Assembly: GCA_963514005.1 (NCBI GenBank)
Contig: OY740795.1
Location: forward strand, 50,654,001-50,718,000
From: Raja brachyura
Taxonomy: Eukaryota
Direction: 5' to 3'
DNA: 64,000 nucleotides
Made by a program: the position numbers and the translations under genes. Shown one piece after another: positions 1 to 64,000 of this stretch. Positions within the stretch are counted from its first letter, which is position 1. The number at the start of each line of letters is the position of its first letter. The notes beneath the pieces are model-generated. The model did not search any database. It saw only the letters and a program-made list of their open reading frames with translations, and was not told the origin of the DNA.

Positions 1-410
1 AGAGAATTCCACAGATTCACAACTCTCTGAGTGAAAACGTTTTTCTCATGTCCGTTCTAAATGGCCTACCCCTTATTCTTAAACTGTGGCCCCTGGTTCT
101 GGACTCCCCCAACATTGAGAGCATTTCCTCCCTCTATCTAGCGTTTCCAATCCGTTAATGAGCTTATATGTTTCAATAAGATCCCCTCTCATCCTTCAAA
201 ATTCCAGTGTATACAAGCCCAGTCGCTCTATTTTTTCAACATATGACAGTCCCGCCATCTCGGGAATTAACCTCATGAACCTGCAATGCACTCCCTCAAT
301 AGCAAGAACGTCCTTTCTCAAATTTGGAGACCAAAACTGCACACAATACTCCAGGTGTGGTCTTACCTTGGCCCTGTACAATTGCAGAAGGACCTGTTTG
401 TTCCTATTCT
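1..410 (-). mobile_element. CR1 LINE 3' fragment (ORF2 C-terminus)
   Basis: ORF 196..381(-) reads VRPHLEYCVQFWSP...RLGLYTLEF, the typical CR1 ORF2 C-terminal block; runs off the window start. Confidence 0.85.
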
Positions 411-501
411 CAATAATATAGAGGCTGAGGCCATTTAGCCTAAATAGGGGAAAGTGTTTTCAATAATAGTACTAATAATAGTACTAATTATTTCCCAACA
501 A

Positions 502-1195
502 CTAGTGGGACCCGTGGGGGTTCCATGTTCACACGGGAGGGCTAGTCCCCCAATGCAATATTCCACCTCTCCACCAATTCCAATATTGGTCGCCAGTGGC
601 GGGGGGGGGGGGGGGGGGGGGGATTTCTGGAGCACAAGTGTGGGTGTTATGGGCCAAAGGGACTGTTTTCCGGAGGAAAATGGACATTGTGGGCCAAATG
701 GATTCTCGGGCTGGCAGCTCAGTCACTCAGGCCTGGTGGACTGGCAGCACAGTCACTCAGGACTGGTGGGCTGACAGCTCAGTCACTCAGGGCTGGCGGG
801 CTGGCAGTTCACTCAAGGCTATTCGTTGAAATTCCATTTTAAGCAGAGTGCAGGCCACCAAATTCAATTTCATAGCATTTCAAGCAGAGTGCAGGCCACC
901 GCATTCAGTTTCATGGCATTTCAAGTAGAGTGCAGGCCACCGCATTCAGTTTCATAGCATTTCAAGCAGAGTGCAGGCCACTGCATTCAGTTTCATAGCA
1001 TGTCAAGCAGAATGCAGGCCACCACATTCAGTTTCATAGCATTTCAAGCAGAGTGCAGGCCACTGCATTCAGTTTCATAGCATTTCAAGCAGAGTGCAGG
1101 CCACCGCATTCAGTTTCATTGCATTCCAAGCAGAGTGCAGACCACCGCATTCAGTTTCATAGTATTTCAAGCTTTGCCAAAACACACTTTTACAC
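502..1195 (-). mobile_element. Non-autonomous Helitron, 3' portion (same family as 32211-33699)
   Basis: Reverse complement matches the 3' part of 32211-33699 (CAATATTCCACCTCTCCACCAATTCCAATATTGG shared); CTAG terminus at 502-505 next to the GGGAC hairpin remnant. Confidence 0.75.
835..1172. repeat. 41-bp minisatellite (~8 units) inside Helitron
   Basis: Unit CATTTCAAGCAGAGTGCAGGCCACCGCATTCAGTTTCATAG, period 41 (starts at 876, 917...). A ~30-bp repeat (GGCTGGCAGCTCAGTCACTCAG...) precedes it at ~707-815. Confidence 0.9.
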
Positions 1196-1199
1196 TTCG

Positions 1200-2830
1200 T
1201 GCACCTGTAGAATCTGTTGGAATTTCCTTTACTTTACCATGCATGCCAGCTCCATTTCATGTCCTCTATTTGCCTCCCTGATATTCTTCTTAAGAGTAAT
1301 CCTTAACTTTTTAAGTTACATTTCCTCATTCTGACTGACTAAATCTGATGTATGCCACTATTTTCTGACCAATGTCTAAACATCTCTTGTCAACTTGGCT
1401 TCTCTAAATTTGTCATCTTTGCCCTTAATTAGAACAGGAATATGTTGCCTCTGCACTCTTACTAGCTCACTTTTGAAAGCCTCCTATTTACCAGCAATCC
1501 ACGTTGCTACAAAGAAGCTCTCCGAATTGACCTTTGCAAGTTCCTGCCTAATACCTGCAAAATAGGCCTTGTCCCAAATCTGGACCTTAACTTGTAGGCC
1601 AGTCCTATCCTTCTCTGTAACTACATTAAAACAATTAGAATTATGGTCACTGATCCCATGTGTTAATGACTCCCTTTTTAACACATCAGTCATTTGTCTT
1701 GAGGGGCTGTCCCAATTGAGTGACCTAATTGGCGAGTTTAGAAGAGTTTAGGAGAGTTTGAAAAAATGTTATGTTGAAGACCTCCTTTGAATATGTAGAA
1801 GATCTCATTCGACTTCCTTTGACTAAGTTGAAGACCAGCTTCGACTAGCCACAACTAGCTATGATTAACTTCGGGAAAATTGGACACCGAATAGTGGAGA
1901 GTGAAGACTTTGATCTCCTTCGACCTCTCCCTCGACTATGATGAAGAATATCTATGACTACCTTCAACTACCTTCGACTATCCTTGATTACCTACGACTA
2001 ACATGCCGACCTACTACGACCTACTATGACTAAGCCTACGAGTAAAAAAAGTATCGATTTTTTTCATGGCGACCTTTCTTTACTCGCGGGCATTTTTCAA
2101 CTTATTGAAAAATAAGTCACGACCTAGCTGAGGCCTCGAGTACATAGGGACTACTCTCGAGCATGAAGGAGCATTACAAAGACCTCCTAGGACCTCGTGT
2201 CGACCATGCTGCGAGTAGGAGTCGAGGGCAAACTCGGCAGAACTCACGGATTAGGTCGCCCTAGTGGGACATCCCCTTCATTCCCTAAGAGGAGATGAAG
2301 CTTATTATCTCTAGTATGTCCCCCAACATATTGATTAAGGAAATTTTCTTGGGAAACATTTAACAAATTCCACCCCATACAAGTCCTAAACACCAAAGGA
2401 GACTCAGTCAATATGAGTGAAATTATAAACTCCCAGTAACACCGCCCTATTATTATTACAGCTAATGTAATCTCCCTACCATCTGTGTGAGAAGAAACTG
2501 CAGATGTTGGTTTAAACGTTGGGATAGTCCTTGCCTCAACAACCTCCTCTGGCAGCTTGTTCCATACCCTCACCACCTTTTGTGTGAAAACGTTATCCTT
2601 CAGAATTCTATTAAAACATTTCCCCTTCACCTTAAACCTATGTCCTTTAGTCCTTGATTCCCCTACTCTGTGCAACTGTCTCTGTACATCTACCTGATCT
2701 ATTCCTCTCATGGTTTTATCACAAAATCTGAACACATGGCCCCTGCACCACCTCTTCAGCCATATATTCATCTGGCCTGTCGTTCAACTCCAGCCCTCAC
2801 TAGCATGTGGCACTGGGACTAAAGCCGAGA
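1200..2830 (-). mobile_element. Old degraded CR1 (ORF1/endonuclease remnants) interrupted by a MITE and a younger CR1 3' fragment (~2517-2715)
   Basis: Translations SDHNSNCF..., FLNQYV...LLLGNEG, NIWLKRWCRGH, and VGESRTKGHRFKVKG...FTQKVVRVWNKLPEEVVEA. Confidence 0.7.
1702..2277. mobile_element. Harbinger/PIF-type MITE, interior type A
   Basis: TIRs AGGGGCTGTCCC...GTGGGACATCCCCT; CGAC/CTACGAC-rich interior related (inverted) to 27599-29672. Confidence 0.75.
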
Positions 2831-3119
2831 TTACCACCCCTGAGGTACTGACGAATGAAAACCTTTAAATATAATCATAAAGGGCACACAATGGAATTCT
2901 CCTTCGATATTGTTGTAAATTAGGCTTACTTTAACATTTGATCATCACACATCTATCCACAGGGCACCTGGCCGCATCATGCATACACCATGTTCTGATT
3001 TATCATGCATTTGGCGATGATATGTCCCTGTCACAGACTTGATCCTTCACTCTGACTTGTTAAAAACAATAAATGCTCTTTTCCCCACCACAGAGTAAGT
3101 GAATTGAGGAGCAGATGAT

Positions 3120-3980
3120 ATAGGCTTAAGTTGAAGAGAAAAAGATTTAATAGGAATTTGAGGGGTAACTTTTTCACCCAAAGGGTGTATGGAACAAGCT
3201 GCCAGAGGAGGTAGTTGAGGCTGGGACTATCCCAATGTCTAGGAAACAGTTAAGGGCCTGTCCCACTTAGGGCACTTTTTAGGCGACTGCAGGAGACTAT
3301 GCAGTCGCCACATGGTCGCCACATGCTCGCGGGTGGTTGCCGGGGAGTCGCCTTCGTGGTCGTGAGGAGCTCCTGCATTCAGGGAACCAGTCGCGGCCTC
3401 ATTATGGTCGCCGTGAATTTTACAACATGTTTAAAAATTAGCAGTGACTAGAATGAAGCCGCCATGGAGAGTAGCGGGAATTCTCGAGCCGTAGGTGGGT
3501 CGCCAGAAGGGCGAAGGTTCTCGGAGGTTCTCTTAGGTTGTAGCCAGTGCTGACCAATGAATTTCATTGGTGCATTGGGAAAAAAAAAGGCAAGTAGTAG
3601 TAATGTTAAATGTCTGCCGAGCTTCACCGCTGTGTATCTGTGGCTTCTTAAAAGTTGTCTCCAGTCCTTCTCCCCCCTTCTCCCCCCTAGCCCCCTCTCT
3701 CCCCCCGCCTCTTTTAAAGAACTTATCGTACACTGTGCTTTAGCCAACTTTTGACAGCGCCAGCCTTCCTGTCCATCGTTTTTTGACAATTTGACAGTCG
3801 CCGGCAATTTGACAGTCGCTGGCAGCTTGCTGAAAAATCACCTAAGTGGGACAGGCCCATTAGACATGCACATGGAAAGGACAGATTTGGAGAGATATGG
3901 GCCAAATGCGGGGAGATGGGACTAGTGTAGCTGGGACATGTTGCGCAAGTTGGGACTGTTTCCATGCTATGATTCTATGA
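3120..3980 (+). mobile_element. CR1 3' end split by a MITE
   Basis: ...GGAACAAGCTGCCAGAGGAGGTAGTTGAGGC...AAACAG-TTA|MITE|TTA-GACATGCACATGG...; tail CTATGATTCTATGA. Confidence 0.8.
3253..3859. mobile_element. Harbinger/PIF-type MITE, interior type B
   Basis: TIRs AGGGCCTGTCCCACTTAGG / CCTAAGTGGGACAGGCCCA; TTA TSD at 3250-3252 and 3860-3862; host CR1 rejoins across it. Confidence 0.9.
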
Positions 3981-4039
3981 TACAGATTTCACTCTAATTG
4001 AAAAAGATAAAATGTTACTCAGTTGCCAGACACCCCATT

Positions 4040-4370
4040 ACACGAGGAAGTAGAGGCTTTGGAGACGTATGTCAGAATGCTGCCCGGGTAAGAGGGCATT
4101 AGCTATAAGGAGAGGTTGCAGAAACTTGGATTGTTTCTGTGGTGTGTCAAAGGTTGAGGGGACACCTGACGGACGTATATAAAATGATGAGAGGCATAAA
4201 TAAGGTTGCCGATCAGAACCATTTTCCCAGGGTGATAATGTCAAAGACTAGAGGTTTAGGGGAATGGTTTCAAAGAGATGTGCTGGGCAAATGTTTTACA
4301 CAGAACGTGGTGGGTGACCAACATGCGCTGCCAGAGATGATAGTGGAGGCAGAAACAATAGACGTTTAAA
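4040..4370 (+). mobile_element. Degraded CR1 3' fragment
   Basis: ORF 4139..4369 RLRGHLTDVYKMMRGI...FTQNVVG...LPEMIVEA. Confidence 0.7.
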
Positions 4371-4634
4371 ATTATCAACTAAAAATCACATAGTAATAAC
4401 TTGTTGTAAACAACCTTATTTGATGTAGTTCATGATCCTGATTTGATCCTGTTTATTTGATTGCAAAACCTTATTCTGAAAGATTATTGCAAAGTTAATG
4501 AAAATGAATGCTGCTTGCTGCAAACAGTCGAGTTTAGTGCACTGTCTAAAGCAGAATAGTTATGTTTAATTCAACAGCCATTGACTTGTAGATATACAGG
4601 GAATGGAGGAATATGGATCATGTGCAGGCAGAAG

Positions 4635-5265
4635 TGCCCTCCCTGGGCACTTTCCCTTGCAACCGCAAGAGATGCTACACTTGTCGCTTCACCTCCCCCC
4701 TTGACTCCATTCAAGGACCCGAGCAGTCGTTCCAGGTGCGGCAGAGGTTCACCTGCAACTCCTCCAACCTCATCTATTGCATCCGCTGCTCTAGATGTCA
4801 GCTGATATACATCGGTGAGACCTAGCGTGGGCTTGCCGATCGTTTCGCCGAACACCTCCGCTCGGTCCGCATTAGCCAACCTGATCTCCCGGTGGCTCAG
4901 CACTTAAACTCCCCCTCCCATTCGGAATCCGAACTTTCTGTCCTGGGCCTCCTCCATGACCAGAGTGAGCACCACCGGAAATTGGCGGAACAGCACCTCA
5001 TATTCCGCTTGGGCAGTCTGCACCCTAGCGGCATAAACATTGACTTCTCCAATTTCCAGTAGCCCTTGCTGTCTCCTCCCCTTCCCAGCTCTCCCTCAGT
5101 CGGGCTCCTCCTCTTACTTTCTCCTTTCTTCTCCCCCCCCCCCCCCCCCCCCCGCCCCCACCCTACATCAGTCTGAAGAATGGTTTTGGCCCGAAACGTT
5201 GCCTATTTCCTTAGCTCCATAGATGCTGCTGCACCCGCTGAGTTTCTCCAGCACTTTTGTCTACC
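4635..5265 (+). mobile_element. 5'-truncated Penelope-like element (GIY-YIG remnant plus pLTR)
   Basis: Encodes GTFPCNRKRCYTC...NLIYCIRCSRCQLIYIGET (stop follows); 12-bp TSD TGCAGGCAGAAG at 4623-4634 and 5266-5277, inside a CR1 3' tail. Confidence 0.9.
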
Positions 5266-5832
5266 TGCAGGCAGAAGGGATTAGTTTAACTTGACCTCAT
5301 GTTCAACACAGACATTGTGGGCCAAAGGGCCTGATTGCCTGCTGTATATTTTTTATGTTTTATGTTCTAAATATAATGATTAACTGCAAAAGATAGAATC
5401 CAAAATATTAAATGCATTAGTGTTATTCAAAGTTTTCTTAACATGGTAGCTTTTTCAACCGAAGGAAGAAAAATCTAACTAAAAACTGACATAGGGAATT
5501 AAGGCTGAAGCTTTCACCTGCCTGTGTATCTCTTTGATTTTGAGGTAAATTATGGAATAGCGATGAGAATGGCATGTCTACATCACTGCTGTCATTATGA
5601 TGCTCCTCCGAGATATTTTTTAAGTAGAAGGGAATAAAAATGTAAAAATAGAAGCTGTGGGAAAACTGAACAGTAAGGAATTGAATTAATTTTCCTGTAC
5701 TTGCATTAGCTTAAATGCAGTTGGCCTAGAAATTCGATTTCTGAACACGTTTTATGCTAAATGCGGTTGGGTACTCAGTATGCCAAGAGTTTGCCTTTGA
5801 TCCCTGAGTATTTGGGTCACATGCATATAGTA

Positions 5833-6135
5833 GCAAGGTGGTGCAGGTAGTTGAGCTGCTTCCCATTAGAGACCCAGGTTCAATCCTGACCTTGGGTGTT
5901 GCCTGTGTGGAGCCTGTATATTCTCCCTGTGACTGCATGGGCATCTGGTTTCCTTCCACATCCCATTGGTAGGTTAATTGGCCCATGTAAATTGTCGCTC
6001 GTGTATAGCGGAGCGATGGAATCTGGGTGCAGTTGATGGGAATGTGAAGACAATCAATATAATAAAATTAATATTGAATTATTGCACAATGGGTGACTGA
6101 TGGTCAGTGTAGTCTGTTTCCATGCCGTATATTTT
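5833..6135 (+). mobile_element. tRNA-derived V-SINE (HE1-like)
   Basis: A box-like GGTGGTGCAGG, B box GGTTCAATCC, V-domain-like GTGGAG...TTCTCCCTGTGACTGCATGG...TTTCCTTCCACA, CR1-type tail. Confidence 0.75.
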
Positions 6136-6138
6136 AGC

Positions 6139-6437
6139 TAAGAGATACAGCGCAGAAACAGGCCCTTTGGCCCACGGAGTCCGCGCCAACCAGCGATCCC
6201 TGCACATTAACTCTATCTTACACACACTAGGTACAATTTACATTTATGCCATGCCAATCAACCTACAAACCTGTACGTCTTTGTAGTGTGGGAGGAAATT
6301 GAAGCTCTCGGAGAAAACCCATGCAGGTCACGGGGAGAACGTACAAACTCCGTACGGAAAGGACCCACAGTCAGGATCGAACCCAGGTCTCTGGCGCTGT
6401 GAGGCAGCAGCTTTACCGCTGTGCCATCGTGCCTCCC
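6139..6437 (-). mobile_element. tRNA-derived V-SINE (HE1-like), tail-to-tail with the preceding copy
   Basis: Reverse strand GGCACGATGGCACAGCGGTAAAGC...GGTTCGATCC...GGAGTTTGTACGTTCTCCCCGTGACCTGCATGGG. Confidence 0.85.
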
Positions 6438-6523
6438 TCAGTTACTAATCCTGTGACATTGAGGTCTTCAGGAATGGCTGTGATGTAGAACAATATGGAA
6501 TACATATTTTGGCACACTTAATC

Positions 6524-7555
6524 TAGGTATGTTACAAGACGTATCTTTACCGGCGCTGCACTTCTGCCGCTCCCCGTGTGCGTGACTTTCGCGCCTTGCA
6601 GAGGGGGGCGGGCTTAAAGTGCCGTTTTTCAACAGGCAGGACAAATCGATCAATGTCGGGCGATTTGGTTGCTGAAGAAAAATCGCTCCGACATTTCATG
6701 AATGGTGGTATTTTTAAATTACTCTACATTATTTATTGACTAGAGTAATTTAAAAATCACCTTCAAAAGCCGTGAGCGCAGACAACCGGAAGCATTTTCC
6801 GTAGGGGAGAAAAAAAGGTAAATACTTTATTTTTATATTAAAAGTTGGTTTTTCGGGAGGCATTAATAATATTTTTATGTTGCGAAATGGGGTCCCCAAA
6901 AAATGTATGAACCCCCAGTATTTTTCCCCCCGACTTCACCGCTAACCGCAACGTTCCAATCCACCGCATTCCACTAAAACCCACTCGCTAGTTGATTTAA
7001 ATGGCCATTAATTTACAGGCATAAAACACTAAATTCCTTCCATTTGGCCCAGAAATTCATGAAAATTAGATTTAAAAATTATGTTATATTGTGGATTATT
7101 GTGTGAATGTTATTTGGACACTTAGGCAATTTAAAAAAAGTTTATCTTTTAAGAAATTGATAGATGTTTAGATCTACTCATTGAATTTTGTAATTAGCTA
7201 CAATTAGATAACTAACTAATTATATGCTTTAATTTCAGGTAATCCAAGTAAGATTGTTTAATATTTGTTTCAGAATGCTTCAATCTATAATAACTGAAAA
7301 TTTCATTGAGTTCTCTTAATTTTTAAGAATGTTATGGACTTTTAACTGTTCCAGATCACAGCTTTTGAGTTAAGTCAATTGAAAGGCAATGGGAAGCAAG
7401 ATGCTCATTTCCGAGTATGAAAATGGCCATAACTTTCTTAATACTGAAGATATGAAAGTAAATTAGGTGTCAAATTAAACTTCTTTTTATGCTTTATCTG
7501 ATGGGATAAATTGCAGACTTGATTTTTAAAATCTCAAAATTTTGTAACATTGCTA
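6524..7555. mobile_element. Non-autonomous DNA transposon (TAG...CTA ends, hAT-like), 7-bp TSD
   Basis: Ends TAGGTATGTTACAA / TTGTAACATTGCTA; CTTAATC at 6517-6523 and 7556-7562; body shared with 19530-20473 and the right part of 36805-38327. Confidence 0.8.
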
Positions 7556-8862
7556 CTTAATCAAATGTGTTCAATATGAATCACTTCAACTGATATTAAG
7601 AAATAGCTGAAAGAGCTGGAGACTTGACAATATCCCAGCTGTAGCACTGAAAATCTGTGGACCAGAACTAAATGTAATTTTAGCCAAACTATTCCATTGT
7701 GATTACAACACTGTGACCTGCCTGATAGTATGGAAAACTGCTTAGTTACGTCTTATCTCAATAAGTGGGATAAATCCAATCCAACTAATGCCACCCAATA
7801 AGTCTAGGCTCAATTATCAGCAATGGAATAGAAGGAGTCATTGACAGTAATATTAATGAGCACCCAGTCAATATTAAGCATACTTCCAAGAAGGAAATCA
7901 GAAGGGAAAAAATGAGGAAGGACATAGCTCTGGCAGATAAGATTAAGGAGAATCCAAAGATATTTTATGTACATCATGGGTGAGAGTGACGGAAGAATAG
8001 ACCCTCTCAGAAACCAAAGTGGTTATGTATGTGTTGAGCTATAGGATATTGGCAAGGTCCTAAATGAGTATTTCTCCTCTGTTTTGGCCGTGGACATGAA
8101 GACTGGGGGATTTTGGACAGATAATGCAGATGTCTTTAGGACAGTTCATGTTGTGGTCAAGGAAGTACAAGATGTACTAAGGCGTATGAAGTTAGATAAC
8201 TCTCCTGGGCCTGGTCAGATACATCTGAGGACACTGTAGGAAGCAAGATTAAAAATTGCAGGAAACCTGGCAGAGATATATGATTCATCATTAAAGACAG
8301 ATGCCAGATGACCAGAGAGTGGCTACTGTTGTTCCTTTATTTAAGAAGGGAAACAGGGAAAAGCCTGGGAACTATAACTTACCATATGTAGCAGGTAAGT
8401 TACTGGAGATAATGTTGAGAGATAAGATATATATATACAGTTGGATAGACAGGAGGATGATTATGGATAGTCAGCATGGTTTTGTACATGGGAGATCATG
8501 TCTCATGAATTTGCTTGAGTTTTTGAAGAAGTAACCAAGAAGGTTGATGAGACCATGCCCGTAGACTTTGTCTTCTTGGACTTCAGAAAGGTATTTTGTA
8601 AGGTACCACATGGTAGACTGTTCTGGAAGGTTAGACTGCATACTATCCAGGAAGAGATAGCTGACTGGATCTAGAGTTATCTTCATGAAAGGAAGCAGAA
8701 GATGGTGAAGGAAAATTGTTTCTCATTCTGGGGGCTTATGACTTGTGGCTTTCCTCAGGGATCATTGCTGAGCCCACTGCTGTTTATGATTTATATCAAT
8801 GGTTTGGATAAGGATGTACAAGGCATTAATGGTATGGTTTCACATGACACTAAAGTAGGTGG

Positions 8863-9071
8863 TGTAGCAGCCTAGATGAGGTCAGGAAAAGACCAGACGC
8901 TAGGTAGGTTTAAACAGTAGTCATTTAATCCCTACAGTGAGAGCACACCACACCAACTGCCAGCACACACCCAGGGGTGGTCAGGAAACCCCGTGGCAGA
9001 CCAACGCCCCTGTCACTCAATCGGTGAGGGGGATGATCCAAGGAGTGGCCTACCCCCCCGGGTCCGCCACA
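8863..9071 (-). repeat. Gypsy 3' LTR (~209 bp)
   Basis: Minus strand starts TGTGGC and ends GCTACA; preceded by a G7 polypurine tract (CCCCCCC at ~9075-9081 on +); ATTAAA polyA signal near 8925. Confidence 0.8.
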
Positions 9072-9523
9072 GGACCCCCCCAAAGTACCCGAGGCACGAA
9101 ACGGACAGGAAGGCGTACACAGCGACCAGCCCGGGTGTACAACATGCTCGGCACAGAAACGGGCGACTGACCAACAGGTGCAGGAGACGGAGTAGCCAGA
9201 GGGGGAGGTACCCTAGATAGAGGGCGCCCTCACTTACCGGGCCGCGCTACCAGCACCGGCCGATCAATATCAATATGTGCTGGCTTCAGCCGCGCAACTG
9301 AAACATTCTCATGCCGACCCCCCATGTCCAGGACGAAAGTGGACGAGCCATGTTCCAGGACCCGGAAGGGACCCTCTTACGGCCGCTGGAGAGGTGTCCG
9401 ATGAGCATCCCTACGCAGGAAGACGAACTGGCAGTCCTCTAGTGCAGAGAGAACGTGCGGACGGAAGGACCCATGACGAGACGTGGGCACCAGCACCAGC
9501 TTGCCCACCATCTCCCGAAGACA

Positions 9524-10767
9524 TCACAGAACGTCCAAAGGCTGCTCCACCTGGCCCTGTGCCGGCGGGATGAACTCCCCGGGGACCGTCAACGGAGAGC
9601 CATACACCAACCCGGCGGAGGAGGAGGACAAGTGTTTGTTCGGTGCAGTGTGGATCCCCAGAAAAACCCACGGCAAGGCGTCCACCCAGTCCGGATCATT
9701 GAGCCGTGCCTTCAGGGCGTCCTTGAGCTGACGGTGAAACCGCTCCACCAGGCCGTTCGCCTGCGGATGATACACCGTCGTGTGGTGTAGCCGAACACCC
9801 AGGAGGCATGCCATGGCCGACCACAGTTCCGAGTTCCAGTCGGATGTTATGTCCAGTGGCACTCCAAACCGGGCGATCCAATGAGCTACCAAGGCCCGAG
9901 CATAAGTGGCCATTGAAGAGTCTGGTAGCGGAATGGCTTCAGGCCACCTCGTGAAGCGGTCGACAACGGTGAGTAGATAGGTCAAGCCCCGGGACGGCGG
10001 CAGCGGCCCCACGATGTCCACGTGAATGTGGTCAAACTGCTGCCAAGGGATGGTGAACTCCTGCAACAGCGCGCGCACGTGTCGTTGCACCTTGGCAGTC
10101 TGGCATGGGGTGCAAGTGCGCGCCCAATGTCCAACCTCCTTCTGCAGCCCGTGCCACATGAAGCGGGAGGCTACCAGGGCCGTTGTCGCCCGGATGGAGG
10201 GATGCGCGAGCCCGTGGAGCACCTCAAACACCCCGCGCCGCCAGGTGATGGGGTCGAAGGGTCGCGGAACTCCAGTGGAGACATCGCACAGCAGCGTTAT
10301 GCCCCCAGGACCGCAGACAACGTCCTGCAACTGCAGGCCAGAAACTGCCGTACGATATCTCTTCGTCGACAAGCTGAGCGGCTGCCAGGGCGGTATAATT
10401 AATCCCCTCAGCGACCTGGAGAACCGCGTGGACTGCAGGTCTCGATAAGGCGTCGGCCACCCCATTGAATTTGCCCTCCACGAAACCGATGGATGTGGTG
10501 TATTTGGACACATTCGCCAAATGCCTCTGCTACCGGGCAGACCACGGGTCTGAAACCTTGGCGAACGCAAAGGTTAGCGGTTTGTGGTCTGTATATGCGG
10601 TAAACAGCCTCCCCTCCAGGAAGTAGCGGAAATGGCGTACGGCGAGATACAGGACCAGGAGCTCGCGGTCGAAAGTGCTGTAACGGCGCTGAGCACCACT
10701 GAAGAAGGCGAGTGGCCGCCACCATCCGTCAACGAGCTGCTCCAACACTGCCCCATCCGCTACCTCA
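9524..10767 (-). pseudogene. Gypsy pol remnant (RNase H-integrase), frameshifted
   Basis: ORFs 10530..10799, 10224..10520 and 9524..10570 carry consecutive pol blocks in different frames. Confidence 0.9.
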
Positions 10768-11614
10768 GTGGTATCATCGAAAGTGAAGATGGTTATCAAA
10801 AATTATAGCATGATCTTGATCAGCTGGGCAGATCAATGTGAAGTGTTGTATTTTGTGAAGTCAAACCATGTCAGGATCTTTACAGTGAATGGTGAGTGTT
10901 GAAGAGCAGAGAGCTCTAAGTACACATCCATTGTTCCTTGAAAGTAGCATTCTAGGCAAACAGAATGATAAAGAAGCCTTATGGTACAATGGCCTTCATT
11001 GGTTAGGGTACTGGGTGCAGAAGTTGGGACGTTACATTACAGGTGTACAAGACATAGGTGGGTCTGCACTTGGAGTGTTGTGTTCAGTTATGGCAGGTGA
11101 AATAAGTGCAGAGAAGATTTAGGAGGATGTTCCTGGAACTCAAATCTATAGGCTGAGGTTGGGCAGGCTGGAACTTTATTCCTTGGAGCGCAGTAGGATA
11201 AGGGGTGATCTTATAGAGGTGTACAAAATCATTAGGAGAATTGATAAGGTGAATCCACAGAGTCAGGGTCGGGGAATTTATAACCAGAGTATATAGGTTT
11301 AAGGTGTGAGGGAAAATATTTAATAGGAACCTTTTTCACTCAGAGGTTGGTGGGTATATAGAACAAGCTGCCAGAGAAAGTGATTGAGGCCGGTATTATA
11401 ATAGCATTTAAAAAATTCTTGTGCAGGTGCATCAATAGGAAAGGTTTAGAGGAATATGGCACAAACACAGGCAAATGGGACTGGCTTAGACAAGGTCATC
11501 TGAGTCGCTTGGACAAGAAGGGTCAAGGGGCCTGTTTCCGTGCTTTATGACTCTATGACTCTTTTCTGCTAAGGTATTCACCAATGCTCATTATAAGCTA
11601 AGACAAACATGGAT

Positions 11615-13060
11615 ATCTAACAAAGGCAGGACCTACTCAGTAAATGGTAGACCACTAGGGAATGTTGTAGAGCAGAGGGATCCAGGAGTGCGGGTGCATG
11701 TTTCCTTGAAGGTCGGGTCACAGGTGGATAAGGTGGTCAAAAAAGCTTTTGGCACATTGGCCTGTATCAGTCAGAGTATTGAGTGTAAAAGTTGGGAGGT
11801 CATGTCGCAGTTGTATACGTTGTCGGTGAGAACGCTTTTAGAGTATTGTTATCAGTTCGAGGCACCATGTTATAGGAAAGATATTGTCAAGCTTCAAAGG
11901 GTTCAGAGAAGATTTATGTTGCCAGGACCAGAAGGTCTGAGTTATAGGGAGAGGTTGAGTAGGCTGGGTCTCTATTCCTTGGAGCGCAGGAGGATGAAGG
12001 GGTGATCTTATAGAGGGGTATAAATCATGAGAGGAATAGATCGGGTAGATGCACAGAATCCCTTGCCCAGAGTAGGGGAATCGAGAACCAGAAGACATAG
12101 GTTCACGGTGAAGGGGAAAAGATTTAATTGGATTGCGGGGGAGGTCCCCAGTGGGGGTCCTTCTATAAGGGAGTCGTTCCCCTTTACATTGGGGACCTGG
12201 GGTGGAGAGTGCTGCATGGAGCGGTGGTATGTAATAAACTTTTGAGCCGGTTCACGGGCTCGTCCGCCGCATGTATTTTCTGCGGAGAGGAGGAGACCGT
12301 GTTCCACGTGTATATGGAGTGTGGGAGGTTACTGCCCCTGTACCAATATCTGAAGGGGTTGTTCCTCAAGTTCTGGCTGCATTTTTGTCCCACAATCCTG
12401 GTGTTCAGACACAAGGCAGGGAGTGGGAGAGCCAAGTGGGGGGGGGGGGGGGGGGGACACTTACCTGTCAGTTTGCTCCTGGGCCTGGCCAAGATGGCCA
12501 TTTGCGGGTCCAGGCAGCGGGCGGTCGACGGTCAGGCTAGAGTCGGCTGCCTGCCCCTCTTTCAGGCCTACGTTCATGCACGTGTGTCCCTGGAGAGGGA
12601 ACACACAGTGTCCACGGGGACTCTGGAGGCCTTCCGTCAACGCTGGTCACCGCGTGGGGTTGAGAGTATTGTAAACAATGAATGTACTGTTGTACTACAA
12701 TGATTTTTTTTGATATAGTGTTATTTTGATTATGTTTTGATGTGTTGTATCATATGATTGTGTCGAATAAAGTTTTTAAAAAGAAAAAAAAAAAATTAAT
12801 TGGAATCTGAGGGGTAACCTTTTCACACAAAGGGCGGTGGGTGTTTGGAACAAGCTGCAGAGGAGGTAGTTGAGGCTGGGACTATTCCAATGTTTAAGAA
12901 ACAGTTAGACAGGTACATGGATAGGGCAAGTTTGGAGCGATATGGACCAAGCGCATTCAGGTGGGACTAGTGTAGCTGGGACACGTTGGCTGGTGGGACT
13001 ATTTTAGCTGGGACGTTGAGCCGAAGGGCATGTTTCCACACTGTCTACTAAAACTCTATG
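11615..13060 (+). mobile_element. CR1 3' portion interrupted by a Tx1-type LINE
   Basis: ORF 11688..12005 QVDKVVKKAFGTLA...RLGLYSLERRRMKG; resumes at 12796 with TTAATTGGAATCTGAGGGGTAAC. Confidence 0.85.
12133..12795 (+). mobile_element. 5'-truncated Tx1/L1-clade LINE (ORF2 C-terminal zinc knuckle, 3' UTR, polyA)
   Basis: GDLGWRVLHGAV...CIFCGEEETVFHVYMEC (CCHC)...LLGLAKMAI; AATAAA then A-tail; TSD TTAATTGGA at 12124-12132 and 12796-12804. Confidence 0.9.
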
Positions 13061-13229
13061 ATCAAAAATCTAAATTCCATACGTGACATTGGAATGACTG
13101 CCTTGTTATCAGTGAATGACCAGGAGCTGAATCAAGGAGTTCTGGTCAAACTGAAGTAATGACTTATGATGGGAGAAATACAGGTGGCATTGTGCCTTGC
13201 ACAATAGTGCATATGGCTGTTAGAGATCA

Positions 13230-13545
13230 AGTGGGAGAATCACAAATAAGGGGACACGGCTGCAAAACAAGGGGCCAGATAAAATTAGGTGCATAGAAAT
13301 GTATTCTCTTGTAGGGTAGTGCATTCTGAAATTCTCTCCACCTCAAGGGTGGTGAAGTTCAGATCAATAGATATACTTAGTATGGAGATAGATAAATATT
13401 TGACAGATCACAAAATTGAAGGTTAAGGGGATCTGGCACAGAAGAGGAGTTGAAGCTGGATCACCCATGATCATATTGAACATCAGGGTGGGTTTGAGGG
13501 GCCTGGTGGCCTACTCCTGCTCCTACTTCCTTGTGTTCTTGTGTT
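13230..13545 (+). mobile_element. Degraded CR1 3' end
   Basis: GGGACACGGCTGCAAAA...CCATGATCATATTGAA...GGCCTACTCCTGCTCCTA...TGTGTTCTTGTGTT tail. Confidence 0.65.
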
Positions 13546-13784
13546 TAACCTGGCCCTGGAACATCACTTCACTGTTTGTCAGGGCAGTGTCCTAGGCTCA
13601 ACTAGCTTCATCATAAGTCCTGCATGCAGAAAAGACCAAGACAATATTCAGGCAACGGTCCATTAACATCAAGTAATATTTTCACCACAATAGTTCCAAG
13701 TGATGACCACTTACAACAAGCAGGATTTGTTAGAAATCATGACATTACAAATGCTATGTTGTCTATCATTGAAATATTGTGAAT

Positions 13785-14005
13785 ATAGACACGTATATAT
13801 TGTGAATGCCGGGGTAACTCAGCAGGACAGGCAGCATCTCTGGAGAGAAGGAATGGGTGATGTTTCGGGTCGAGACTGGAGAAGGGTCTCGACCCGAAAC
13901 ATCACCCATTCCTTCCATACAGAGCTGCTGTCTGTCCTGCTGACTTACTCCAGCCTTTGTGTCTATCTTCAGTGTAAACCAGCATCTGCAGTTCCTTCCC
14001 ACACA
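13785..14005. mobile_element. Inverted (head-to-head) PLE pLTR dimer
   Basis: GTAACTCAGCAGGACAGGCAGCATCTCTGGAGAGAAGGAATGGGTGATGTTTCGGGTCGAGAC is followed by its near reverse complement plus the 3' tail; imperfect TSD GAAATATTG(T/G)G(A/T)AT. Confidence 0.8.
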
Positions 14006-14438
14006 TAGAAATATTGGGTATCGCTGTGATCAGGAACTCAACCAGGTTATTAGCATGAGGAGGTCAGAAACTTGGCCTTCTGCAATGAGAGGTTCATCTT
14101 CTGACACCACCAAATGGTCCTACCATCAGCAAGGGACATTGAGTGCTTGATGAATGCTCTCGATCAATGCTCGTGAATATTGACACCATCAAAGCAACGT
14201 GTCCGAATGGTACTTTATTATCCATCTTTAACATTTATTATCCCTTCTGCTGGTGCACAGTGATTGCAGGGCATACCAGCTTTAAACCGCATTGCGGGTA
14301 CTAACTCAGGTTACTCTGATAGATATTCCCACAACCATAATCTTCACCACCAAGAACAAAGGCATCAGGCAATTTGGAATAAATACCATGCAGGTTCCCT
14401 TCCATCTCAGATACCATTCTGGTATGGAAATATACCAC

Positions 14439-14560
14439 CAGAAGAAGGGTCTCGACCCGAAACGTCACCCATTCCTTCCCTCCAAAGATGCTTCCTGTCC
14501 CGCTGAATTACTCCAACATTTTGTGTCTACCTTCGATTTGGAGCATCATCTGCAGTTCTT
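14439..14560 (+). mobile_element. Solo PLE pLTR inside an ancient L2/CR1 remnant (~13550-14720)
   Basis: GAAGAAGGGTCTCGACCCGAAACGTCACCCATTCC...GCATCATCTGCAGTTCTT. Confidence 0.8.
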
Positions 14561-15019
14561 TCGTCCCAGATTTCCATTGTAGCCGGGTGCAAATCCTAGA
14601 ACTCGCGGCCCCACAGCATTGAAGGAGTAGCTTCACGAGACGGACTGCAGCAGCTAAAGAAGTCAGCTCCCCCCTGCTAATCAAGGATGAGCAATAAAGG
14701 CTAGCAATGATCAGATCCCAAACAATGAATGTAAAATTAAATTAATTTTAGTCCTGTTAATGGGAAGTATGGCTGTTTAGTTCAGCAAATCAGATATCAA
14801 CTCAGATATTGAGTTCCTGATTTCTCATCTTTTAAACTGATGTAATGGTACTGAAAAAGCTGATACACAGAACTCATAACGACCACTCTGATGGTGAATC
14901 CGCTAAGTTGGAAACACAAAGTCGAACATTTATGCTCATTCCGCATTCTTTCAAACTGCTATTTTCAGCAGTTAAAAAAAAAACTCTTTGAGAGTATTTA
15001 TTTTTACATTTCATCAAGA

Positions 15020-15243
15020 TGAAGGCCAGAGGACATAGGTTTAAGGAGAAGGGCAAAAGATTTAATAGGAATCTGATGGGGAACTTTTAAGAATCAGTTA
15101 GACGGGTACATGGGTAGGACAGGCTTGAAGGGATATGGACCAAGCGCGGGCAGGTGGGACTAGTGTAACTGGCACATGTTGGCGAATGTGGGCAAGTTGT
15201 GCCGAAGAGCCTGGTTCCACACTGTATCACTCTACGCCTCTAT
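15020..15243 (+). mobile_element. CR1 3' end fragment
   Basis: AGAGGACATAGGTTTAAGG...GGGATATGGACCAAGCGCGGGCAGGTGGGACTAG...CTGTATCACTCTA. Confidence 0.75.
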
Positions 15244-16064
15244 AAGATGTTCAACACCCTTCCAGCTCACGATTATCGGACTGCTTCCATTTTCATTGTT
15301 TCCACATGCGTTTTAATTTAAAAGCACTTTGATGGAACTGTACTTTGACAAAAGCTGTGCGCGTGGTTTTTTTCCGAGCTAGACTGTAAATGTCTCCTAC
15401 ATCGTATTTATAATTCTGATCCCAAAAGTTACATTAGCTTCCGCACTGCCTGGAACTCCTGAGCCATTAAAACAGCGATATTGCTCAGTTTGCAACAATG
15501 AAATGTCTCTCGGTGCAACACGATTAGCTTCATTCTAAAGGCATTCCCCGCACTATAATGGACTGTTACTTGATGAGGCAGATAGCAAGAAGTGAAATAG
15601 GTTCACTGAGCATGACCCTTTCATCAGTTACTTGGCTGAGCACGAGCTTTTATATAACGTACACTCGGGAGATTTCAACAATTTAGCCGAATAATGAAAC
15701 ACATTAACCATGGCTCTTCTATCGAATAGTTGATGAACTTATTATCGCTTATAGCCATCACAACCAGGGTGATGATACACCTGAGTCAACATGTGGGGAC
15801 CTCCAGCAGAAACCTTGGAATACTTTTGAGGAAGATTCCTTTATTTACGCAGCCAAGGATCAATAAAAGCAATCCTCGAACTACATCATGAAGCATAAAG
15901 GTTTTCTGGTTTTCATTGCACAGTGCAAATGCAGCAGGAACCAGGGGAAAGGGGGAAATCATTATTTAAAAAAAAAATAAGGACTCAGCGGATTGAGCAG
16001 CATCTGTTGGGACAGGAATTGTCAACCTTTCAGGTCAAAACCTTGCATCAACACTAAGAATGAA

Positions 16065-16480
16065 GATCATAAGATCATAGTAATAGGAATAGAATTAGGC
16101 TATTCGGCACATCAAGTCTACTCCATCATTCAATCATGGCTGATCTATCTCACCCTCCAAATCCCATTTTCCTGCCTTCTCCCCGTAACCTCTGATACCG
16201 GTACTAATCAAGAATCTATCTATCTCTGCCTTAAATATATCCACTGCCTTGGCCTCCACAGCCTTGTGTACAAATAATTCCGCAGATTCGCCACCCTCTG
16301 ACTGAAGAAATTCCTCCTCACCTCCTTCCTAAAAGAACGTCCTTTAATTCTGATGCTATGACCACTCAAGGAAACATCCACTCTATCCAAGCCTTTCACT
16401 ATTCTGTACTTTTCAATGAAGTGCCCCTCATTCTTCTAAACTCCAGCGAACACAGGCCCAGTGCTGTCAAATGCTCAAGA
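16065..16480 (-). mobile_element. CR1 3' end fragment
   Basis: Tail GATCATAAGATCATA; ATTCAATCATGGCTGATC; CACCCTCTGACTGAAGAAATTCCTCCTC. Confidence 0.8.
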
Positions 16481-18333
16481 TGCCAAGATGGATGATGGAG
16501 CCGAGTAATGATGGGGGAGGAGCAGAGTTTGGAGATAGCGGCAGGTGGTCGGGGAATTCAACTGGCATGTAACGGGGAATTCTCAAATGCAAATGTTTGT
16601 TGAGAAAGTGCCACATTAAAGACACTGGAAAAACTGTGGATCATGAGATTCAAACAATGATAATGCAATTGTACATACAGCAATGACAATGCAAAATATA
16701 GCACAAATGCTATAACAAAAATGTTGGCTTTCAGCCAGAGAGATTTTCGACTCTGGATCAATATTAGCGCTGTTGATTTTTTGACACATAGCCTGAAATT
16801 GGGAAGACAGTGAAAAATGATTGCAGTGTTTCCTTTCATCAGATAAAATGTGTCGTACGATCTATGATAGATACCTGTGTATTATCTGTGGGAAAGAACT
16901 GGGTTGTTGGGGAAAGTTGCTGTTGGCTGTTAATTATAATGTTCTACTTACATACTTTTGGTTACCATACTCTTTCCTTAAAACTATTATAAGAACACTC
17001 AATTTAATTAGAATTTAGATAATTTATGGGAATTGGAGATGAAAGTGTCAAAAATCTGCTCTGACCCACTTTGCCCAGTAGATTTATTACCACCAAGAAT
17101 TCAAGAAAAAGTTTTGTAGCACAATTCAAATTTGAACTCTAAAAAATTATTAATTGACAACCATGATGAAGATATTACTGTAATGTTTTAGAAATTCTTG
17201 CAGGCCACAAGATGAAGAATACATCTAAAATGGTGTGACAGTCACAAAGATGAAAACAATTGAGCAGAAATATCAATGATGAAGTTACATCATATCGAGA
17301 TTCTGAAATTGTGAAAAGGAAACTATTTGATATATGCATTTATTATAATTATTTTTATGCTGCAAATTTGTTATAATTCAGGGTCCCAACCTGAAACAAC
17401 AATATTCTCCAGCTGCTGCCTGTCTTGCTGAGTTACTCCAGCATTTTGGGTCTGTCCATCGTTCAGTTTAGGTTTTTCAGTCATTTTATTCTTAAGTCAA
17501 ACAAGGAAAATAATGTTTGGCCGTGCAGAAAAAAAAGGCAAAATAAGCTAGATAGAGAAACAGAAAGAGAGTAAGATGAAAAGAAAGAGAAAGGAAGAGT
17601 TATGATTTCATCGTCCTAACTGGCATATGAGGGCTGGTCCCTTTGTAAGAGGAAACGTTTGATAAAATTTCACCATCCACTTTCAATACCTTTGTGAGAT
17701 GTCTCAAGATATTCTTCTATTTATTGCCAACTATGGTTGAGCAGAATTTACACATTGTGATTTTTCTATTGAAAGGCTTTAAAGTATTTATGGACAGGGC
17801 TGCAGTTTCATAAATATTCATATTTGTGAGGACTTAGGTACTTTACTGTAATGAATAGCTTTTTGCTTTGGCACATTTCTGACTCGATGCTACATCGCGG
17901 CTTGTACCTTGAAACCTGGAGCGCGAACCCAATGAATTGTTCAGGCTTCATCTATGAAAGTGGGAAAGCTCTCCCGCCCCCATCACACCTCCTCGGGCAA
18001 CTTGCTAGATGGGAGAAATCACATTTGAATCTGCCAGCTGACAGTCGATCTTAAGTATGCCTTAGGGAGAGGACAATGTGACAGGCCTTTAGAAGTCAAC
18101 ACTGACTATCGGAATTGCTGATATATCATCTTACATGATTTTTTTTACACAGCTGGGAGGAGGGAAGCTTGGGACAGCCGTAACCTATAAAATGCAAGGA
18201 TGCCAATGACAGAACTAGGAATGTATCAGGTCAGTAAAATGAAGGCCAACAGGATAGTTAGTATCCAATTTCTACTACTTACAGAATAGTGAGTTAAATG
18301 AGTCAATGTATAAACATGTAGTGATATGCAGAC

Positions 18334-18491
18334 TGTTTAAGAAGGAACTGCAGATGCTGGAAAATCGAAGGTAGACAAAAATACTGGAGAAACTCATTCT
18401 GAAGAAGGGTTTCGACCCGAAACGTTGCCTATTTCCTTCGCTCCATAGATGCTGCCTCACCAGCTGAGGTTCTCCTTCATTTTTGTCTACC
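18334..18491. mobile_element. Inverted PLE pLTR dimer with intact hammerhead core
   Basis: Antisense tail AAGAAGGAACTGCAGATGCTGG...GAGAAACTCA joined to sense CTGAAGAAGGGTTTCGACCCGAAACGTTGCC...TTTGTCTACC. Confidence 0.8.
18399..18426 (+). ncRNA. Minimal hammerhead ribozyme motif
   Basis: CUGAAGA-A-GGGU(UUCG)ACCC-GAAA-CG-UU: both conserved core boxes, stem II with a UUCG loop, palindromic ACGU helix III. Confidence 0.7.
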
Positions 18492-18615
18492 TACTGATGT
18501 ACAGACCTTCTGTTCTACCATTAGGTTTCTATTAATATCGTGTTGCATTTAGAATTTTTAACTAAATTTAACAGCTATCAGATCATTTTCAACAGAACAA
18601 AGTGGTTCTTCTGTT

Positions 18616-18935
18616 GGCAACACAGTGGTGTAGCTGGTAGAGCCACTGCCTCACCATGCTAGAGGCCCTGGATTGATCCTGACATTGGGTGCTGTCTGTG
18701 CGGAGTTTGTCTGTTTTCCCTGTGACTGCGTGGGTTTCCTTCGGGTGTTCTGGTTTACTTCCACATCCCAAAGATGTGTGGTTTTCTAGGTTAGGTGGCC
18801 TCTTTAAATTGCTCCTAGTGAGTAGGAAGTGGATGAGAAAGTGGACTAACATGGTACTGGTGTGTATACGGTTCTACGAGGACTTGGTAGGTCGAAGGAT
18901 CGGTTTTAATACTTTATCTCTAAACTAAATTTACC
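18616..18935 (+). mobile_element. tRNA-derived V-SINE
   Basis: GTGGTGTAGCTGGTAGAGC...GATCCTGAC...GGAGTTTGTCTGTTTTCCCTGTGACTGCGTGGGTTTCC; CTAAA tail. Confidence 0.8.
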
Positions 18936-19144
18936 TAAGCTAAAGAGCAAAATGGTTAGTTATTTGGTAACAATCGGTGAAATAATGTCTGGATCAATAA
19001 TTATCATTCGCGTTTGCAAGTGCAGTTAATTGTAATACTCTAAACTTCTCATACTTTCTTACAAGATCGAAGGAGTCCCATCGTCAAAGCCAGCATCAAG
19101 GCATCTGATCAGTCCCATTCCTCCATTTATCTTTTGTAATCTAT

Positions 19145-19527
19145 TCAAGGTTCAAAAGTCAGTTTATTGTCACGTGTACCAATTAAGGTACAGTGAAATT
19201 CGAATTACCATACAGCCATGCTAAAAAAAAGCATCAAGACACACAACTACATAAAAATTAACATAAACATCCACCACAGTGGATTCCCTACATTCCGCAT
19301 TGTGATGGAAGGCAAAAAAGTCTAAGCTTCTTCCTCTTTGTTCTCTCGCAGTCGGGGTTGTTGAACCATCCACAGTCGGGGCGATCGAAGCCCTCGCAGC
19401 CGGCGATTGAAGCCTCTGATACGGGGTGATCGAAGCTCCTGCGGCTTGGAGTTCCCAAAGTCGGTCTCTGACCAGAAACCACGAGCTCCACCATGTTAAA
19501 ATCCGCAGGCTCCCATGGTGGGCTGGT
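19145..19527 (-). mobile_element. 3' part of a GC-rich non-autonomous retroposon with a Rex1/L2-like tail
   Basis: TTTATTGTCACGTGTACC...GGTACAGTGAAA tail matches the Rex1-type 3' end at 56020-56050; hairpin shared with 34305-35119 and 57705-58660. Confidence 0.6.
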
Positions 19528-19529
19528 AG

Positions 19530-20473
19530 TTGCCCCGTGTGCGTGACTTTGGAGCCTTTCAGAGGGGGGGCATGTTGAAAGTATCGTTTTTCTACAGACA
19601 GGGCAAATCGATCCATGTCAGGGGATTTCGGTGTTGAAGAAAAATCGCTCCGACATTTGATTTATGAAGGTATTTTTAAATTACGCAGGATTATTTATTA
19701 GCTAGAGTAATTTAAAAATTATCTTCCAAAGCCGTGATCGCCGACAACGGGAAATTTATTTTGACATAAAAACATGCTTCTTAGGAAGAATTTAATCACA
19801 TTTTCATGTTGCGAAATGGGGACAAAAAATATATACAAAATCGGCAGTATTTTTCCTGCCGACTTCACTGCAAACCGCAACGTTCTAATCCACCGCATTC
19901 CACGAAAACCCACTCGCAAGTTGATTTAAATTTCCATTAATTTACAGGAATTAAACACGAAATTCCTTCCATTTGGCCTATAACTTCATGAAAATGAAAT
20001 TTAAAAATCATGTTATATTGTGAATTATTGTGTGAATGTTATTTGGACACTTAGGCAATTAAAAAATGTTTATCTTTTCTTAAGAAATGAATAATGTTTA
20101 GAATTGAATTTTGTAATTAGCTACAATTAGGTAACTAACTAATTATATGCTTTAATTTATTTTATATGCTTTTAATTTCAGGTCATCCAAGTTAGATTGT
20201 TTCATATTTGTTTCAGAATTTCATTCAGTTCACTTAATTTTTAAGAAAGTTATGGGCTTTTGACTGTCCTATTTCACAGCTTTTGAGTTAAGTCAATGGA
20301 AAGGCAATGGGCAACAAGATGCTAATTTCTGAGTATGAAAATGGCCATAACTTCTTTAATACTGAAGATATGAAAGTAAATTAGGTGTCAAATTAAACAT
20401 CTTTTTATGCTTTATCTGATGGGATAAATTGCAGACTTGATTTTTTAAATCTCAAAATGTTGTAACATTGCTA
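19530..20473. mobile_element. Second copy of the TAG...CTA DNA element, left end lost
   Basis: Colinear with 6570-7555; right end TTGTAACATTGCTA. Confidence 0.8.
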
Positions 20474-20477
20474 GGTC

Positions 20478-20977
20478 CTAGGGGGTTGCCAGGAGGCAAA
20501 GGTTCTCTGAGGTTCTCGTAGGTTGGAGCCGGTGCAGACCGGTGAATTTCATTGGCTCATTTGGGGGGAAAAAAGGTAAGCAGTAGTTTTCAGAACCAAG
20601 GAACCGACCGGTAATGTTAAATGTCCGCCGAGCTTCACAGCCGTGTATCTCTGGCTTCTTAAAAGTTGTCTCCATTCCTTCTCCCCCCTTCTCCCCCTTC
20701 TCCCCCCACTCCTCTTTTAAAGGACTTACCGTACGCTGTGCTTTAGCCATCTTAATTACAGCGCCAACCTTCCAGTTCATCTTGGTGTGTGTCTGTATCA
20801 CCTTGGATTTGGACTGTGGGAATTTTTTAGACAGCGCTCCCCCACTTGCCCTGTCCCTCGCCTGCATAACGGACTGGTGAAGGAAGCGATGTGTTTGTGT
20901 GTTCCACTCTGACAGTTGCCGTTCCAGTTGCCGGTTTTTCAGGCGACTGCTGGCGACTTGACAGTGGGACAGGCCCA
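20478..20977. mobile_element. Harbinger-type MITE (type B related), left end missing
   Basis: Right TIR AGTGGGACAGGCCCA followed by TAA; interior similar to 3490-3859. Confidence 0.75.
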
Positions 20978-21689
20978 TAACTCTCCTGCCATGACCAAAA
21001 TTAGCTACAATTTAAAGAAGGTGATTAACCTGCCAGCATTTGTTTGCGATGTGGGAGGTAACTGGAAAACCTGGTAAAGCCCACACCTCATGCATTCTCC
21101 ACAACGGCAGAACCCTAGTTAAATCTAAAATGTGCAGAATTGGTAGTAAAGGCACATCAATAATATAATTAAAAAATCACTGCGAAAATGTGACATTGCA
21201 GGAAAAGTGTGAGTTGCAGATATAATTCCAACAGCTTTTACATTTGTTGATTCGATTTTGAAAGTTCTGCATGGTCTAACTTAGTTATTTATTTATGATG
21301 CATGTCAGAGATACCCAATGTATTCCATATTTTCTGGAGGATTAACGGAGATTATGGTCATGTATTGAGAGTTAATCGAATCTTTGCCGCAAGTCATTAC
21401 TTTCATAAATTCTTACATTATAACATAAATAGTTCAAAGCTTGATATGAAACTTTTATTACGATTTTGCAGCATTCTGCACATAACTTTACATTGTGTTG
21501 TTTCCAAATCCATGATATTTGATATGGAACCAAAGCAAAAAACAAAACAAAAAAAAACCAAGCAATGAGCAGAAAGCAAAAATTAATTCTTTAGCTCGTT
21601 TTCCAGAAGGTTATTCCAAAAGGAATGTAGGATTCACACTTTCATTCCTTTCATTCACTAAAGAAAGCAAACTCAATGCCAACATTTAT

Positions 21690-22312
21690 TTCAAGAGGGC
21701 TTGTATACATAAACAGGGATGTAATGTTGAGGCTCTATAAGGTCCTCGTAAGGCCGTATATTGAGGGCAATTTTGGGCACCATGCCTGAGGAAGGATGTG
21801 TTGGCTCCGGAGAGGGTCCAGAGGAGATTGACAAGAATGATCCCAGGAATGAGTAGGTTAACCTACTGAGCGTTTGATGGCACTGGGCCTGTACTCGTTG
21901 GACTTCAGAAGAATGAGGGGGGACCTCATTGAAACATACAGAATAGTGACAGGCTTGGATAGAGTGGATGTGGAGAGGATGTTTCCACCAGTGGGAGAGT
22001 CCAGGACTAGAGTTCATAGCCTCAGAATTAAAGGATGTTCTTTTAGGAAAGAGATGAGGAGAAATGTATTTAGTCAGAGGGTGGTGAATCTGTGGAATTC
22101 TTTGCCACAGAAGGCTGTGGAGGCCAAGTCAGTGTATAGTTTTAAGGCAGAGATAGATAGATTCTTGATTTGTACAGGTGTCAGAGGTTATGGGGAGAAG
22201 GCAGGAGAATGGAGTTAGGAGGAGGAGATTGATCAGCCATGATTGAATTGTGGAGTAGACTTGATGGGCCAAATGGCCTAATTCCACTCCTATTCCTTAT
22301 GACCTTATGACC
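21690..22312 (+). mobile_element. CR1 3' portion
   Basis: ORF 21874..22218 LGLYSLDFRRMRGDLIETY...FSQRVVNLWNSLPQKAVEA; tail TTATGACCTTATGA. Confidence 0.9.
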
Positions 22313-22714
22313 TCCATAAGGCTGTAGATGATGGGTCAGTAAAATTGCTTCCATCTGGGATCTAGTGCTTCCTAAGCAAAGTAAATCAAAAATTAAAGAT
22401 TAATATGAGGGAGAATGGCATTGAGGTATAGATCGCCCATACTACTGTGTACAATCCTACATCCCCATCTCTTTAAAGGTACATTAAGCAGTTGTGAAGC
22501 TTTCCACAAAATAGTTTCATCTGCAATTTGGGTATTGCCACATCCTGCTGCTGGACATGAGAGGACAGTTTACAATTCAGCTTTTACATTTAATGTTGTA
22601 TTAGCTTTATACAAACCAATGTGTATTGAAGTCAAAAAACATTATTTTTCTTTGGGTCAGAATTTCTTTCTGAATGAATTTCTTTGAAAGGACACTTTTT
22701 ATTTCCGGAAGTTA

Positions 22715-22864
<150 letters not shown>

Positions 22865-23089
22865 TCATGTTCTTTTTTAATAATAGTCACCATAAAAATC
22901 GGACAGATGCTGTTGATAATCCACGGGGAACATTTTACCTGGAAACACTTCTCTAGTCGATAAGGCTAAATGTGCTATTCAGTGTTCAGTGCGTTGCTGT
23001 CTGCGTCTGAAATTCATTCCAATGTCTTTAATGAAATGAATTTCAAAGGCAAAATACAGTGGCTTGACACTAGTCAACAGTGTGAGTAA

Positions 23090-23327
23090 AGGGCCTGACC
23101 CACTTGCCGATTTTTTCGGCGACTGCCAGCGTCATATCAGTGTAGCCAAAAGATTTTGAAAATTTCAAAATCCAGCGACGACAAATAAATGTTGCGACAC
23201 TTGGAAAAACCCTGCACGTCATACGCTGTCACGCCGCGTCACCGCCGCATCACGCTGCAATTTCTTCGGTGACCTGATACGTCAGTCAATGATGCCGGCA
23301 GTCAAGTGGGCAAGTGGGACAGGCCCT
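23090..23327. mobile_element. Harbinger-type MITE, interior type C
   Basis: AGGGCCTGACCCACTTG...CAAGTGGGACAGGCCCT; TAA TSD on both sides. Confidence 0.9.
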
Positions 23328-24149
23328 TAACACTATTGACCCGAGTTCAATTTCCAGGCAGGCGTCTAATAATTCAAGTTAATTTTTTGCAATTTACGAC
23401 AGAGAAACAGCTATGTTCTGTTCAGGTACAAATAACCAGTGTGTTCTTTTTGAGCCTATGCCACGCATTGTGTCTTGTTCATGACAAGTACATTTGTAAA
23501 TTCACAATGGGCTCTGCTGGTTTTAACTTTTAAATTCATCCCTGAACATCCTCAGATTCGCAATAAGGCTTCTTATCGTGAGTGCAGACTTGTAAAATTA
23601 CCTCTATTGTGTTTAGATAAATGAAACTCTGAAGCAGTTTAATAGTTTATATAAGAGAGTGAAGAGTCAAACATATCAATGCAAACAACAGGCAACGTCC
23701 TATTACCAATCATGTAATCTATCAACACCTACGTGCTTGTGTTATAATAAACTAACATGAATTCAGCAAAATGACTCCTGTCAAGATTTTCAATATTTAT
23801 TCTACACAATGTATGAATCATCAACGAATATCAGTATGCCTTGCCACACACAAAATAGAAATCTGGTTATAGAAAATCGCTAGTTCAGGGTGGTTAAAAA
23901 CAGTGGCGTTACACATAATTATTAAAACGCCGGATTTTGATTCCATTTAATTAATCTATTATGTTGTCCAATCGTTCATTTCAACATTGCTGTGGTCATC
24001 TAACCTGTGAAATATTACATTTAAAGTGTGATATTAGAAACATCATCTGTCCACTTCCATCCACAGATACTGCTAACACTCTGAGTTCCTAGAGCAGTTT
24101 GCTTTTGGCACAATATTATTACGATTGGTAATACAGTGAACTCTTTCCG

Positions 24150-24451
24150 TCCCTCCCCCACCCAAGTTGTTGCACTAGCATCAGTCATATTGTGGAGTCT
24201 CATTGTCCATAACACTTTTTCACTTAGGCAACAGCTAACAATAGCCAGTTTCCTATATCATCATTACTTTTTTGCATATCTTTCATTCATTTGTTCTATA
24301 TCTCTCTATATCACCGTCTATGTCTGTCATTTCCCTTTCCCCTCTCAGTCTGAAGAGGAGTCTTCACCCGAAACTTCACCTATTCCTTCTCTCCAGAGAT
24401 GCTGTCTAACCCGCTGAGTTACTCCAGCTTTTTATGTCAATCTTAGGTTTA
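24150..24451 (+). mobile_element. PLE 3' UTR/pLTR split by a CR1 (tail resumes 27398-27430)
   Basis: TTTTTGCATATCTTTCATTCATT...CAGTCTGAAGAGG...CCCGAAAC...TCTTAGGTTTA | GTTTAAACCAACACCTGCAGTTCCTTCC. Confidence 0.75.
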
Positions 24452-27397
24452 GAAACATAGAAACATAGAAATTAGGTGCAGGAGTAGGCCATTCGGCCCT
24501 TCGAGCCTGCACCGCCATTTAATATGATCATGGCTGATCATCCAACCCAGTATCCCGTACCTGCCTTCTCTCCATACCCTCTGATCTCCTTAGCCACAAG
24601 GGCCACATCTAACTCCCTCTTAAATATAGCCAATGAACTGGCCTCAACTATCCTCTGTGGCAGAGAGTTCCAGAGACCCACCACTCTCTGTGTGAAAAAA
24701 GTCCTTCTCATCTCGGTCCGAAAGGATTTCCCCCTTATCCTTAAGCTGTGACCCCTTGTCCTGGACCTCCCCAGCATCGGGAACAATCTTCCTGCATCTA
24801 GCCTGGATGCTTAAGAATTTTGTAAGTTTCTATAAGATCCCCTCACAATCTCCTAAATTCTAGAGAGTATAAACCGAGTCTATGCAGTCTTTGTTCATAA
24901 GACAGTCCTGATATCCCAGGAATCAGTCTGGTGAACCTTCGCTGCACTCCCTCTATGGCAATAATGTCCTTCCTCAGATATGGAGACCAGAACTGTACGC
25001 AATACTCCAGGTGTGGTCTCACCAAGACCCTATACAACTGAAGTAGAGCCTCCCTGCTCCTATACTCAAATCCTTTTGCTATGAAAGCTAACATACTTTC
25101 TTCACTTTCTTCACTGCCTGCTGCACCTGCATGCCTACTTTCAATGACTGGTGTACTATGACACCCAGGTCACGCTGCATCTCCCCTTTTCCTAATCGGC
25201 CTCCATTTAGATAATAGTCTGTTTTCCTATTTTTGCCACCAAAGTGGATAACCTCACATTTATCCACATTATACTGCATCTGCCAAACATTTGCCCACTC
25301 ACCCAGCCTATCCAAGTCACCTTGCAGTCTCCTAGCATCCTCATCACAGCTAACACTGCCCCCCAGCTTAGTGTCATCCGCAAACTTGGAGATATTGCCT
25401 TCAATTCCCTCATCCAGATCATTAATGTATATTGTAAATAGCTGGGGTCCCAGCACTGAGCCTTGCGGTACCCCACTAGTCACTGCCTGCCATTGTGAAA
25501 ACGACCCGTTTACTCCTACTCTTTGCTTCCTGTTTGCCAGCCAATTCTCTATCCACATCAATACTGAACCCCCAATGCCGTATGCTTTAAGTTTATATAC
25601 TAATCTCTTATGTGGGACCTTGTCGAAAGCCTTCTGGAAGTCCAGATACACCACATCCACTGGTTCTCCCCTATCCACGCTACTAGTTACATCCTCGAAA
25701 AATTCCACAAGATTCGTCAGGCATGATTTACCTTTCATAAATCCATGCTGACTTTGTCCAATGATTTCACCACTTTCCAAATGTGCTGCTATCCCATCTT
25801 TAATAACTGACTCTAGCAGTTTCCCCACTACCGATGTTAGACTAACTGGTCTGTAATTCCCTGTTTTCTCTCTCCCCCCCTTCTTAAAAAGAGGGGTTAC
25901 GTTTGCTACTCACCAATCCTCAGGAACTACTCCAGAATCTAAAGAGTTTTGAAAGATTATCACTAATGCATCCACTATTTCCGGAGCTACTTCCTTAAGT
26001 ACTCTGGGATGCAGCCTATCTGGCCCTGGGGATTTATCGGCCTTTAATCCATTCAATTTACCCAACACCACTTCCCGACTAACCTGGATTTCACTCAAGT
26101 CCTCCTTTGACCCGCGGTCCCCTGCTATTTCCGGCAGATTATTTATGTCTTCCTTAATGAAGACGGAACCAAAGTAGTTATTCAATTGGTCTGCCATATC
26201 CTTGTTCCCCATGATCAACTCACCTGTTTCTGACTGCAAAGGACCTACATTTGTTTTAACTAATCTCTTTCTCTTCACATATCTATAAAAACTTTTGCAG
26301 TCAGTTTTTATGTTCCCTGCCAGTTTTCTTTCATGATCTATTTTTCCTTTCCTAATCAAGCCCGTTGTCCTCCTCTGCTGGTCTCTGAATTTCTCCCAGT
26401 CCTCTGGTATGCTGCTTTTTCTGGCTACTTTGTACGCATCATCCTTTGCTTTGATACTATCCCTGATTTCCCTTGTTATCCACGGATGCACTACCTTCCC
26501 TGATCTATTCTTTTGCCAAACTGGGATGAACAATTTTTGTAGTTCATCCATGCAGTCTTTAAATGTCTTCCATTGCGTATCCACCGTCAACCCTTTTAGA
26601 ATTGATTGCCAGTCAATCTTGGCCAATTCACGTCTCATACCCTCAAAGTTACCTTTCCTTAAGTTCAGAACCATTGTTTCTGAATTAACAATGTCACTCT
26701 CCATCCTAATGAAGAACTCAACCATATTATGGTCACTCTTGCCCAAGGGGACATGCACAATAAGACTGCTAACTAACCCTTCCTCATTACTCAATACCCA
26801 GTCTAAAATAGCCTGCTCTCTCGTTGGTTCCTCTACGTGTTGATTTAGATAACTATCCCACATACTTTCCAAAAAATCCTCTTCCTCAGCGCCCCTGCCA
26901 ATTTGATTCACCCAATCTATATGTAGATTGAAGTCACCCATTATAACTGTTTTGCCTTTGTCGCACGCATTTCTAATTTCCTGTTTGATACCATCCCCAA
27001 CTTCACTACTAGTTAGGTGGCCTGTACACAACTCCCACTAGCGTTTTCTGCCCCTTAGTGTTTCGCAGCTCTACCCATACCGATTCCACATGCTCCAAGC
27101 TAATGTCCTTCCTTTCCATTGCGTTAATCTCCTCTCTAACCAGCAACGCTACCCCACCTCCTTTTCCTTTCTCTCTATCCCTCCTGAATATTGAATATCC
27201 CTGGATGTTCAGCTCCCAGCCTTGGTCACCCTGGAGCCATGTCTCCGTGATCCCAACTATATCATACTCATTAATAGCTATCTGCACGTTCAACTCATCC
27301 ACCTTATTACGAATACTCCTTGCATTGAGACACAAAGCCTTCAGGCTTGTTTTTACAACGCTCTTACCCCTTTTACAATTTTGTTGAGAGGTGGCCC
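24452..27397 (-). mobile_element. Young 5'-truncated CR1 with nearly complete ORF2 (APE endonuclease plus RT), a few frameshifts
   Basis: CLNARSIRNK, ITETWL, MGDFN, SDHN (endonuclease); YLDFQKAFDKVPH, GVPQGSVLGP, FADD (RT); (ATGTTTCT)n tail; near-identical to 52810-55694. Confidence 0.95.
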
Positions 27398-28048
27398 GTT
27401 TAAACCAACACCTGCAGTTCCTTCCTAAACATTTCTATTATTAGTTGTATTTCAAGAGTCAATATGTATTAATATGTTGGGGTTATGTGAATGTGAGGAA
27501 AATTTCAAAATTAGCAAGAAGCTAACCTAAGCTAACCAATCTTGAAGATATGGTCATCTGTAAGGAAGACAGTTATCGGCAGCAAGTGAACATAGTAAAG
27601 CCCCTGTCCCACTTTCACGAACTAATTGGAGACCTCTGCCAAGTTTGCCCTTGGCTCATACTCGCAGCATGGTCGCCACGAGCTCGTAGGAGGTCGTAGG
27701 AGTGGTCTCCGCCTACACGTGGCCTCAGGTAGGTCGCGGCGTTTTTTCCAGTCTGATAAAAAATGTCCACGAGTAAAAAAAAGGTCAGCATGGAAAAAAT
27801 TGATACTTTTTACTCGTAGGTAGGTCGTAGGTATGTCGTAGTAGGTCGTGATGGTAGTCATAGGTAGTCACAGGTAGTCATCGGTCAGTAACTGGCCCGA
27901 GAAATAAAAAAGCAAACATGACATCATTTCATCATGTGATCATTTTCCACTCGTAGCTGGTCGTGGTCGGTCTTGGGTATGGAAGACTGAGGTCGAGGGG
28001 GGTCATAGACATGGTCTTAGGAGGTCGTAGACATAGTCGTAGGAGGTC

Positions 28049-29561
28049 ATAGAAACATAGAAACATAGAAAATAGGTGTAGGAGTTGGCCATTCGGCCCT
28101 TCGAGCCTGCACCGCCATTCAATTTGATCATGGCTGATCATCCAACTCAGTATCCTGTACCTGCCTTCTCTCCATACCCCCTGATCGCTTTAGCCACAAG
28201 GGCCACATCTAACTCCCTCTTAAATATAGCCAATGAACTGGCCTCAACTACCTTCTGTGACAGAGAATTCCACAGATTCACCACTCTCTGTGTGAAAAAT
28301 GATTTTCTCATCTCGGTCCTAAATGACTTCCCCATTATCCTTAAACTGTGACCCCTTGTTCTGGACTTCCCCAACATCGGGAATATTCTTACTGCATCTA
28401 GCCTGTCCAACCCCTTAAGAATTTTGTAAGTTTCTATAAGATCCCCCTTCAATCGTCTATATTCCAGCGAGTACAAGCCAAGTCTATCCAGTCTTTCTTC
28501 ATATGGAAGTCCTGCCATCCTAGGAATCAGTCTAGTGAACCTTCTCTGTACTCCCTCTATGGCAAGAATGTATTTTCCTTAGATTAGAAGACCAAACTGT
28601 ACGCAATACTCCAGGTGTGGCCTCACCAAGACCCTGTACAACTGCAGGAGAACTGCCCTGCTCTTGTACTCAAATCCTTGTGCTATGAATGCCAACATAC
28701 CATTCGCTTTCTTCACTGCCTGCTGCACCTGCATGCCTACTTTCAATGACTGGTGTACCATGACACCTAGGTCTTGTTGCATCTACTCTTTTCCTAATCG
28801 GCCACCATTCAGATAATAGTCTACTTTCCTGTTTTTGCCACCAAAGTGGATAACCTCACATTTATCCACATTATCCACATAAGGGACAGAAGTTTAGGGG
28901 TAACATGAGGGGGAACTTCTTTACTCAGAGAGTGGTGGCTGTGTGGAATGATCTTCCAGCAAAAGTGGTGGAGGCAGGATCAATTTTAACATTTAAAAGT
29001 AAAGTGGATAGGTATATGGACGGGAAGGGAATGGAGGGGTATGGTCTGAGTGCAGGTAGATGGGACTAGGGGAAAATAAATGGTCGGCACGGACTGGAAG
29101 GGCCGAGCAGGCCTGTTTCCGTGCTGTAATTGTTATATGGTTATATGGTTATACTGCATCTGCCATGCATTTGCCCATTCACCCAACCTATCCAAGTCAT
29201 CTTGCAGCCTCCTAGCATCCTCCTCACAGCTAACACTGCGCCCCAGCATCGTGTCATCCGCTAACTTGGAGATGTTGCATTCAATTCCCTCATCCAGATC
29301 ATTAATATATATTGTAAATAGCTGTGGTCCCAGCACTGAGCCTTGCGGTACCCCACTAGTCACTGCCTGCCATTCTGAAAATGTCCATTTACCCCTACTC
29401 TTTGCTTCCTGTCTGGCAGCCAGTTCTCTATCCACATCAATATTGAACCACCAATACCGTGTGCTTTAAGTTTATATACTAATCTCTTATGTGGGACCTT
29501 GTCGTAAGCCTTCTGAAAGTCCAGATATAACACATCCACTGGTTCTCCCTTATCCACTCTA
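28049..29561 (-). mobile_element. 5'-truncated CR1 (RT C-terminal half) inserted in the MITE
   Basis: YLDFQKAYDKVPH, GVPQGSVLGP, LADD; (ATGTTTCT)n tail; TSD GTCGTAGGAGGTC at 28036-28048 and 29563-29575. Confidence 0.9.
28880..29148 (+). mobile_element. CR1 3' end ((TTATATGG)n subfamily) nested in the previous CR1
   Basis: Near-identical to 48623-48890; host sequence TTATCCACAT|TATACTGCATC is split. Confidence 0.9.
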
Positions 29562-30127
29562 GGTCGTAGGAGGTCTTTTACTTCGGCGAGTCTACACGAC
29601 CTTGACATTTTTTTCAACTCGTCTTGGGCCTTCTAAACTCGTAGATTAGGTTGTCCAAGTGGGACAGGCCCTTAAGGCTGGAAAGTGAGCAGATGAGTAG
29701 TAGATACAGAGAAACCAGAGGAGATTTTCTCCTCGCAGAAAGAGCTGGAAATGATAATACATGCTAACGATAGTACTTTGCTAAAAGTGTGCAGGTGCTG
29801 AGAAACCATATGTATATTGTATTAAACATAGCAAACAGAAGGACATGTTGAGAAGAAGTTAACAAAAATATGGGATCCTAGAAAACTGGAGCCTCCTCTC
29901 TCCCATGTACCGTAGCTAAAAGTCAAAGTCAAAGTCAATTATATTTGTCACATACACCCGAAGGTGCAGTGAAATGAATTTAGAATTTAAATTAGAAATT
30001 AATCTCCTTTCTTCAAATGGCAGGTTAAGTTTCAAAAAGACTGTTTGAACAAACCATTACTGTTGACTAAATGCACCCACTTTCACTTTACAAGATGCAA
30101 GTTGAGTTTATGGCTATTGTCAAGTAA

Positions 30128-30373
30128 AGGTCCTGTCCCACTTGGGTGTCATTTGCGTGTCATATACGCGGCATCATTTACGCGTTACGATGCACAACAC
30201 GCTCGTCGTGAAGCGCACGTGATGTGCGCATGGGGTGCATTACGTGTGCATGGTGCTTGGTGAAATAGGCAGTGGCACGCGGTTGTGCACGGCGCCCCAG
30301 GATTTTGGGATTCACAAAGTCTTCGCGCGTCACCTGTGTGAAGCGCAAATGATGCCCAAGTGGGACAGGCCCT
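30128..30373. mobile_element. Harbinger-type MITE, interior type D
   Basis: AGGTCCTGTCCCACTTGGG...CCCAAGTGGGACAGGCCCT; TAA TSD; interior similar to 63305-63523. Confidence 0.9.
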
Positions 30374-30642
30374 TAACTCTAGCTGTTCATTGTATTGGTC
30401 CCATGCTATTCTCAGTGGCCAACTACTGCAACACGCAGGAGGCATGAAGCTGAAGTGCATTAGAAACAGAAGGGGCAACTGCACTGCGGATGATAATCCT
30501 TCTGTCCTTTGCCACCCCAAAGTGTTTATCTGTTTCATTATGGAATGAGCACAAGGTAAAATTCATATATGGTTATGTTAAACAACCATTATGTTAAACC
30601 ACCGTTTGAACAAAATATTGAAAAAAAAATGTTTTAAAAATA

Positions 30643-30949
30643 TTTTAGAGATACAGCGCGGAAACGGGAAATGGCCACCACGTCCGCGCCGACCAGTGAT
30701 CCCCACACATTAACACTATCCTACACACACTAAGGGCATTTTTTTGTACATTTACCAAGCCAAATAACCTACAAACCCGTATGTCTTTGGAATGTGTGAG
30801 GAAACCGAAGATCTCGGAGAAAACCAAAGCAAGTCATGGGGAGAACGTACAAACTCCGTACGGACAGCACCCGTAGTCGGGATCGAACCCGCATCTCCGG
30901 CGCCGCAAGCGCTGTAAGGCAGCAACTCTACCGCTGCGCCACCGTGCCG
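30643..30949 (-). mobile_element. tRNA-derived V-SINE
   Basis: Minus strand CGGCACGGTGGCGCAGCGGTAGAGTTGC...GGTTCGATCCCGAC...GGAGTTTGTACGTTCTCCCC. Confidence 0.9.
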
Positions 30950-31244
30950 CGTTTTTACTTTCCTTTTCTTTAAATGTTCAATTAGTGTCTTAGATTGATA
31001 GAGTGATGCAGTACAGAAACAAGCCATTCGGCCCAACAAGATAATGCCAACCATCAAGCATCCATCTACACTAATCCTACCGTAAAATCATTTTATTCTC
31101 CCTTCGTTCCTGAAAACCTTTCTAAATTCTACCACTCACCTACACACCAAGAACAACATAGAGTGGATAATTAACCTGTCAAGCAATTTTAAAAAGCTTT
31201 AACACCAATGTGAGATTTTTTTAAATTCGGCAAGATTTGATGTG

Positions 31245-31425
31245 GATTTAAGAGAGAGTTGGATAGAGCTCTCGGGGCTAGTGGAGTCAAGGGATATGGG
31301 GAGAAGGCAGGCACGGGTTATTGATAGCGGACGATCAGCCATGATCACAATGAATGGCGGTGATGGCTCGAAGGGCCGAATGGCCTCCTCCTGCACCTAT
31401 TTTCTATGTTTCTATGTTTCTATGA
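31245..31425 (+). mobile_element. CR1 3' end
   Basis: GGGATATGGGGAGAAGGCAGG...GAAGGGCCGAATGGCCT...(TTTCTATG)3. Confidence 0.85.
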
Positions 31426-32014
31426 TGTCTATCTCTGCCTTCCTCACCAGAAAATAATTAAACCAAACCCTCCATTCTGGGATAAGCAAAGAGAAATTCC
31501 CAAGGAAAAAGTTTGTAGAGGGTGACTTAGAGAAGAGACGTGATTCTTTATCAAGGTATGCGTTAATGGACCATTGGAAATGTTAGGACATGCCACAGAC
31601 AGAAACAGTTGTACCAGCTGGGTAATTTGGAGTCAGGAATGCCTTGCGGGTTAGAAGGCAGTTTATGAGGGCTGGGTACACACATACAATACACACATTA
31701 GATACACACATTACACATTGTGGGTAGAGTTAAGAAACTGCAAGGATTAAAATACCCTGTTGGAAGTTATATATGGGCCTACAAACCGTAGCTAGGATGT
31801 AGGCTACAAATTATATCAGGAGATACAATCAGCATGTAAGCAAATATTAAGCAATATTACAGTGGTCATAGGAGATTTCAATATACAGGTAGACTGGGAA
31901 AATCAGGTTGGTACTGGACCCTAAGAGATGGAATTTGTCGAGTGCCTATGGGATGGCGTCTTAGAGCAACTTGTTGTCGAGCCTTCTAGGAAAAAGGTAA
32001 ATCTGGATTTGGTA

Positions 32015-32136
32015 GGCAAAAATGCTGGAGTAACTCAGCGGGTGAGGCAGCATCTATGGAGCGAAGGAAATAGGCAACGTTTCGGGCTGAAACCCTTCTT
32101 CAGACTTTTCTTCAAAAACCATTTCTTCAGAAGAAG
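32015..32136 (-). mobile_element. Solo PLE pLTR with hammerhead core (32076-32103)
   Basis: Minus strand CTGAAGAAGGGTTTCAGCCCGAAACGTTGCC; 16-bp TSD AAATCTGGATTTGGTA (31999-32014, 32137-32152). Confidence 0.85.
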
Positions 32137-32617
32137 AAATCTGGATTTGGTAATGAACCGGATTTGATTAGAAAGCTTATGGTAAAGGGATCCCTTGAAG
32201 GTCGTTATCATCTATATTACTAAAAGTCTGATCTTGACCGGTTTTAGCTCACTGTGCTGTGATTTCTGAGAGAACGCTGCCACCTACGGCCGTCATCTTT
32301 GTCCAGCTCGCACAGGGCACCCCTCCCCCTTCCGGGACCAGAGGATTTTTCCCATAGATGAAAAATCATATATTTTTCATATGTTAATATATAAATGTTA
32401 ATATTAATGTTATTTAACAAATTCCCCACTCTCTCTGCTGCCCCTGCTGGAGGGAGGGGGAGGGACTATAAAACCAAGAAGTGGTGTGCCTCACTCAGTC
32501 TCTGCAAGATGAAGGAACAAGAGGGTCACGTCTCTCTGAGCTCTGAATAGTACTGGACACATGTCTACTCAACTGTGAGTGCCCTTAATGTGGTTTGAAA
32601 ATGAAAATATGGTTGGT

Positions 32618-32853
32618 TTGAAGTAAAAAGGCACTGCCTGCAAATGTTTGTTTGGGTGCTTTGGCTTGAAGTGAAAAAGCACTGCCTGCAAATGGTGGCT
32701 TGGGTGCTTTGGCTTGAAGTGAAAAGGCACTACTGAAAATGGTGGCTTGGGGGCTTTGGCTTGAAGTAAAAAGGCAATACTGCAAATGGTGGCTTGGGGG
32801 TTTAGGCTTGAAGTGAAAAGGCACGACTGCAAATGGTGGCTTGGATGCTTTGG
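32618..32853. repeat. 48-bp minisatellite A (~5 units) in Helitron
   Basis: GCACTGCCTGCAAATGGTGGCTTGGGTGCTTTGGCTTGAAGTGAAAAG at 32631, 32679, 32727... Confidence 0.9.
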
Positions 32854-33217
32854 CTAATTTCCTGTTTGCACTGCAAATTGATTTTAGATAAAACACTACC
32901 ACTTACGGCTGTGATTTTTGGCTATCTTACTCAGCCCCCCTCTGCTGAGCAGGTGCAGAGGATTCTTCCCATCAATTAAAAATAAAAGTGTCATTAGTGT
33001 TTAAAAAATGTTGAGAATCTCTGTCCTGTCATGAAGGCCACACCTTTTCCGGTGGGAGGGGGAGAGATTATGAAACCCGGAAGTGTGGGTGTGGCTCAGT
33101 CTCTGTATGATGGGGGAGGGAGAGGTCACGACTCTGTCTGAGCTGTGAATAAACTGAACACACTGAATGTCTACTGAACTGTGTGTTTGGTGTTTTGTGT
33201 GATTTTATGGTGGTTTC

Positions 33218-33482
33218 ACCCTGCTTGAAATGGTATGAAACTGCATTTGAATGAGGTGGCCTTGCACCCTGCATGAAGTGGTATGAAACTGCACTTGAAT
33301 TTAGTGGCCTTGCACCCTGCTTGAAGTGGTATGAAACTGCACTTGAATTTGATGGACTTGCACCCTGCTTGAAGTGGTATGAAACTGCACTTGAATTCGC
33401 TGGCCTTGGCTCCAGCTTGAAGTGTTATGAGACTGCACTTGAATTTGGTGGCCTTGCACCCTGCTTGAAATGGAATTTCAAG
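33218..33482. repeat. 48-bp minisatellite B (~5.5 units) in Helitron
   Basis: GGTATGAAACTGCACTTGAATTTGGTGGCCTTGCACCCTGCTTGAAGT at 33232, 33280, 33328... Confidence 0.9.
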
Positions 33483-34304
33483 GAATAGCCATGAGTCAAC
33501 TGCCAGCCCACCAGCCATGAGTGAGCTGCCAGCACATTAGGCTTGAGGGACTGAGCTGCCACCCAAGAACCCATACCAGCGCTCCAGAAAGCCCCCCCAC
33601 TGGCCACCAATATTGGAATTGGTGGAGAGGTGGAATATTGCATGGGGGGACCAGCCCTCCCATGTGAACATGGGACCCAACGAGTCCCACTTAGTCTAGT
33701 AATATGATAAAATTCAACCTGCAGTTTGAGATGGAGAAGATTAAATCAGATATGTTGGTATTACTGTTGAGTAAAGGTGACAACAGAGGCATGAGGGAGG
33801 GGCTGGCTAAAGTTGATTGAAAAGGGACCCTAGCAGGAATGACAGTGGAACAGCAATGGCAGGATTTTCTGGGAGTAATTCGATAGACGCAGGATCATTT
33901 CACCCAAAGAGGAAGAAAGATACTAAGGGAAGAATGATACGACTGTGGCTGACAAAGGAATTCAAAGACAGCATAAATTAGAAGAGAAAGCATATAATAT
34001 TCCAAAGGTTGGTGTGAAGCTAGAGGATTGGGGAGCTTTTTAAAATCCAACATAAGACAATTAAAAATGCAGTAAGTGGAGAAAAGATGAAATATGAAGG
34101 GAAGATAGCCAATAATATTATGGAGGATACGAACATTTTCTTCAGATATATAAAGAGTAAAGGAGAGTCAAGAATGACCATTGTACCACTAAAAAAATAT
34201 GCTGGGAAAATAATAATGGGGAATAAGGAAATGGCTGACAAATCTATTACCTTTTATGTGCCAGTCTTCATGGCAGAACTGGCCAGAAATTGTAAAGGGG
34301 TTCA

Positions 34305-35119
34305 AAGTCAAAGTCAAAGTCAATTTTATTCTCCACATGCACCCGAAGGTGCAGTGAAATGAATTTGCCAGCAGCGCTACACTTAACAAGGACACACAAT
34401 ACACAATAACATTTAACACAAATATCCATCACAGCATTCTTCACTGTGGTGGAAGGCAACAAAGATCAGCCAGTCCTTTTCCTTGTTCACCCGTGGTCGG
34501 GGCCATTAACCCTCCGTAGTCGCCGCTACGGACGGCCCGATGTACAGGCCCGTCCGGCGTCGGGACGATCGAACAGACTCCGCGGCTTGGAGATCCAGAA
34601 TCGGCACTTTCCTACCGGAGACTGCGGCTTCAGGATGATATATGCCGCATGCTGGTGGTCGGAGCTCTACTCTGGCAATCCCCGGCGAGGGATCCCAGGC
34701 TCCGGATGGTAATTCCATGTCCTGTCAGCGTCCCGCCCGCGGCTAGAAGCTCCGTAGCCCACAGTCCCATGATGCCAAAGTCACCAGGCTAGCCATCGGA
34801 GATCTCCTCTCTGGCAAACCCCGACAAGGATTCGCCTGCTGCACGATGGAAAGTCCATGCTGCGCCTGTTGACGATGCTCCGGGCCCGACTCTGGGAAAG
34901 GCCGCTCCAATCCATGGCTCGAGGGCGGCGACATGGAAAAATTTGCCTCTCCATGGTGAAGGCAGCCGAAAACGGTTCCCCCTTTCCCCTCCCCACCACC
35001 CCCCACACAAGGCACACCGAGAGACACCCAAACCAACATTAGACACACCAAAAGAAACAAAAAAAGTAGAAATAGCGAACACGCTGCTGGCAGGGCAGCC
35101 GACTCGCAGCGCCCCCACC
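34305..35119 (-). mobile_element. GC-rich non-autonomous retroposon with (TTTGAC)n tail
   Basis: AAAGTCAAAGTCAAAGTCAATTTTATT...GAAGGTGCAGTGAAATGAATTT tail (also alone at ~29918-29980); GC-rich 5' end; no coding potential. Confidence 0.6.
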
Positions 35120-36804
35120 GAGTTTTGGGAAAAGTTAGTCGAGAGCTATCAAAAAGGAGAAGGTATATGGGAAGCTGAAAGATCTGAAGGTGGGTAAGTC
35201 ACCTGGGTCAGATGGACCACTCCCATGGGTCCAAAAGAGGTTGCTTTAGAAATTCTGGAGGCATTAGCAGTGATCTTTCTGGAATCACTAGAGTCAGGAA
35301 TGGTCCCAGAGAATTGGAAAATTGCAAATGTTACTCCACTGCTCAAGAAAGGAGCAAGGCAAAAGAGGGGTGGCTGGTTGCCTGCCAGGGACTAGTGGTG
35401 TTTTGCACAGCTCATTGTTCGGTCCACTACTTTACACGTTGTATATCAATGATCTTCATATGAGGATTGAAGGATTTGTGGTCAAGTTTGCAGATGACAC
35501 GAGAATAAGTTTAGGGGCAGGATGTGTAGAGAAAGCACGAAGTCTGCAGAAGGATTTGGACAGATTGGGAGAGTGGGCAAGGAAGTGACAGATGGAATAC
35601 AGCATAACAAAGTGTGGAGTCATGCATTTTGGTAGGAGGAATAAAGGCATAAATTATTTTATAAATGGGGAGAAAATTCTGAAATTGAAGTTGGATTTGG
35701 GAGCGCTGGTGCAAGATTCCCAAATGGTTAATTTGCAGGTTAAATCTGTAAGAAGGCAGGCAAATGCAATGTTAGCATTCATTTTGAGAGGACGAGAATA
35801 GAAAATCAAGAATGTAATGTTGAGGCTTTATAAGGCACTGGTCAGATCTCATTTGGCGTATTGTAAGCAGGTTTGGGGCCCCATATCTGAGGAATGATGT
35901 ACTGAAATTGGCGAGAATCCAGAGGACGTTTAAGAGAATGATCCCAGGGATGATCAGGTTACCATATGATGAGCATGTGATGGCTCTGGGCCTGTACTCA
36001 CTGGAGTTTAGATGGATGAGAGGAGATCTCATTGAAACTTCCCAAACAGTGTAAGGCCTGGATAGAATGGATGTCGATAGGATGCTTCCACTAGTGGGAG
36101 AGTCTAGGACCAGAGGGCACAGCCTCAGGATGTACCTTTAGAAAGGGGATTTGGAGGAATTTATTTAGGCAGAGGGTGGTGAATCTGTGGAATTCATTGC
36201 CACAGCCAACTGCGGAGACCAAGTCGTTGGGTATTTTTAAAGCAGAGACAGGCATTCTCTTGATTAGCAAGGATGGCAAAGGTTATGGGGACAAGGCAGG
36301 AGAATGGAGTTGAGAGGGAAACATGAATCAGCCATGGTTGAATGGCCTAATTCTGCTCCTGTGACATAAACATGTAAATGCCCATCATTCCCATGCTACA
36401 TCAATAAGGAGCATTCAATATTGACCCCACAAGTTGACAATTGCATAAGTGCTGCTCACCTCATCAGCAAGCTCCAGCTCCCCATGTTTTGTTTTACAAG
36501 CAGGGTTCCTTCATTTATCAGTAAAGCACCTGAAACATCCCACCTTGCTTAATTCACCACTTCACTTCACTTCACTTCACTTTGGTTTGGTTTAGTTTAG
36601 TTTAGTTTAGTTTTGTTTATTATTGTACTGAGGTACAGTGAAAAACTTTTGTTTGCATGCTATCCAGTCAAAGAAAAGACAATACATGGATACAATCAAG
36701 TCATCCACAGTGCGCAGATAAAGAATAAAGGGTGCAAAATTTATGCATCATCTAACATTGAAATTTGATAAGGTCTGATTAATGATGGTTCGGAGGTCTC
36801 CAAT

Positions 36805-38327
36805 TAGCGTTGTTACAAATTCCTGCCATCAGTGGTGCTGTTGATCAGTTCACTGCCTGTGCATATGACTTGAGAGGTTGTGGGGGTGGGGTTAGTAAAA
36901 TGCAGGTTTTTATTGGTCGTCAGGGAGGGATTTCCTCGAAAAACAACCTTTATGAGGAAATTTTGTTCTGTGATCCCGCTCACGTTGTTTAACTATTGAA
37001 TCGCTGAATGAAAATCATCAGATTAAAATGCCTTCAAAATCACGGATCGCAAGTTCAGGACAAAGCAAAAAATATGTTCAGTTGGGCGTTTATTTAACAT
37101 CTTATTGATTTTTATGTGTAATTTCATTTTAATCTGATGATGCACAATATGTTATTTAGGCCCCGATATCGTCCATGTCTTGCCTGTCAGCTGTGACTGT
37201 GCAAAATCATGATGGCGGCCACAATCTGATCTCTGTATCTTAATCCACAAACATCCACTCTCAAGATAATCAAATTCATTATTTTTTGCACAATCATGTC
37301 ACAAGAACATCAAAATGAATCTATATTTTGTGTTATTTTCTATCCATGAACAATATTTTCATACTAAATATCTGACTAAAAACTTCCACAGTACATAGTT
37401 TTTAGGCAGATATTTAGTATGGAAATATTGATCATGGATAGACAATTACACAAAATATAGATAATTTAGATGTTCTTATGACATGATTGTGCAGAAAATA
37501 ATTATTTTGATTATCTTGAGAGTGGAAGTTTGTGGATTTTGAACACATGTCTGGGCAAAACTGTCCTTGTGTGCTGCAGTGTTATAAACCAACAGAGTAA
37601 AATTTATGGGAATTAACCATTCAATTCCTTCGATTTGGCATAGAAATTCATGACAAAGTGAGATTTAAAAATCATGTTATATTGTGAATTCTTGTGTGAA
37701 TGGGATCAGTTCGTTATTTGGATACTTTGGTTATTTAAAAATTTATTTTTAGCCTTTTCTTAAGATGAGATAGATGTTTAGATCTAGTAATTGAATGTAG
37801 ATGAATTTAATTGATTTGATGACACTGATGAATATGAATCATTTGTTGGGTATTTACTATTTGTTTTAACGTTACAATAATATTAAAGTTCTGATCTTGA
37901 GAATATCACATTTTTTAATTTTCAAGGCAGTCTGGGAGTTTATTACTATTTCTGTCACAATGGTTAATTTTGTAATTAGCTACTTAATTAGGTAATTAAC
38001 TAATTATATACTTTAACTTCAGGCCATCCACGGAAGATGTATCATATTTGTTTCAGAATGTTTCAATCTATAATAACTGAAAATTTCATTCAGATCTCTT
38101 AATTTTTAAGAAAGTTATGGGCGTTTGACTGTCCTCGATCAGAGCTTTTGTGTTCAGTTAATGGAAAAGCAATAGGGAACAAGATGCTAATTTCCGAGTA
38201 TGAAAATGGCCATAACTTTTTTAATACTGAAGTTATGAAAGTGAAATTAAAGTTCTTTTTATGCTTTATCTAATGGGATAAATTACAGGCTTGATTTTTA
38301 AAATCTCAAAAGTTTGTAACATTCCTA
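36805..38327. mobile_element. TAG...CTA DNA element variant with internal foldback
   Basis: Ends TAGCGTTGTTACAAA / TTTGTAACATTCCTA; TCCAAT duplicated on both flanks; right ~700 bp homologous to 7010-7555. Confidence 0.8.
37242..37538. repeat. Long imperfect inverted repeat (~143-bp arms, 12-nt loop)
   Basis: AATCCACAAACATCCACTCTCAAGATAATCAAA...GACTAAAAACT [TCCACAGTACAT] AGTTTTTAGGC...TTGAGAGTGGAAGTTTGTGGATT; about 90% arm identity by eye. Confidence 0.9.
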
Positions 38328-40709
38328 TCCAATCAGGTAGATGGGAGTAACGACTTAATTCTAGCTGACGAGAGGACTGCTCTGTTGCCTGTTAACAGCT
38401 GGGAAAAATGTGTCCTGGGACAAAGCTTCCATATAAATACACTTTAAAACTGAAATATATAATGTCATTAACCACTTTTCTTCTCATCTATCACTTTCCA
38501 CTCTGTAAGCATGGACAAGTGGGCATTTTGCCAGATTTGTAGCATCAATTAACTGGTTAACAGGAAGTGCAAGAGCAAGGTGATTCACCTTCTAATTTTT
38601 TTCTTCATCTCTTGGGGAGGATCTTTGCCTGTGCTTGGCACTTACCAGATGGCAACCCAGATTTTACCAAGTGATGAATTACAGAACAAAACTGCATTGC
38701 AACATTATATTGCAAAGCAGCCTAATTACTAATGCCTTGCCACATAACCTACTTAAATAAAATATTTTCCGTATGCAGGAATAGACTCTGTATTCTGTAC
38801 CTTTTCAATGTATTCCATAAGTCAATGGGACCTTAATGTCTTGTCAATGATGCAAAACATACAGTTGATGCGTTCTTCCCCACTGTGGAATCATTTTCAG
38901 AGGTTCCCAATCAGCATAATTTCATTTTAAAATTATTGGATGCATTAAACCCAGTTTATATTTCACTAACAATATGCAAAATCAACTCGTATTCCATGTG
39001 TCAACAAATTGCAAAAGACATTTTGGAAGGTTGTATATTTCCCTGTATTTCCCTCCACACTGACAATTAGTTCCAGGTGCTATTTACTCAGATTATACAA
39101 ATGGAAACACAAATAGTTCATGAAGCAAATCTGCCGGATTTATTACCTCTATAAAGGGAGATAACAAAAAAATAATAATCGTCCTTTCTCACTGAAAAAA
39201 TCTGCTTTCCGTTTTATTTGTATCTGGTGCAACCGGATCCAAAAATATGTTGCAAAAGACCAGGGATGGCGGTGGTCAGCATCATTGTCCAATGCCCACA
39301 TATGTGGATCTACCAGTGACTTTTAATCAGCCTGTGACTTCCTACATCATTGCTGTGCTTCCTGGTACATGAGCCTGAGCAGTGAAACTCATACATGCAA
39401 TGCTGGCAATCTCTCCATGTTGAAAATGTTTAAGAGGGATATAGTCAAACTCAAGCAAGTGGAACAAGCTGAGGTGGACATCTTGGCCAGTATGGACAAG
39501 TTGGGCTGAAGGGCCTGCTTCCACACTGTATCACTCTATGACTCTATGACATTGAAGACTATAAACTCTTGCAGGGAGGAATCCAACAGTAAAATAATTA
39601 AGATGTGGTGGGAGGTTTCCTACGATATTTGCAATAGGAGCCCAGCGGTCTACTTTGTTGATTCAATAATGAGAGAACCTTAATGGACTCAACACAGCAG
39701 AAATGGCAAGTGCATTGGCACAATCAACACAATCGACCTCAAACCTGAGCTGAAACTCAAGCTCAGTTTAATGGGATCCATTTAAACTGGCAGTTCCAGT
39801 CAAAGTGTGCCAGGCTGGCTCATTATAAATTAATGCACCAGATGCAGCACTTTATTTTGAGCTTGGCTATTCAACTCTAGCCCGACATGCTTAAGCAGTT
39901 TGGGAAACAAAAAGAAATTTAAAATTCTTGTCCTGAATTTAAGCTGATTTAATATAAGTGTGGTCATCTCAGATTCATGCTGGGTTTTACCTCTAATTTG
40001 ACCTCTAATTCCAACCCACTCAAATTGAGCCTCTTAAAATCCAGCCCGGCAGCTCTCTCATCCCTCAAAGTTGGCTTGGAGGTACACCCAATAATTCCTG
40101 TCGATCCACCATCTATTCCCATCTAATTGACAATGGCACTCAGATTCATTTTGCCTATGCCTCGGGCTTATACTTATCCACAACAAATGCTCGTCTTTCT
40201 GCTGTATTTGACACATCCCCTCAGTCACAGGAGAAAGGACCACAGAACACCTGGGAAAGATGGACAACCAGAAATGGCCATTGAGACATTTCACAATTCG
40301 GTTCAACGTGTTTTGCTAGCAGCAACTCAATATTATGACCTTTCGAGATTAAGAGATGGCTGCCTCCCAGCTACCATTAAAAAAAATCAGTCATACAGGA
40401 TACAATGCTCACTCTGCATAATCACCCCTTACATTTTCTTTTGAACTGGACAGTTCAAAATTAATGTGTAAGAAGGAACTGCAGACATTAATTTAAACAG
40501 AAGATAGACAACAAATGCTGGAGTAACTCAGTGGGACAGGCAGCATTTCTGGAGAGAAGGAATGGGTGACGTTTTGGGTCGAGACCCTTCTTCAGACTGG
40601 TTAGAGATAAGGGAAACGAGAGATATAGACGGTGATGTGGAGACATAAAGAACAATGAATGAAAGATATGCAAAAAAGTAACGATGGTAAAGGAAACAGG
40701 CCATTGTAA

Positions 40710-41124
40710 AGGTCCTGTCCTATTTGGACGATTTTTTAGGCAACTACAGGCGACTAGGCTGTCGCCACATGGTCGCCGGGGTGTCGCCTGTATGGTCATT
40801 AGTAGCCTCCTCAGTCGCCCAAAGAGTCGGAGCGTCTTTCTAGTCGCCTCTAGATTTTCAACATGTTGAAACATTTTCGGAGACAGTCAGCGACAGTGGG
40901 TTTGATGCCAATGAGCGTAGCTTGACTTCTCCCCACGTAGGTGCTGTCGTAGTTGTCGCCAGGTGACGTAGGTTGTCGCCGGCGCTGACTCTTTTTTTTA
41001 AAGTAATGATTCTATTTCAAATTTTATGTCAAAATGGGGTCCAGTCGCTGGTTGTTCGGTGACCTGCTACAACAATGAAAGTCGCCGGCAGTCGCCTACA
41101 AATAGCCTAAGTGGGGCAGGCCCA
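40710..41124. mobile_element. Harbinger-type MITE (type B related)
   Basis: AGGTCCTGTCCTATTTGG...CTAAGTGGGGCAGGCCCA; TAA on both flanks. Confidence 0.8.
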
Positions 41125-41127
41125 TAA

Positions 41128-41416
41128 CATAGAAACATAGAAAATAGGTGCAGGAGGAGGCCATTCGGCCCTTCGAGACAGCACCGCCATTCATTGTGAT
41201 CATGGCTGATCGTCCCCAATCAATAACCCGTGCCTGCCTTCTCCCCATATCCCTTGACTCCACTAGCCCCTAGAGCTCTATCCAACTCTCTCTTAAATCC
41301 ATCCAGTGATTTGGCCTCCACTGCCCTCTGTGGCAGGGAATTCCATAAATTCACAACTCTCTGGGTGAAAAAGTTTTTTCTCATCTCAGTCTTAAATGAC
41401 CTCCCCTTTATTCCAA
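41128..41416 (-). mobile_element. CR1 3' end
   Basis: (CATAGAAA)n tail, GGCCATTCGGCCCTTCGAG, TTCACAACTCTCTGGGTGAAAAAG. Confidence 0.85.
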
Positions 41417-41764
41417 GAGGGTGAAAATGAGAAGCAAGTGCGAATTGGGTGGGGGAGGGATTGAGAGAGAGGGAATGCCGGGGCTACCTGAAGTGAGAGA
41501 AATCAATATTCATACCACTGGGCTGTAAGCTGCAAAAGCGAAATATGAGATGCTGATCCTCCAATTTGCGTTCAGCCTCATTCTGACAATGGAGGAGACT
41601 GAGGACAGAAAGGTCTGTGTAGGAATGGGAAGGAGAATTAAAGTGTCCGGCAACTGGGAGATCAGGTTGGTTCACACAGGCTGAGCGTTCCTTAAATTCA
41701 TGTATTTAATTTCCCACAAGACTATCTGTTACCCTACATTACACCATAACTCCAAATACGTAGT

Positions 41765-41892
41765 GTGGGGAAGAACTGCAGATGCTGGTTTGAATAGAAG
41801 ATAGACACAAAATGCTGGAGTAACTCAGCGGGACAGGCAGCATCTCTGGAGAGAAGGAATGGGTGACGTTTCGGGTCGAGAACCTTCATCTG
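41765..41892 (-). mobile_element. Solo PLE pLTR
   Basis: GAACTGCAGATGCTGG...GGAATGGGTGACGTTTCGGGTCGAG. Confidence 0.8.
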
Positions 41893-41914
41893 TCAGAAAG
41901 ACAGATCGGTAGAC

Positions 41915-42222
41915 ATTAGACAATAGACAACAGGTGCAGGAGTAGGCCATTCGACCCTTCAAGCCAGCATCGCTATTCAATGTGATCAAGGCTGATCATC
42001 CCCAATCAGTACCCCGTTCCTGCCTTCTCCCCATATCCCCTGACGTCGCTATTTTTAAGAGCCCTATCTAGCTCTCTCTTGAAAGCATCCAGAGAACCTG
42101 CCTCCACCACCCCCTGAGGCAGAGAATTCCACAGACTCACCACTCTCTGTGAGAAAAAGTGTTTCCTCGTCTCTGTTCTAAATGGCTTACTCCTTATTCT
42201 TAAACCGTGGCCCCTGGTTCTG
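41915..42222 (-). mobile_element. CR1 3' end ((ATTGTCT)n-type tail)
   Basis: AGACAATAGACAACAGGTGCAGGAGTAGGCCATTCG...CACTCTCTGTGAGAAAAAG. Confidence 0.8.
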
Positions 42223-42394
42223 GTAGGTTTATACCAGACATCTCATACAGCAGAAGTGAGCAAGAGCAAAAAGAGAAGATGAGACGAACAGCAGAGAATC
42301 TTGGACAAAGGTTACAGGGAACTCCAGGCCGTTTGACTTCTTTACATGTGCATGGTGTCAAATTGCAATGGCAACAAAGAATGGGTGATATGTC

Positions 42395-43010
42395 AGAAGG
42401 AACTGCAGAAGCTGGTTTACACCGAATATAGACACAAAGTGCTGGAATAGCTCAGCGGGACGGACAGCATCTCTAGATAGAAGAAATGGGTGACGTTTTG
42501 TGTCAAGACCCTTCTTCAGACGGAGTCAGGGGAGAGGGAGACACAGAGATATGGAAGGGTAAGGTGTGAAAATGAGACATCAAAGGAGATGCATTCGGGG
42601 AAAATGTAGATTTGCAACATTGTTAGCAAGGAGATAGCGACAACGAAGGTTACAGAAATAAAATGTAATCGGGGGACAGTCAGACTGGTTGGAGGACTAG
42701 GAAGGGGGAGGGATGGAGCGGGAAGGAAAGCAAGTTAGAGAAGTCAATATTCAAACCGCTGGGGTGTAAGATGCCCAAGCGAAATATGAGGAGCTGTTCC
42801 TCCAATTTGCGCTGGGCCTCAATCTGACAGTGGAGGAGGCCCAGGACAGAGAGGTCAAGGAATGGGAGGGAGAGTTAGAGTGTTTGGCAACTGTGAAATC
42901 AGGTGGGTTTAGGCGGACTAAGCGGAGGTGTTCCGCAAAATGATCGGCCAGCCTGCTCTTGGTCTCGGCGATATATAGGAGTCCACACCTGGACCAGCGG
43001 ATACAGTCGG
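42395..43010 (-). mobile_element. PLE 3' end (GIY-YIG remnant plus pLTR)
   Basis: ORF 42751..43047 CIRWSRCGLLYIAETKSRLADHFAEHLR; pLTR at 42395-42520. Confidence 0.85.
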
Positions 43011-43292
43011 TGCACTTGCTGATTGGATCGATCAGAGCTCCATCCAAAAGAATGCAACATTAGGAGTGCTGGTGTGGATTGGATTGATCAGAGCTCTACA
43101 GTGCAGACCATTAGTACAGCTGTCCAAATTGTATAATTGTCAAAGTAACTTCTCAGTGCAGGAACTGCAAACAAAGTCTTCAGAGGGAGGGTGTTAAAGA
43201 AGGAACTGCAGATGCTGGAGAATCGAGGGTTACACAAAAGGCTGGAGAAACTCAGCGGGTGCAGCAGCATCTAAGGAGCGAAGGAGATAGGC

Positions 43293-43320
43293 GACGTTTC
43301 GGGTCGAGACCCTTCTTCAG
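43293..43320 (-). ncRNA. Minimal hammerhead ribozyme motif
   Basis: CUGAAGA-A-GGGU(CUCG)ACCC-GAAA-CG-UC with a GUC cleavage triplet. Confidence 0.7.
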
Positions 43321-43619
43321 ACCCTTATTTTTGGTATGGGTTGCTCCTCTGGTCGAGGAAGTACCGGAGGGCTTTGAGACCATCCTGGTGGGGGATGCAG
43401 GTGTATAGTGACTGGACGTCCATGGTGAAGATGAGAGGATGGGGGCCTGGACAACGGAATGTGTGGAGCCGACGGAGAGTGTCTGAGGTGTCTTGAACAT
43501 AGGTGGGGAGGGATTTAACAAAGGGGGATAGGATGGAGTCAAAGTATGTGGAAATGTGTTCGGTGGGGCACGAACAGGCAGAGACAATGGGTCTGCCGGG
43601 GCAGTCGGGTTTGTGGATT

Positions 43620-43723
43620 CACGAACAGGCAGAGACAATGGGTCTCACGAACAGGCAGAGACAATGGGTCTCACGAACAGGCAGAGACAATGGGTCTCAC
43701 GAACAGGCAGAGACAATGGGTCT
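43620..43723. repeat. 4 x 26-bp perfect tandem repeat copied from 43569-43594
   Basis: CACGAACAGGCAGAGACAATGGGTCT at 43620, 43646, 43672 and 43698; identical source copy inside the RT at 43569. Confidence 0.95.
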
Positions 43724-43788
43724 TCAGAGGGAGGGATGGAAACAGGGTTCACGGCTAGGTGGCTCATTTCCTTGTATTGCCTTATAAA

Positions 43789-43824
43789 CTGATGCCATTT
43801 TCACACTTTGCTTTCCAGGTGAGT
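43789..43824 (+). promoter_or_regulatory. Candidate recursive splice site (3' splice site directly followed by 5' splice site)
   Basis: CTGAT branch-like motif, pyrimidine tract TTTTCACACTTTGCTTTCCAG, then GTGAGT; about 58 nt free of AG upstream. Confidence 0.35.
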
Positions 43825-45170
43825 TCCGTGAAACTCCAGACATCCATGAACCCATCTGTAAGCTGCAAAAACCATGATCATGTCTTTGTGATTGACTGAT
43901 TATCCCTTTGAAATTGGTTATCGCACCTCTCCCAAAAGGATTAAATGAAGGCAATCTAATCCACTGCCGTTAAGTGTGGAACCCTGCACGCTGGGCTCAG
44001 ATCCCCGACATGTCTTCAACTACATGAGAGTCATCCCTTCCCAGACTCTCCCAAACCGATGCCCTCCGAAACATTGAAATTCAGCACGTTTCATTTCAAT
44101 CAATTTTGATAAATGCACTAGGGGGCTCTCCAGCAGTTCGTCAGTCACACAATCATCTCAAAGTCATAATCTCTTGACTTGCAGGACCTGGAGATAATTA
44201 TATTTGTGGCATGAAATATTATCATTTCCTCTGCTTAGCTAACAAAAAATGCTGCAAATGTGATCCATGGCATTTCATGTGCATCCTGTTTGTCAAATTG
44301 TCATTCATGATCAATAACTCCAATAAACGAGTTAAAAGTGTGAGCTGATGCTTTGCCAATAAACACATTAGCATTTTTCTACACTTTGCATTGGGTAAGT
44401 GAATCGCTCATTGAAATCACCAGTCTGCTATATTAGTGGCTTACTGCACTACAATCCCTGAGAAATGGCTCTTTAATCTCACATTTCATTCTCAACTTCT
44501 TGTAATGAATTCCATGCACCAGACATTGTGCAAAACCATTTGCATGGTTTTAGGTTTTCTACAATGCATGATGGTAATCATCTACAATCGCTGAATAAGT
44601 AACATTTCTTTCCTGATTCTAAATCAATAAAATGAGATTCATTCTTTACCATTTTAGAGTCTCAGTCTTACACTGGGAAAATGCAAGTTGACTTCTATTC
44701 TCAATAAGCTATGGAGGGCTTTGTCATATTCAAGCATTTCAATGACATAAAACCTGCTGCATATCACTGACGACCAGATACTTCAAAGATGCAAACTTCA
44801 AGCAAGCGCTTCCTGACGTGCTGTCAGAAGGATTTTATAATTTCAGCAAAGAGACAAAGTGCTAACATCATACCGCAGAAGATCTTCAGATGATAATTGA
44901 TTTCAAAAATGAACAACCGTTTGTCCTCAAATTCCTTCGAATTAAAATCCAATGTCTGAAAGTGATTCAGGGTGCAGTTAAGAAAGTTGGTAAGTCAGCC
45001 AAGGTGTTGCACATCCACTTCACAGACATAGTCTCTGATACATTGGCACTAAAATACCAGTCACTTGGATCAATGCCAACTGAGGCTTGCCAGAGATTAG
45101 CTTCCGAACAGCTACTGGGCAACTGAGGAATGGAACAAATATCTTGCTATCCTCATCACAGCCATCACAA

Positions 45171-45911
45171 ATGTCCCTGTTCTTCAGAGAACGGGGTTTC
45201 CCCTCCCCCACTATAGGTGAGGCTCGCACCAGGGTCTCCTCCATACCCCGCAACACTGCCCTCTCTCCCCATTCCCCCACTCATAACAAGGGCCGAGTCC
45301 CCCTGGTCCTCACCTTTCACCCCACCAGCCAGCGCATACAACAGATAGTCCTCCGCCAGTTTCGCCACCTCCAGCGTGACCCCTCCACTCGCCACATCTT
45401 CCCATCTCCCCCCCTGTCTGCCTTCCGCAAAGACCGCTCCCTCCGCAACTCCCTTGTCAATTCTTCCCTTCCCTCCCTCTCCACCCCTTCCCCGGGCACT
45501 TTCCCTTGCAACCGCAAGAGATGCTACACTTGTCCCTTCACCTCCCCCATCCACTCCTTTCAGGGACCCAAGCAGTCGTTCCAGGTCCGACAGAGGTTCA
45601 CCTGCACCTCCTCCAACCTCATCTACTGCATCCGTTGCTCCAGATGCCAGCTGATCTACGTTGGTGAGACCAAGCGGAGGCTGGGCGATCGTTTCGCCGA
45701 ACACCTCCGCTCGGTCCGCAATAACCAACCCGACCTCCCGGTGGCTCAGCACTTCAACTCCCCCTCCCATTCCGTATCCGACCTCTCGGTCCTGGGCCTC
45801 CTCCACGGCCAGAGTGAGCAACACCGTAAGTTGGAGGAACAGCACCTCATATTCCGCTTGGGGAGTCTGCATCCTCTGGGCTTAAACATTGAATTTTCTC
45901 AATTCTGTTAA
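45171..45911 (+). CDS. PLE C-terminal region: linker, Cys-rich motif and GIY-YIG endonuclease (246 aa from first ATG; 5'-truncated transposon ORF)
   Basis: Uninterrupted frame inside ORF 45087..45911; the track's N-terminal ~22 codons are host flank. Confidence 0.7.
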   Translation: MSLFFRERGFPSPTIGEARTRVSSIPRNTALSPHSPTHNKGRVPLVLTFHPTSQRIQQIVLRQFRHLQRDPSTRHIFPSPPLSAFRKDRSLRNSLVNSSLPSLSTPSPGTFPCNRKRCYTCPFTSPIHSFQGPKQSFQVRQRFTCTSSNLIYCIRCSRCQLIYVGETKRRLGDRFAEHLRSVRNNQPDLPVAQHFNSPSHSVSDLSVLGLLHGQSEQHRKLEEQHLIFRLGSLHPLGLNIEFSQFC

Positions 45912-46151
45912 CCCAGACTGCCTCCTCCCCCTCCCCACCTCTCCCTCAGCCCTCGGGCCCTGACATTCCTTCTCCATCGCCCCCCCCCCCCCCCCCCCCA
46001 AGTCACACTAGCTTCTCATTTTCACACCACAAACAGCTTACAATGCCCTGTTTCCTTTATCATCAATACTTTTTTGCATATCTTTCATTCATTGTTCTTT
46101 ATCTCTCCACATCACTGTCTATATCTCTCGTTTCCCTGATACCTGACCAGT

Positions 46152-46179
46152 CTGAAGAAGGGTCTCGACCTGAAACGTC
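46152..46179 (+). ncRNA. Minimal hammerhead ribozyme motif in PLE pLTR
   Basis: CUGAAGA-A-GGGU(CUCG)ACCU-GAAA-CG-UC, about 240 nt downstream of the GIY-YIG stop. Confidence 0.65.
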
Positions 46180-46334
46180 GCCTATCTCCTTCGCTCCTTA
46201 GATGCTGCTGCACCTGCTGAGTTTCTCCAGCTTTTTGTGTAACCCTCTTGCTATCCTTGTGCAGTCAAGTCTTTAGATAGAAAATCACCCAAATTACCAT
46301 AAACAATTAGCACAATCTGCGCATTATTTCTAGA

Positions 46335-46625
46335 GGGGGAGCACGGTGACGCAGCATCAGCGCCAGTGACCCGGGTTCGATCCTAACTATGGGTGCTGTC
46401 TGTACGCACTTTGTACGTTCTCTCCGTAAACGCGTGGGTTTTCTCTGAGATCTTCAGTTTCCTTCCACACTCCAAAGACGTGCAGGTTTGCAGGCTAATT
46501 GGTTTGGTATAAATGTAAATTGTCCCTAGTGTGTGCAGGATAGTGTCAGCGTGCGGGGATTGCGGGTTGGTGCGGACTCAGTGGGCCAAAGGGCCTGTTT
46601 CCACGCTGTATCTCTAGACTGAAGT
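46335..46625 (+). mobile_element. tRNA-derived V-SINE
   Basis: GCACGGTGACGCAGC...CCCGGGTTCGATCC...TTGTACGTTCTCTCCG...GGGCCTGTTTCCACGCTGTATCTCTA. Confidence 0.85.
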
Positions 46626-47119
46626 AAATTAAAAACTAAGAAAGGACAATGGATTGTGTGCTGGGTGCCTCTGTGATGTGTGTTGACAGCAGTGAGATTT
46701 CCTGTCAATAGTATGTACTTAGTAAATTAGCCTTCAGTCAGCGTCTCCAAAATCGGAACTGTCTTCTATGGTACCAAGTATGTTCATCCTTCACTACCAG
46801 TGTTTGTCACTGGTGGAAAGGCTTACATCTCCTTTCATTTTGTTAATTATTCACTCTAAACTTTCATGTTCTGCAATGCATAAACTATTAATAGATTATT
46901 AAAGACGTGTCTTTGAGTGTCTGTCTAGCTTATTCACTTTGGGTATATCTAAAGCAATGAATAAAAGTACAGCTGATATTTTCTAATAAGCATCAACTCC
47001 CATTGAATTCATGGAAGTTCACTGTTTTCCTGAGGTACAAGTAGAACTCGTTGGAAAATCACAGAAACATAACATTTCTGTAATCATTTGACCTGCCTTG
47101 TATTGGGTTTCCATGCGGG

Positions 47120-47800
47120 ATGGCAGAGTGACACAGTTCAAAGAGCAACCACCTTCTAGCTCCAAACATCCTGGTTTAATACTGACCTTGGGCACTGCTG
47201 CGTGGAATTTGCATGTTCTCCCAAAATGGCATGGAATTCCTCAAGGTGATCCAGATTCTCCCACATTTTAAAGACATAGGGGTTGGCAGATTAATTGGCC
47301 ATTGGAAACGGCACCCAAGTGTGTGATAGACTCTAATGCTGGTTGATGGGTATGTGGGAGAATAAAATGGGAGAAGTATAAAATAAGTGCTTAATAGTCA
47401 TCAGACGAATGATATGTTTCTATATTGAATGATCGATGATTCTATGTTCCAGGTACTTGCAAGGCATAAGTTGCCAGCTCTGGGGGCAGCTCTGTGGCGC
47501 ATCGGTAGAGTTGCTGCCTTACAGCGCCGGAGACCCGGAATTGATCCTGACTACGGGTGCTGACTGTACGGAGTTTGTACGTTCTTCCTGTGACCTGCAT
47601 GGGTTTTCTCTGAGATCTTTGGTGTCCTCAAACATTCCAAAGATGTACAGGTTTGTAGATTAATTGGTTTGGTATGAATGTAAATTGTCCCTTGTCCCTA
47701 GTGTGTGTAGGGTAGTATTAATGTGCGGGGATCGCTGGTCGCTGGTCAGTGCGGACTCGGTGGGCTAAACTAAACTAAACTAAACCAAAAATAAACTAGA
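47120..47800 (+). mobile_element. Two tandem V-SINE copies (old ~47120-47430, younger ~47482-47800)
   Basis: GGAATTTGCATGTTCTCCC and GTGGCGCATCGGTAGAGTTGC...GGAGTTTGTACGTTC; (CTAAA)n tail. Confidence 0.75.
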
Positions 47801-47838
47801 CAGTAAATTTGGAGGATTCCAGAACTTCCTATTTCCTT

Positions 47839-47925
47839 GGTAGACACAAAATGCTGGAGTAAGTCAATGGGTGAGGCAGCATCTATGGAGAGAAGGAATT
47901 GGCAACGTTTCGGGCCGAGACCCTT
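47839..47925 (-). mobile_element. Solo truncated PLE pLTR
   Basis: 14-bp TSD CTTCCTATTTCCTT (47825-47838, 47926-47939). Confidence 0.85.
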
Positions 47926-48044
47926 CTTCCTATTTCCTTTGTTAACTTGGGATTTAGTTAATTAATTAATCCTATGGTCCAATGTAAATGATATCTGCCA
48001 GCTTCCAGTCTGAATAACAGGTCCGACCATCAGTAACAAGTGTG

Positions 48045-48200
48045 AGTTTGGATCAGTAAATCACTCACATTTCCCAGTGAGATGGTCATGGCTTCAAATC
48101 CCTTCTAAAGAATTGAGATCAAAATCTAAGTTGATGCTGCGGTGTAGTCCTAGAATTAATTGGCTGTGCCTGACTGTTTGACTTCTGAAGCATTGGAATC
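48045..48200 (+). mobile_element. Possible ancient DeuSINE/SacSINE1-like remnant
   Basis: GGCTTCAAATCCC...TTGAGATCAAAATCTAAGTTGA...GTGTAGTCCT resembles my recollection of the DeuSINE 5' region; highly degenerate. Confidence 0.35.
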
Positions 48201-48229
48201 CTTCTGTGATGAAGGTGACAGAGAGCTGA

Positions 48230-49035
48230 TGAAACCACCATTGTTGGATGTACAGTGTAATGGGTAAACAGTGTCAGAGAGAGATTAATAATCTGATTGA
48301 ATGGTGCCAGAACAACGATCTTGTCCTTAACGTGAGCTCATTATTGACTTCAGGCATGGAAAATCAAGGTTCCATGAACGTGTCTTCATTGACGACATAG
48401 AGAGAGTACAGAGGAGATTTACTAGAATGTTGCCTGGGTTCCAGCAACTAAGTTACAGAGAAAGGTTGAACAAGTTAGCTCTTTATTCTTTGGAGCGCAG
48501 AAGGTTAAGGGGGGACTTGATTGAGGTCTTTAAAAGGATGAAAGGGATATACAGAGTTGACGTGGATAAGCTTTTCCCATTGAGGGTAGGGAAGATTCAA
48601 ACAAGAGGGCATGACATGAGAATTAAGGGACAGAAGTTTAGGGGTAACATGAGGAGGAACTTCTTTACTCAGAGAGTGGTGGCTGTGTGGAATGAGCTTC
48701 CAACAGAAGTGGCAGGATCGATTTTAACATTTAAAAGTATAGTGGATAGGTATATGGACGGGAAGGGAATGGAGGGGTATGGTCCGAGTGCAGGTAGATG
48801 GGACTAGGGGAAAATAAATGGTCGGCACGGACTGGAAGGGTCGAGAAGGCCTGATTCCGTGCTGTAATCGTTATATGGTTATATGGTTATATGGCAATGG
48901 AGAGAGGCAACAGCTTGAGTTTCTGGGCATGCATTTCCCTGAAGAACTGTCCTGGACCCAGCACATTGATGCATTGATAACAAAAGCTCATTGATGCCTC
49001 TACTTCCATCGATGATTAAAGAGATTCAGCATGCA
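48230..49035 (+). mobile_element. Rex1/Babar RT remnant interrupted by a CR1
   Basis: GAGCTCATTATTGACTTCAGG (ELIIDFR), CTGTCCTGGACCCAGCAC (LSWTQH), CTCTACTTCC (LYF). Confidence 0.6.
48394..48893 (+). mobile_element. Young CR1 3' fragment ((TTATATGG)n tail)
   Basis: ORF 48427..48807 MLPGFQQLSYRERL...FTQRVVAVWNELP. Confidence 0.9.
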
Positions 49036-49229
49036 TGACAATTTTAGGACCTTACAGCCTTTGTCCTTCTCGACACTAAGGGCTGTGAGACTGACCAATG
49101 CTTTTCCAGGAGACTTGGGTGACAATTGTAGTGCATTGTATTAATGGTACACACACAAGCCATGGAGCTACTGGTGAAATTGCTTGTTCTGCAGGTAGTT
49201 AGACTGCCATTCAAATTGTTTGGTAAATA

Positions 49230-49725
49230 GAGATTTGGGCCCCATATCCGAGGAAGGATATGCTGGATCTGGTGAGGGTCCAGAGGAGGTTTACCAGAAT
49301 GATTCCAGGAATGAGTGGGTCAGCATATGATGAGCGTTTTACAGCACTGGGCCTCTACTCATTGGAGTTTAGAAGGTTGAGGGGGGACCTCATTGAAACT
49401 TGCAGAATAATGAAAGGCATAGATAGAGTAGATGTGGAAAGGATGATTCCTCTGCTGGGAGGGTCATACCAGAAATCATAGCCTTTTAGAAAGGAGGTAA
49501 GGAGGAACTTCTTTAGTTAGAAGGTAGTTAATCTGTGGAACTCATTGCCACAGAAGGCTGTGGAGGCCGTGTCAGTGGATATTTTTAAGGCAGACATAGG
49601 CATAATTTTGATTAGAATGGGTATTAAGGCAGGAAAATGGAGTTAGGCGGCAGTGATCAGCCATGATTGAATGGCGGAGTGGACACGATGGGCCGAATGG
49701 CCTAATTCTACTCTTATTACTTGTG
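49230..49725 (+). mobile_element. Older CR1 3' fragment
   Basis: ORF 49260..49481 RVQRRFTRMIPG...LGLYSLEFRRLRGDLIE. Confidence 0.85.
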
Positions 49726-50313
49726 AACCATATAACCATATAACAATTACAGCATGGAAACAGGCCTTCTCGGCCCTTCCAGTCCATGCCGACCATTTAT
49801 TTTTCCCTAGTCCCATCTATCTGCACTCAGGCCATACCCCTCCATTCCCTTCCCGTCCATATACCTATCCACTTTACTTTTAAATGTTAAAATCGATCCT
49901 GCCTCCACCACTTCTGCTGGAAGATCATTCCGCACAGCAACCACTCTCTGAGTAAAGAAGTTCCCCCTCATGTTACCCCTAACCTTCTGTCCCTTAATTC
50001 TCATGTCATGCCCTCTTGTTTGAATCTTTCCTACCCTCAATGGGAAAAGCTTATCCACGTCAACTCTGTCTATCCCTTTCATCATTTTAAAGACCTCAAT
50101 CAAGTCCCCCCTTAACCTTCTGTGCTCCAAAGAATAAAGACCTAACTTGTTCAACCTTTCTCTGTAACTTAGTTGCTGGAACCCAGGCAACATTCTAGTA
50201 AATCTCCTCTGTACTCTCTCTATTTTGTTGACATCCTTCCTATAATTAGGCGACCAAAATTGTACACCATACTCCAGAATTGGTCTCACCAATGCCTTGT
50301 ACAATTTTAACAA
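49726..50313 (-). mobile_element. Young CR1 3' fragment ((TTATATGG)n tail), inverted relative to 48394-48893
   Basis: ORF 49807..50316 LYKALVRPILEYGVQFWSP...; near-identical to the + copy. Confidence 0.9.
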
Positions 50314-51343
50314 CAAATTCTTTTGTTTAAAAATTTAAAAACAAATTCTTGAGAGGTATTGATGGGTGAGGTGATGCTCAGGAGATGGTGGCGACTTTCA
50401 CGTTAAGATAGGTTCCAGAATGTCTTTCAAAACCTCACTAGACCCCAAACCACATTGCAGCTAATGCTTTTCTGATGTGTACTCACTATTTTAAGGAAAA
50501 AGTGGGAAATGATCAAGAGAAAATATCAGGTGGTGAAGAAAGTGTTCTCAATTTTGCATAAGTTGTCTAATATTCAGCTCTGCAAAACAGTAAACAGTTT
50601 AAAATATTCAGTTGCCAGCTCCTCAGAGATAATATTCAGGGATTATCCCTGACCCTTTTTATCTGATAAAAGCTGTTGGCCACAATTCCAATGGGGCACA
50701 CACAATCATGACCGGAATAAGTATTTCCAGCACAGCTGTATTAAAGCTAATTTTTAATGACCTTTTACACCTGCAGGAAGCAGATTGGGCTTTTGATGTT
50801 GTTTGTTGCTTGGCACAAAGACAGAGAGAGGAGAGCAGTAAAAGTGACGGATCAACAGTGTTGTGGTCACTGTACAATACTGGTGTAATCGTTGTCTTAT
50901 TGAGTCAACAGTGGATGAAGATCAATGCAGAGGCTTGCTTCTTTTGTTAATTATTTATTCTTGCTTAAATATCACACCTGACATACAGCATTCAGATCCA
51001 CTAAATCATGTCTGGAATTCAGCATTGATCCAAGCAAAATACGCTGCTCGCCTGTTCATAGCCCACCAGAGTGACGGATACTCAGCACTTATACTCTAGT
51101 CTACCTCTACTTCCTTACAGGGTTTAGGAAGTTTGGCATGTCCCCTATAACTCTCACAGACTTCTACAGAAAGTACTTTATCGGGATGCATCACAGCTTG
51201 GTTTGGGAACAACTCCATCCAAAACCGCAAGAAATTGCAGCAAATTGTAGATGCAGCCCAGACCATTACACAAACCAACCTCCTGTTCATTGACTCCATT
51301 TATACCCCAAGCTGCCTCGGCAAGACCAGCAACTCGGCAAGAC

Positions 51344-51480
51344 CAGAGGCCCGGGGAGCCGTTGGTGAGAGAGGGTGGAGTTACCTGCGCTGTGAGTATA
51401 AATCTAGCGCGGGGCTTGCTTTTCACAGAGGCCCGGGGAGCCGTGGGTCAGTGAGGGTGGAGTTACCTGCGCTGTGAGTA
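51344..51480 (+). repeat. 82-bp-period repeat (about 1.7 units) at the CR1 5' end
   Basis: CAGAGGCCCGGGGAGCCGT...GAGGGTGGAGTTACCTGCGCTGTGAGTA at 51344 and 51426. Confidence 0.85.
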
Positions 51481-51761
51481 GAACAACATCTGCAACTTTC
51501 CATCTTCCAGAGAGGGAATCTGGTGAAGCCTCTGATTGGTTGAAGAGGACCAGAGGAAGCAGCTGATTGGGTGCAACCCGGGGTCTACATTTTTACATTT
51601 CTGCCTTCAGGTTTATCGATTCTGGGAGTTAAGGATTCTGGGAGTTAAGGATTCAGTATTTATTAGTAAAGTTTAAAGGATAAAGTTTTGTGTTTAATAA
51701 AAAAGTAAATTAAAAAAATATATATATATATATTTAATACAGAGTAATTTGGGAGTAAGAT

Positions 51762-52709
51762 ATGTCAGTAGAGATTGGCCCCATGGTTTGCTCAGCCTGC
51801 AACATGTGGGAGATCAGGGATATGGTCGGTGTCCCTGGTGACTACATTTGCAGGAAATGTGTCCAGCTGCAGCTCCTGGCAGACCGCATTGAACGATTGG
51901 AGCTGCGGCTGGATTCATACTGGAGCATCCACGATGCAGAGAAAGTCGTGGACAGCACATACAGCGAGTTGGTCACACCACAGGTAAAAGGTAAGTGGAC
52001 AGAAAGGGAGCGGGTGGCCAATAGCCAGCAAAGCAGTAGGCAGGTAGTGCAGGAGTCCCCTGCGGTCATCTCCCTCCTAAACAGGTTTACCATTTTGGAT
52101 ACTGTTGAGGGAGATGGCTCATCAGGGGAATGCAGCAGCAGCCAAGTTCATGGCACCATGGGTGGCTCTGCAGCACATGATGGGGGAAAAAGAGGGGAAG
52201 GGCAATAATAATAGGGGATTCAATTGTCAGGGGAATAGATAGGCGTTTCTGCGGCCGCAAAAGAGACTCCAAGATGGTATGTTGCCTCCCTGGTGCAAAG
52301 GTGAGGGATGTCACTGAACGGCTGCAGAACATTCTGGAGGGGGAGGGTGAACAGCCAGTTGTCGTGGTGCATATTGGCACCAACGATATAGGTAAAAAAA
52401 GGGATGAGGTCCTACAAGGTGAATTTAGGGAGCTAGGAGATAAACTTAAAAGTAGGACTTCAAAGGTAATAATCTCTGGATTATTACCAGTACCACGGGC
52501 CAGTCAGAATAGAAATAGGAGGATATTGCAAATTAATACGTGGCTTGAAAAATGGTGCAGGGGGGAGGGATTCAAATTTTTTGGGGCACTGGAACCATTT
52601 CTGGGGGAGGTGGGACCAGTACAAACAGGACGGTCTGCACCTGGGCTGGAATGGAACCAATGTCCTTGGGGGAGTGTTTGCTAGTGCTGTCGGGGAGGAT
52701 TTAAACTAA
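51762..52709 (+). pseudogene. CR1 ORF1: Cys zinc-finger/leucine zipper plus SGNH esterase domain, 2 frameshifts
   Basis: CSAC...CRKC, LQLLADRIERLELRL; IIGDSIVR, LPGA, HIGTND, DGLHL; stop TAA at 52707-52709. Confidence 0.9.
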
Positions 52710-55597
52710 TGTGGCAGGGGGATGGGTACAAGAGCAGAGAGGCAGGTGGGTGTAAAACGAGGGTAGAAGCAATAGGAAGCAAGTTGAAAACCAGGGCAAA
52801 AATCAAAAAGGGCCATTTCTCAACATAATTGTATAAGGTGTAAGAGTGTTGTGAAAACAAGCCTGAAGGCTTTGTGTCTCAATGCAAGGAGTATTCGCAA
52901 TAAGGTGGATGAGTTGAATGTGCAGATAGCTATTAATGAGTATGATATAGTTGGGATCACTCCAGGGTGATTGAGGTGATTGAGACATGGCTCCAGGGTG
53001 ACCAAGGCTGGGAGCTGAACATCCAGGGATATTCAATATTCAGGAGGGATAGAGAGAAAGTAAAAGGAGGTGGGGTAGCGTTCCTGGTTAGAGAGGAGAT
53101 TAACGCAATGGAAAGGAAGGACATTAGCTTGGAGCATGTGGAATCGGTATGGGTAGAGCTGTAAAACACTAAGGGGCAGAAAACGCTAGTGGGAGTTGTG
53201 TACAGGCCACCTAACAGTAGTAGTGAAGTTGGGGATGGAATCAAACAGGAAATTAGAAATGCGTGCGACAAAGGCAAAACAGTTATAATGGGTGACTTCA
53301 ATCTACATATAGATTGGGTGAATCAAATTGGCAGGGGCGCTGAGGAAGAGGATTTTTTGGAATGTATGCGGGATAGTTATCTAAATCAACATGTAGAGGA
53401 ACTAATGAGAGAGCAGACTATTTTAGACTGGGTATTGAGTAATGAGGAAGGGTTAGTTAGCAGTCTGGTTGTGCGTGCCCCCTTGGGCAAGAGTGACCAT
53501 AATATGGTCGAGTTCTTCATTAGGATGGAGAGTGACATTGTTAATTCAGAAACAAATCAGAAACAATGCAATAGAAGACATTTAAAGACTGCATGGATGA
53601 ACTACAAAAATTGTTCATCCCAGTTTGGCAAAAGAATAAATCAGGGAAGGTAGTGCATCCATGGATAACAAGGAGAATCAGGGATAGTATCAAAGCAAAG
53701 GATGATGCATACAAAGTAGCCAGAAAAAGCAGCATACCAGAGGACTGGGAGAAATTCAAAGACCAGCAGAGGAGGACAAAGGGCTTGATTAGGAAAGGAA
53801 AAATAGATTATGAAAGAAAACTGGCAGGGAACATAAAAACTGACTGCAAAAGTTTTTATAGATATGTGAAGAGAAAGAGATTAGTTAAAACAAATGTAGG
53901 TCCCTTGCAGTCAGAAACAGGTGAGTTAATCATGGGGAACAAGGATATGGCGGACCAATTGAATAACTACTTTGGTTCCGTCTTCACTAAGGAAGACATA
54001 AATAATCTGCTGGAAATAGCAGGGGACCGCGGGTCAAAGGAGGACTTGAGTGAAATCCAGGTTAGTCGGGAGGTGGTGTTGGGTAAATTGAGTGGATTAA
54101 AGGCCAATAAATCCCTAGGGCCAGATAGGTTGCATCCCAGAGTACTTAAGGAAGTAGCTCCGGAAATAGTGGATGCATTAGTGATAATCTTTCAAAACTC
54201 TTTAGATTCTGGAGTAGTTCCTGAGGATTAGCGGGTAGCAAACGTAACCCCTCTTTTTAAGAAGGGAGGGAGAGAGAAAAAGGGGAATTACAGACCAGTT
54301 AGTCTAACATCGGTAGTGGGGAAACTGCTAGAGTCAGTTATTAAAGATGGGATAGCAGCACATTTGGAAAGTGGTGAAATCATTGGACAAAGTCAGCATG
54401 GATTTACGAAAGGTACATCATGTCTGACGAATCGTGGGGAATTTTTCAAGGATGTAACTAGTAGCATGGATAGGGGAGAACCAGTGGATGTGGTGTATCT
54501 GGACTTCCAGAAGGCTTTCGACAAGGTCCCACACAAGAGATTAGTATATAAACTTAAAGCATACGGCATTGGGGGTTCAGTATTGATGTGGATAGAGAAC
54601 TGGCTGGCAAACAGGAAGCAAAGAGCAGGAGTCAACGGGTTGTTTTCACAATGGCAGGCAGTGACTAGTGGGGTACCGCAAGGCTCAGTGCTGGGACCCC
54701 AGCTATTTACAATATACATTAATGATCTGGATGAGGGAATTGAAGGCAATATTTCCAAGTTTGCGGATGACACTAAGCTGGGGGGCAGTGTTAGCTGTGA
54801 GGAGGGTGCTAGGAGGCTGCAAGGTGAATTGGATAGGCTGGGTGAGTGGGCAAATGTTTGGCAGATGCAGTGTAATGTGGATAAATGTGAGGTTATCCAC
54901 TTTGGTGGCAAAAATAGGAAAGCAGACTATTATCTATATGGTGGCCGATTAGGAAAAGGGGAGATGCAGCGCGACCTGGGTGTCATGGTACACCAGTCAT
55001 TGAAAGTAGGCATGCAGGTGCAGCAGGCAGTGAATAAAGTGAATGGTATGTTAGCTTCATATCAAAAGGATTTGAGTATAGGAGCAGGGAGGTTCTACTT
55101 CAGTTGTATAGGGTCTTGGTGAGACCACACCTGGAGTATTGTGCGCAGTTCTGGTCTCCAAATCTGAGGAAGGACATTATTGCCATAGAGGGAGCGCAGA
55201 GAAGGTTCACCAGACTGATTCCTGTGATGTCAGGACTGTCTTATGAACAAAGACTGCATAGACTCGGTTTATACTCTCTAGAATTTAGGAGATTGAGAGG
55301 GGATCTTATAAAACTTACAAAATTCTTAAGGGGTTGGACAGGCTAGATGCAGGAAGATTGTTCCCGATGTTGGGGAGGCCCAGGACAAGGGGTCACAGCT
55401 TAAGGATAAGGGGGAAGTCCTTTAGGACCGATATGAGAAGGACTTTTTTCACACAGAGAGTGGTGGGTCTTTGGAACTCTCTGCCACAGAGGGTAGTTGA
55501 GGCCAGTTCATTGGCTATATTTAAGAGGGAGTTAGATGTGGCCCTTGTGGCTAAGGGGATCAGAGGGTATGGAGAGAAGGCAGGTACGGGATACTGA
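52709..55597 (+). pseudogene. CR1 ORF2 (APE endonuclease plus reverse transcriptase), disrupted
   Basis: ORF pieces 52967, 53189, 53593, 54316, 55104 and 55334 give consecutive EN and RT motifs. Confidence 0.95.
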
Positions 55598-56517
55598 GTT
55601 GAATGATCAGCCATGATCATATTGAATGGCGGTGCAGGCTCGAAGGGCCGAATGGCCTACTCCTGCACCTAATTTCTATGTTTCTATGTTTCTAACTCAA
55701 GGATGAGTAGCACCCTGCCCACTCCCTCTTCTCCCTGCTCCCAAAAGGTATAAAAGTGTGAAAACGAACTGATTCTGGGACAGATTCTGGGACAGTTTCT
55801 TCCCAGCTGTTATCAGGCATCTGAATCATCGTACCACAACCAGAGAGCAGTGTGGAACTACTATCTACCTCATTGATGACCTTCAGACTATCCTTGATCG
55901 TACTTTGCTGGCTTTACCTTGCACTAAACGTTATTCCCTTATCATGTATCTATACACTGTAACTGGCTCAAACATGTATTGTCTTTCTGCTGACTGGATA
56001 GCGCACACCAAAAGCTATCCACTGTACCTCGGTACACGTGACAATAAACCAAACTGAACTAAACAATAGTTCATAAAATTCCTTATGGACATTTCCACTC
56101 GAACGGAATGGATAAATGTCAGACCAGGCAAATTGTTGGCCCAAAAATATATTTTACATGGAGGACAATTCTGTGGGCTGATAATCAACGGTTCCATGTG
56201 CATAATTTTTATGTTTCTCATCCAACTCGTGATCAAATGAGAACCGACTTTTCCAAGCTGAGGAGCTCTCTGCCATGGGTGATCTCTGTTATGGCTTTGG
56301 ATGTGTGGAAATTATGGTGTTAATGAGTTCCTTCTCGGAGACAGCAAAAAAAAGGAGTCGCCATGTTTGTGTCCTTAACCTTTTTCCAGTGCATGCTTGT
56401 GATCTATCTGGTAGAATAAACTTCTCATCAGATACTTACTCCACATTCCAGATGTGCAAAGTTAAACATAAATAATTTAGGTAATGAAATCTAGATATAC
56501 AACACTACATTAACACT

Positions 56518-56664
56518 GGATAGAAGGAATGGGTGACATTTTGGGTTTGAAACCCGAAGCATCACCCATTCCTTCTTACCAGTGAGGTTACCTGTCCAGC
56601 TGAGTTACTCCAGCATTTTGGGTCTATCTTCGGTGTAAACCAGCATCTGCAGTTCCTTCCTACC
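56518..56664. mobile_element. Short inverted PLE pLTR dimer
   Basis: GGAATGGGTGACATTTTGGGTTTGAAACCCGAAGCATCACCCATTCC; TSD ACATTAACACT (56507-56517, 56665-56675). Confidence 0.8.
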
Positions 56665-56714
56665 ACATTAACACTCTGAAGCCTCTGTCAGACACCTTTA
56701 AACAATTTAGAGGC

Positions 56715-56908
56715 ATGGAAGGGTAAGTTTTCACATCTTACCCTTCCATGTGCCTAGAGTGCCTCTCGCCTGACTCTCAGTCTGAAGAAAGGTCTCAACC
56801 CAAAACGTCACCTATTTCTTCTCTCCAGAGATGTTACTGATCCTAACTGTCTCAGCATTTTGTGTCTATCTTCGTTGTAAACCAGTATCTGCAGTTCCTT
56901 CCTACACC
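56715..56908 (+). mobile_element. PLE pLTR
   Basis: CTCTCAGTCTGAAGAAAGGTCTCAACCCAAAACGTCACC...CTGCAGTTCCTTCCTACAC. Confidence 0.75.
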
Positions 56909-57704
56909 TTAAAACAATCATATTTTAAACATGGTTCTTCTTGTGCATCAGATTCATCCAATAATCTGTCCATGAGACCTAAACATAAGGCAAGTCCAGT
57001 TATATATTGTCATTGACATGTTTCTGCAGAGATATGATCATACATATTTAATACACATATAATTTTTTCATATACTGTGAAACAGCGTGGAATTACTTTT
57101 ACTGTGACTTTCTTATTCACATCAGGAATCAAGTGAAAGTCACACTCCCAGGTCATGAAAACCTGTAAGAAAATATGATTTATACTCCATGCTTTGCGCT
57201 GCATGATACTTCTCCTAGATTGTAGAATACTAAAATTGAATTATTTTGCATCATATATATTTCCAAGGAAGGAAATTTGAAAATATATTTGATATTGTTC
57301 CAAAAATAAAATAACATTTTTAAAGTATTGATTTGGAATCTAGTTTCCAAATCAATATTTTAACATTTAATTTCGTGGTGCAAAATTGCCTCCTACATGT
57401 TCGCACTTGTGTTATTGACAAAATATTTTTTTGGTATTTTAGTTACTCATTTAAAGTGCAATTCCCCAGAACATTGCACTGTTAGTTCACTTTTTTATAA
57501 AGTCTTCAAGTAGTATGTAACTTTGTGAAACTTTCTGCACAGTTTTCCATTCCTTGTGCCAAGGTAGAGTCAGATCCTGGACTGAAATGGCTCTGATTTG
57601 GAGCTCACTCAAGGAGATGAAGGAAATTCAATGCACCATCTGTCCTTGAAGGTTTTAAGCTGGACTTGAAGGGATATGATCATTTAATAGATAAGACACA
57701 ATAT

Positions 57705-58660
57705 CAAGGTATCATGGAAACTTTATTGTCATTCAGACCTTTCGGTGTGAACAAAATGTTGTTGCCTGCAGTCATACATATAGTAAATAACAAAACACAC
57801 AATAAACACATATTTAACATCCACCACAGTGAGTTCATCAGACACCTCCTCACTGTGATGGAAAGCAAAATCTTAAGTCTTTGTCTCTTCCCTCCTTGTT
57901 CTTCCTCTGCGCTGAGGCGATCCAGGCCTCCGATGTTGTGACCCCACCGGGTGATGTAAGTAAGTCCCGCGGCTGAACCGTGCTCCGCGAATGGGCCGGT
58001 TCAACTCCGTGGCCCGGGGCGGTCGAAGTTGCCGCCCTCCAGTCCAGCGGACGCAGCTGTTGCCGCGGGAGCTCCGATAAAACAGGTCACCAACCTGTGA
58101 CCTGCGAGCTCCCGATGATGTCGTCCACTGGGCCCGTGGCCGAACCTCCAATGTCGCTGCCGCCGCCACTGGAAAGCCAACACAGCTCTGAGTCAGGCCG
58201 CCGGAACGCCTGAATACCTGAACCTGCTGCAGCCCCGAAGTTGGCCAGCCTCTCGCCGTTAAGAAGAAGGGTTTCAGCCCGAAACGTTGCCTATCTCCTT
58301 CGCTCCTTAGATGCTGCTGCACCCGCTGAGTTTCTCCAGCCTTTTGTGTACCCTCACGCTGGTAAGTCCTGGCTGGCTCTGCCTCTGGAGCCTCGAGGTC
58401 GATTGCAGTTGGAGGCTGCCAGCTCCGCCATTAGGCCTCAGCGCAGATGGAGATGGAGACGGAGACGGAGACGGGGGATACGACAAGAAAAGTCGCGTCC
58501 CCCGGAAGGAAGAGACTAAAACGTTTCTCCCACCCCTTCCACACACATACACAACATAATAACTCAAATTAACATGCTAAAACAGGACAAGAAAACAAAA
58601 AAAAAGAAAAAAACAGACGGACTGCAGGCGAGCCGCAGCTGCCAAGGCAGCGACGCCACT
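57705..58660 (-). mobile_element. GC-rich non-autonomous retroposon containing a pLTR insertion (58264-58351)
   Basis: CTTTATTGTCA tail, shared hairpin at 57820-57862, GC-rich 5' end GGCGTCGCTGCCTTGGCAGCTGCGG. Confidence 0.55.
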
Positions 58661-58750
58661 CCAATATGTTGGACTGATAATACCTCTCAGGCTTATGGAG
58701 GTTGCTTTGCAGCAGGGTTGGCCTGATGAAATCTGCAAATCAACAGAGTA

Positions 58751-58966
58751 GATAGACACAAAATGCTGGAGTAACTCAGGGGGACTGGCAGCATCTCTGG
58801 AGAGAAGGAATGGGTGACCATTTGGGTCAAGACCCTTTCAGAGTGAAGGTCTCGACCCGAAACGTCACGCATTCCTCTTCAGAGATGCAGGCTGCCCCGC
58901 TGACTTACTGCAGCAATGTGTGTCCATCTTTGGTGTAAAACAGAATCTGCAGTTCCTTCCTACACA
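58751..58966. mobile_element. Inverted PLE pLTR dimer
   Basis: GATAGACACAAAATGCTGGAGTAACTCAG...GACCC | AAGGTCTCGACCCGAAACGTCAC...CTGCAGTTCCTTCCTACAC; ACAGAGTA on both flanks. Confidence 0.8.
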
Positions 58967-59365
58967 GATAGACAGAGTATGCAGTTTGTGGGCAGCTGAT
59001 GGAATCATTCAGCACCTTGTGAATTCTGCTATTATGGAAAACCTGCAATGAGGGCTGGAACTCTAGCAATCCATCTACTTGGAGCTCTAGAATCATCATT
59101 GCAACATGCTGAGCAAAGGTTGGAAGTTTGGGTCAATTCATGGTTCAGTGCCTGCAAAACGGAAAGCAGAAAATGGCACATTTTAAGGTTCAGGCAATGA
59201 ATCAATGACCTTGATGTTTAACTCTGCTCAACTCTCTTCAGATACTGCCTGATCTGTTGAGTATCCCTAGCATTTTCTGCTGGTGACATAGCAATTCTGC
59301 TTATCATGCTCTTGGCTTAGAAGATAAATGGTACAACATTTAGTGCAAGATAAAGTCCAATGAAG

Positions 59366-59608
59366 ATAGACACTAAAAGCTGGAGTAACTCAATGGGTCA
59401 AATAGCATATCTGGAGAAAAGGATAAGGTGACGTTTCAGGTCGAGCGCTGTCTTCAGTCTGGAGTCTGAAGAATGTCTGAAGTCTGAAGCAGGGACTCGA
59501 CATGAAATGTCACCTATTCCTTTTCTCCAGAAATGCTGTCTGACCCGCTGAGTTACTCCGGCATTGTGTGCCTATCTTTGGTTTAAACCAGCATCTGCAG
59601 TTCCTCCC
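59366..59608. mobile_element. Inverted PLE pLTR dimer
   Basis: 15-bp TSD TAAAGTCCAATGAAG (59351-59365, 59609-59623); centre has a reiterated GTCTG(A/G)AG. Confidence 0.85.
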
Positions 59609-60282
59609 TAAAGTCCAATGAAGTCCAAGTAAAGATATTTCTTCCTAGTTCGAAGATGATTGAATCTTAATTTTTCATCACTTGATGTCCATGTTGTAGA
59701 GAAACTCCATTTTGCTAGTATGTTTTTTTCTCATATAACTAATGTTTTCATCTAACATTGATGAAATGACTCAACACTTGAAGAGGTTCTTACTAACCAC
59801 AAAGCATAAACATTGACATATTAAGGATAGCTCTGCCAAATTGTGTTGACATTTTTTGGGAGCATGGTAGACAGGGAAATATCTATGGTTGTATACTGGT
59901 TACAATTAGGCATTTCAGTGGTTCAGAAAATAGGATTATTATTATAAATAAGTGTGCATAGTATTGCAGGTAATTGGTGACATCGGTCAATAGTTGGTTT
60001 GTTAGTAAGAGAGGGAGAGATTATAAATAAAAGGATTGTTCTCTGATTACTAGGAGGTTATACGCGGTGATCCACAGATGTCAGCGCTGAATCCCCATCT
60101 TATTAACTTTGATAAAGAAATGGAAAAGTTTATATCCAGTCTGCAGATGACTCCAAATTGGGAGGTACAATTGCTTTGTTGAATAAGGGAAAGTGAGTTA
60201 ATCTTTTCTCTAAATCAGGTAAGGCCTGAATTTAATACCACTCCCCTTCCCTCAAAACAGGCACACTCAATCAACTGCACTC

Positions 60283-61115
60283 ACAAGGAAAGGAAAGATG
60301 CCGGTTTATACCGAAGTGGACACAAAGTGCTGAATAACTCATTGGGTTGGGCAGCATCTATGGAGATAAAGGATGGGTGATATTTCGGGTCAGGCCCTTC
60401 TTCAGACCAAAAGTAGAGAGGAGGGAACTGGAGGTAAGAAAAGTGCGCAACAAAGCAGGGATGGTAACAGATGATCAAGGAATGGTAAAGCCCACAATGG
60501 TCCATTGTTGGCTGTGGAAGAGGTGATTATGAAGGGATGCAAGGATGTGACAGCAGAACCACTAGGACAACTAGGGTGGGGAGGGAAGGATAGAGGGAAT
60601 GCAAGGGTTACTTGAAATTAGAGAATTTCGTAAGCTGGGACGTAAGCTGCCCAAGTAATATATGAGGTGCTGCTCCTCCAATTAGCACATGACCTCACTC
60701 TGAGAGGGGAGGAGGCCCAAGACAGGAAGGACATGGGAAGGGGAATTAAAATATCTGACAACCGGGAGATCAGGTAGGCCAAGGCGGACTGAGCATTCAG
60801 AGAATGATTGCGTGGTCTGTGTTTGGTCTCACTGATACATAGGAGCCCAGATCTATAAAGCACCTGATATAACACCTTTCCTTTTACGTCATTTCATTCT
60901 AGGCTGCAGGAACCAGACATACTATTTCCAGGTGCAGCAGCAATTCATTTGTACTTCTTCCAATTTACTGTACTGTATTTGGTGCTCATTATGTCTATAT
61001 TTGGCTCCGTAGTCAAATGAAGCCATTGTCAGATCAAATAATGGCACCTCATGTTCTACCTAGGCATGTTGCAGCCCATGGAACTCAATAAAAAATTCAA
61101 CAATTTGAGATAACC
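60283..61115. mobile_element. PLE remnants: minus-strand pLTR plus GIY-YIG (60283-60870) abutting an older plus-strand GIY-YIG remnant (~60900-61115)
   Basis: GLLCISETKHR on minus; TTCCAGGTGCAGCAGCAATTCATTTGTACTTCTTCCAAT (FQV.Q.F.CTSSN) on plus. Confidence 0.7.
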
Positions 61116-61327
61116 AGCCTCTTATGTAATTTCCCACATTGACCATGGAGAAGAAAGTCATGTAGGATTTGTAGGAGTTCCAGTGGAAGCAGAACATTGT
61201 AATAGCCAGACCCAGTAGTCAACCATCAAGACTTAGATACAGTAGCTGTAGAAAGTATAATGACCTGAAGGGACAGGGTCAGGAGATTCATCTAGAATTG
61301 CCTCATCCCACCAGACAACTAGTCTTC

Positions 61328-61458
61328 ATCTGAAGAAGGCTCTCGACCCGAAACATCACCCATTCCTTCTAACCAAGGATGCTGCCTGTCCCGCTGAATG
61401 ACTCCAGCTTTTGTGTCTGTCGTCAGTTTAAACCAGCATCTGCACTTCCTTCCTACAC
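61328..61458 (+). mobile_element. Solo PLE pLTR
   Basis: CTGAAGAAGGCTCTCGACCCGAAACATCACCCATTCC...CAGCATCTGCACTTCCTTCCTACAC. Confidence 0.8.
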
Positions 61459-62109
61459 AATAGTTCCAGTGGCACATTTCACACCCCTCGCACCTTTCGC
61501 TTCTAAGACCCTTGTGTATCTCTTATTCCAGAGAGCTGGGACTTTGCAAGGAGTGATGGCTGCACTGGAGCATGTGCTGCATAAGTTGTAATGATGCTCT
61601 GGCTGATGCTGTGAGCAATAGCTCATTCTTTCTCTAAGCGGCAACTACAGTATGGGCAACAGTCAGTCATTTGCTCATGTTTGGGTATGAATTTTCAAGT
61701 AACTCTGTTAGTGGAAAGTGCTGACTTTAAGTGGCTGAAGAGATGTCCTGCTGCTTATTCTGTTCAATTTGGATCATGTCATCGTGGGAATTCAGTTCCA
61801 TTTAAGTTAATGTAAATAAAGCATCATATATGCTCCTTTTACCTAGGGTGGTTTTAATGCTACCATTGGGGAACATTCCTGGGTAACTGAATCTAAATTT
61901 ACACGTGCAAATCAGAATATGAAATTGATTAGCCCGATTTTCCAGCCAGTAGCAAAACAATGAAAATTATGAGAATTTTTTTTAAAGTAATAAACGATTG
62001 TTTTTAAAGCCATGGGCTTAGAAACATATTTACTCGGAATGGCGGGTTGAAGGGCCATTACACAAAACATAGATAAACACTAGAGCAAATCAGTAGCATC
62101 CGACAATTA

Positions 62110-62359
62110 GGCACAAAATGCTGGAGTAACTCTAGCAGCATCTCTGGAGAGAAGGAATAGGTGACATTTCGGGTCGAGATCCTTCTGAGGGTCAGGGGAA
62201 TGGGAACAGATATAGAGATTATATAGAACAAATAAATTAAAAATATGCAAAAAAATTATGATGATAAAGGAAACAGGCCATTGTTAGCTGTGGGCTAGGT
62301 GAAAACAATTTACAGGCAATGAGACTCAACAAGATGACCATGAAATTAGTCATCCTACA
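62110..62359 (-). mobile_element. PLE 3' UTR/pLTR
   Basis: 16-bp TSD TAGCATCCGACAATTA (62094-62109, 62360-62375). Confidence 0.85.
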
Positions 62360-63304
62360 TAGCATCCGACAATTAACAGTTCAAACATTACTTGTTGGTC
62401 TTTGCATATTGTACTATTGCATTGAATGCAAAAGACCAAATCAGTTAAGTCCAAAGCATACTGAGTTGGGTTTGTAACTCCAGGATCTGCACTGCACACT
62501 AATGAAAATGGCTGTTCTGAAAGAGTCGATTGACATACAAACCACATAACAATGTAATCAATGCCAAAACAGGGGACATTATTTTACTGAACAATTAGAG
62601 CTAAAATAAATGGAACAATCACTTTATAAATAATACATGCATGTTATGTAACATGCTTACAATATAATCATGCATTTTTAACGATTTCAAATTTGGTAAT
62701 AAAAACTGCATTTTAATAAATCATGTATATACTTAATACTTAATGGTATCTAGAATTATGAGGAGTGTCTATTTCAAAATTGCACAATAATACAATTGTT
62801 TTCTTGAGCAATAGTTAATAACTTCCTAAAATAATTTGCATCTTTCTCCTTAGCTTGTTTTAGCTTCACGACAAAGCTTTCATTTCTCATAAAAAGATGA
62901 TACGGTAATGCTGATTTTTCTGCAGCACTAAAAGCTTTAAATTCATGACTGAATATTATAGAAATTCAATACTTTATGAGAAACAGAAAATTGTTTTACC
63001 ATTACACCCAGCTGTGTTTCAGTTTGCAACAATATGTTAGTGGCTGTTTGTCCTTCATGAACCATATCAATGGAAACATAAATGTCAAAGGGAGGTATTT
63101 TATAGATAATTAATCTGTTAATGGTTTAGACCAGGAAATACAGTATACCCATGCATATCAGTCATATGTGTTCCACTTCTCATGTCCAGAGATTATACCC
63201 AAGATCTGTATTCCTGGCCTTTTGGACTTTCTACCTCTCACTTACATTTACTTCTCCCCCCACAGTGATCCATAAACTCTGAGATAGATTTCTGTTCATA
63301 CTAA

Positions 63305-63523
63305 AGGGCCTGTCCCACTTGGGCGCCACTCGCACGTCATTTGCGTGACATAATTTACGTGATGCATGTGTGGTGCGCGCATGGTGCTCATTACGCGCGC
63401 ATGGTGCATGGTAACGTAGGCAGTTATGCACGGTCGTGCGCGGCGCCCAGGATTTTGGGATGTGGAAAATCTTTACGCGACATCTGTGTGACGCGAAAAT
63501 GACGCCCAAGTGGGACAGACCCT
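63305..63523. mobile_element. Harbinger-type MITE, interior type D
   Basis: AGGGCCTGTCCCACTTGGGCG...CGCCCAAGTGGGACAGACCCT; TAA/TTA flanks. Confidence 0.9.
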
Positions 63524-64000
63524 TTACTGCCCAACTGATGGGGCAAATCTTTCACTATATACAAAACTCACCGAATTTCACTGAGGCCAAAGGAAAAGAA
63601 AGCGGTGGGTGTTTTAAAGCTTGGAGTTGGGGAGTAGGGTGGGGTAGGGATAGGTGTTATCTGTTCTGGCAGATTACCACCAAGTCAATAAAAATGAAAA
63701 TCGCAACATATGAACAACGAAACCATCAACAAGGGGAAGCCTACAAAGCACAGATGAAACAGTGAAAGAAATACTGTTTACATTTATAAAAAATGTACAA
63801 CATCTTGTGTAAATGATTTAGATCCTTGCAATGTAGTCCATGACGAAGTGAGAATTAAAAAAATTAATAATAATAATATATTTATTTATTAAGCACATTT
63901 AAAAACAACTCACGTTGACCCAAGTGCTGTATGGACCAGAGCTGCGAGACACAAATAGAGCCAGGGAAAACAGGAGCGGCAAGAAGCGGCGACAAGCAGC

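Follow-up and report, generated by a model that had tools for sequence, protein, structure and literature searches.

The analyzed window, a stretch of 64,000 nucleotides from the Raja brachyura genome, contains numerous copies of a short repeat built around a minimal hammerhead ribozyme core, found next to protein-coding remnants of a Penelope-like element (PLE), alone, or in head-to-head pairs (Table 1). All 15 cores listed in the original prediction were recovered at the predicted position and strand. We used a generic minimal-hammerhead descriptor (CUGAnGA, an optional extra base, stem II of at least 4 bp, GAAA, palindromic SS and UH), which matched 4 sites in the window, exactly those previously singled out as intact or near-intact (18399+, 32103-, 43320- and 46152+), and 18 sites in a 464 kb sample consisting of the window and 40 stretches of 10 kb from the genome; none of 20 dinucleotide shuffles gave a match. 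The hammerhead search proposed as a check was thus positive with the descriptor at the four window sites, but an Rfam scan of the window returned no hammerhead family at E<=10. A microRNA match in Rfam at 13850 was rejected, being a head-to-head pair of the repeat.

Table 1. Hammerhead cores and copies of the repeat in the window
Feature	Position	Strand	Details
Older 5'-truncated element	4635..5265	+	GIY-YIG end, degenerate core (5173)
TSD of this element	4623-4634 and 5266-5277		12 bp
Head-to-head pair, 224 bp	13780..14003	.	Tail only on + arm; 13-bp TSD (1 mismatch)
Tailed unit beginning at core	14439..14560	+	TSD sought, none recovered
Head-to-head pair	18334..18491	.	Short tailed inverted arm and tail-less arm beginning at core; TSD degenerate (12/15 by eye)
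Hammerhead core, intact, GUU site	18399..18426	+	Upstream helix-I strand lost at inversion junction
Copy truncated in 3' UTR	24230..24437	+	Degenerate core (24350)
Solo unit, 122 bp	32015..32136	-	Stuttered core fragments at 5' end; 16-bp TSD
Hammerhead core, intact, GUU site	32076..32103	-	U.G closing stem II
Copy truncated in 3' UTR	40512..40709	-	Core dead (G12 to A)
Tailed unit, degenerate core (41866)	41765..41892	-	TSD sought, none recovered
Older GIY-YIG end, 3' UTR, degenerate core (42493), tail	42395..43005	-	
Single insertion	43192..43719	-	16-bp TSD; ~400 bp RT-coding DNA (25-bp stutter) joined to tailed unit
Hammerhead core, intact, young subfamily, GUC site	43293..43320	-	
Young PLE, 5'-truncated	45154..46245	+	Thumb/linker/GIY-YIG ORF end (98% to the 1,203-aa ORF), 3' UTR, hammerhead, 3' end at site 1
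TSD of this copy	45142-45153 and 46246-46257		12 bp
Hammerhead core, near-intact (G.U at 10.1-11.1)	46152..46179	+	Initiator-like CCAGTCT just before
Solo unit, 84 bp	47842..47925	-	Begins inside core; TSD up to 17 bp with microhomology
Head-to-head pair, 144 bp	56518..56661	.	Joined in stem II; one arm tailed; TSD ~10-14 bp
Tailed unit, degenerate core (56782)	56779..56905	+	
Young-type unit beginning 2 nt into core	58262..58355	+	TSD sought, none recovered
Head-to-head pair, 207 bp	58759..58965	.	One arm tailed; 9-bp TSD
Head-to-head pair, 243 bp	59366..59608	.	Stuttered junction; one arm tailed; 15-bp TSD
Older GIY-YIG remnant, 3' UTR, degenerate core (60381)	60290..60792	-	
Tailed unit, degenerate core (61330)	61329..61461	+	11-bp repeat 61176-61186 / 61462-61472 may be its TSD
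250-bp copy truncated in 3' UTR, degenerate core	62110..62359	-	16-bp TSD

The repeat has the CUGAnGA...GAAA...UH core with stem II and the G10.1-C11.1 pair, as in the minimal hammerheads of PLEs. Stem II comprises 4 bp, and helix I, predicted to be short (about 2 bp), is indeed 2 bp long; a longer helix I was rejected given the predominance of A x C at position 2.3-1.3. The additional base that separates positions 9 and 10.1 is A in 94 of 106 units. Positions 15.1-16.1 are palindromic (ACGU), so that helix III can form only in a dimer, and CpG decay accounts for most of the departures from this palindrome. The assignment to minimal type I hammerheads that have ACGU as the palindrome and one additional base following A9, located in the pLTR of a GIY-YIG PLE, agrees with the accessible text of PMC4209133. 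Another, possibly homologous repeat family in metagenome contigs combines this core with paired stems that differ.

A profile of the ~95-bp unit identified 26 units in the window and 186 in the 464 kb, with no matches on reversed sequence. Given that this amounts to approximately one unit per 2.5 kb, the predicted density of about one copy per 3-4 kb is slightly low for units, but about right for insertion events. At least nine window units extend the earlier list, including those at 47930-, 58262+, 58840-/58845+, 56550 and 62186-, and 67,496 exact cores are present genome-wide; the assembled contigs of four runs, two of them probably DNA, show only that the repeat is present. As predicted, the cores at 5173, 42493, 46152 and 60381 have GIY-YIG-coding DNA on their upstream side. 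Solo insertions of 90-250 bp with 11-16 bp TSDs had also been proposed; TSDs, of 9-17 bp, do flank insertions of 84-275 bp and longer, but the cores at 13876, 18399 and 59484 belong to head-to-head pairs, and that at 43320 shares one TSD with RT-coding DNA. We interpret this latter insertion, in which the tailed unit begins 2 nt before the core, as the product of run-off followed by a template jump.

The parent element has the layout pLTR-ORF-pLTR, with one ORF of 1,203 aa that encompasses RT plus a GIY-YIG domain at its C terminus; intact ORFs of this length are represented by 3 of 150 scored matches at 98-100% identity. The RVT_1 and GIY-YIG matches are below the Pfam cut-off, and the DKG and YIDD motifs are visible. 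Between RT and EN, the ORF contains a CX4CX2C linker of the CX2-5CxxC kind that is common to Neptune and Nematis, and the only vertebrate PLE clades reported are Neptune and Poseidon; from the linker and these known clades, the parent would be a young Neptune-type PLE. The locus L072 is a partial tandem with the hammerhead located in its pLTR, L071-L073 have TSDs of 11-13 bp, and the partial-tandem pLTR, inverted arm, one-sided tail and TSD of EN+ PLEs are all seen.

The ends of the copies were mapped, with positions counted from the first core base, in 123 young arms located within the initial 4 Mb of a single contig (90 loci, 7 of them chosen for an intact core). The 3' ends (n=123) cluster at +87..105 (76) and +118..140 (44), with 3 elsewhere, defining two sites at +94 and +129 that are 35 nt apart; both fall within the 5' UTR, with the first ATG 163 nt beyond the start of the core. 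Exactly one tailed arm is present in 24 of the 26 opposite-facing pairs, which have one 3' end at each site; about 6 of the 26 may be unrelated neighbours, and none has two tailed arms; many head-to-head junctions use the palindrome TCAG-N-CTGA. The 5' ends pile up at -5..0 (52 of 123), with 13 at +1..+9, 8 at +10..+27, 3 at +28 (the cut site), 4 at +29..+48, 8 at -40..-6 and 35 further upstream. Non-inverted ends at -5..+3 carry an extra G in 15 of 37 cases compared with 8.2 expected (P=0.007, an unbiased version that is weaker than a first test with positions picked after seeing the data), and long truncations in 3 of 35. In the first 100 of the 4,573 genome-wide ends at -3, counted by hand, the preceding base is G in 52, A in 38 and T in 10, with 27% G expected. 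Untemplated G is ascribed to cap copying in L1 and SVA (PMC9341517, PMC3287187) and, by analogy, the extra G before young 5' ends appears to be a cap-like mark.

Taken together, the repeat is the hammerhead-plus-tail pLTR end of the young, probably Neptune-type PLE, and we consider it probable that its short copies are run-off cDNAs made on the 5' end of this element's RNA in its capped and uncut form; a separate ribozyme-driven family is likely not involved. Under this proposal, transcription would begin from an internal promoter at the A in (C/T)CAGT, 3 nt before CUGA, and the element protein would nick the target and prime inside the RNA at +94 or +129. Each of these sites would be present twice in the full transcript, such that priming at the 3' copy would yield ordinary truncated elements, and priming at the 5' copy would run off at the cap after ~97 or 132 nt, leaving stubs. 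Both nicked strands would often prime, one per site, and the two cDNAs would be joined head to head by microhomology. The hammerhead, with helix III formed only in the dimer, would seldom cleave, and then only when assisted by protein, and cutting would not be needed for these copies. An internal TATA-less promoter is known in Drosophila Penelope (PMC2377424). For PAc, the Anolis carolinensis element, the accessible text of PMC11167929 describes RT starting at two internal sites, both strands cut and extended, a protein predicted to be a dimer, uncut RNA as the main template and a hammerhead that cuts only with protein. In L072, 430 bp are present upstream of the proposed RNA start; therefore, longer templates or template jumps also occur. 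For the head-to-head arms, self-priming on an antisense template is the alternative given in the accessible part of PMC3846280.

The 5'-end pile-up coincides with the TCAG-N-CTGA palindrome and with a pyrimidine tract ending in CAG. These features offer other causes of the pile-up and, together with the frequent A before -3 ends (38 of 100), speak against run-off. Accordingly, instead of an RNA start, the pile-up could mark a hot spot for joining or stopping (through microhomology at TCAG-N-CTGA, a polymerase stop or a splice acceptor), with the many junctions at the palindrome, the AG-free stretches of 98-162 nt that 5 of 13 long copies contain ahead of the core and the D. virilis intron that ends at helix I in its favor. 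This scenario appears decidedly unlikely given that non-inverted copies share the pile-up position and carry the extra G, that none of 105 cores is fused, at a GT donor, to element sequence from further upstream, and that no GT..AG joint was found among the 15 listed of 32 contig joints. A splice acceptor before the core was rejected (0 of 105 cores in a spliced copy).

A cut-site pile-up, suggested by the 3 of 123 young ends, was likewise abandoned given that genome-wide counts are close to those of neighbouring positions (148 at the cut site, 209 at +31 and 166 at +33). Weighted ends number 415 at the cut site, 337 at +31 and 327 at +33 versus 5,811 at -3, i.e., cut-site ends are ~14-fold rarer than those at -3 and 1.2-1.3 times as frequent as at neighbouring positions. 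Among 12 cut-site loci inspected, 2 are mutations and 2 represent one palindromic junction; because the controls also contain mutants, a small cut-site excess, up to about twofold, may exist.

The original prediction also invoked a retrozyme-like non-autonomous family, that is, separate units spreading through hammerhead-cut, circularised RNA. This part was not supported: tandems are rare, the same haplotypes occur in short copies and in those linked to the ORF (young subfamily), and copies run through the cut site instead of ending there, with 5' ends just before the core and a cap-like extra G. The accessible text of PMC7229834 describes animal retrozymes as tandem repeats of 150-450 bp that are expressed as circles; we found no such repeats with a hammerhead in each unit, and only a few hundred short tandems. 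Animal retrozymes do come from pLTRs and leave monomers, according to the available part of bioRxiv 10.64898/2026.07.22.740005, and there are 428 tandem unit pairs here as well as some short arrays of 40-50 bp units. Nevertheless, such a family appears very improbable: among 186 units, 10 tandem arrangements compare with 38 head-to-head ones, and genome-wide 428 with 6,983 (the search patterns differ, with tailed-period tandems left out); the unit length is nowhere set by the cut site; and the short arrays share a start point at -4/-5 and have ragged 3' ends, a pattern that repeated restarts would produce.

Neither circles nor cleavage would be required if the solo stubs, which contain an initiator-like start and priming site(s), kept the internal promoter and both priming sites and were transcribed from their own start and copied in trans like SINEs, a route that could add to run-off. 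In its favor, stubs outnumber ORF-linked copies 86 to 37 in the young sample. We nevertheless regard it as unlikely since haplotype ratios are equal in the two classes (the top three haplotypes comprise 32, 9 and 6 of 74 short copies and 19, 3 and 3 of 37 long copies of the young subfamily) and since ORF sequence is attached to 2 of 105 cores, which requires a full transcript. No solo-specific haplotype was found in the young subfamily over the 62 bp compared; despite these shared haplotypes, young solo copies may themselves have been copied.

Whether the hammerhead still cuts is a separate question. Excess conservation of the core or covariation in stem II was expected, and the first was observed: all 11 non-CpG core positions are conserved above 85%, compared with 18 of 57 downstream positions below this level (P=0.024), and two-sided covariation was not seen in this genome, where stem II and helix I changes are one-sided only. 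Mutants of three stem II pairs (3 x 100 listed) almost always keep the partner unchanged, with no compensated variants beyond the decay level, and RNAalifold on 9 tailed copies gave two-sided change in 0 of 21 pairs and did not predict stem II. Conceivably, although this is less likely than not, cutting has been lost in this lineage and the motif is retained as a promoter (an initiator plus an ACGT downstream element) and as a protein-binding or dimer-forming RNA. This would fit the lack of compensated variants, the helix I of only 2 bp, the predicted energies (-6.7 kcal/mol for the active dimer versus -21.8 for the best dimer fold), the placement of ACGT where the Penelope/LINE element RGACGTGY lies, and the lack of cutting in 8 of 9 Xenopus dimers. 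Conversely, core conservation, the subfamily changes, in which pairing is preserved (U-A/U.G both at 2.1-1.1 and at the closing pair of stem II) and H17 remains C or U, the protein-dependent cutting in PAc and the possible slight local excess of cut-site ends argue for retained activity. A more doubtful idea is that the hammerhead at the capped RNA start mainly pairs two RNAs via ACGU, with a protein dimer priming one RNA per nicked strand at +94 and +129 and cleavage as a late or side event; if true, this scheme alone would explain the stubs, inverted arm and one-sided tail of PLEs.

Under the preferred run-off reading, some 50,000 young copies would record the RNA start and the points where copying begins, and their ends provide exact positions for tests (-3, +28, +94 and +129). 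We found nothing on this family in the literature on Penelope in skates or sharks, and no paper stating a run-off or two-strand priming model for PLEs in a search outside which most subscription papers lie. The motif and the host element are both of published kinds. The minimal hammerheads in the accessible text of PMC4209133, which names no cartilaginous fish (its supplementary figures S2-S3 may list a related fish motif), share the CUGAnGA core, the extra base 9/10.1, G10.1-C11.1, the palindromic 15.2-16.2 without loop III, the pLTR location and the mostly dispersed single copies with some opposite-strand pairs. Stem II and helix I, at 4 and 2 bp, are shorter than the 7-8 and 4-5 bp of the Schistosoma motifs, with a helix I of 2 bp also in D. 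virilis; the 67,496 exact cores compare with 2,000-9,000 motifs in the genomes of that study, and the motif is near-invariant here but highly variable there.

Judging from the accessible parts of PMC8557442 and PMC3846280, EN+ Neptune (or Nematis) PLEs have the same single ORF with RT and C-terminal GIY-YIG, the CX4CX2C linker, partial tandem pLTRs, heavy 5' truncation, TSDs, an inverted 5' arm and a 30-40 bp tail at one end; the predominance of 85-250 bp stubs, the sharp 5' end before the hammerhead and the cap mark are not described in those parts. PAc, a Poseidon element and thus of a different clade, shares the two internal sites of RT initiation by which the tail is defined, the uncut RNA template and the lack of apparent ends at the cut site in the available text of PMC11167929, but its ORF begins inside the hammerhead. 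Animal non-LTR retrozymes, as far as covered by the accessible text of PMC7229834 and of the bioRxiv preprint, share the type I hammerhead, the pLTR ancestry and the short non-coding units. They differ in forming tandems and circles, mostly with canonical hammerheads, whereas the units described here, either dispersed or in head-to-head arrangement, have alleles in common with the autonomous element, a warning that pipelines combining tandems with a motif can label copying stutters as 'retrozymes'.

All 15 cores named in the original prediction are present in the window at the positions given there, and a hammerhead descriptor search matched exactly the four that had been called intact or near-intact. 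The same generic minimal-hammerhead descriptor produced 18 matches in 464 kb of the Raja brachyura genome and none in 20 shuffles; an Rfam scan of the window did not detect the hammerhead motif. The 2.7-Gb genome holds 67,496 exact copies of the core (reversed pattern, 0). Searched with a profile of the ~95-bp unit, the window yields 26 units and the 464 kb yields 186; 120 of the latter come from 300 kb sampled arbitrarily across 15 contigs, a density that, scaled to the genome, would mean about 1.1 million units. Counts are slightly inflated because identical head-to-head insertions recur at several places (L155 and L159, two fetched loci; G000:C1:3050290-3057579) through segmental or tandem duplication. 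The unit is also present in assembled contigs of four runs from relatives (presence only). The repeats are minimal hammerheads in a very abundant element of the Neptune type, a known kind, and their exact copy ends make an open mechanism testable.

The core matches the published minimal motif (PMC4209133) in the extra base after A9, the G10.1-C11.1 pair and the palindromic ACGU. The core is covered by 107 of the 186 sampled units, a set picked partly on the core itself, and in these the majority base exceeds 85% at 11 of 11 non-CpG core positions vs 39 of 57 downstream positions (P=0.024). Two-sided changes did not exceed background decay in any of three 100-mutant lists. Changes between subfamilies preserve pairs one-sidedly, with U-A or U.G both at 2.1-1.1 and at the pair closing stem II; H17 stays C or U. 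Helix I is 2 bp long, and the active dimer is computed to be less stable than the best dimer fold by about 15 kcal/mol, although the latter also pairs the two ACGU. The minimal-hammerhead architecture is real, and its catalysis is putative. Seven of the 16 metagenome matches belong to a separate repeat family that shares this core but differs in stem II and has a helix I of 3 bp; in three of the seven, an inversion lies directly before the core.

The GIY-YIG fragment at 45165-45908 of the window has 146,125 candidate genome matches; the 150 that were scored are all 98-100% identical, and three of them carry an open 1,203-aa frame. This protein matches RT and GIY-YIG, both below the Pfam cut-offs, and contains the CX4CX2C linker that characterizes the Neptune and Nematis clades (PMC8557442). 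All three genome copies of the parent element (L071, L072 and L073) are flanked by TSDs of 11-13 bp; L072 has the architecture pLTR-ORF-pLTR, and the upstream pieces of the other two are shorter. Across older subfamilies, the core and the 95 bases that follow it can be aligned, whereas the 3' UTRs upstream of it hardly can. With the first base of CUGA numbered 0, the first ATG of the element is at +163, where it overlaps a splice-donor-like AAG/GTATG (L072:3422-3432). An AG-free pyrimidine stretch of 98-162 nt, ending in CAG directly before the core (L072:3140-3262 and older copies), resembles a splice acceptor; solo-less long copies in introns could trap host exons.

Ends of young copies were mapped at 90 loci within the initial 4 Mb of a single contig. 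Of these loci, 83 surround a motif lying 3' of the cut site (51,713 exact genome matches) and 7 surround intact cores; together they yield 124 arms, or 123 after removal of one duplicate. The 3' ends fall at +87..105 (76 arms) and +118..140 (44), with 3 elsewhere. The 5' ends number 52 at -5..0, 13 at +1..+9 and 8 at +10..+27; past the predicted cut between +27 and +28 there are 3 at +28 and 4 at +29..+48, and upstream there are 8 at -40..-6 and 35 farther away, spread over 1.9 kb. The A of the initiator-like sequence (C/T)CAGT occupies position -3. The Drosophila Penelope promoter is internal and TATA-less (PMC2377424). In the 29 young arms with a TSD abutting the 5' end, apparent TSDs are 8-18 bp. 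A G precedes the 5' end in 15 of 37 non-inverted arms at -5..+3 (8.2 expected), four cases with a clean TSD show an extra G or GG outside it, and the base before genome-wide -3 ends is G in 52, A in 38 and T in 10 (hand count of the first 100 of 4,573; G expected 27%). Extra G at L1 and SVA ends has been ascribed to cap copying (PMC9341517, PMC3287187). Raw genome-wide counts are 148 at the cut site vs 209 at +31 and 166 at +33; weighted for the permitted flank letters, and with patterns of unequal length, they become 415, 337 and 327, respectively, vs 5,811 at -3. Therefore, young copies are made mostly from uncut RNA, with a possible small excess of ends at +28. An 8-bp helix between unit +48..55 and tail +105..112 would enclose the first 3' end site, the second lying just beyond; this modeled helix, in which no covariation was seen, is a candidate protein-binding fold.

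Neighboring units in the 464-kb sample are paired head to head in 38 cases, tail to tail in 11 and in tandem in 10, and genome-wide pattern counts at tail-less spacing give 6,983 head-to-head vs 428 tandem pairs. Junctions of head-to-head pairs vary among otherwise identical copies. The sample has 26 young pairs facing in opposite directions no more than 2.6 kb apart, about six of which may be unrelated neighbors; 24 carry a tail on exactly one arm (46% expected), two on neither and none on both. An inverted arm with a one-sided tail is already known for Penelope-like elements (PMC3846280, PMC8557442). For an anole element in vitro, RT is reported to begin at two internal sites bounding the tail, with both strands cut and extended, uncut RNA used and the hammerhead cutting only with protein (PMC11167929). 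The tailed-arm counts fit a scheme in which each target strand would receive one priming event, one at each 3' end site, from one or two RNAs.

The window also contains remnants of other elements and a second short repeat family, probably a SINE judging by eye from its tRNA-like start.

Other features of the window and additional repeat loci
Feature	Location	Strand	Remarks
Gypsy-type integrase fragment	window 9524-10573	-	Pfam rve and H2C2 zinc finger
Long CR1-type LINE remnant	window 25088-28578	-	RT and endonuclease frames
Long CR1-type LINE remnant	window 51759-55122	+	RT and endonuclease frames; upstream frame with GDSL-esterase domain
Frame with zf-RVT domain	window 12128-12703	+	End of another LINE
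Second short repeat family	window 46358-46500, 6256-6399, 30762-30903, 47522-47665, 18658-18778		~140 bp or more
Mini-arrays of 40-55 bp units	L186, L189, L190; G000:C7:43667135, C5:36842067		Intact core in each unit; start -4/-5
Other minimal-core repeat family	L191-L193, L196, L200, L201, L205		Metagenome contigs

The original prediction of a separate, retrozyme-like non-autonomous family is not supported. Young short copies share haplotypes with long ones: among 74 short copies the three commonest 62-bp haplotypes number 32, 9 and 6, and among 37 long ones 19, 3 and 3. Sense joins of the core to ORF sequence were found for 2 of 105 cores, one of them at 43320 in the window, with a 16-bp TSD enclosing ~400 bp of RT-coding DNA and, after it, a unit starting at -2. 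In short tandem arrays the start is at -4/-5 and the 3' ends are ragged, as restarts after run-off at the presumed capped 5' end of uncut RNA would produce; the mini-arrays are natural tandem hammerheads suited to a dimer cleavage test. Retrozymes are described as descending from pLTRs (bioRxiv 10.64898/2026.07.22.740005), and the stubs, short copies whose 5' ends lie mostly just before the core, could serve as raw material for arrays of that type. Retrozymes consist of tandem units, 150-450 bp long, that are expressed as circles (PMC7229834). The stubs lack such a tandem arrangement, and the retrozyme label should be dropped.

What the first reader, a model, noticed from the sequence alone, without database searches (positions are those of the whole stretch)
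43192..43735. Penelope insertion ending in four perfect 26-nt reiterations of its own RT template (telomerase-like synthesis?)
Seen: between a 16-bp TSD, the + strand (the cDNA direction) reads pLTR, then jumps directly into ~300 nt of PLE RT coding sequence. It then returns 51 nt and repeats CACGAACAGGCAGAGACAATGGGTCT four times exactly, and joins the target through GTCT microhomology. The source copy (43569) is separated from the array by 25 nt, so simple adjacent slippage cannot explain the first repeat. Established: PLE RTs are the closest retroelement relatives of telomerase RT. Inference: this is a fossil of iterative template realignment by the PLE RT during integration, producing a new minisatellite.
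Basis: partly seen in the sequence, partly recalled or inferred. Interest (0 to 1): 0.78.

Follow-up and report, generated by a model that had tools for sequence, protein, structure and literature searches.

The report
Penelope retrocopy with reiterated 26-nt end
A young, dead-on-arrival copy of a Penelope-like retrotransposon in a cartilaginous-fish genome ends in four exact 26-base re-copies of a piece of its own gene, probably a scar of the copying enzyme hopping back on its RNA template, which is an interesting anecdote about how these elements integrate but not proof of telomerase-like synthesis.

Summary
A 528-bp insert (43192-43719) lies between perfect 16-bp target-site duplications. 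On the minus strand it reads: four exact 26-nt units, a 25-nt spacer, the source unit within 97 codons of Penelope-type RT, then the family's ~130-nt 3' terminal unit.

Contigs from other public runs show the empty site in two organisms. One shows the filled site, with array depth fitting about four units. So the insert is young and is not an assembly slip.

The family's RT region is covered about 10,000-fold deeper than the array. The array is therefore not a family feature.

The four re-entry junctions have 0 nt of homology. Only the final join to the target has 4 nt (GTCT). This fits serial, homology-independent template jumps or re-initiations at integration. It does not fit telomerase-style realignment by base pairing, nor simple slippage.

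Two other TSD-bounded copies in this window also carry reiterated 5' ends.

Unresolved: one run with an empty-site contig also holds unit-unit sequence. That means either heterozygosity or an array elsewhere. Later slippage from two to four units is not excluded.

Earlier notes of this scan describe multi-jump Penelope insertions elsewhere in this genome, but not this array.

The parts
43176..43191 (.). left copy of the 16-bp target-site duplication
   Evidence: Exact match to 43720-43735 and the only two occurrences in the window. Present once in the empty-site contigs of runs X21 and X1.
43192..43322 (-). 3'-terminal unit of the Penelope-like element: hammerhead-like core, start of the ORF, and the long 'tail' form of the 3' end
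   Evidence: 22 other copies in the window at 72-97% identity. It ends at the same position as copy 18334-18396. Summed contig depth is in the millions. The Rfam hammerhead models give no hit.
43323..43619 (-). internal fragment of the PLE reverse-transcriptase gene (97 open codons 43328-43618, then a stop), joined directly to the 3' unit. About 2 kb of the element is missing between them. Up to about 8 nt at the 43323-43330 junction are of uncertain origin.
   Evidence: Translation. phmmer: 5387 hits, the best full-length ones carrying RVT_1 plus a C-terminal GIY-YIG domain. tblastn of P0010 hits 43331-43618. Contigs of other copies match up to 43619 and then diverge (records 14 and 21).
43569..43594 (-). 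source copy of the 26-nt unit in its native coding context (encodes RPIVSACS)
   Evidence: Exact unit. Relatives P0002, P0007, P0010 and P0027 have the same LPKIHK...GRPIVS context.
43595..43619 (-). 25-nt native spacer (encodes IHKPDCPG). Its end at 43619 is where first-pass cDNA synthesis stopped.
   Evidence: The family contigs leave the window sequence at 43619/43620.
43620..43723 (-). four exact tandem re-copies of the 26-nt unit. The last 4 nt (GTCT) overlap the right TSD.
   Evidence: Run X16 contig 15 reaches 30 nt into the array across a unit-unit junction. Array-bin depth is 22.9 against a flank depth of 6.9-7.7.
43720..43735 (.). right copy of the 16-bp target-site duplication

Best explanation
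This is a single, recent, dead-on-arrival retrocopy of a canonical endonuclease-bearing Penelope-like element. It was made by target-primed reverse transcription with several template jumps.

Proposed sequence of events:
1. The + strand 3'-OH at 43191 primed cDNA at the family's usual 'long-tail' start site.
2. The RT copied the ~130-nt terminal unit up to its usual 5' boundary (43322).
3. It jumped into the RT-coding part of a PLE RNA and copied ~297 nt, as far as 43619.
4. It then re-entered the RNA 51 nt back, at the same nucleotide four times, copying the same 26 nt each time.
5. Each round ended in GTCT, which is complementary to the 3' end of the other target overhang. After the fourth round that 4-nt pairing captured the cDNA, and the 16-nt gap was filled to give the TSD.

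What is shown: the anatomy, the youth of the insertion, the empty site, the lack of homology at the re-entry points, and the 4-nt homology at the final join.

What is inferred: that the PLE RT rather than a host polymerase made the re-copies; that all four were made at integration; and that the re-entry point is chosen by RNA structure (it lies in the C/A-rich loop of a predicted 6-bp hairpin).
For: - Anatomy and exactness.
- PLE identity of the coding piece.
- Canonical 3' end and TSD length: TSDs of 15-16 bp in 4 well-bounded copies in this window, namely ours, 32019, 59482 and 62112. The 3' end matches that of copy 18334-18396.
- Empty site: X21 record 24 joins 43175|43720. X1 record 1 does the same with 4 letters in place of 5.
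- Filled site in another sample: X16 records 8 and 15. Array bin depth is 22.9 against a flank of 6.9-7.7. For n units and 31-mers the expected ratio is n-1.15, giving n of about 4.1-4.5 (my arithmetic).
- The array is not a family feature: depth is 70,000-480,000 over 43320-43607 and falls to single or double digits from 43640.
- Zero homology at 4 of 4 re-entry junctions, against 4 nt at the target join.
- The same insertion already contains another jump, from the terminal unit into the RT fragment.
- Contigs of other copies join the same terminal-unit boundary to other RT positions: 43318>43490, 43322>43539, 43326>43523 and 43259>43417. They also show go-back joints: 43322>43290 in 7-9 contigs per run, and 43451>43418 in one contig.
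- 2 more of the 7 candidate TSD-bounded copies in this window carry reiterated 5'-terminal sequence. Copy 32019 has a 16-nt imperfect re-copy (2 of 2000 shuffles score as well). Copy 59482 has three TCTGAAG plus one TCTGGAG at the hinge.
- Literature: a purified lizard PLE protein starts reverse transcription at internal RNA sites in an AC-rich stem loop, with no homology to the DNA primer (PMC11167929, Main text read).
- The re-entry point GUG|CCCC lies in the loop of a predicted hairpin.
Against: - This is one locus only, so no enzyme can be assigned from sequence.
- All read evidence comes from 31-mer contigs that cannot span the 104-nt array. Copy number in other samples is a depth estimate only. 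For X19 it is compatible with anything from 3 to 6 units.
- Run X21, which has an unbranched empty-site contig, also has a contig of depth 11.4 (2.3x its flank depth). By bin arithmetic this contig lies at about 43675-43721, across a unit-unit junction, and it carries one extra G (tables 2 and 4). Either that sample is heterozygous or an array exists elsewhere.
- The hairpins are weak statistically: z = -1.71, and 11 of 200 shuffles fold as well.
- The other two reiterated 5' ends in the window are short and imperfect, unlike this one. The copy-59482 hinge match is not significant as a single alignment (79 of 2000 shuffles).
Confidence: 0.55

Rival explanations
1. Mixed origin. One or two jump-backs at integration produced unit-spacer-unit, or two tandem units. 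Replication slippage or unequal exchange after insertion then expanded the array to four.
For: Tandem 26-nt repeats can expand by slippage once two adjacent copies exist. All five copies are identical, as expected for recent homogenising expansion. Copy number in other carriers is known only roughly. The X21 contig with an extra G suggests the array can vary.
Against: The insertion is young: the empty site still exists in closely related samples whose flanks differ by 8 of 407 positions. Two successive expansions of a 2-copy array in that time is less parsimonious than one complex event. The depth in X16 fits 4 units, the same number as in the window. Slippage cannot make the first non-adjacent copy or the first adjacent pair.
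Confidence: 0.2
2. The chimera with its array already existed in a transcribed source copy. This locus is an ordinary retrocopy of that source.
For: Run X21 has an empty-site contig, yet also has a contig at 2.3x flank depth lying across a unit-unit junction. Rearranged non-autonomous PLE derivatives do amplify in this genome: go-back joints 43322>43290 and 43322>43191 are seen in 7-31 contigs per run.
Against: In X16 the array-bin depth is about 3x the flank, which is what one 4-unit locus gives. A second array-bearing locus would roughly double it. The family's RT region is about 1e4-1e5 times deeper than the array. No second copy of the RT fragment or the unit exists in the 64-kb window. 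This rival also only moves the origin of the array back one generation.
Confidence: 0.12
3. A host repair polymerase made the re-copies as templated insertions while the 5' end was being joined. The model would be theta-mediated end joining or another microhomology-driven synthesis, not the PLE RT.
For: The final join uses 4-nt microhomology. Microhomology at 5' junctions is reported for PLEs, R1/R2 and LINE-1 (PMC3846280 and PMC2718515, passages read). Iterated templated insertions near breaks are a recalled hallmark of that pathway; this is not tested here.
Against: Each priming step in that pathway needs a few paired bases. All 4 re-entry junctions have 0 nt. A 7-bp complementarity between the end of the spacer and the start of the unit could explain one unit-spacer-unit arrangement during second-strand synthesis, but it cannot explain the three unit-unit joins.
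Confidence: 0.08
4. Assembly artefact: the array length or the whole structure is an error of the window's assembly.
For: Perfect tandem repeats are error-prone in assemblies. No listed contig spans the whole stretch.
Against: Independent run X16 crosses both insertion junctions. It reaches a unit-unit junction and has array depth fitting about 4 units. The TSD and the empty site fit a real insertion exactly.
Confidence: 0.03

Closest known systems
Complex Penelope-like element insertions (5' truncation, partial tandems, inverted 5' copies, 'tail', microhomology joins, proposed template jumps)
   Same: Same element class and the same general messiness. Shared features are 5' truncation, a tail at the 3' end, a TSD, a microhomology-mediated 5' join and chimeric pieces (PMC8557442 and PMC3846280, passages read).
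   Different: In the passages I read, those descriptions concern whole-copy partial tandems, inverted copies and foreign inserts. They do not describe a short internal coding segment re-copied exactly four times inside one TSD.
Internal, homology-independent initiation of reverse transcription by a PLE protein (Anolis Poseidon; Frangieh et al. 2024, PMC11167929)
   Same: A DNA 3' end is extended on an internal RNA site that it does not pair with, and that site lies in an AC-rich stem loop. Here the cDNA end re-enters at a fixed internal site with 0-nt homology, in a C/A-rich predicted hairpin loop.
   Different: The paper describes initiation at the element's 3' region from a nicked target. 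It does not describe repeated re-initiation by a growing cDNA inside the ORF. The species and family also differ.
Telomerase repeat addition
   Same: The RT is from the sister clade of TERT (PMC8557442, Introduction passage). A short RNA segment with fixed start and end is copied repeatedly onto one DNA end.
   Different: There is no alignment region. The product end (..GTCT) cannot pair next to the restart point (0 nt at 4 of 4 junctions). The template is part of a coding RNA, not a dedicated RNA. Only four rounds are seen, in a single event.
Bacterial DRT2 concatemeric cDNA (PMC12039810, passages read)
   Same: An RT copies a bounded internal stretch of a linear RNA again and again into tandem repeats.
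   Different: DRT2 is a dedicated defence system. It has a structured ncRNA, a 120-nt template with conserved motifs at both ends, and a template hairpin. It is of the group-II-intron RT family. The case here looks like an accident of integration.
R1/R2 and LINE-1 5' junction variation (PMC2718515, passages read)
   Same: Microhomology of 1-5 nt between the cDNA end and the upstream target. RT run-off and template jumps are invoked.
   Different: Those junctions carry non-templated bases or duplicated target sequence, not iterated copies of element-internal sequence.

Membership tests
Canonical (EN+) Penelope-like element insertion | PLE-type reverse transcriptase sequence | tested here: met
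   The 97-aa frame gives 5387 phmmer hits at E<=1e-3. Full-length relatives P0010 and P0027 align over residues ~401-503. In both, RVT_1 scores below Pfam's cut-off (25.2 and 24.9 against 29.6 bits). GIY-YIG passes the cut-off in P0010 only (28.4 against 22.6 bits; P0027 scores 20.5). Pfam finds nothing in the fragment itself.
Canonical (EN+) Penelope-like element insertion | C-terminal GIY-YIG endonuclease | tested here: not met
   It is absent from this copy, because the fragment stops after RT motif A. It is present in relatives and in other copies in the window, at 4646-5038 and 45165-45887. The absence is a deletion in a dead copy, not evidence against family membership.
Canonical (EN+) Penelope-like element insertion | pLTR-derived 3' end with a hammerhead motif and an optional 30-40-bp tail | tested here: inconclusive
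   A hammerhead-like core (CUGAAGA ... GAAAC) is visible, and both short and long 3' ends about 35 nt apart occur among the window's copies. This matches the published tail. No Rfam hammerhead model scores at gathering level or at E<=10.
Canonical (EN+) Penelope-like element insertion | Target-site duplication and an empty site | tested here: met
   A perfect 16-bp TSD. Empty-site contigs are seen in runs X21 and X1.
Telomerase-like repeat addition | Product 3' end realigns by base pairing with the template next to the restart point | tested here: not met
   The cDNA ends ..GGATT and ..GGTCT are compared with the native ..TGGGG that precedes the restart. The terminal match is 0 nt at 4 of 4 junctions.
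Telomerase-like repeat addition | Fixed template boundaries over successive rounds | tested here: met
   Four rounds have identical start and end points.
Telomerase-like repeat addition | Repeat-addition processivity of the enzyme | not testable with these tools
   This needs a recombinant PLE RT assay.
Slippage-born minisatellite | New copies arise adjacent to the parent copy, and copy number varies among alleles | tested here: inconclusive
   The first re-copy is not adjacent, being separated by the 25-nt spacer. Allelic copy number is estimated only from contig depth: about 4 in X16 and 3-6 in X19.
Microhomology-primed templated insertion (host end joining) | A few paired bases at every priming step | tested here: not met
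   0 nt at the 4 internal junctions. 4 nt only at the final join.

The most novel reading that the evidence does not exclude
Penelope-like RTs retain an intrinsic, telomerase-like ability to copy a short, bounded stretch of RNA repeatedly. The proposal is that the enzyme stays anchored to a stem loop next to the restart point and re-initiates there without primer pairing. Each round would end when the tether is exhausted, or when the new 3' end tests the other target end for microhomology. If so, PLE integration would be a direct source of new minisatellites. It would also be a living model for how a retroelement RT could have become a repeat-adding enzyme. The internal-segment tandem arrays of PLE RT sequence seen in predicted proteins of other genomes (P0001, P0114, P0051) could be larger products of the same behaviour.
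Probability: 0.2. Interest if true: 0.75.

Novelty: new variant of a known kind. Interest (0 to 1): 0.45.

Why it matters
How Penelope-like elements finish integration, and why they form tandem and inverted structures, is described as undefined in the literature I read (PMC8557442). The first in-vitro work (PMC11167929) showed primer-independent internal initiation.

A TSD-bounded natural insertion with a matching empty site freezes the order of events in one integration. It has four exact re-entries at one nucleotide without homology, followed by a microhomology join. That makes a concrete, testable template: about 80 nt of RNA plus a target overhang ending in AGAC. With it one can ask whether the PLE RT can re-initiate repeatedly.

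If general, this behaviour would be a source of de novo minisatellites in PLE-rich genomes. As a single locus, it remains an anecdote.

Tried and rejected
- **Rfam.** The whole window at gathering thresholds gave 0 hits. The region 43100-43800 at E<=10 gave only three chance-level snoRNA/lncRNA hits and no hammerhead. I therefore do not call the core a tested ribozyme.
- **Pfam.** The 97-aa fragment gave no family. Its identity rests on phmmer relatives instead.
- **Native DNA copy for comparison.** I looked for a second copy of the RT fragment in the window, to fix the exact junctions and the age. blastn found none. tblastn with P0010 found only this one N-terminal RT piece. The origin of about 8 nt at 43323-43330 and the post-insertion divergence are therefore undetermined.
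- **Homology-driven realignment.** A 6-nt direct repeat (TGCCCC in sense) flanks the region with a 33-nt period. It would predict a 33-nt unit, not the observed 26 nt, so I rejected it.
- **Snap-back priming.** A 7-bp complementarity links the end of the spacer and the start of the unit. Snap-back would give an inverted copy, which is not seen. It could explain a unit-spacer-unit arrangement during second-strand synthesis but not the unit-unit joins.
- **Rolling-circle copying.** A 26-nt RNA circle is implausibly small, so I rejected it.
- **RNA structure as the cause.** Two hairpins are predicted, but the fold is not significantly better than shuffles (z = -1.71). I keep this as an inference only.
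- **Earlier notes of this scan.** Nothing at this place. Nothing for the word combination. Related Penelope notes elsewhere in the genome appear.
- **Literature.** My searches and the passages read in PMC8557442, PMC3846280, PMC11167929 and PMC2718515 gave no description of an exact multi-copy reiteration of a short internal segment at a PLE 5' junction. This is not proof that none is in print. Supplements were not opened and may hold junction catalogues.
Full report
**What is there.**
The + strand between 43176 and 43735 reads as follows:
- a 16-bp direct repeat (43176-43191);
- 131 nt of a highly repeated unit (43192-43322);
- 297 nt of coding-like sequence (43323-43619);
- four exact tandem copies of a 26-nt unit (43620-43723);
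- the second copy of the 16-bp repeat (43720-43735), whose first four bases are also the last four of the array.

The unit occurs once more, at 43569-43594, 25 nt before the array. It occurs nowhere else in the window on either strand.

TRF reports one array of period 26 over 43569-43723 at 79% matches, because it counts the spacer as a poor copy. The repeat finder shows the tandem frames at 100% identity. The other long-period arrays in the window (periods 30-82 nt) have 77-91% matches.

**What the pieces are.**
On the minus strand, 43618-43328 is an open frame of 97 codons followed by a stop.
- phmmer against 1.84 billion representatives gave 5387 proteins at E<=1e-3 and 1174 at E<=1e-10.
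- The full-length relatives P0010 (919 aa) and P0027 (927 aa) align to it at residues ~401-503.
- P0010 carries a C-terminal GIY-YIG domain above Pfam's cut-off and RVT_1 just below it. P0027 has both just below cut-off.
- That is the architecture of canonical endonuclease-bearing Penelope-like elements, as described in PMC8557442 and PMC11167929.
- Pfam itself sees nothing in the 97-aa piece.
- Relatives P0002, P0007, P0010 and P0027 all read LPKIHK...GRPIVS at this place. The spacer plus source unit is therefore native gene sequence, and the four units upstream of it (in sense) are not.

The 131-nt piece has 22 other copies in the 64-kb window at 72-97% identity.
- In copies that keep more of the element, it follows the endonuclease coding region and a 3' UTR.
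- It therefore corresponds to the pLTR-derived 3' end that published work describes: a hammerhead motif, the start of the next ORF, and an optional 30-40-bp tail.
- Both short and long 3' ends occur among the window's copies. This insert ends at the long form, at the same position as copy 18334-18396.
- The hammerhead-like core is visible by eye, but no Rfam model scores. I leave the ribozyme untested.

**Direction of synthesis.**
The element's sense strand is the window's minus strand.

Read that way, one insertion contains:
- normal initiation at the long-tail site;
- a complete copy of the terminal unit up to the boundary at which several of the window's other copies also begin and behind which contigs of other copies diverge (loose-end agreement 0.34-0.36 behind 43322);
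- a jump into the RT gene;
- 297 nt of synthesis;
- four returns to one nucleotide.

**Is it real and how old is it?**
I laid the contigs of four public runs, one from each of four coded organisms, on 43000-43950 at 90% likeness. These were 4 of the 21 runs listed.
- **X21** has a 1664-nt contig that joins 43175 directly to 43720. It differs at 2 of 176 and 6 of 231 positions.
- **X1** has a 425-nt contig doing the same, with 4 letters in place of 43171-43175. It differs at 8 of 171 and 10 of 136 positions. Both are empty sites holding one copy of the 16-mer.
- **X16** has contigs that cross the left TSD into the insert (43000-43216, 2 differences). Another runs from the right flank 30 nt into the array, across a unit-unit junction (43694-43950, 2 differences).
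- **X16 copy number.** Its array bin has depth 22.9 against 6.9-7.7 in the flanks. For 31-mers, a perfect array of n units collapses to 26 words of mean multiplicity n-1.15. That gives n of about 4.1-4.5.
- **X19** has a right-flank contig that ends exactly at 43720. That is where filled and empty alleles would branch. It also has two left-flank haplotypes. This is compatible with heterozygosity, and its array depth fits anything from 3 to 6 units.

The insert is therefore a real, young, lineage-specific or still polymorphic insertion, and four units is supported independently, though only by depth.

The RT region is covered at 70,000-480,000 and the terminal unit at millions. From 43640 the depth is single or double digits. 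The array is not a property of the family.

**A result against a clean story.**
In X21, the run with the empty-site contig, a contig of depth 11.4 (2.3x its flank depth of 4.92) lies on the array and carries an extra G after 43700. From the bin depths I place it at about 43675-43721, across a unit-unit junction (tables 2 and 4; my arithmetic).

It keeps the 'source copy already had the array' rival alive.

**Mechanism.**
At the spacer-to-unit junction and at the three unit-to-unit junctions, the cDNA ends ..GGATT or ..GGTCT. The sequence that natively precedes the restart point ends ..TGGGG.
- The terminal overlap is 0 nt in 4 of 4 cases, on either side of the junction.
- This argues against telomerase-style realignment.
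- It also argues against ordinary slippage. A 6-nt direct repeat nearby would predict a 33-nt unit.
- It argues against microhomology-primed repair synthesis.
- It is what homology-independent template jumping or re-initiation looks like.

The one biochemical study of a PLE protein found that reverse transcription starts at internal RNA sites in an AC-rich stem loop with no homology to the DNA primer (PMC11167929, Main text read).

Here the restart point (GUG|CCCC in the RNA) lies in the C/A-rich 8-nt loop of a predicted 6-bp hairpin. The fold as a whole is not significant (z = -1.71; 11 of 200 shuffles fold as well), so this parallel is a lead, not a result.

Each round ends in GTCT, the only sequence in the region that pairs with the 3' end of the other target overhang. 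The final join uses exactly those 4 nt. I therefore propose trial-and-error capture: each time GTCT is made the end can pair with the target, and if the 4-bp pairing fails the RT re-initiates at its preferred loop.

**Is hopping usual for this family?**
Several observations say yes.
- Contigs of other copies join the same terminal-unit boundary to other RT positions: 43318>43490, 43322>43539, 43326>43523 and 43259>43417.
- They also show go-back joints: 43322>43290 in 7-9 contigs per run, 43322>43191 in 21-31 contigs per run, and 43451>43418 in one contig. A further 75 joints were not shown.
- Some of these may be amplified subfamilies rather than independent events.
- In the window I found 7 candidate TSD-bounded copies: 5171, 32019, 43193, 47844, 59482, 61329 (doubtful, 11-bp TSD) and 62112.
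- Two are plain 5' truncations (5171, 47844).
- One has about 50 nt of unexplained 5' sequence (62112).
- One has 142 nt of unexplained upstream sequence (61329).
- Besides the present one, two have reiterated 5'-terminal sequence. Copy 32019 has a 16-bp TSD and 31 extra nt containing an imperfect 16-nt re-copy of its own first 16 nt (2 of 2000 shuffles as good). Copy 59482 has a 15-bp TSD and an inverted copy plus a direct copy, with TCTGGAG/TCTGAAG repeated four times at the hinge (the single best match alone is not significant, 79 of 2000).
- An earlier follow-up in this scan (s1-880677) independently described a multi-jump Penelope insertion elsewhere in this genome. I did not check it.

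**Other genomes.**
Among the 150 best phmmer hits, 5 match the query in two or more stretches. Three are clear tandem arrays of an internal RT segment, with periods of 89, 160 and 258 aa in P0001, P0114 and P0051. P0124 is a partial duplication.

These units lack the element's 3' end, so they are not the classical partial tandems. They may equally be satellites amplified after insertion.

**Comparison with the known.**
The literature read here describes several related things:
- PLE insertions as 5'-truncated, partially tandem or inverted, with tails, microhomology joins and proposed template jumps (PMC8557442, PMC3846280; passages);
- R1/R2 5' junctions with 1-5-nt microhomology, non-templated bases and target duplications (PMC2718515; passages);
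- a bacterial RT that concatenates a bounded RNA template (PMC12039810; passages).

None of the passages I saw describes an exact multi-round re-copy of a short internal segment within one TSD. My five literature searches found none. Supplements were not opened.

I therefore rate it a new variant of a known kind: RT template-jump scars at retroelement 5' junctions. It is telomerase-like in outcome but not in the defining alignment step.

**Verdict.**
- Observation: confirmed.
- Interpretation: partly supported.
- Best explanation: serial homology-independent jumps at a single recent integration, ended by a 4-nt microhomology capture. Confidence 0.55.
- Interest: 0.45. It is a clean, datable natural example that suggests a specific experiment, but it is a single locus with an unresolved caveat.

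Noticed in passing
window 32019-32152 (minus strand): Another PLE terminal-unit insertion with a perfect 16-bp TSD. Between the TSD and the unit's normal 5' boundary lie 31 extra nt (32136-32106). They contain an imperfect 16-nt re-copy of the unit's own first 16 nt, followed by a shorter one.
   Followed up: partly
window 59353-59620: A TSD-bounded (15 bp) insertion made of an inverted and a direct copy of the terminal unit, head to head. The hinge (59458-59482) repeats TCTGGAG/TCTGAAG four times.
   Followed up: partly
window 43010-43040 and 43066-43096: A 31-nt direct repeat (81% identity, spacing 56, spacer 25 nt) at the 5' end of an older PLE fragment (about 42395-43047, minus strand, with endonuclease-like ORF 42751-43047). 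It has the same unit-spacer-unit geometry as the finding. Its origin is not worked out. Four of the five differences of run X19's second haplotype lie in or between the two repeat copies (43047, 43052, 43075, 43077); the fifth is at 43108.
   Followed up: partly
window 13805-13998, 18334-18483, 58756-58959: Three head-to-head inverted pairs of the terminal unit. At 13876 the hinge is palindromic. The literature describes the same for PLE inverted junctions.
   Followed up: no
whole window: About 23 copies of the ~90-130-nt PLE terminal unit in 64 kb. Several begin at or within 4 nt of one 5' boundary (GTCT|GAAGAAGG) with unrelated upstream sequence. They look like a short non-autonomous derivative, which is also the subject of earlier notes of this scan and of a 2026 preprint on animal retrozymes (abstract seen).
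   Followed up: partly
proteins P0001, P0114, P0051, P0124 (other genomes): Predicted proteins that are tandem arrays (periods 89, 160 and 258 aa) or partial duplications of an internal PLE RT segment lacking the element's 3' end. In P0001 the unit's 3' boundary falls within a few residues of where this insert's RT fragment begins.
   Followed up: partly
run X21 on window ~43675-43721: A contig at 2.3x flank depth lies across a unit-unit junction and carries one extra G after 43700. It comes from a sample whose long contig shows the empty site. Either the sample is heterozygous or a second array exists.
   Followed up: no
window 835-1172, 32613-32855, 33217-33473: Minisatellites with 41-48-nt units and 87-91% matches. 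They are unrelated to the finding.
   Followed up: no
window 43108: The window has C here. All four laid runs have T, except one X19 haplotype contig that is identical to the window. X19 may be the source sample or close to it.
   Followed up: no
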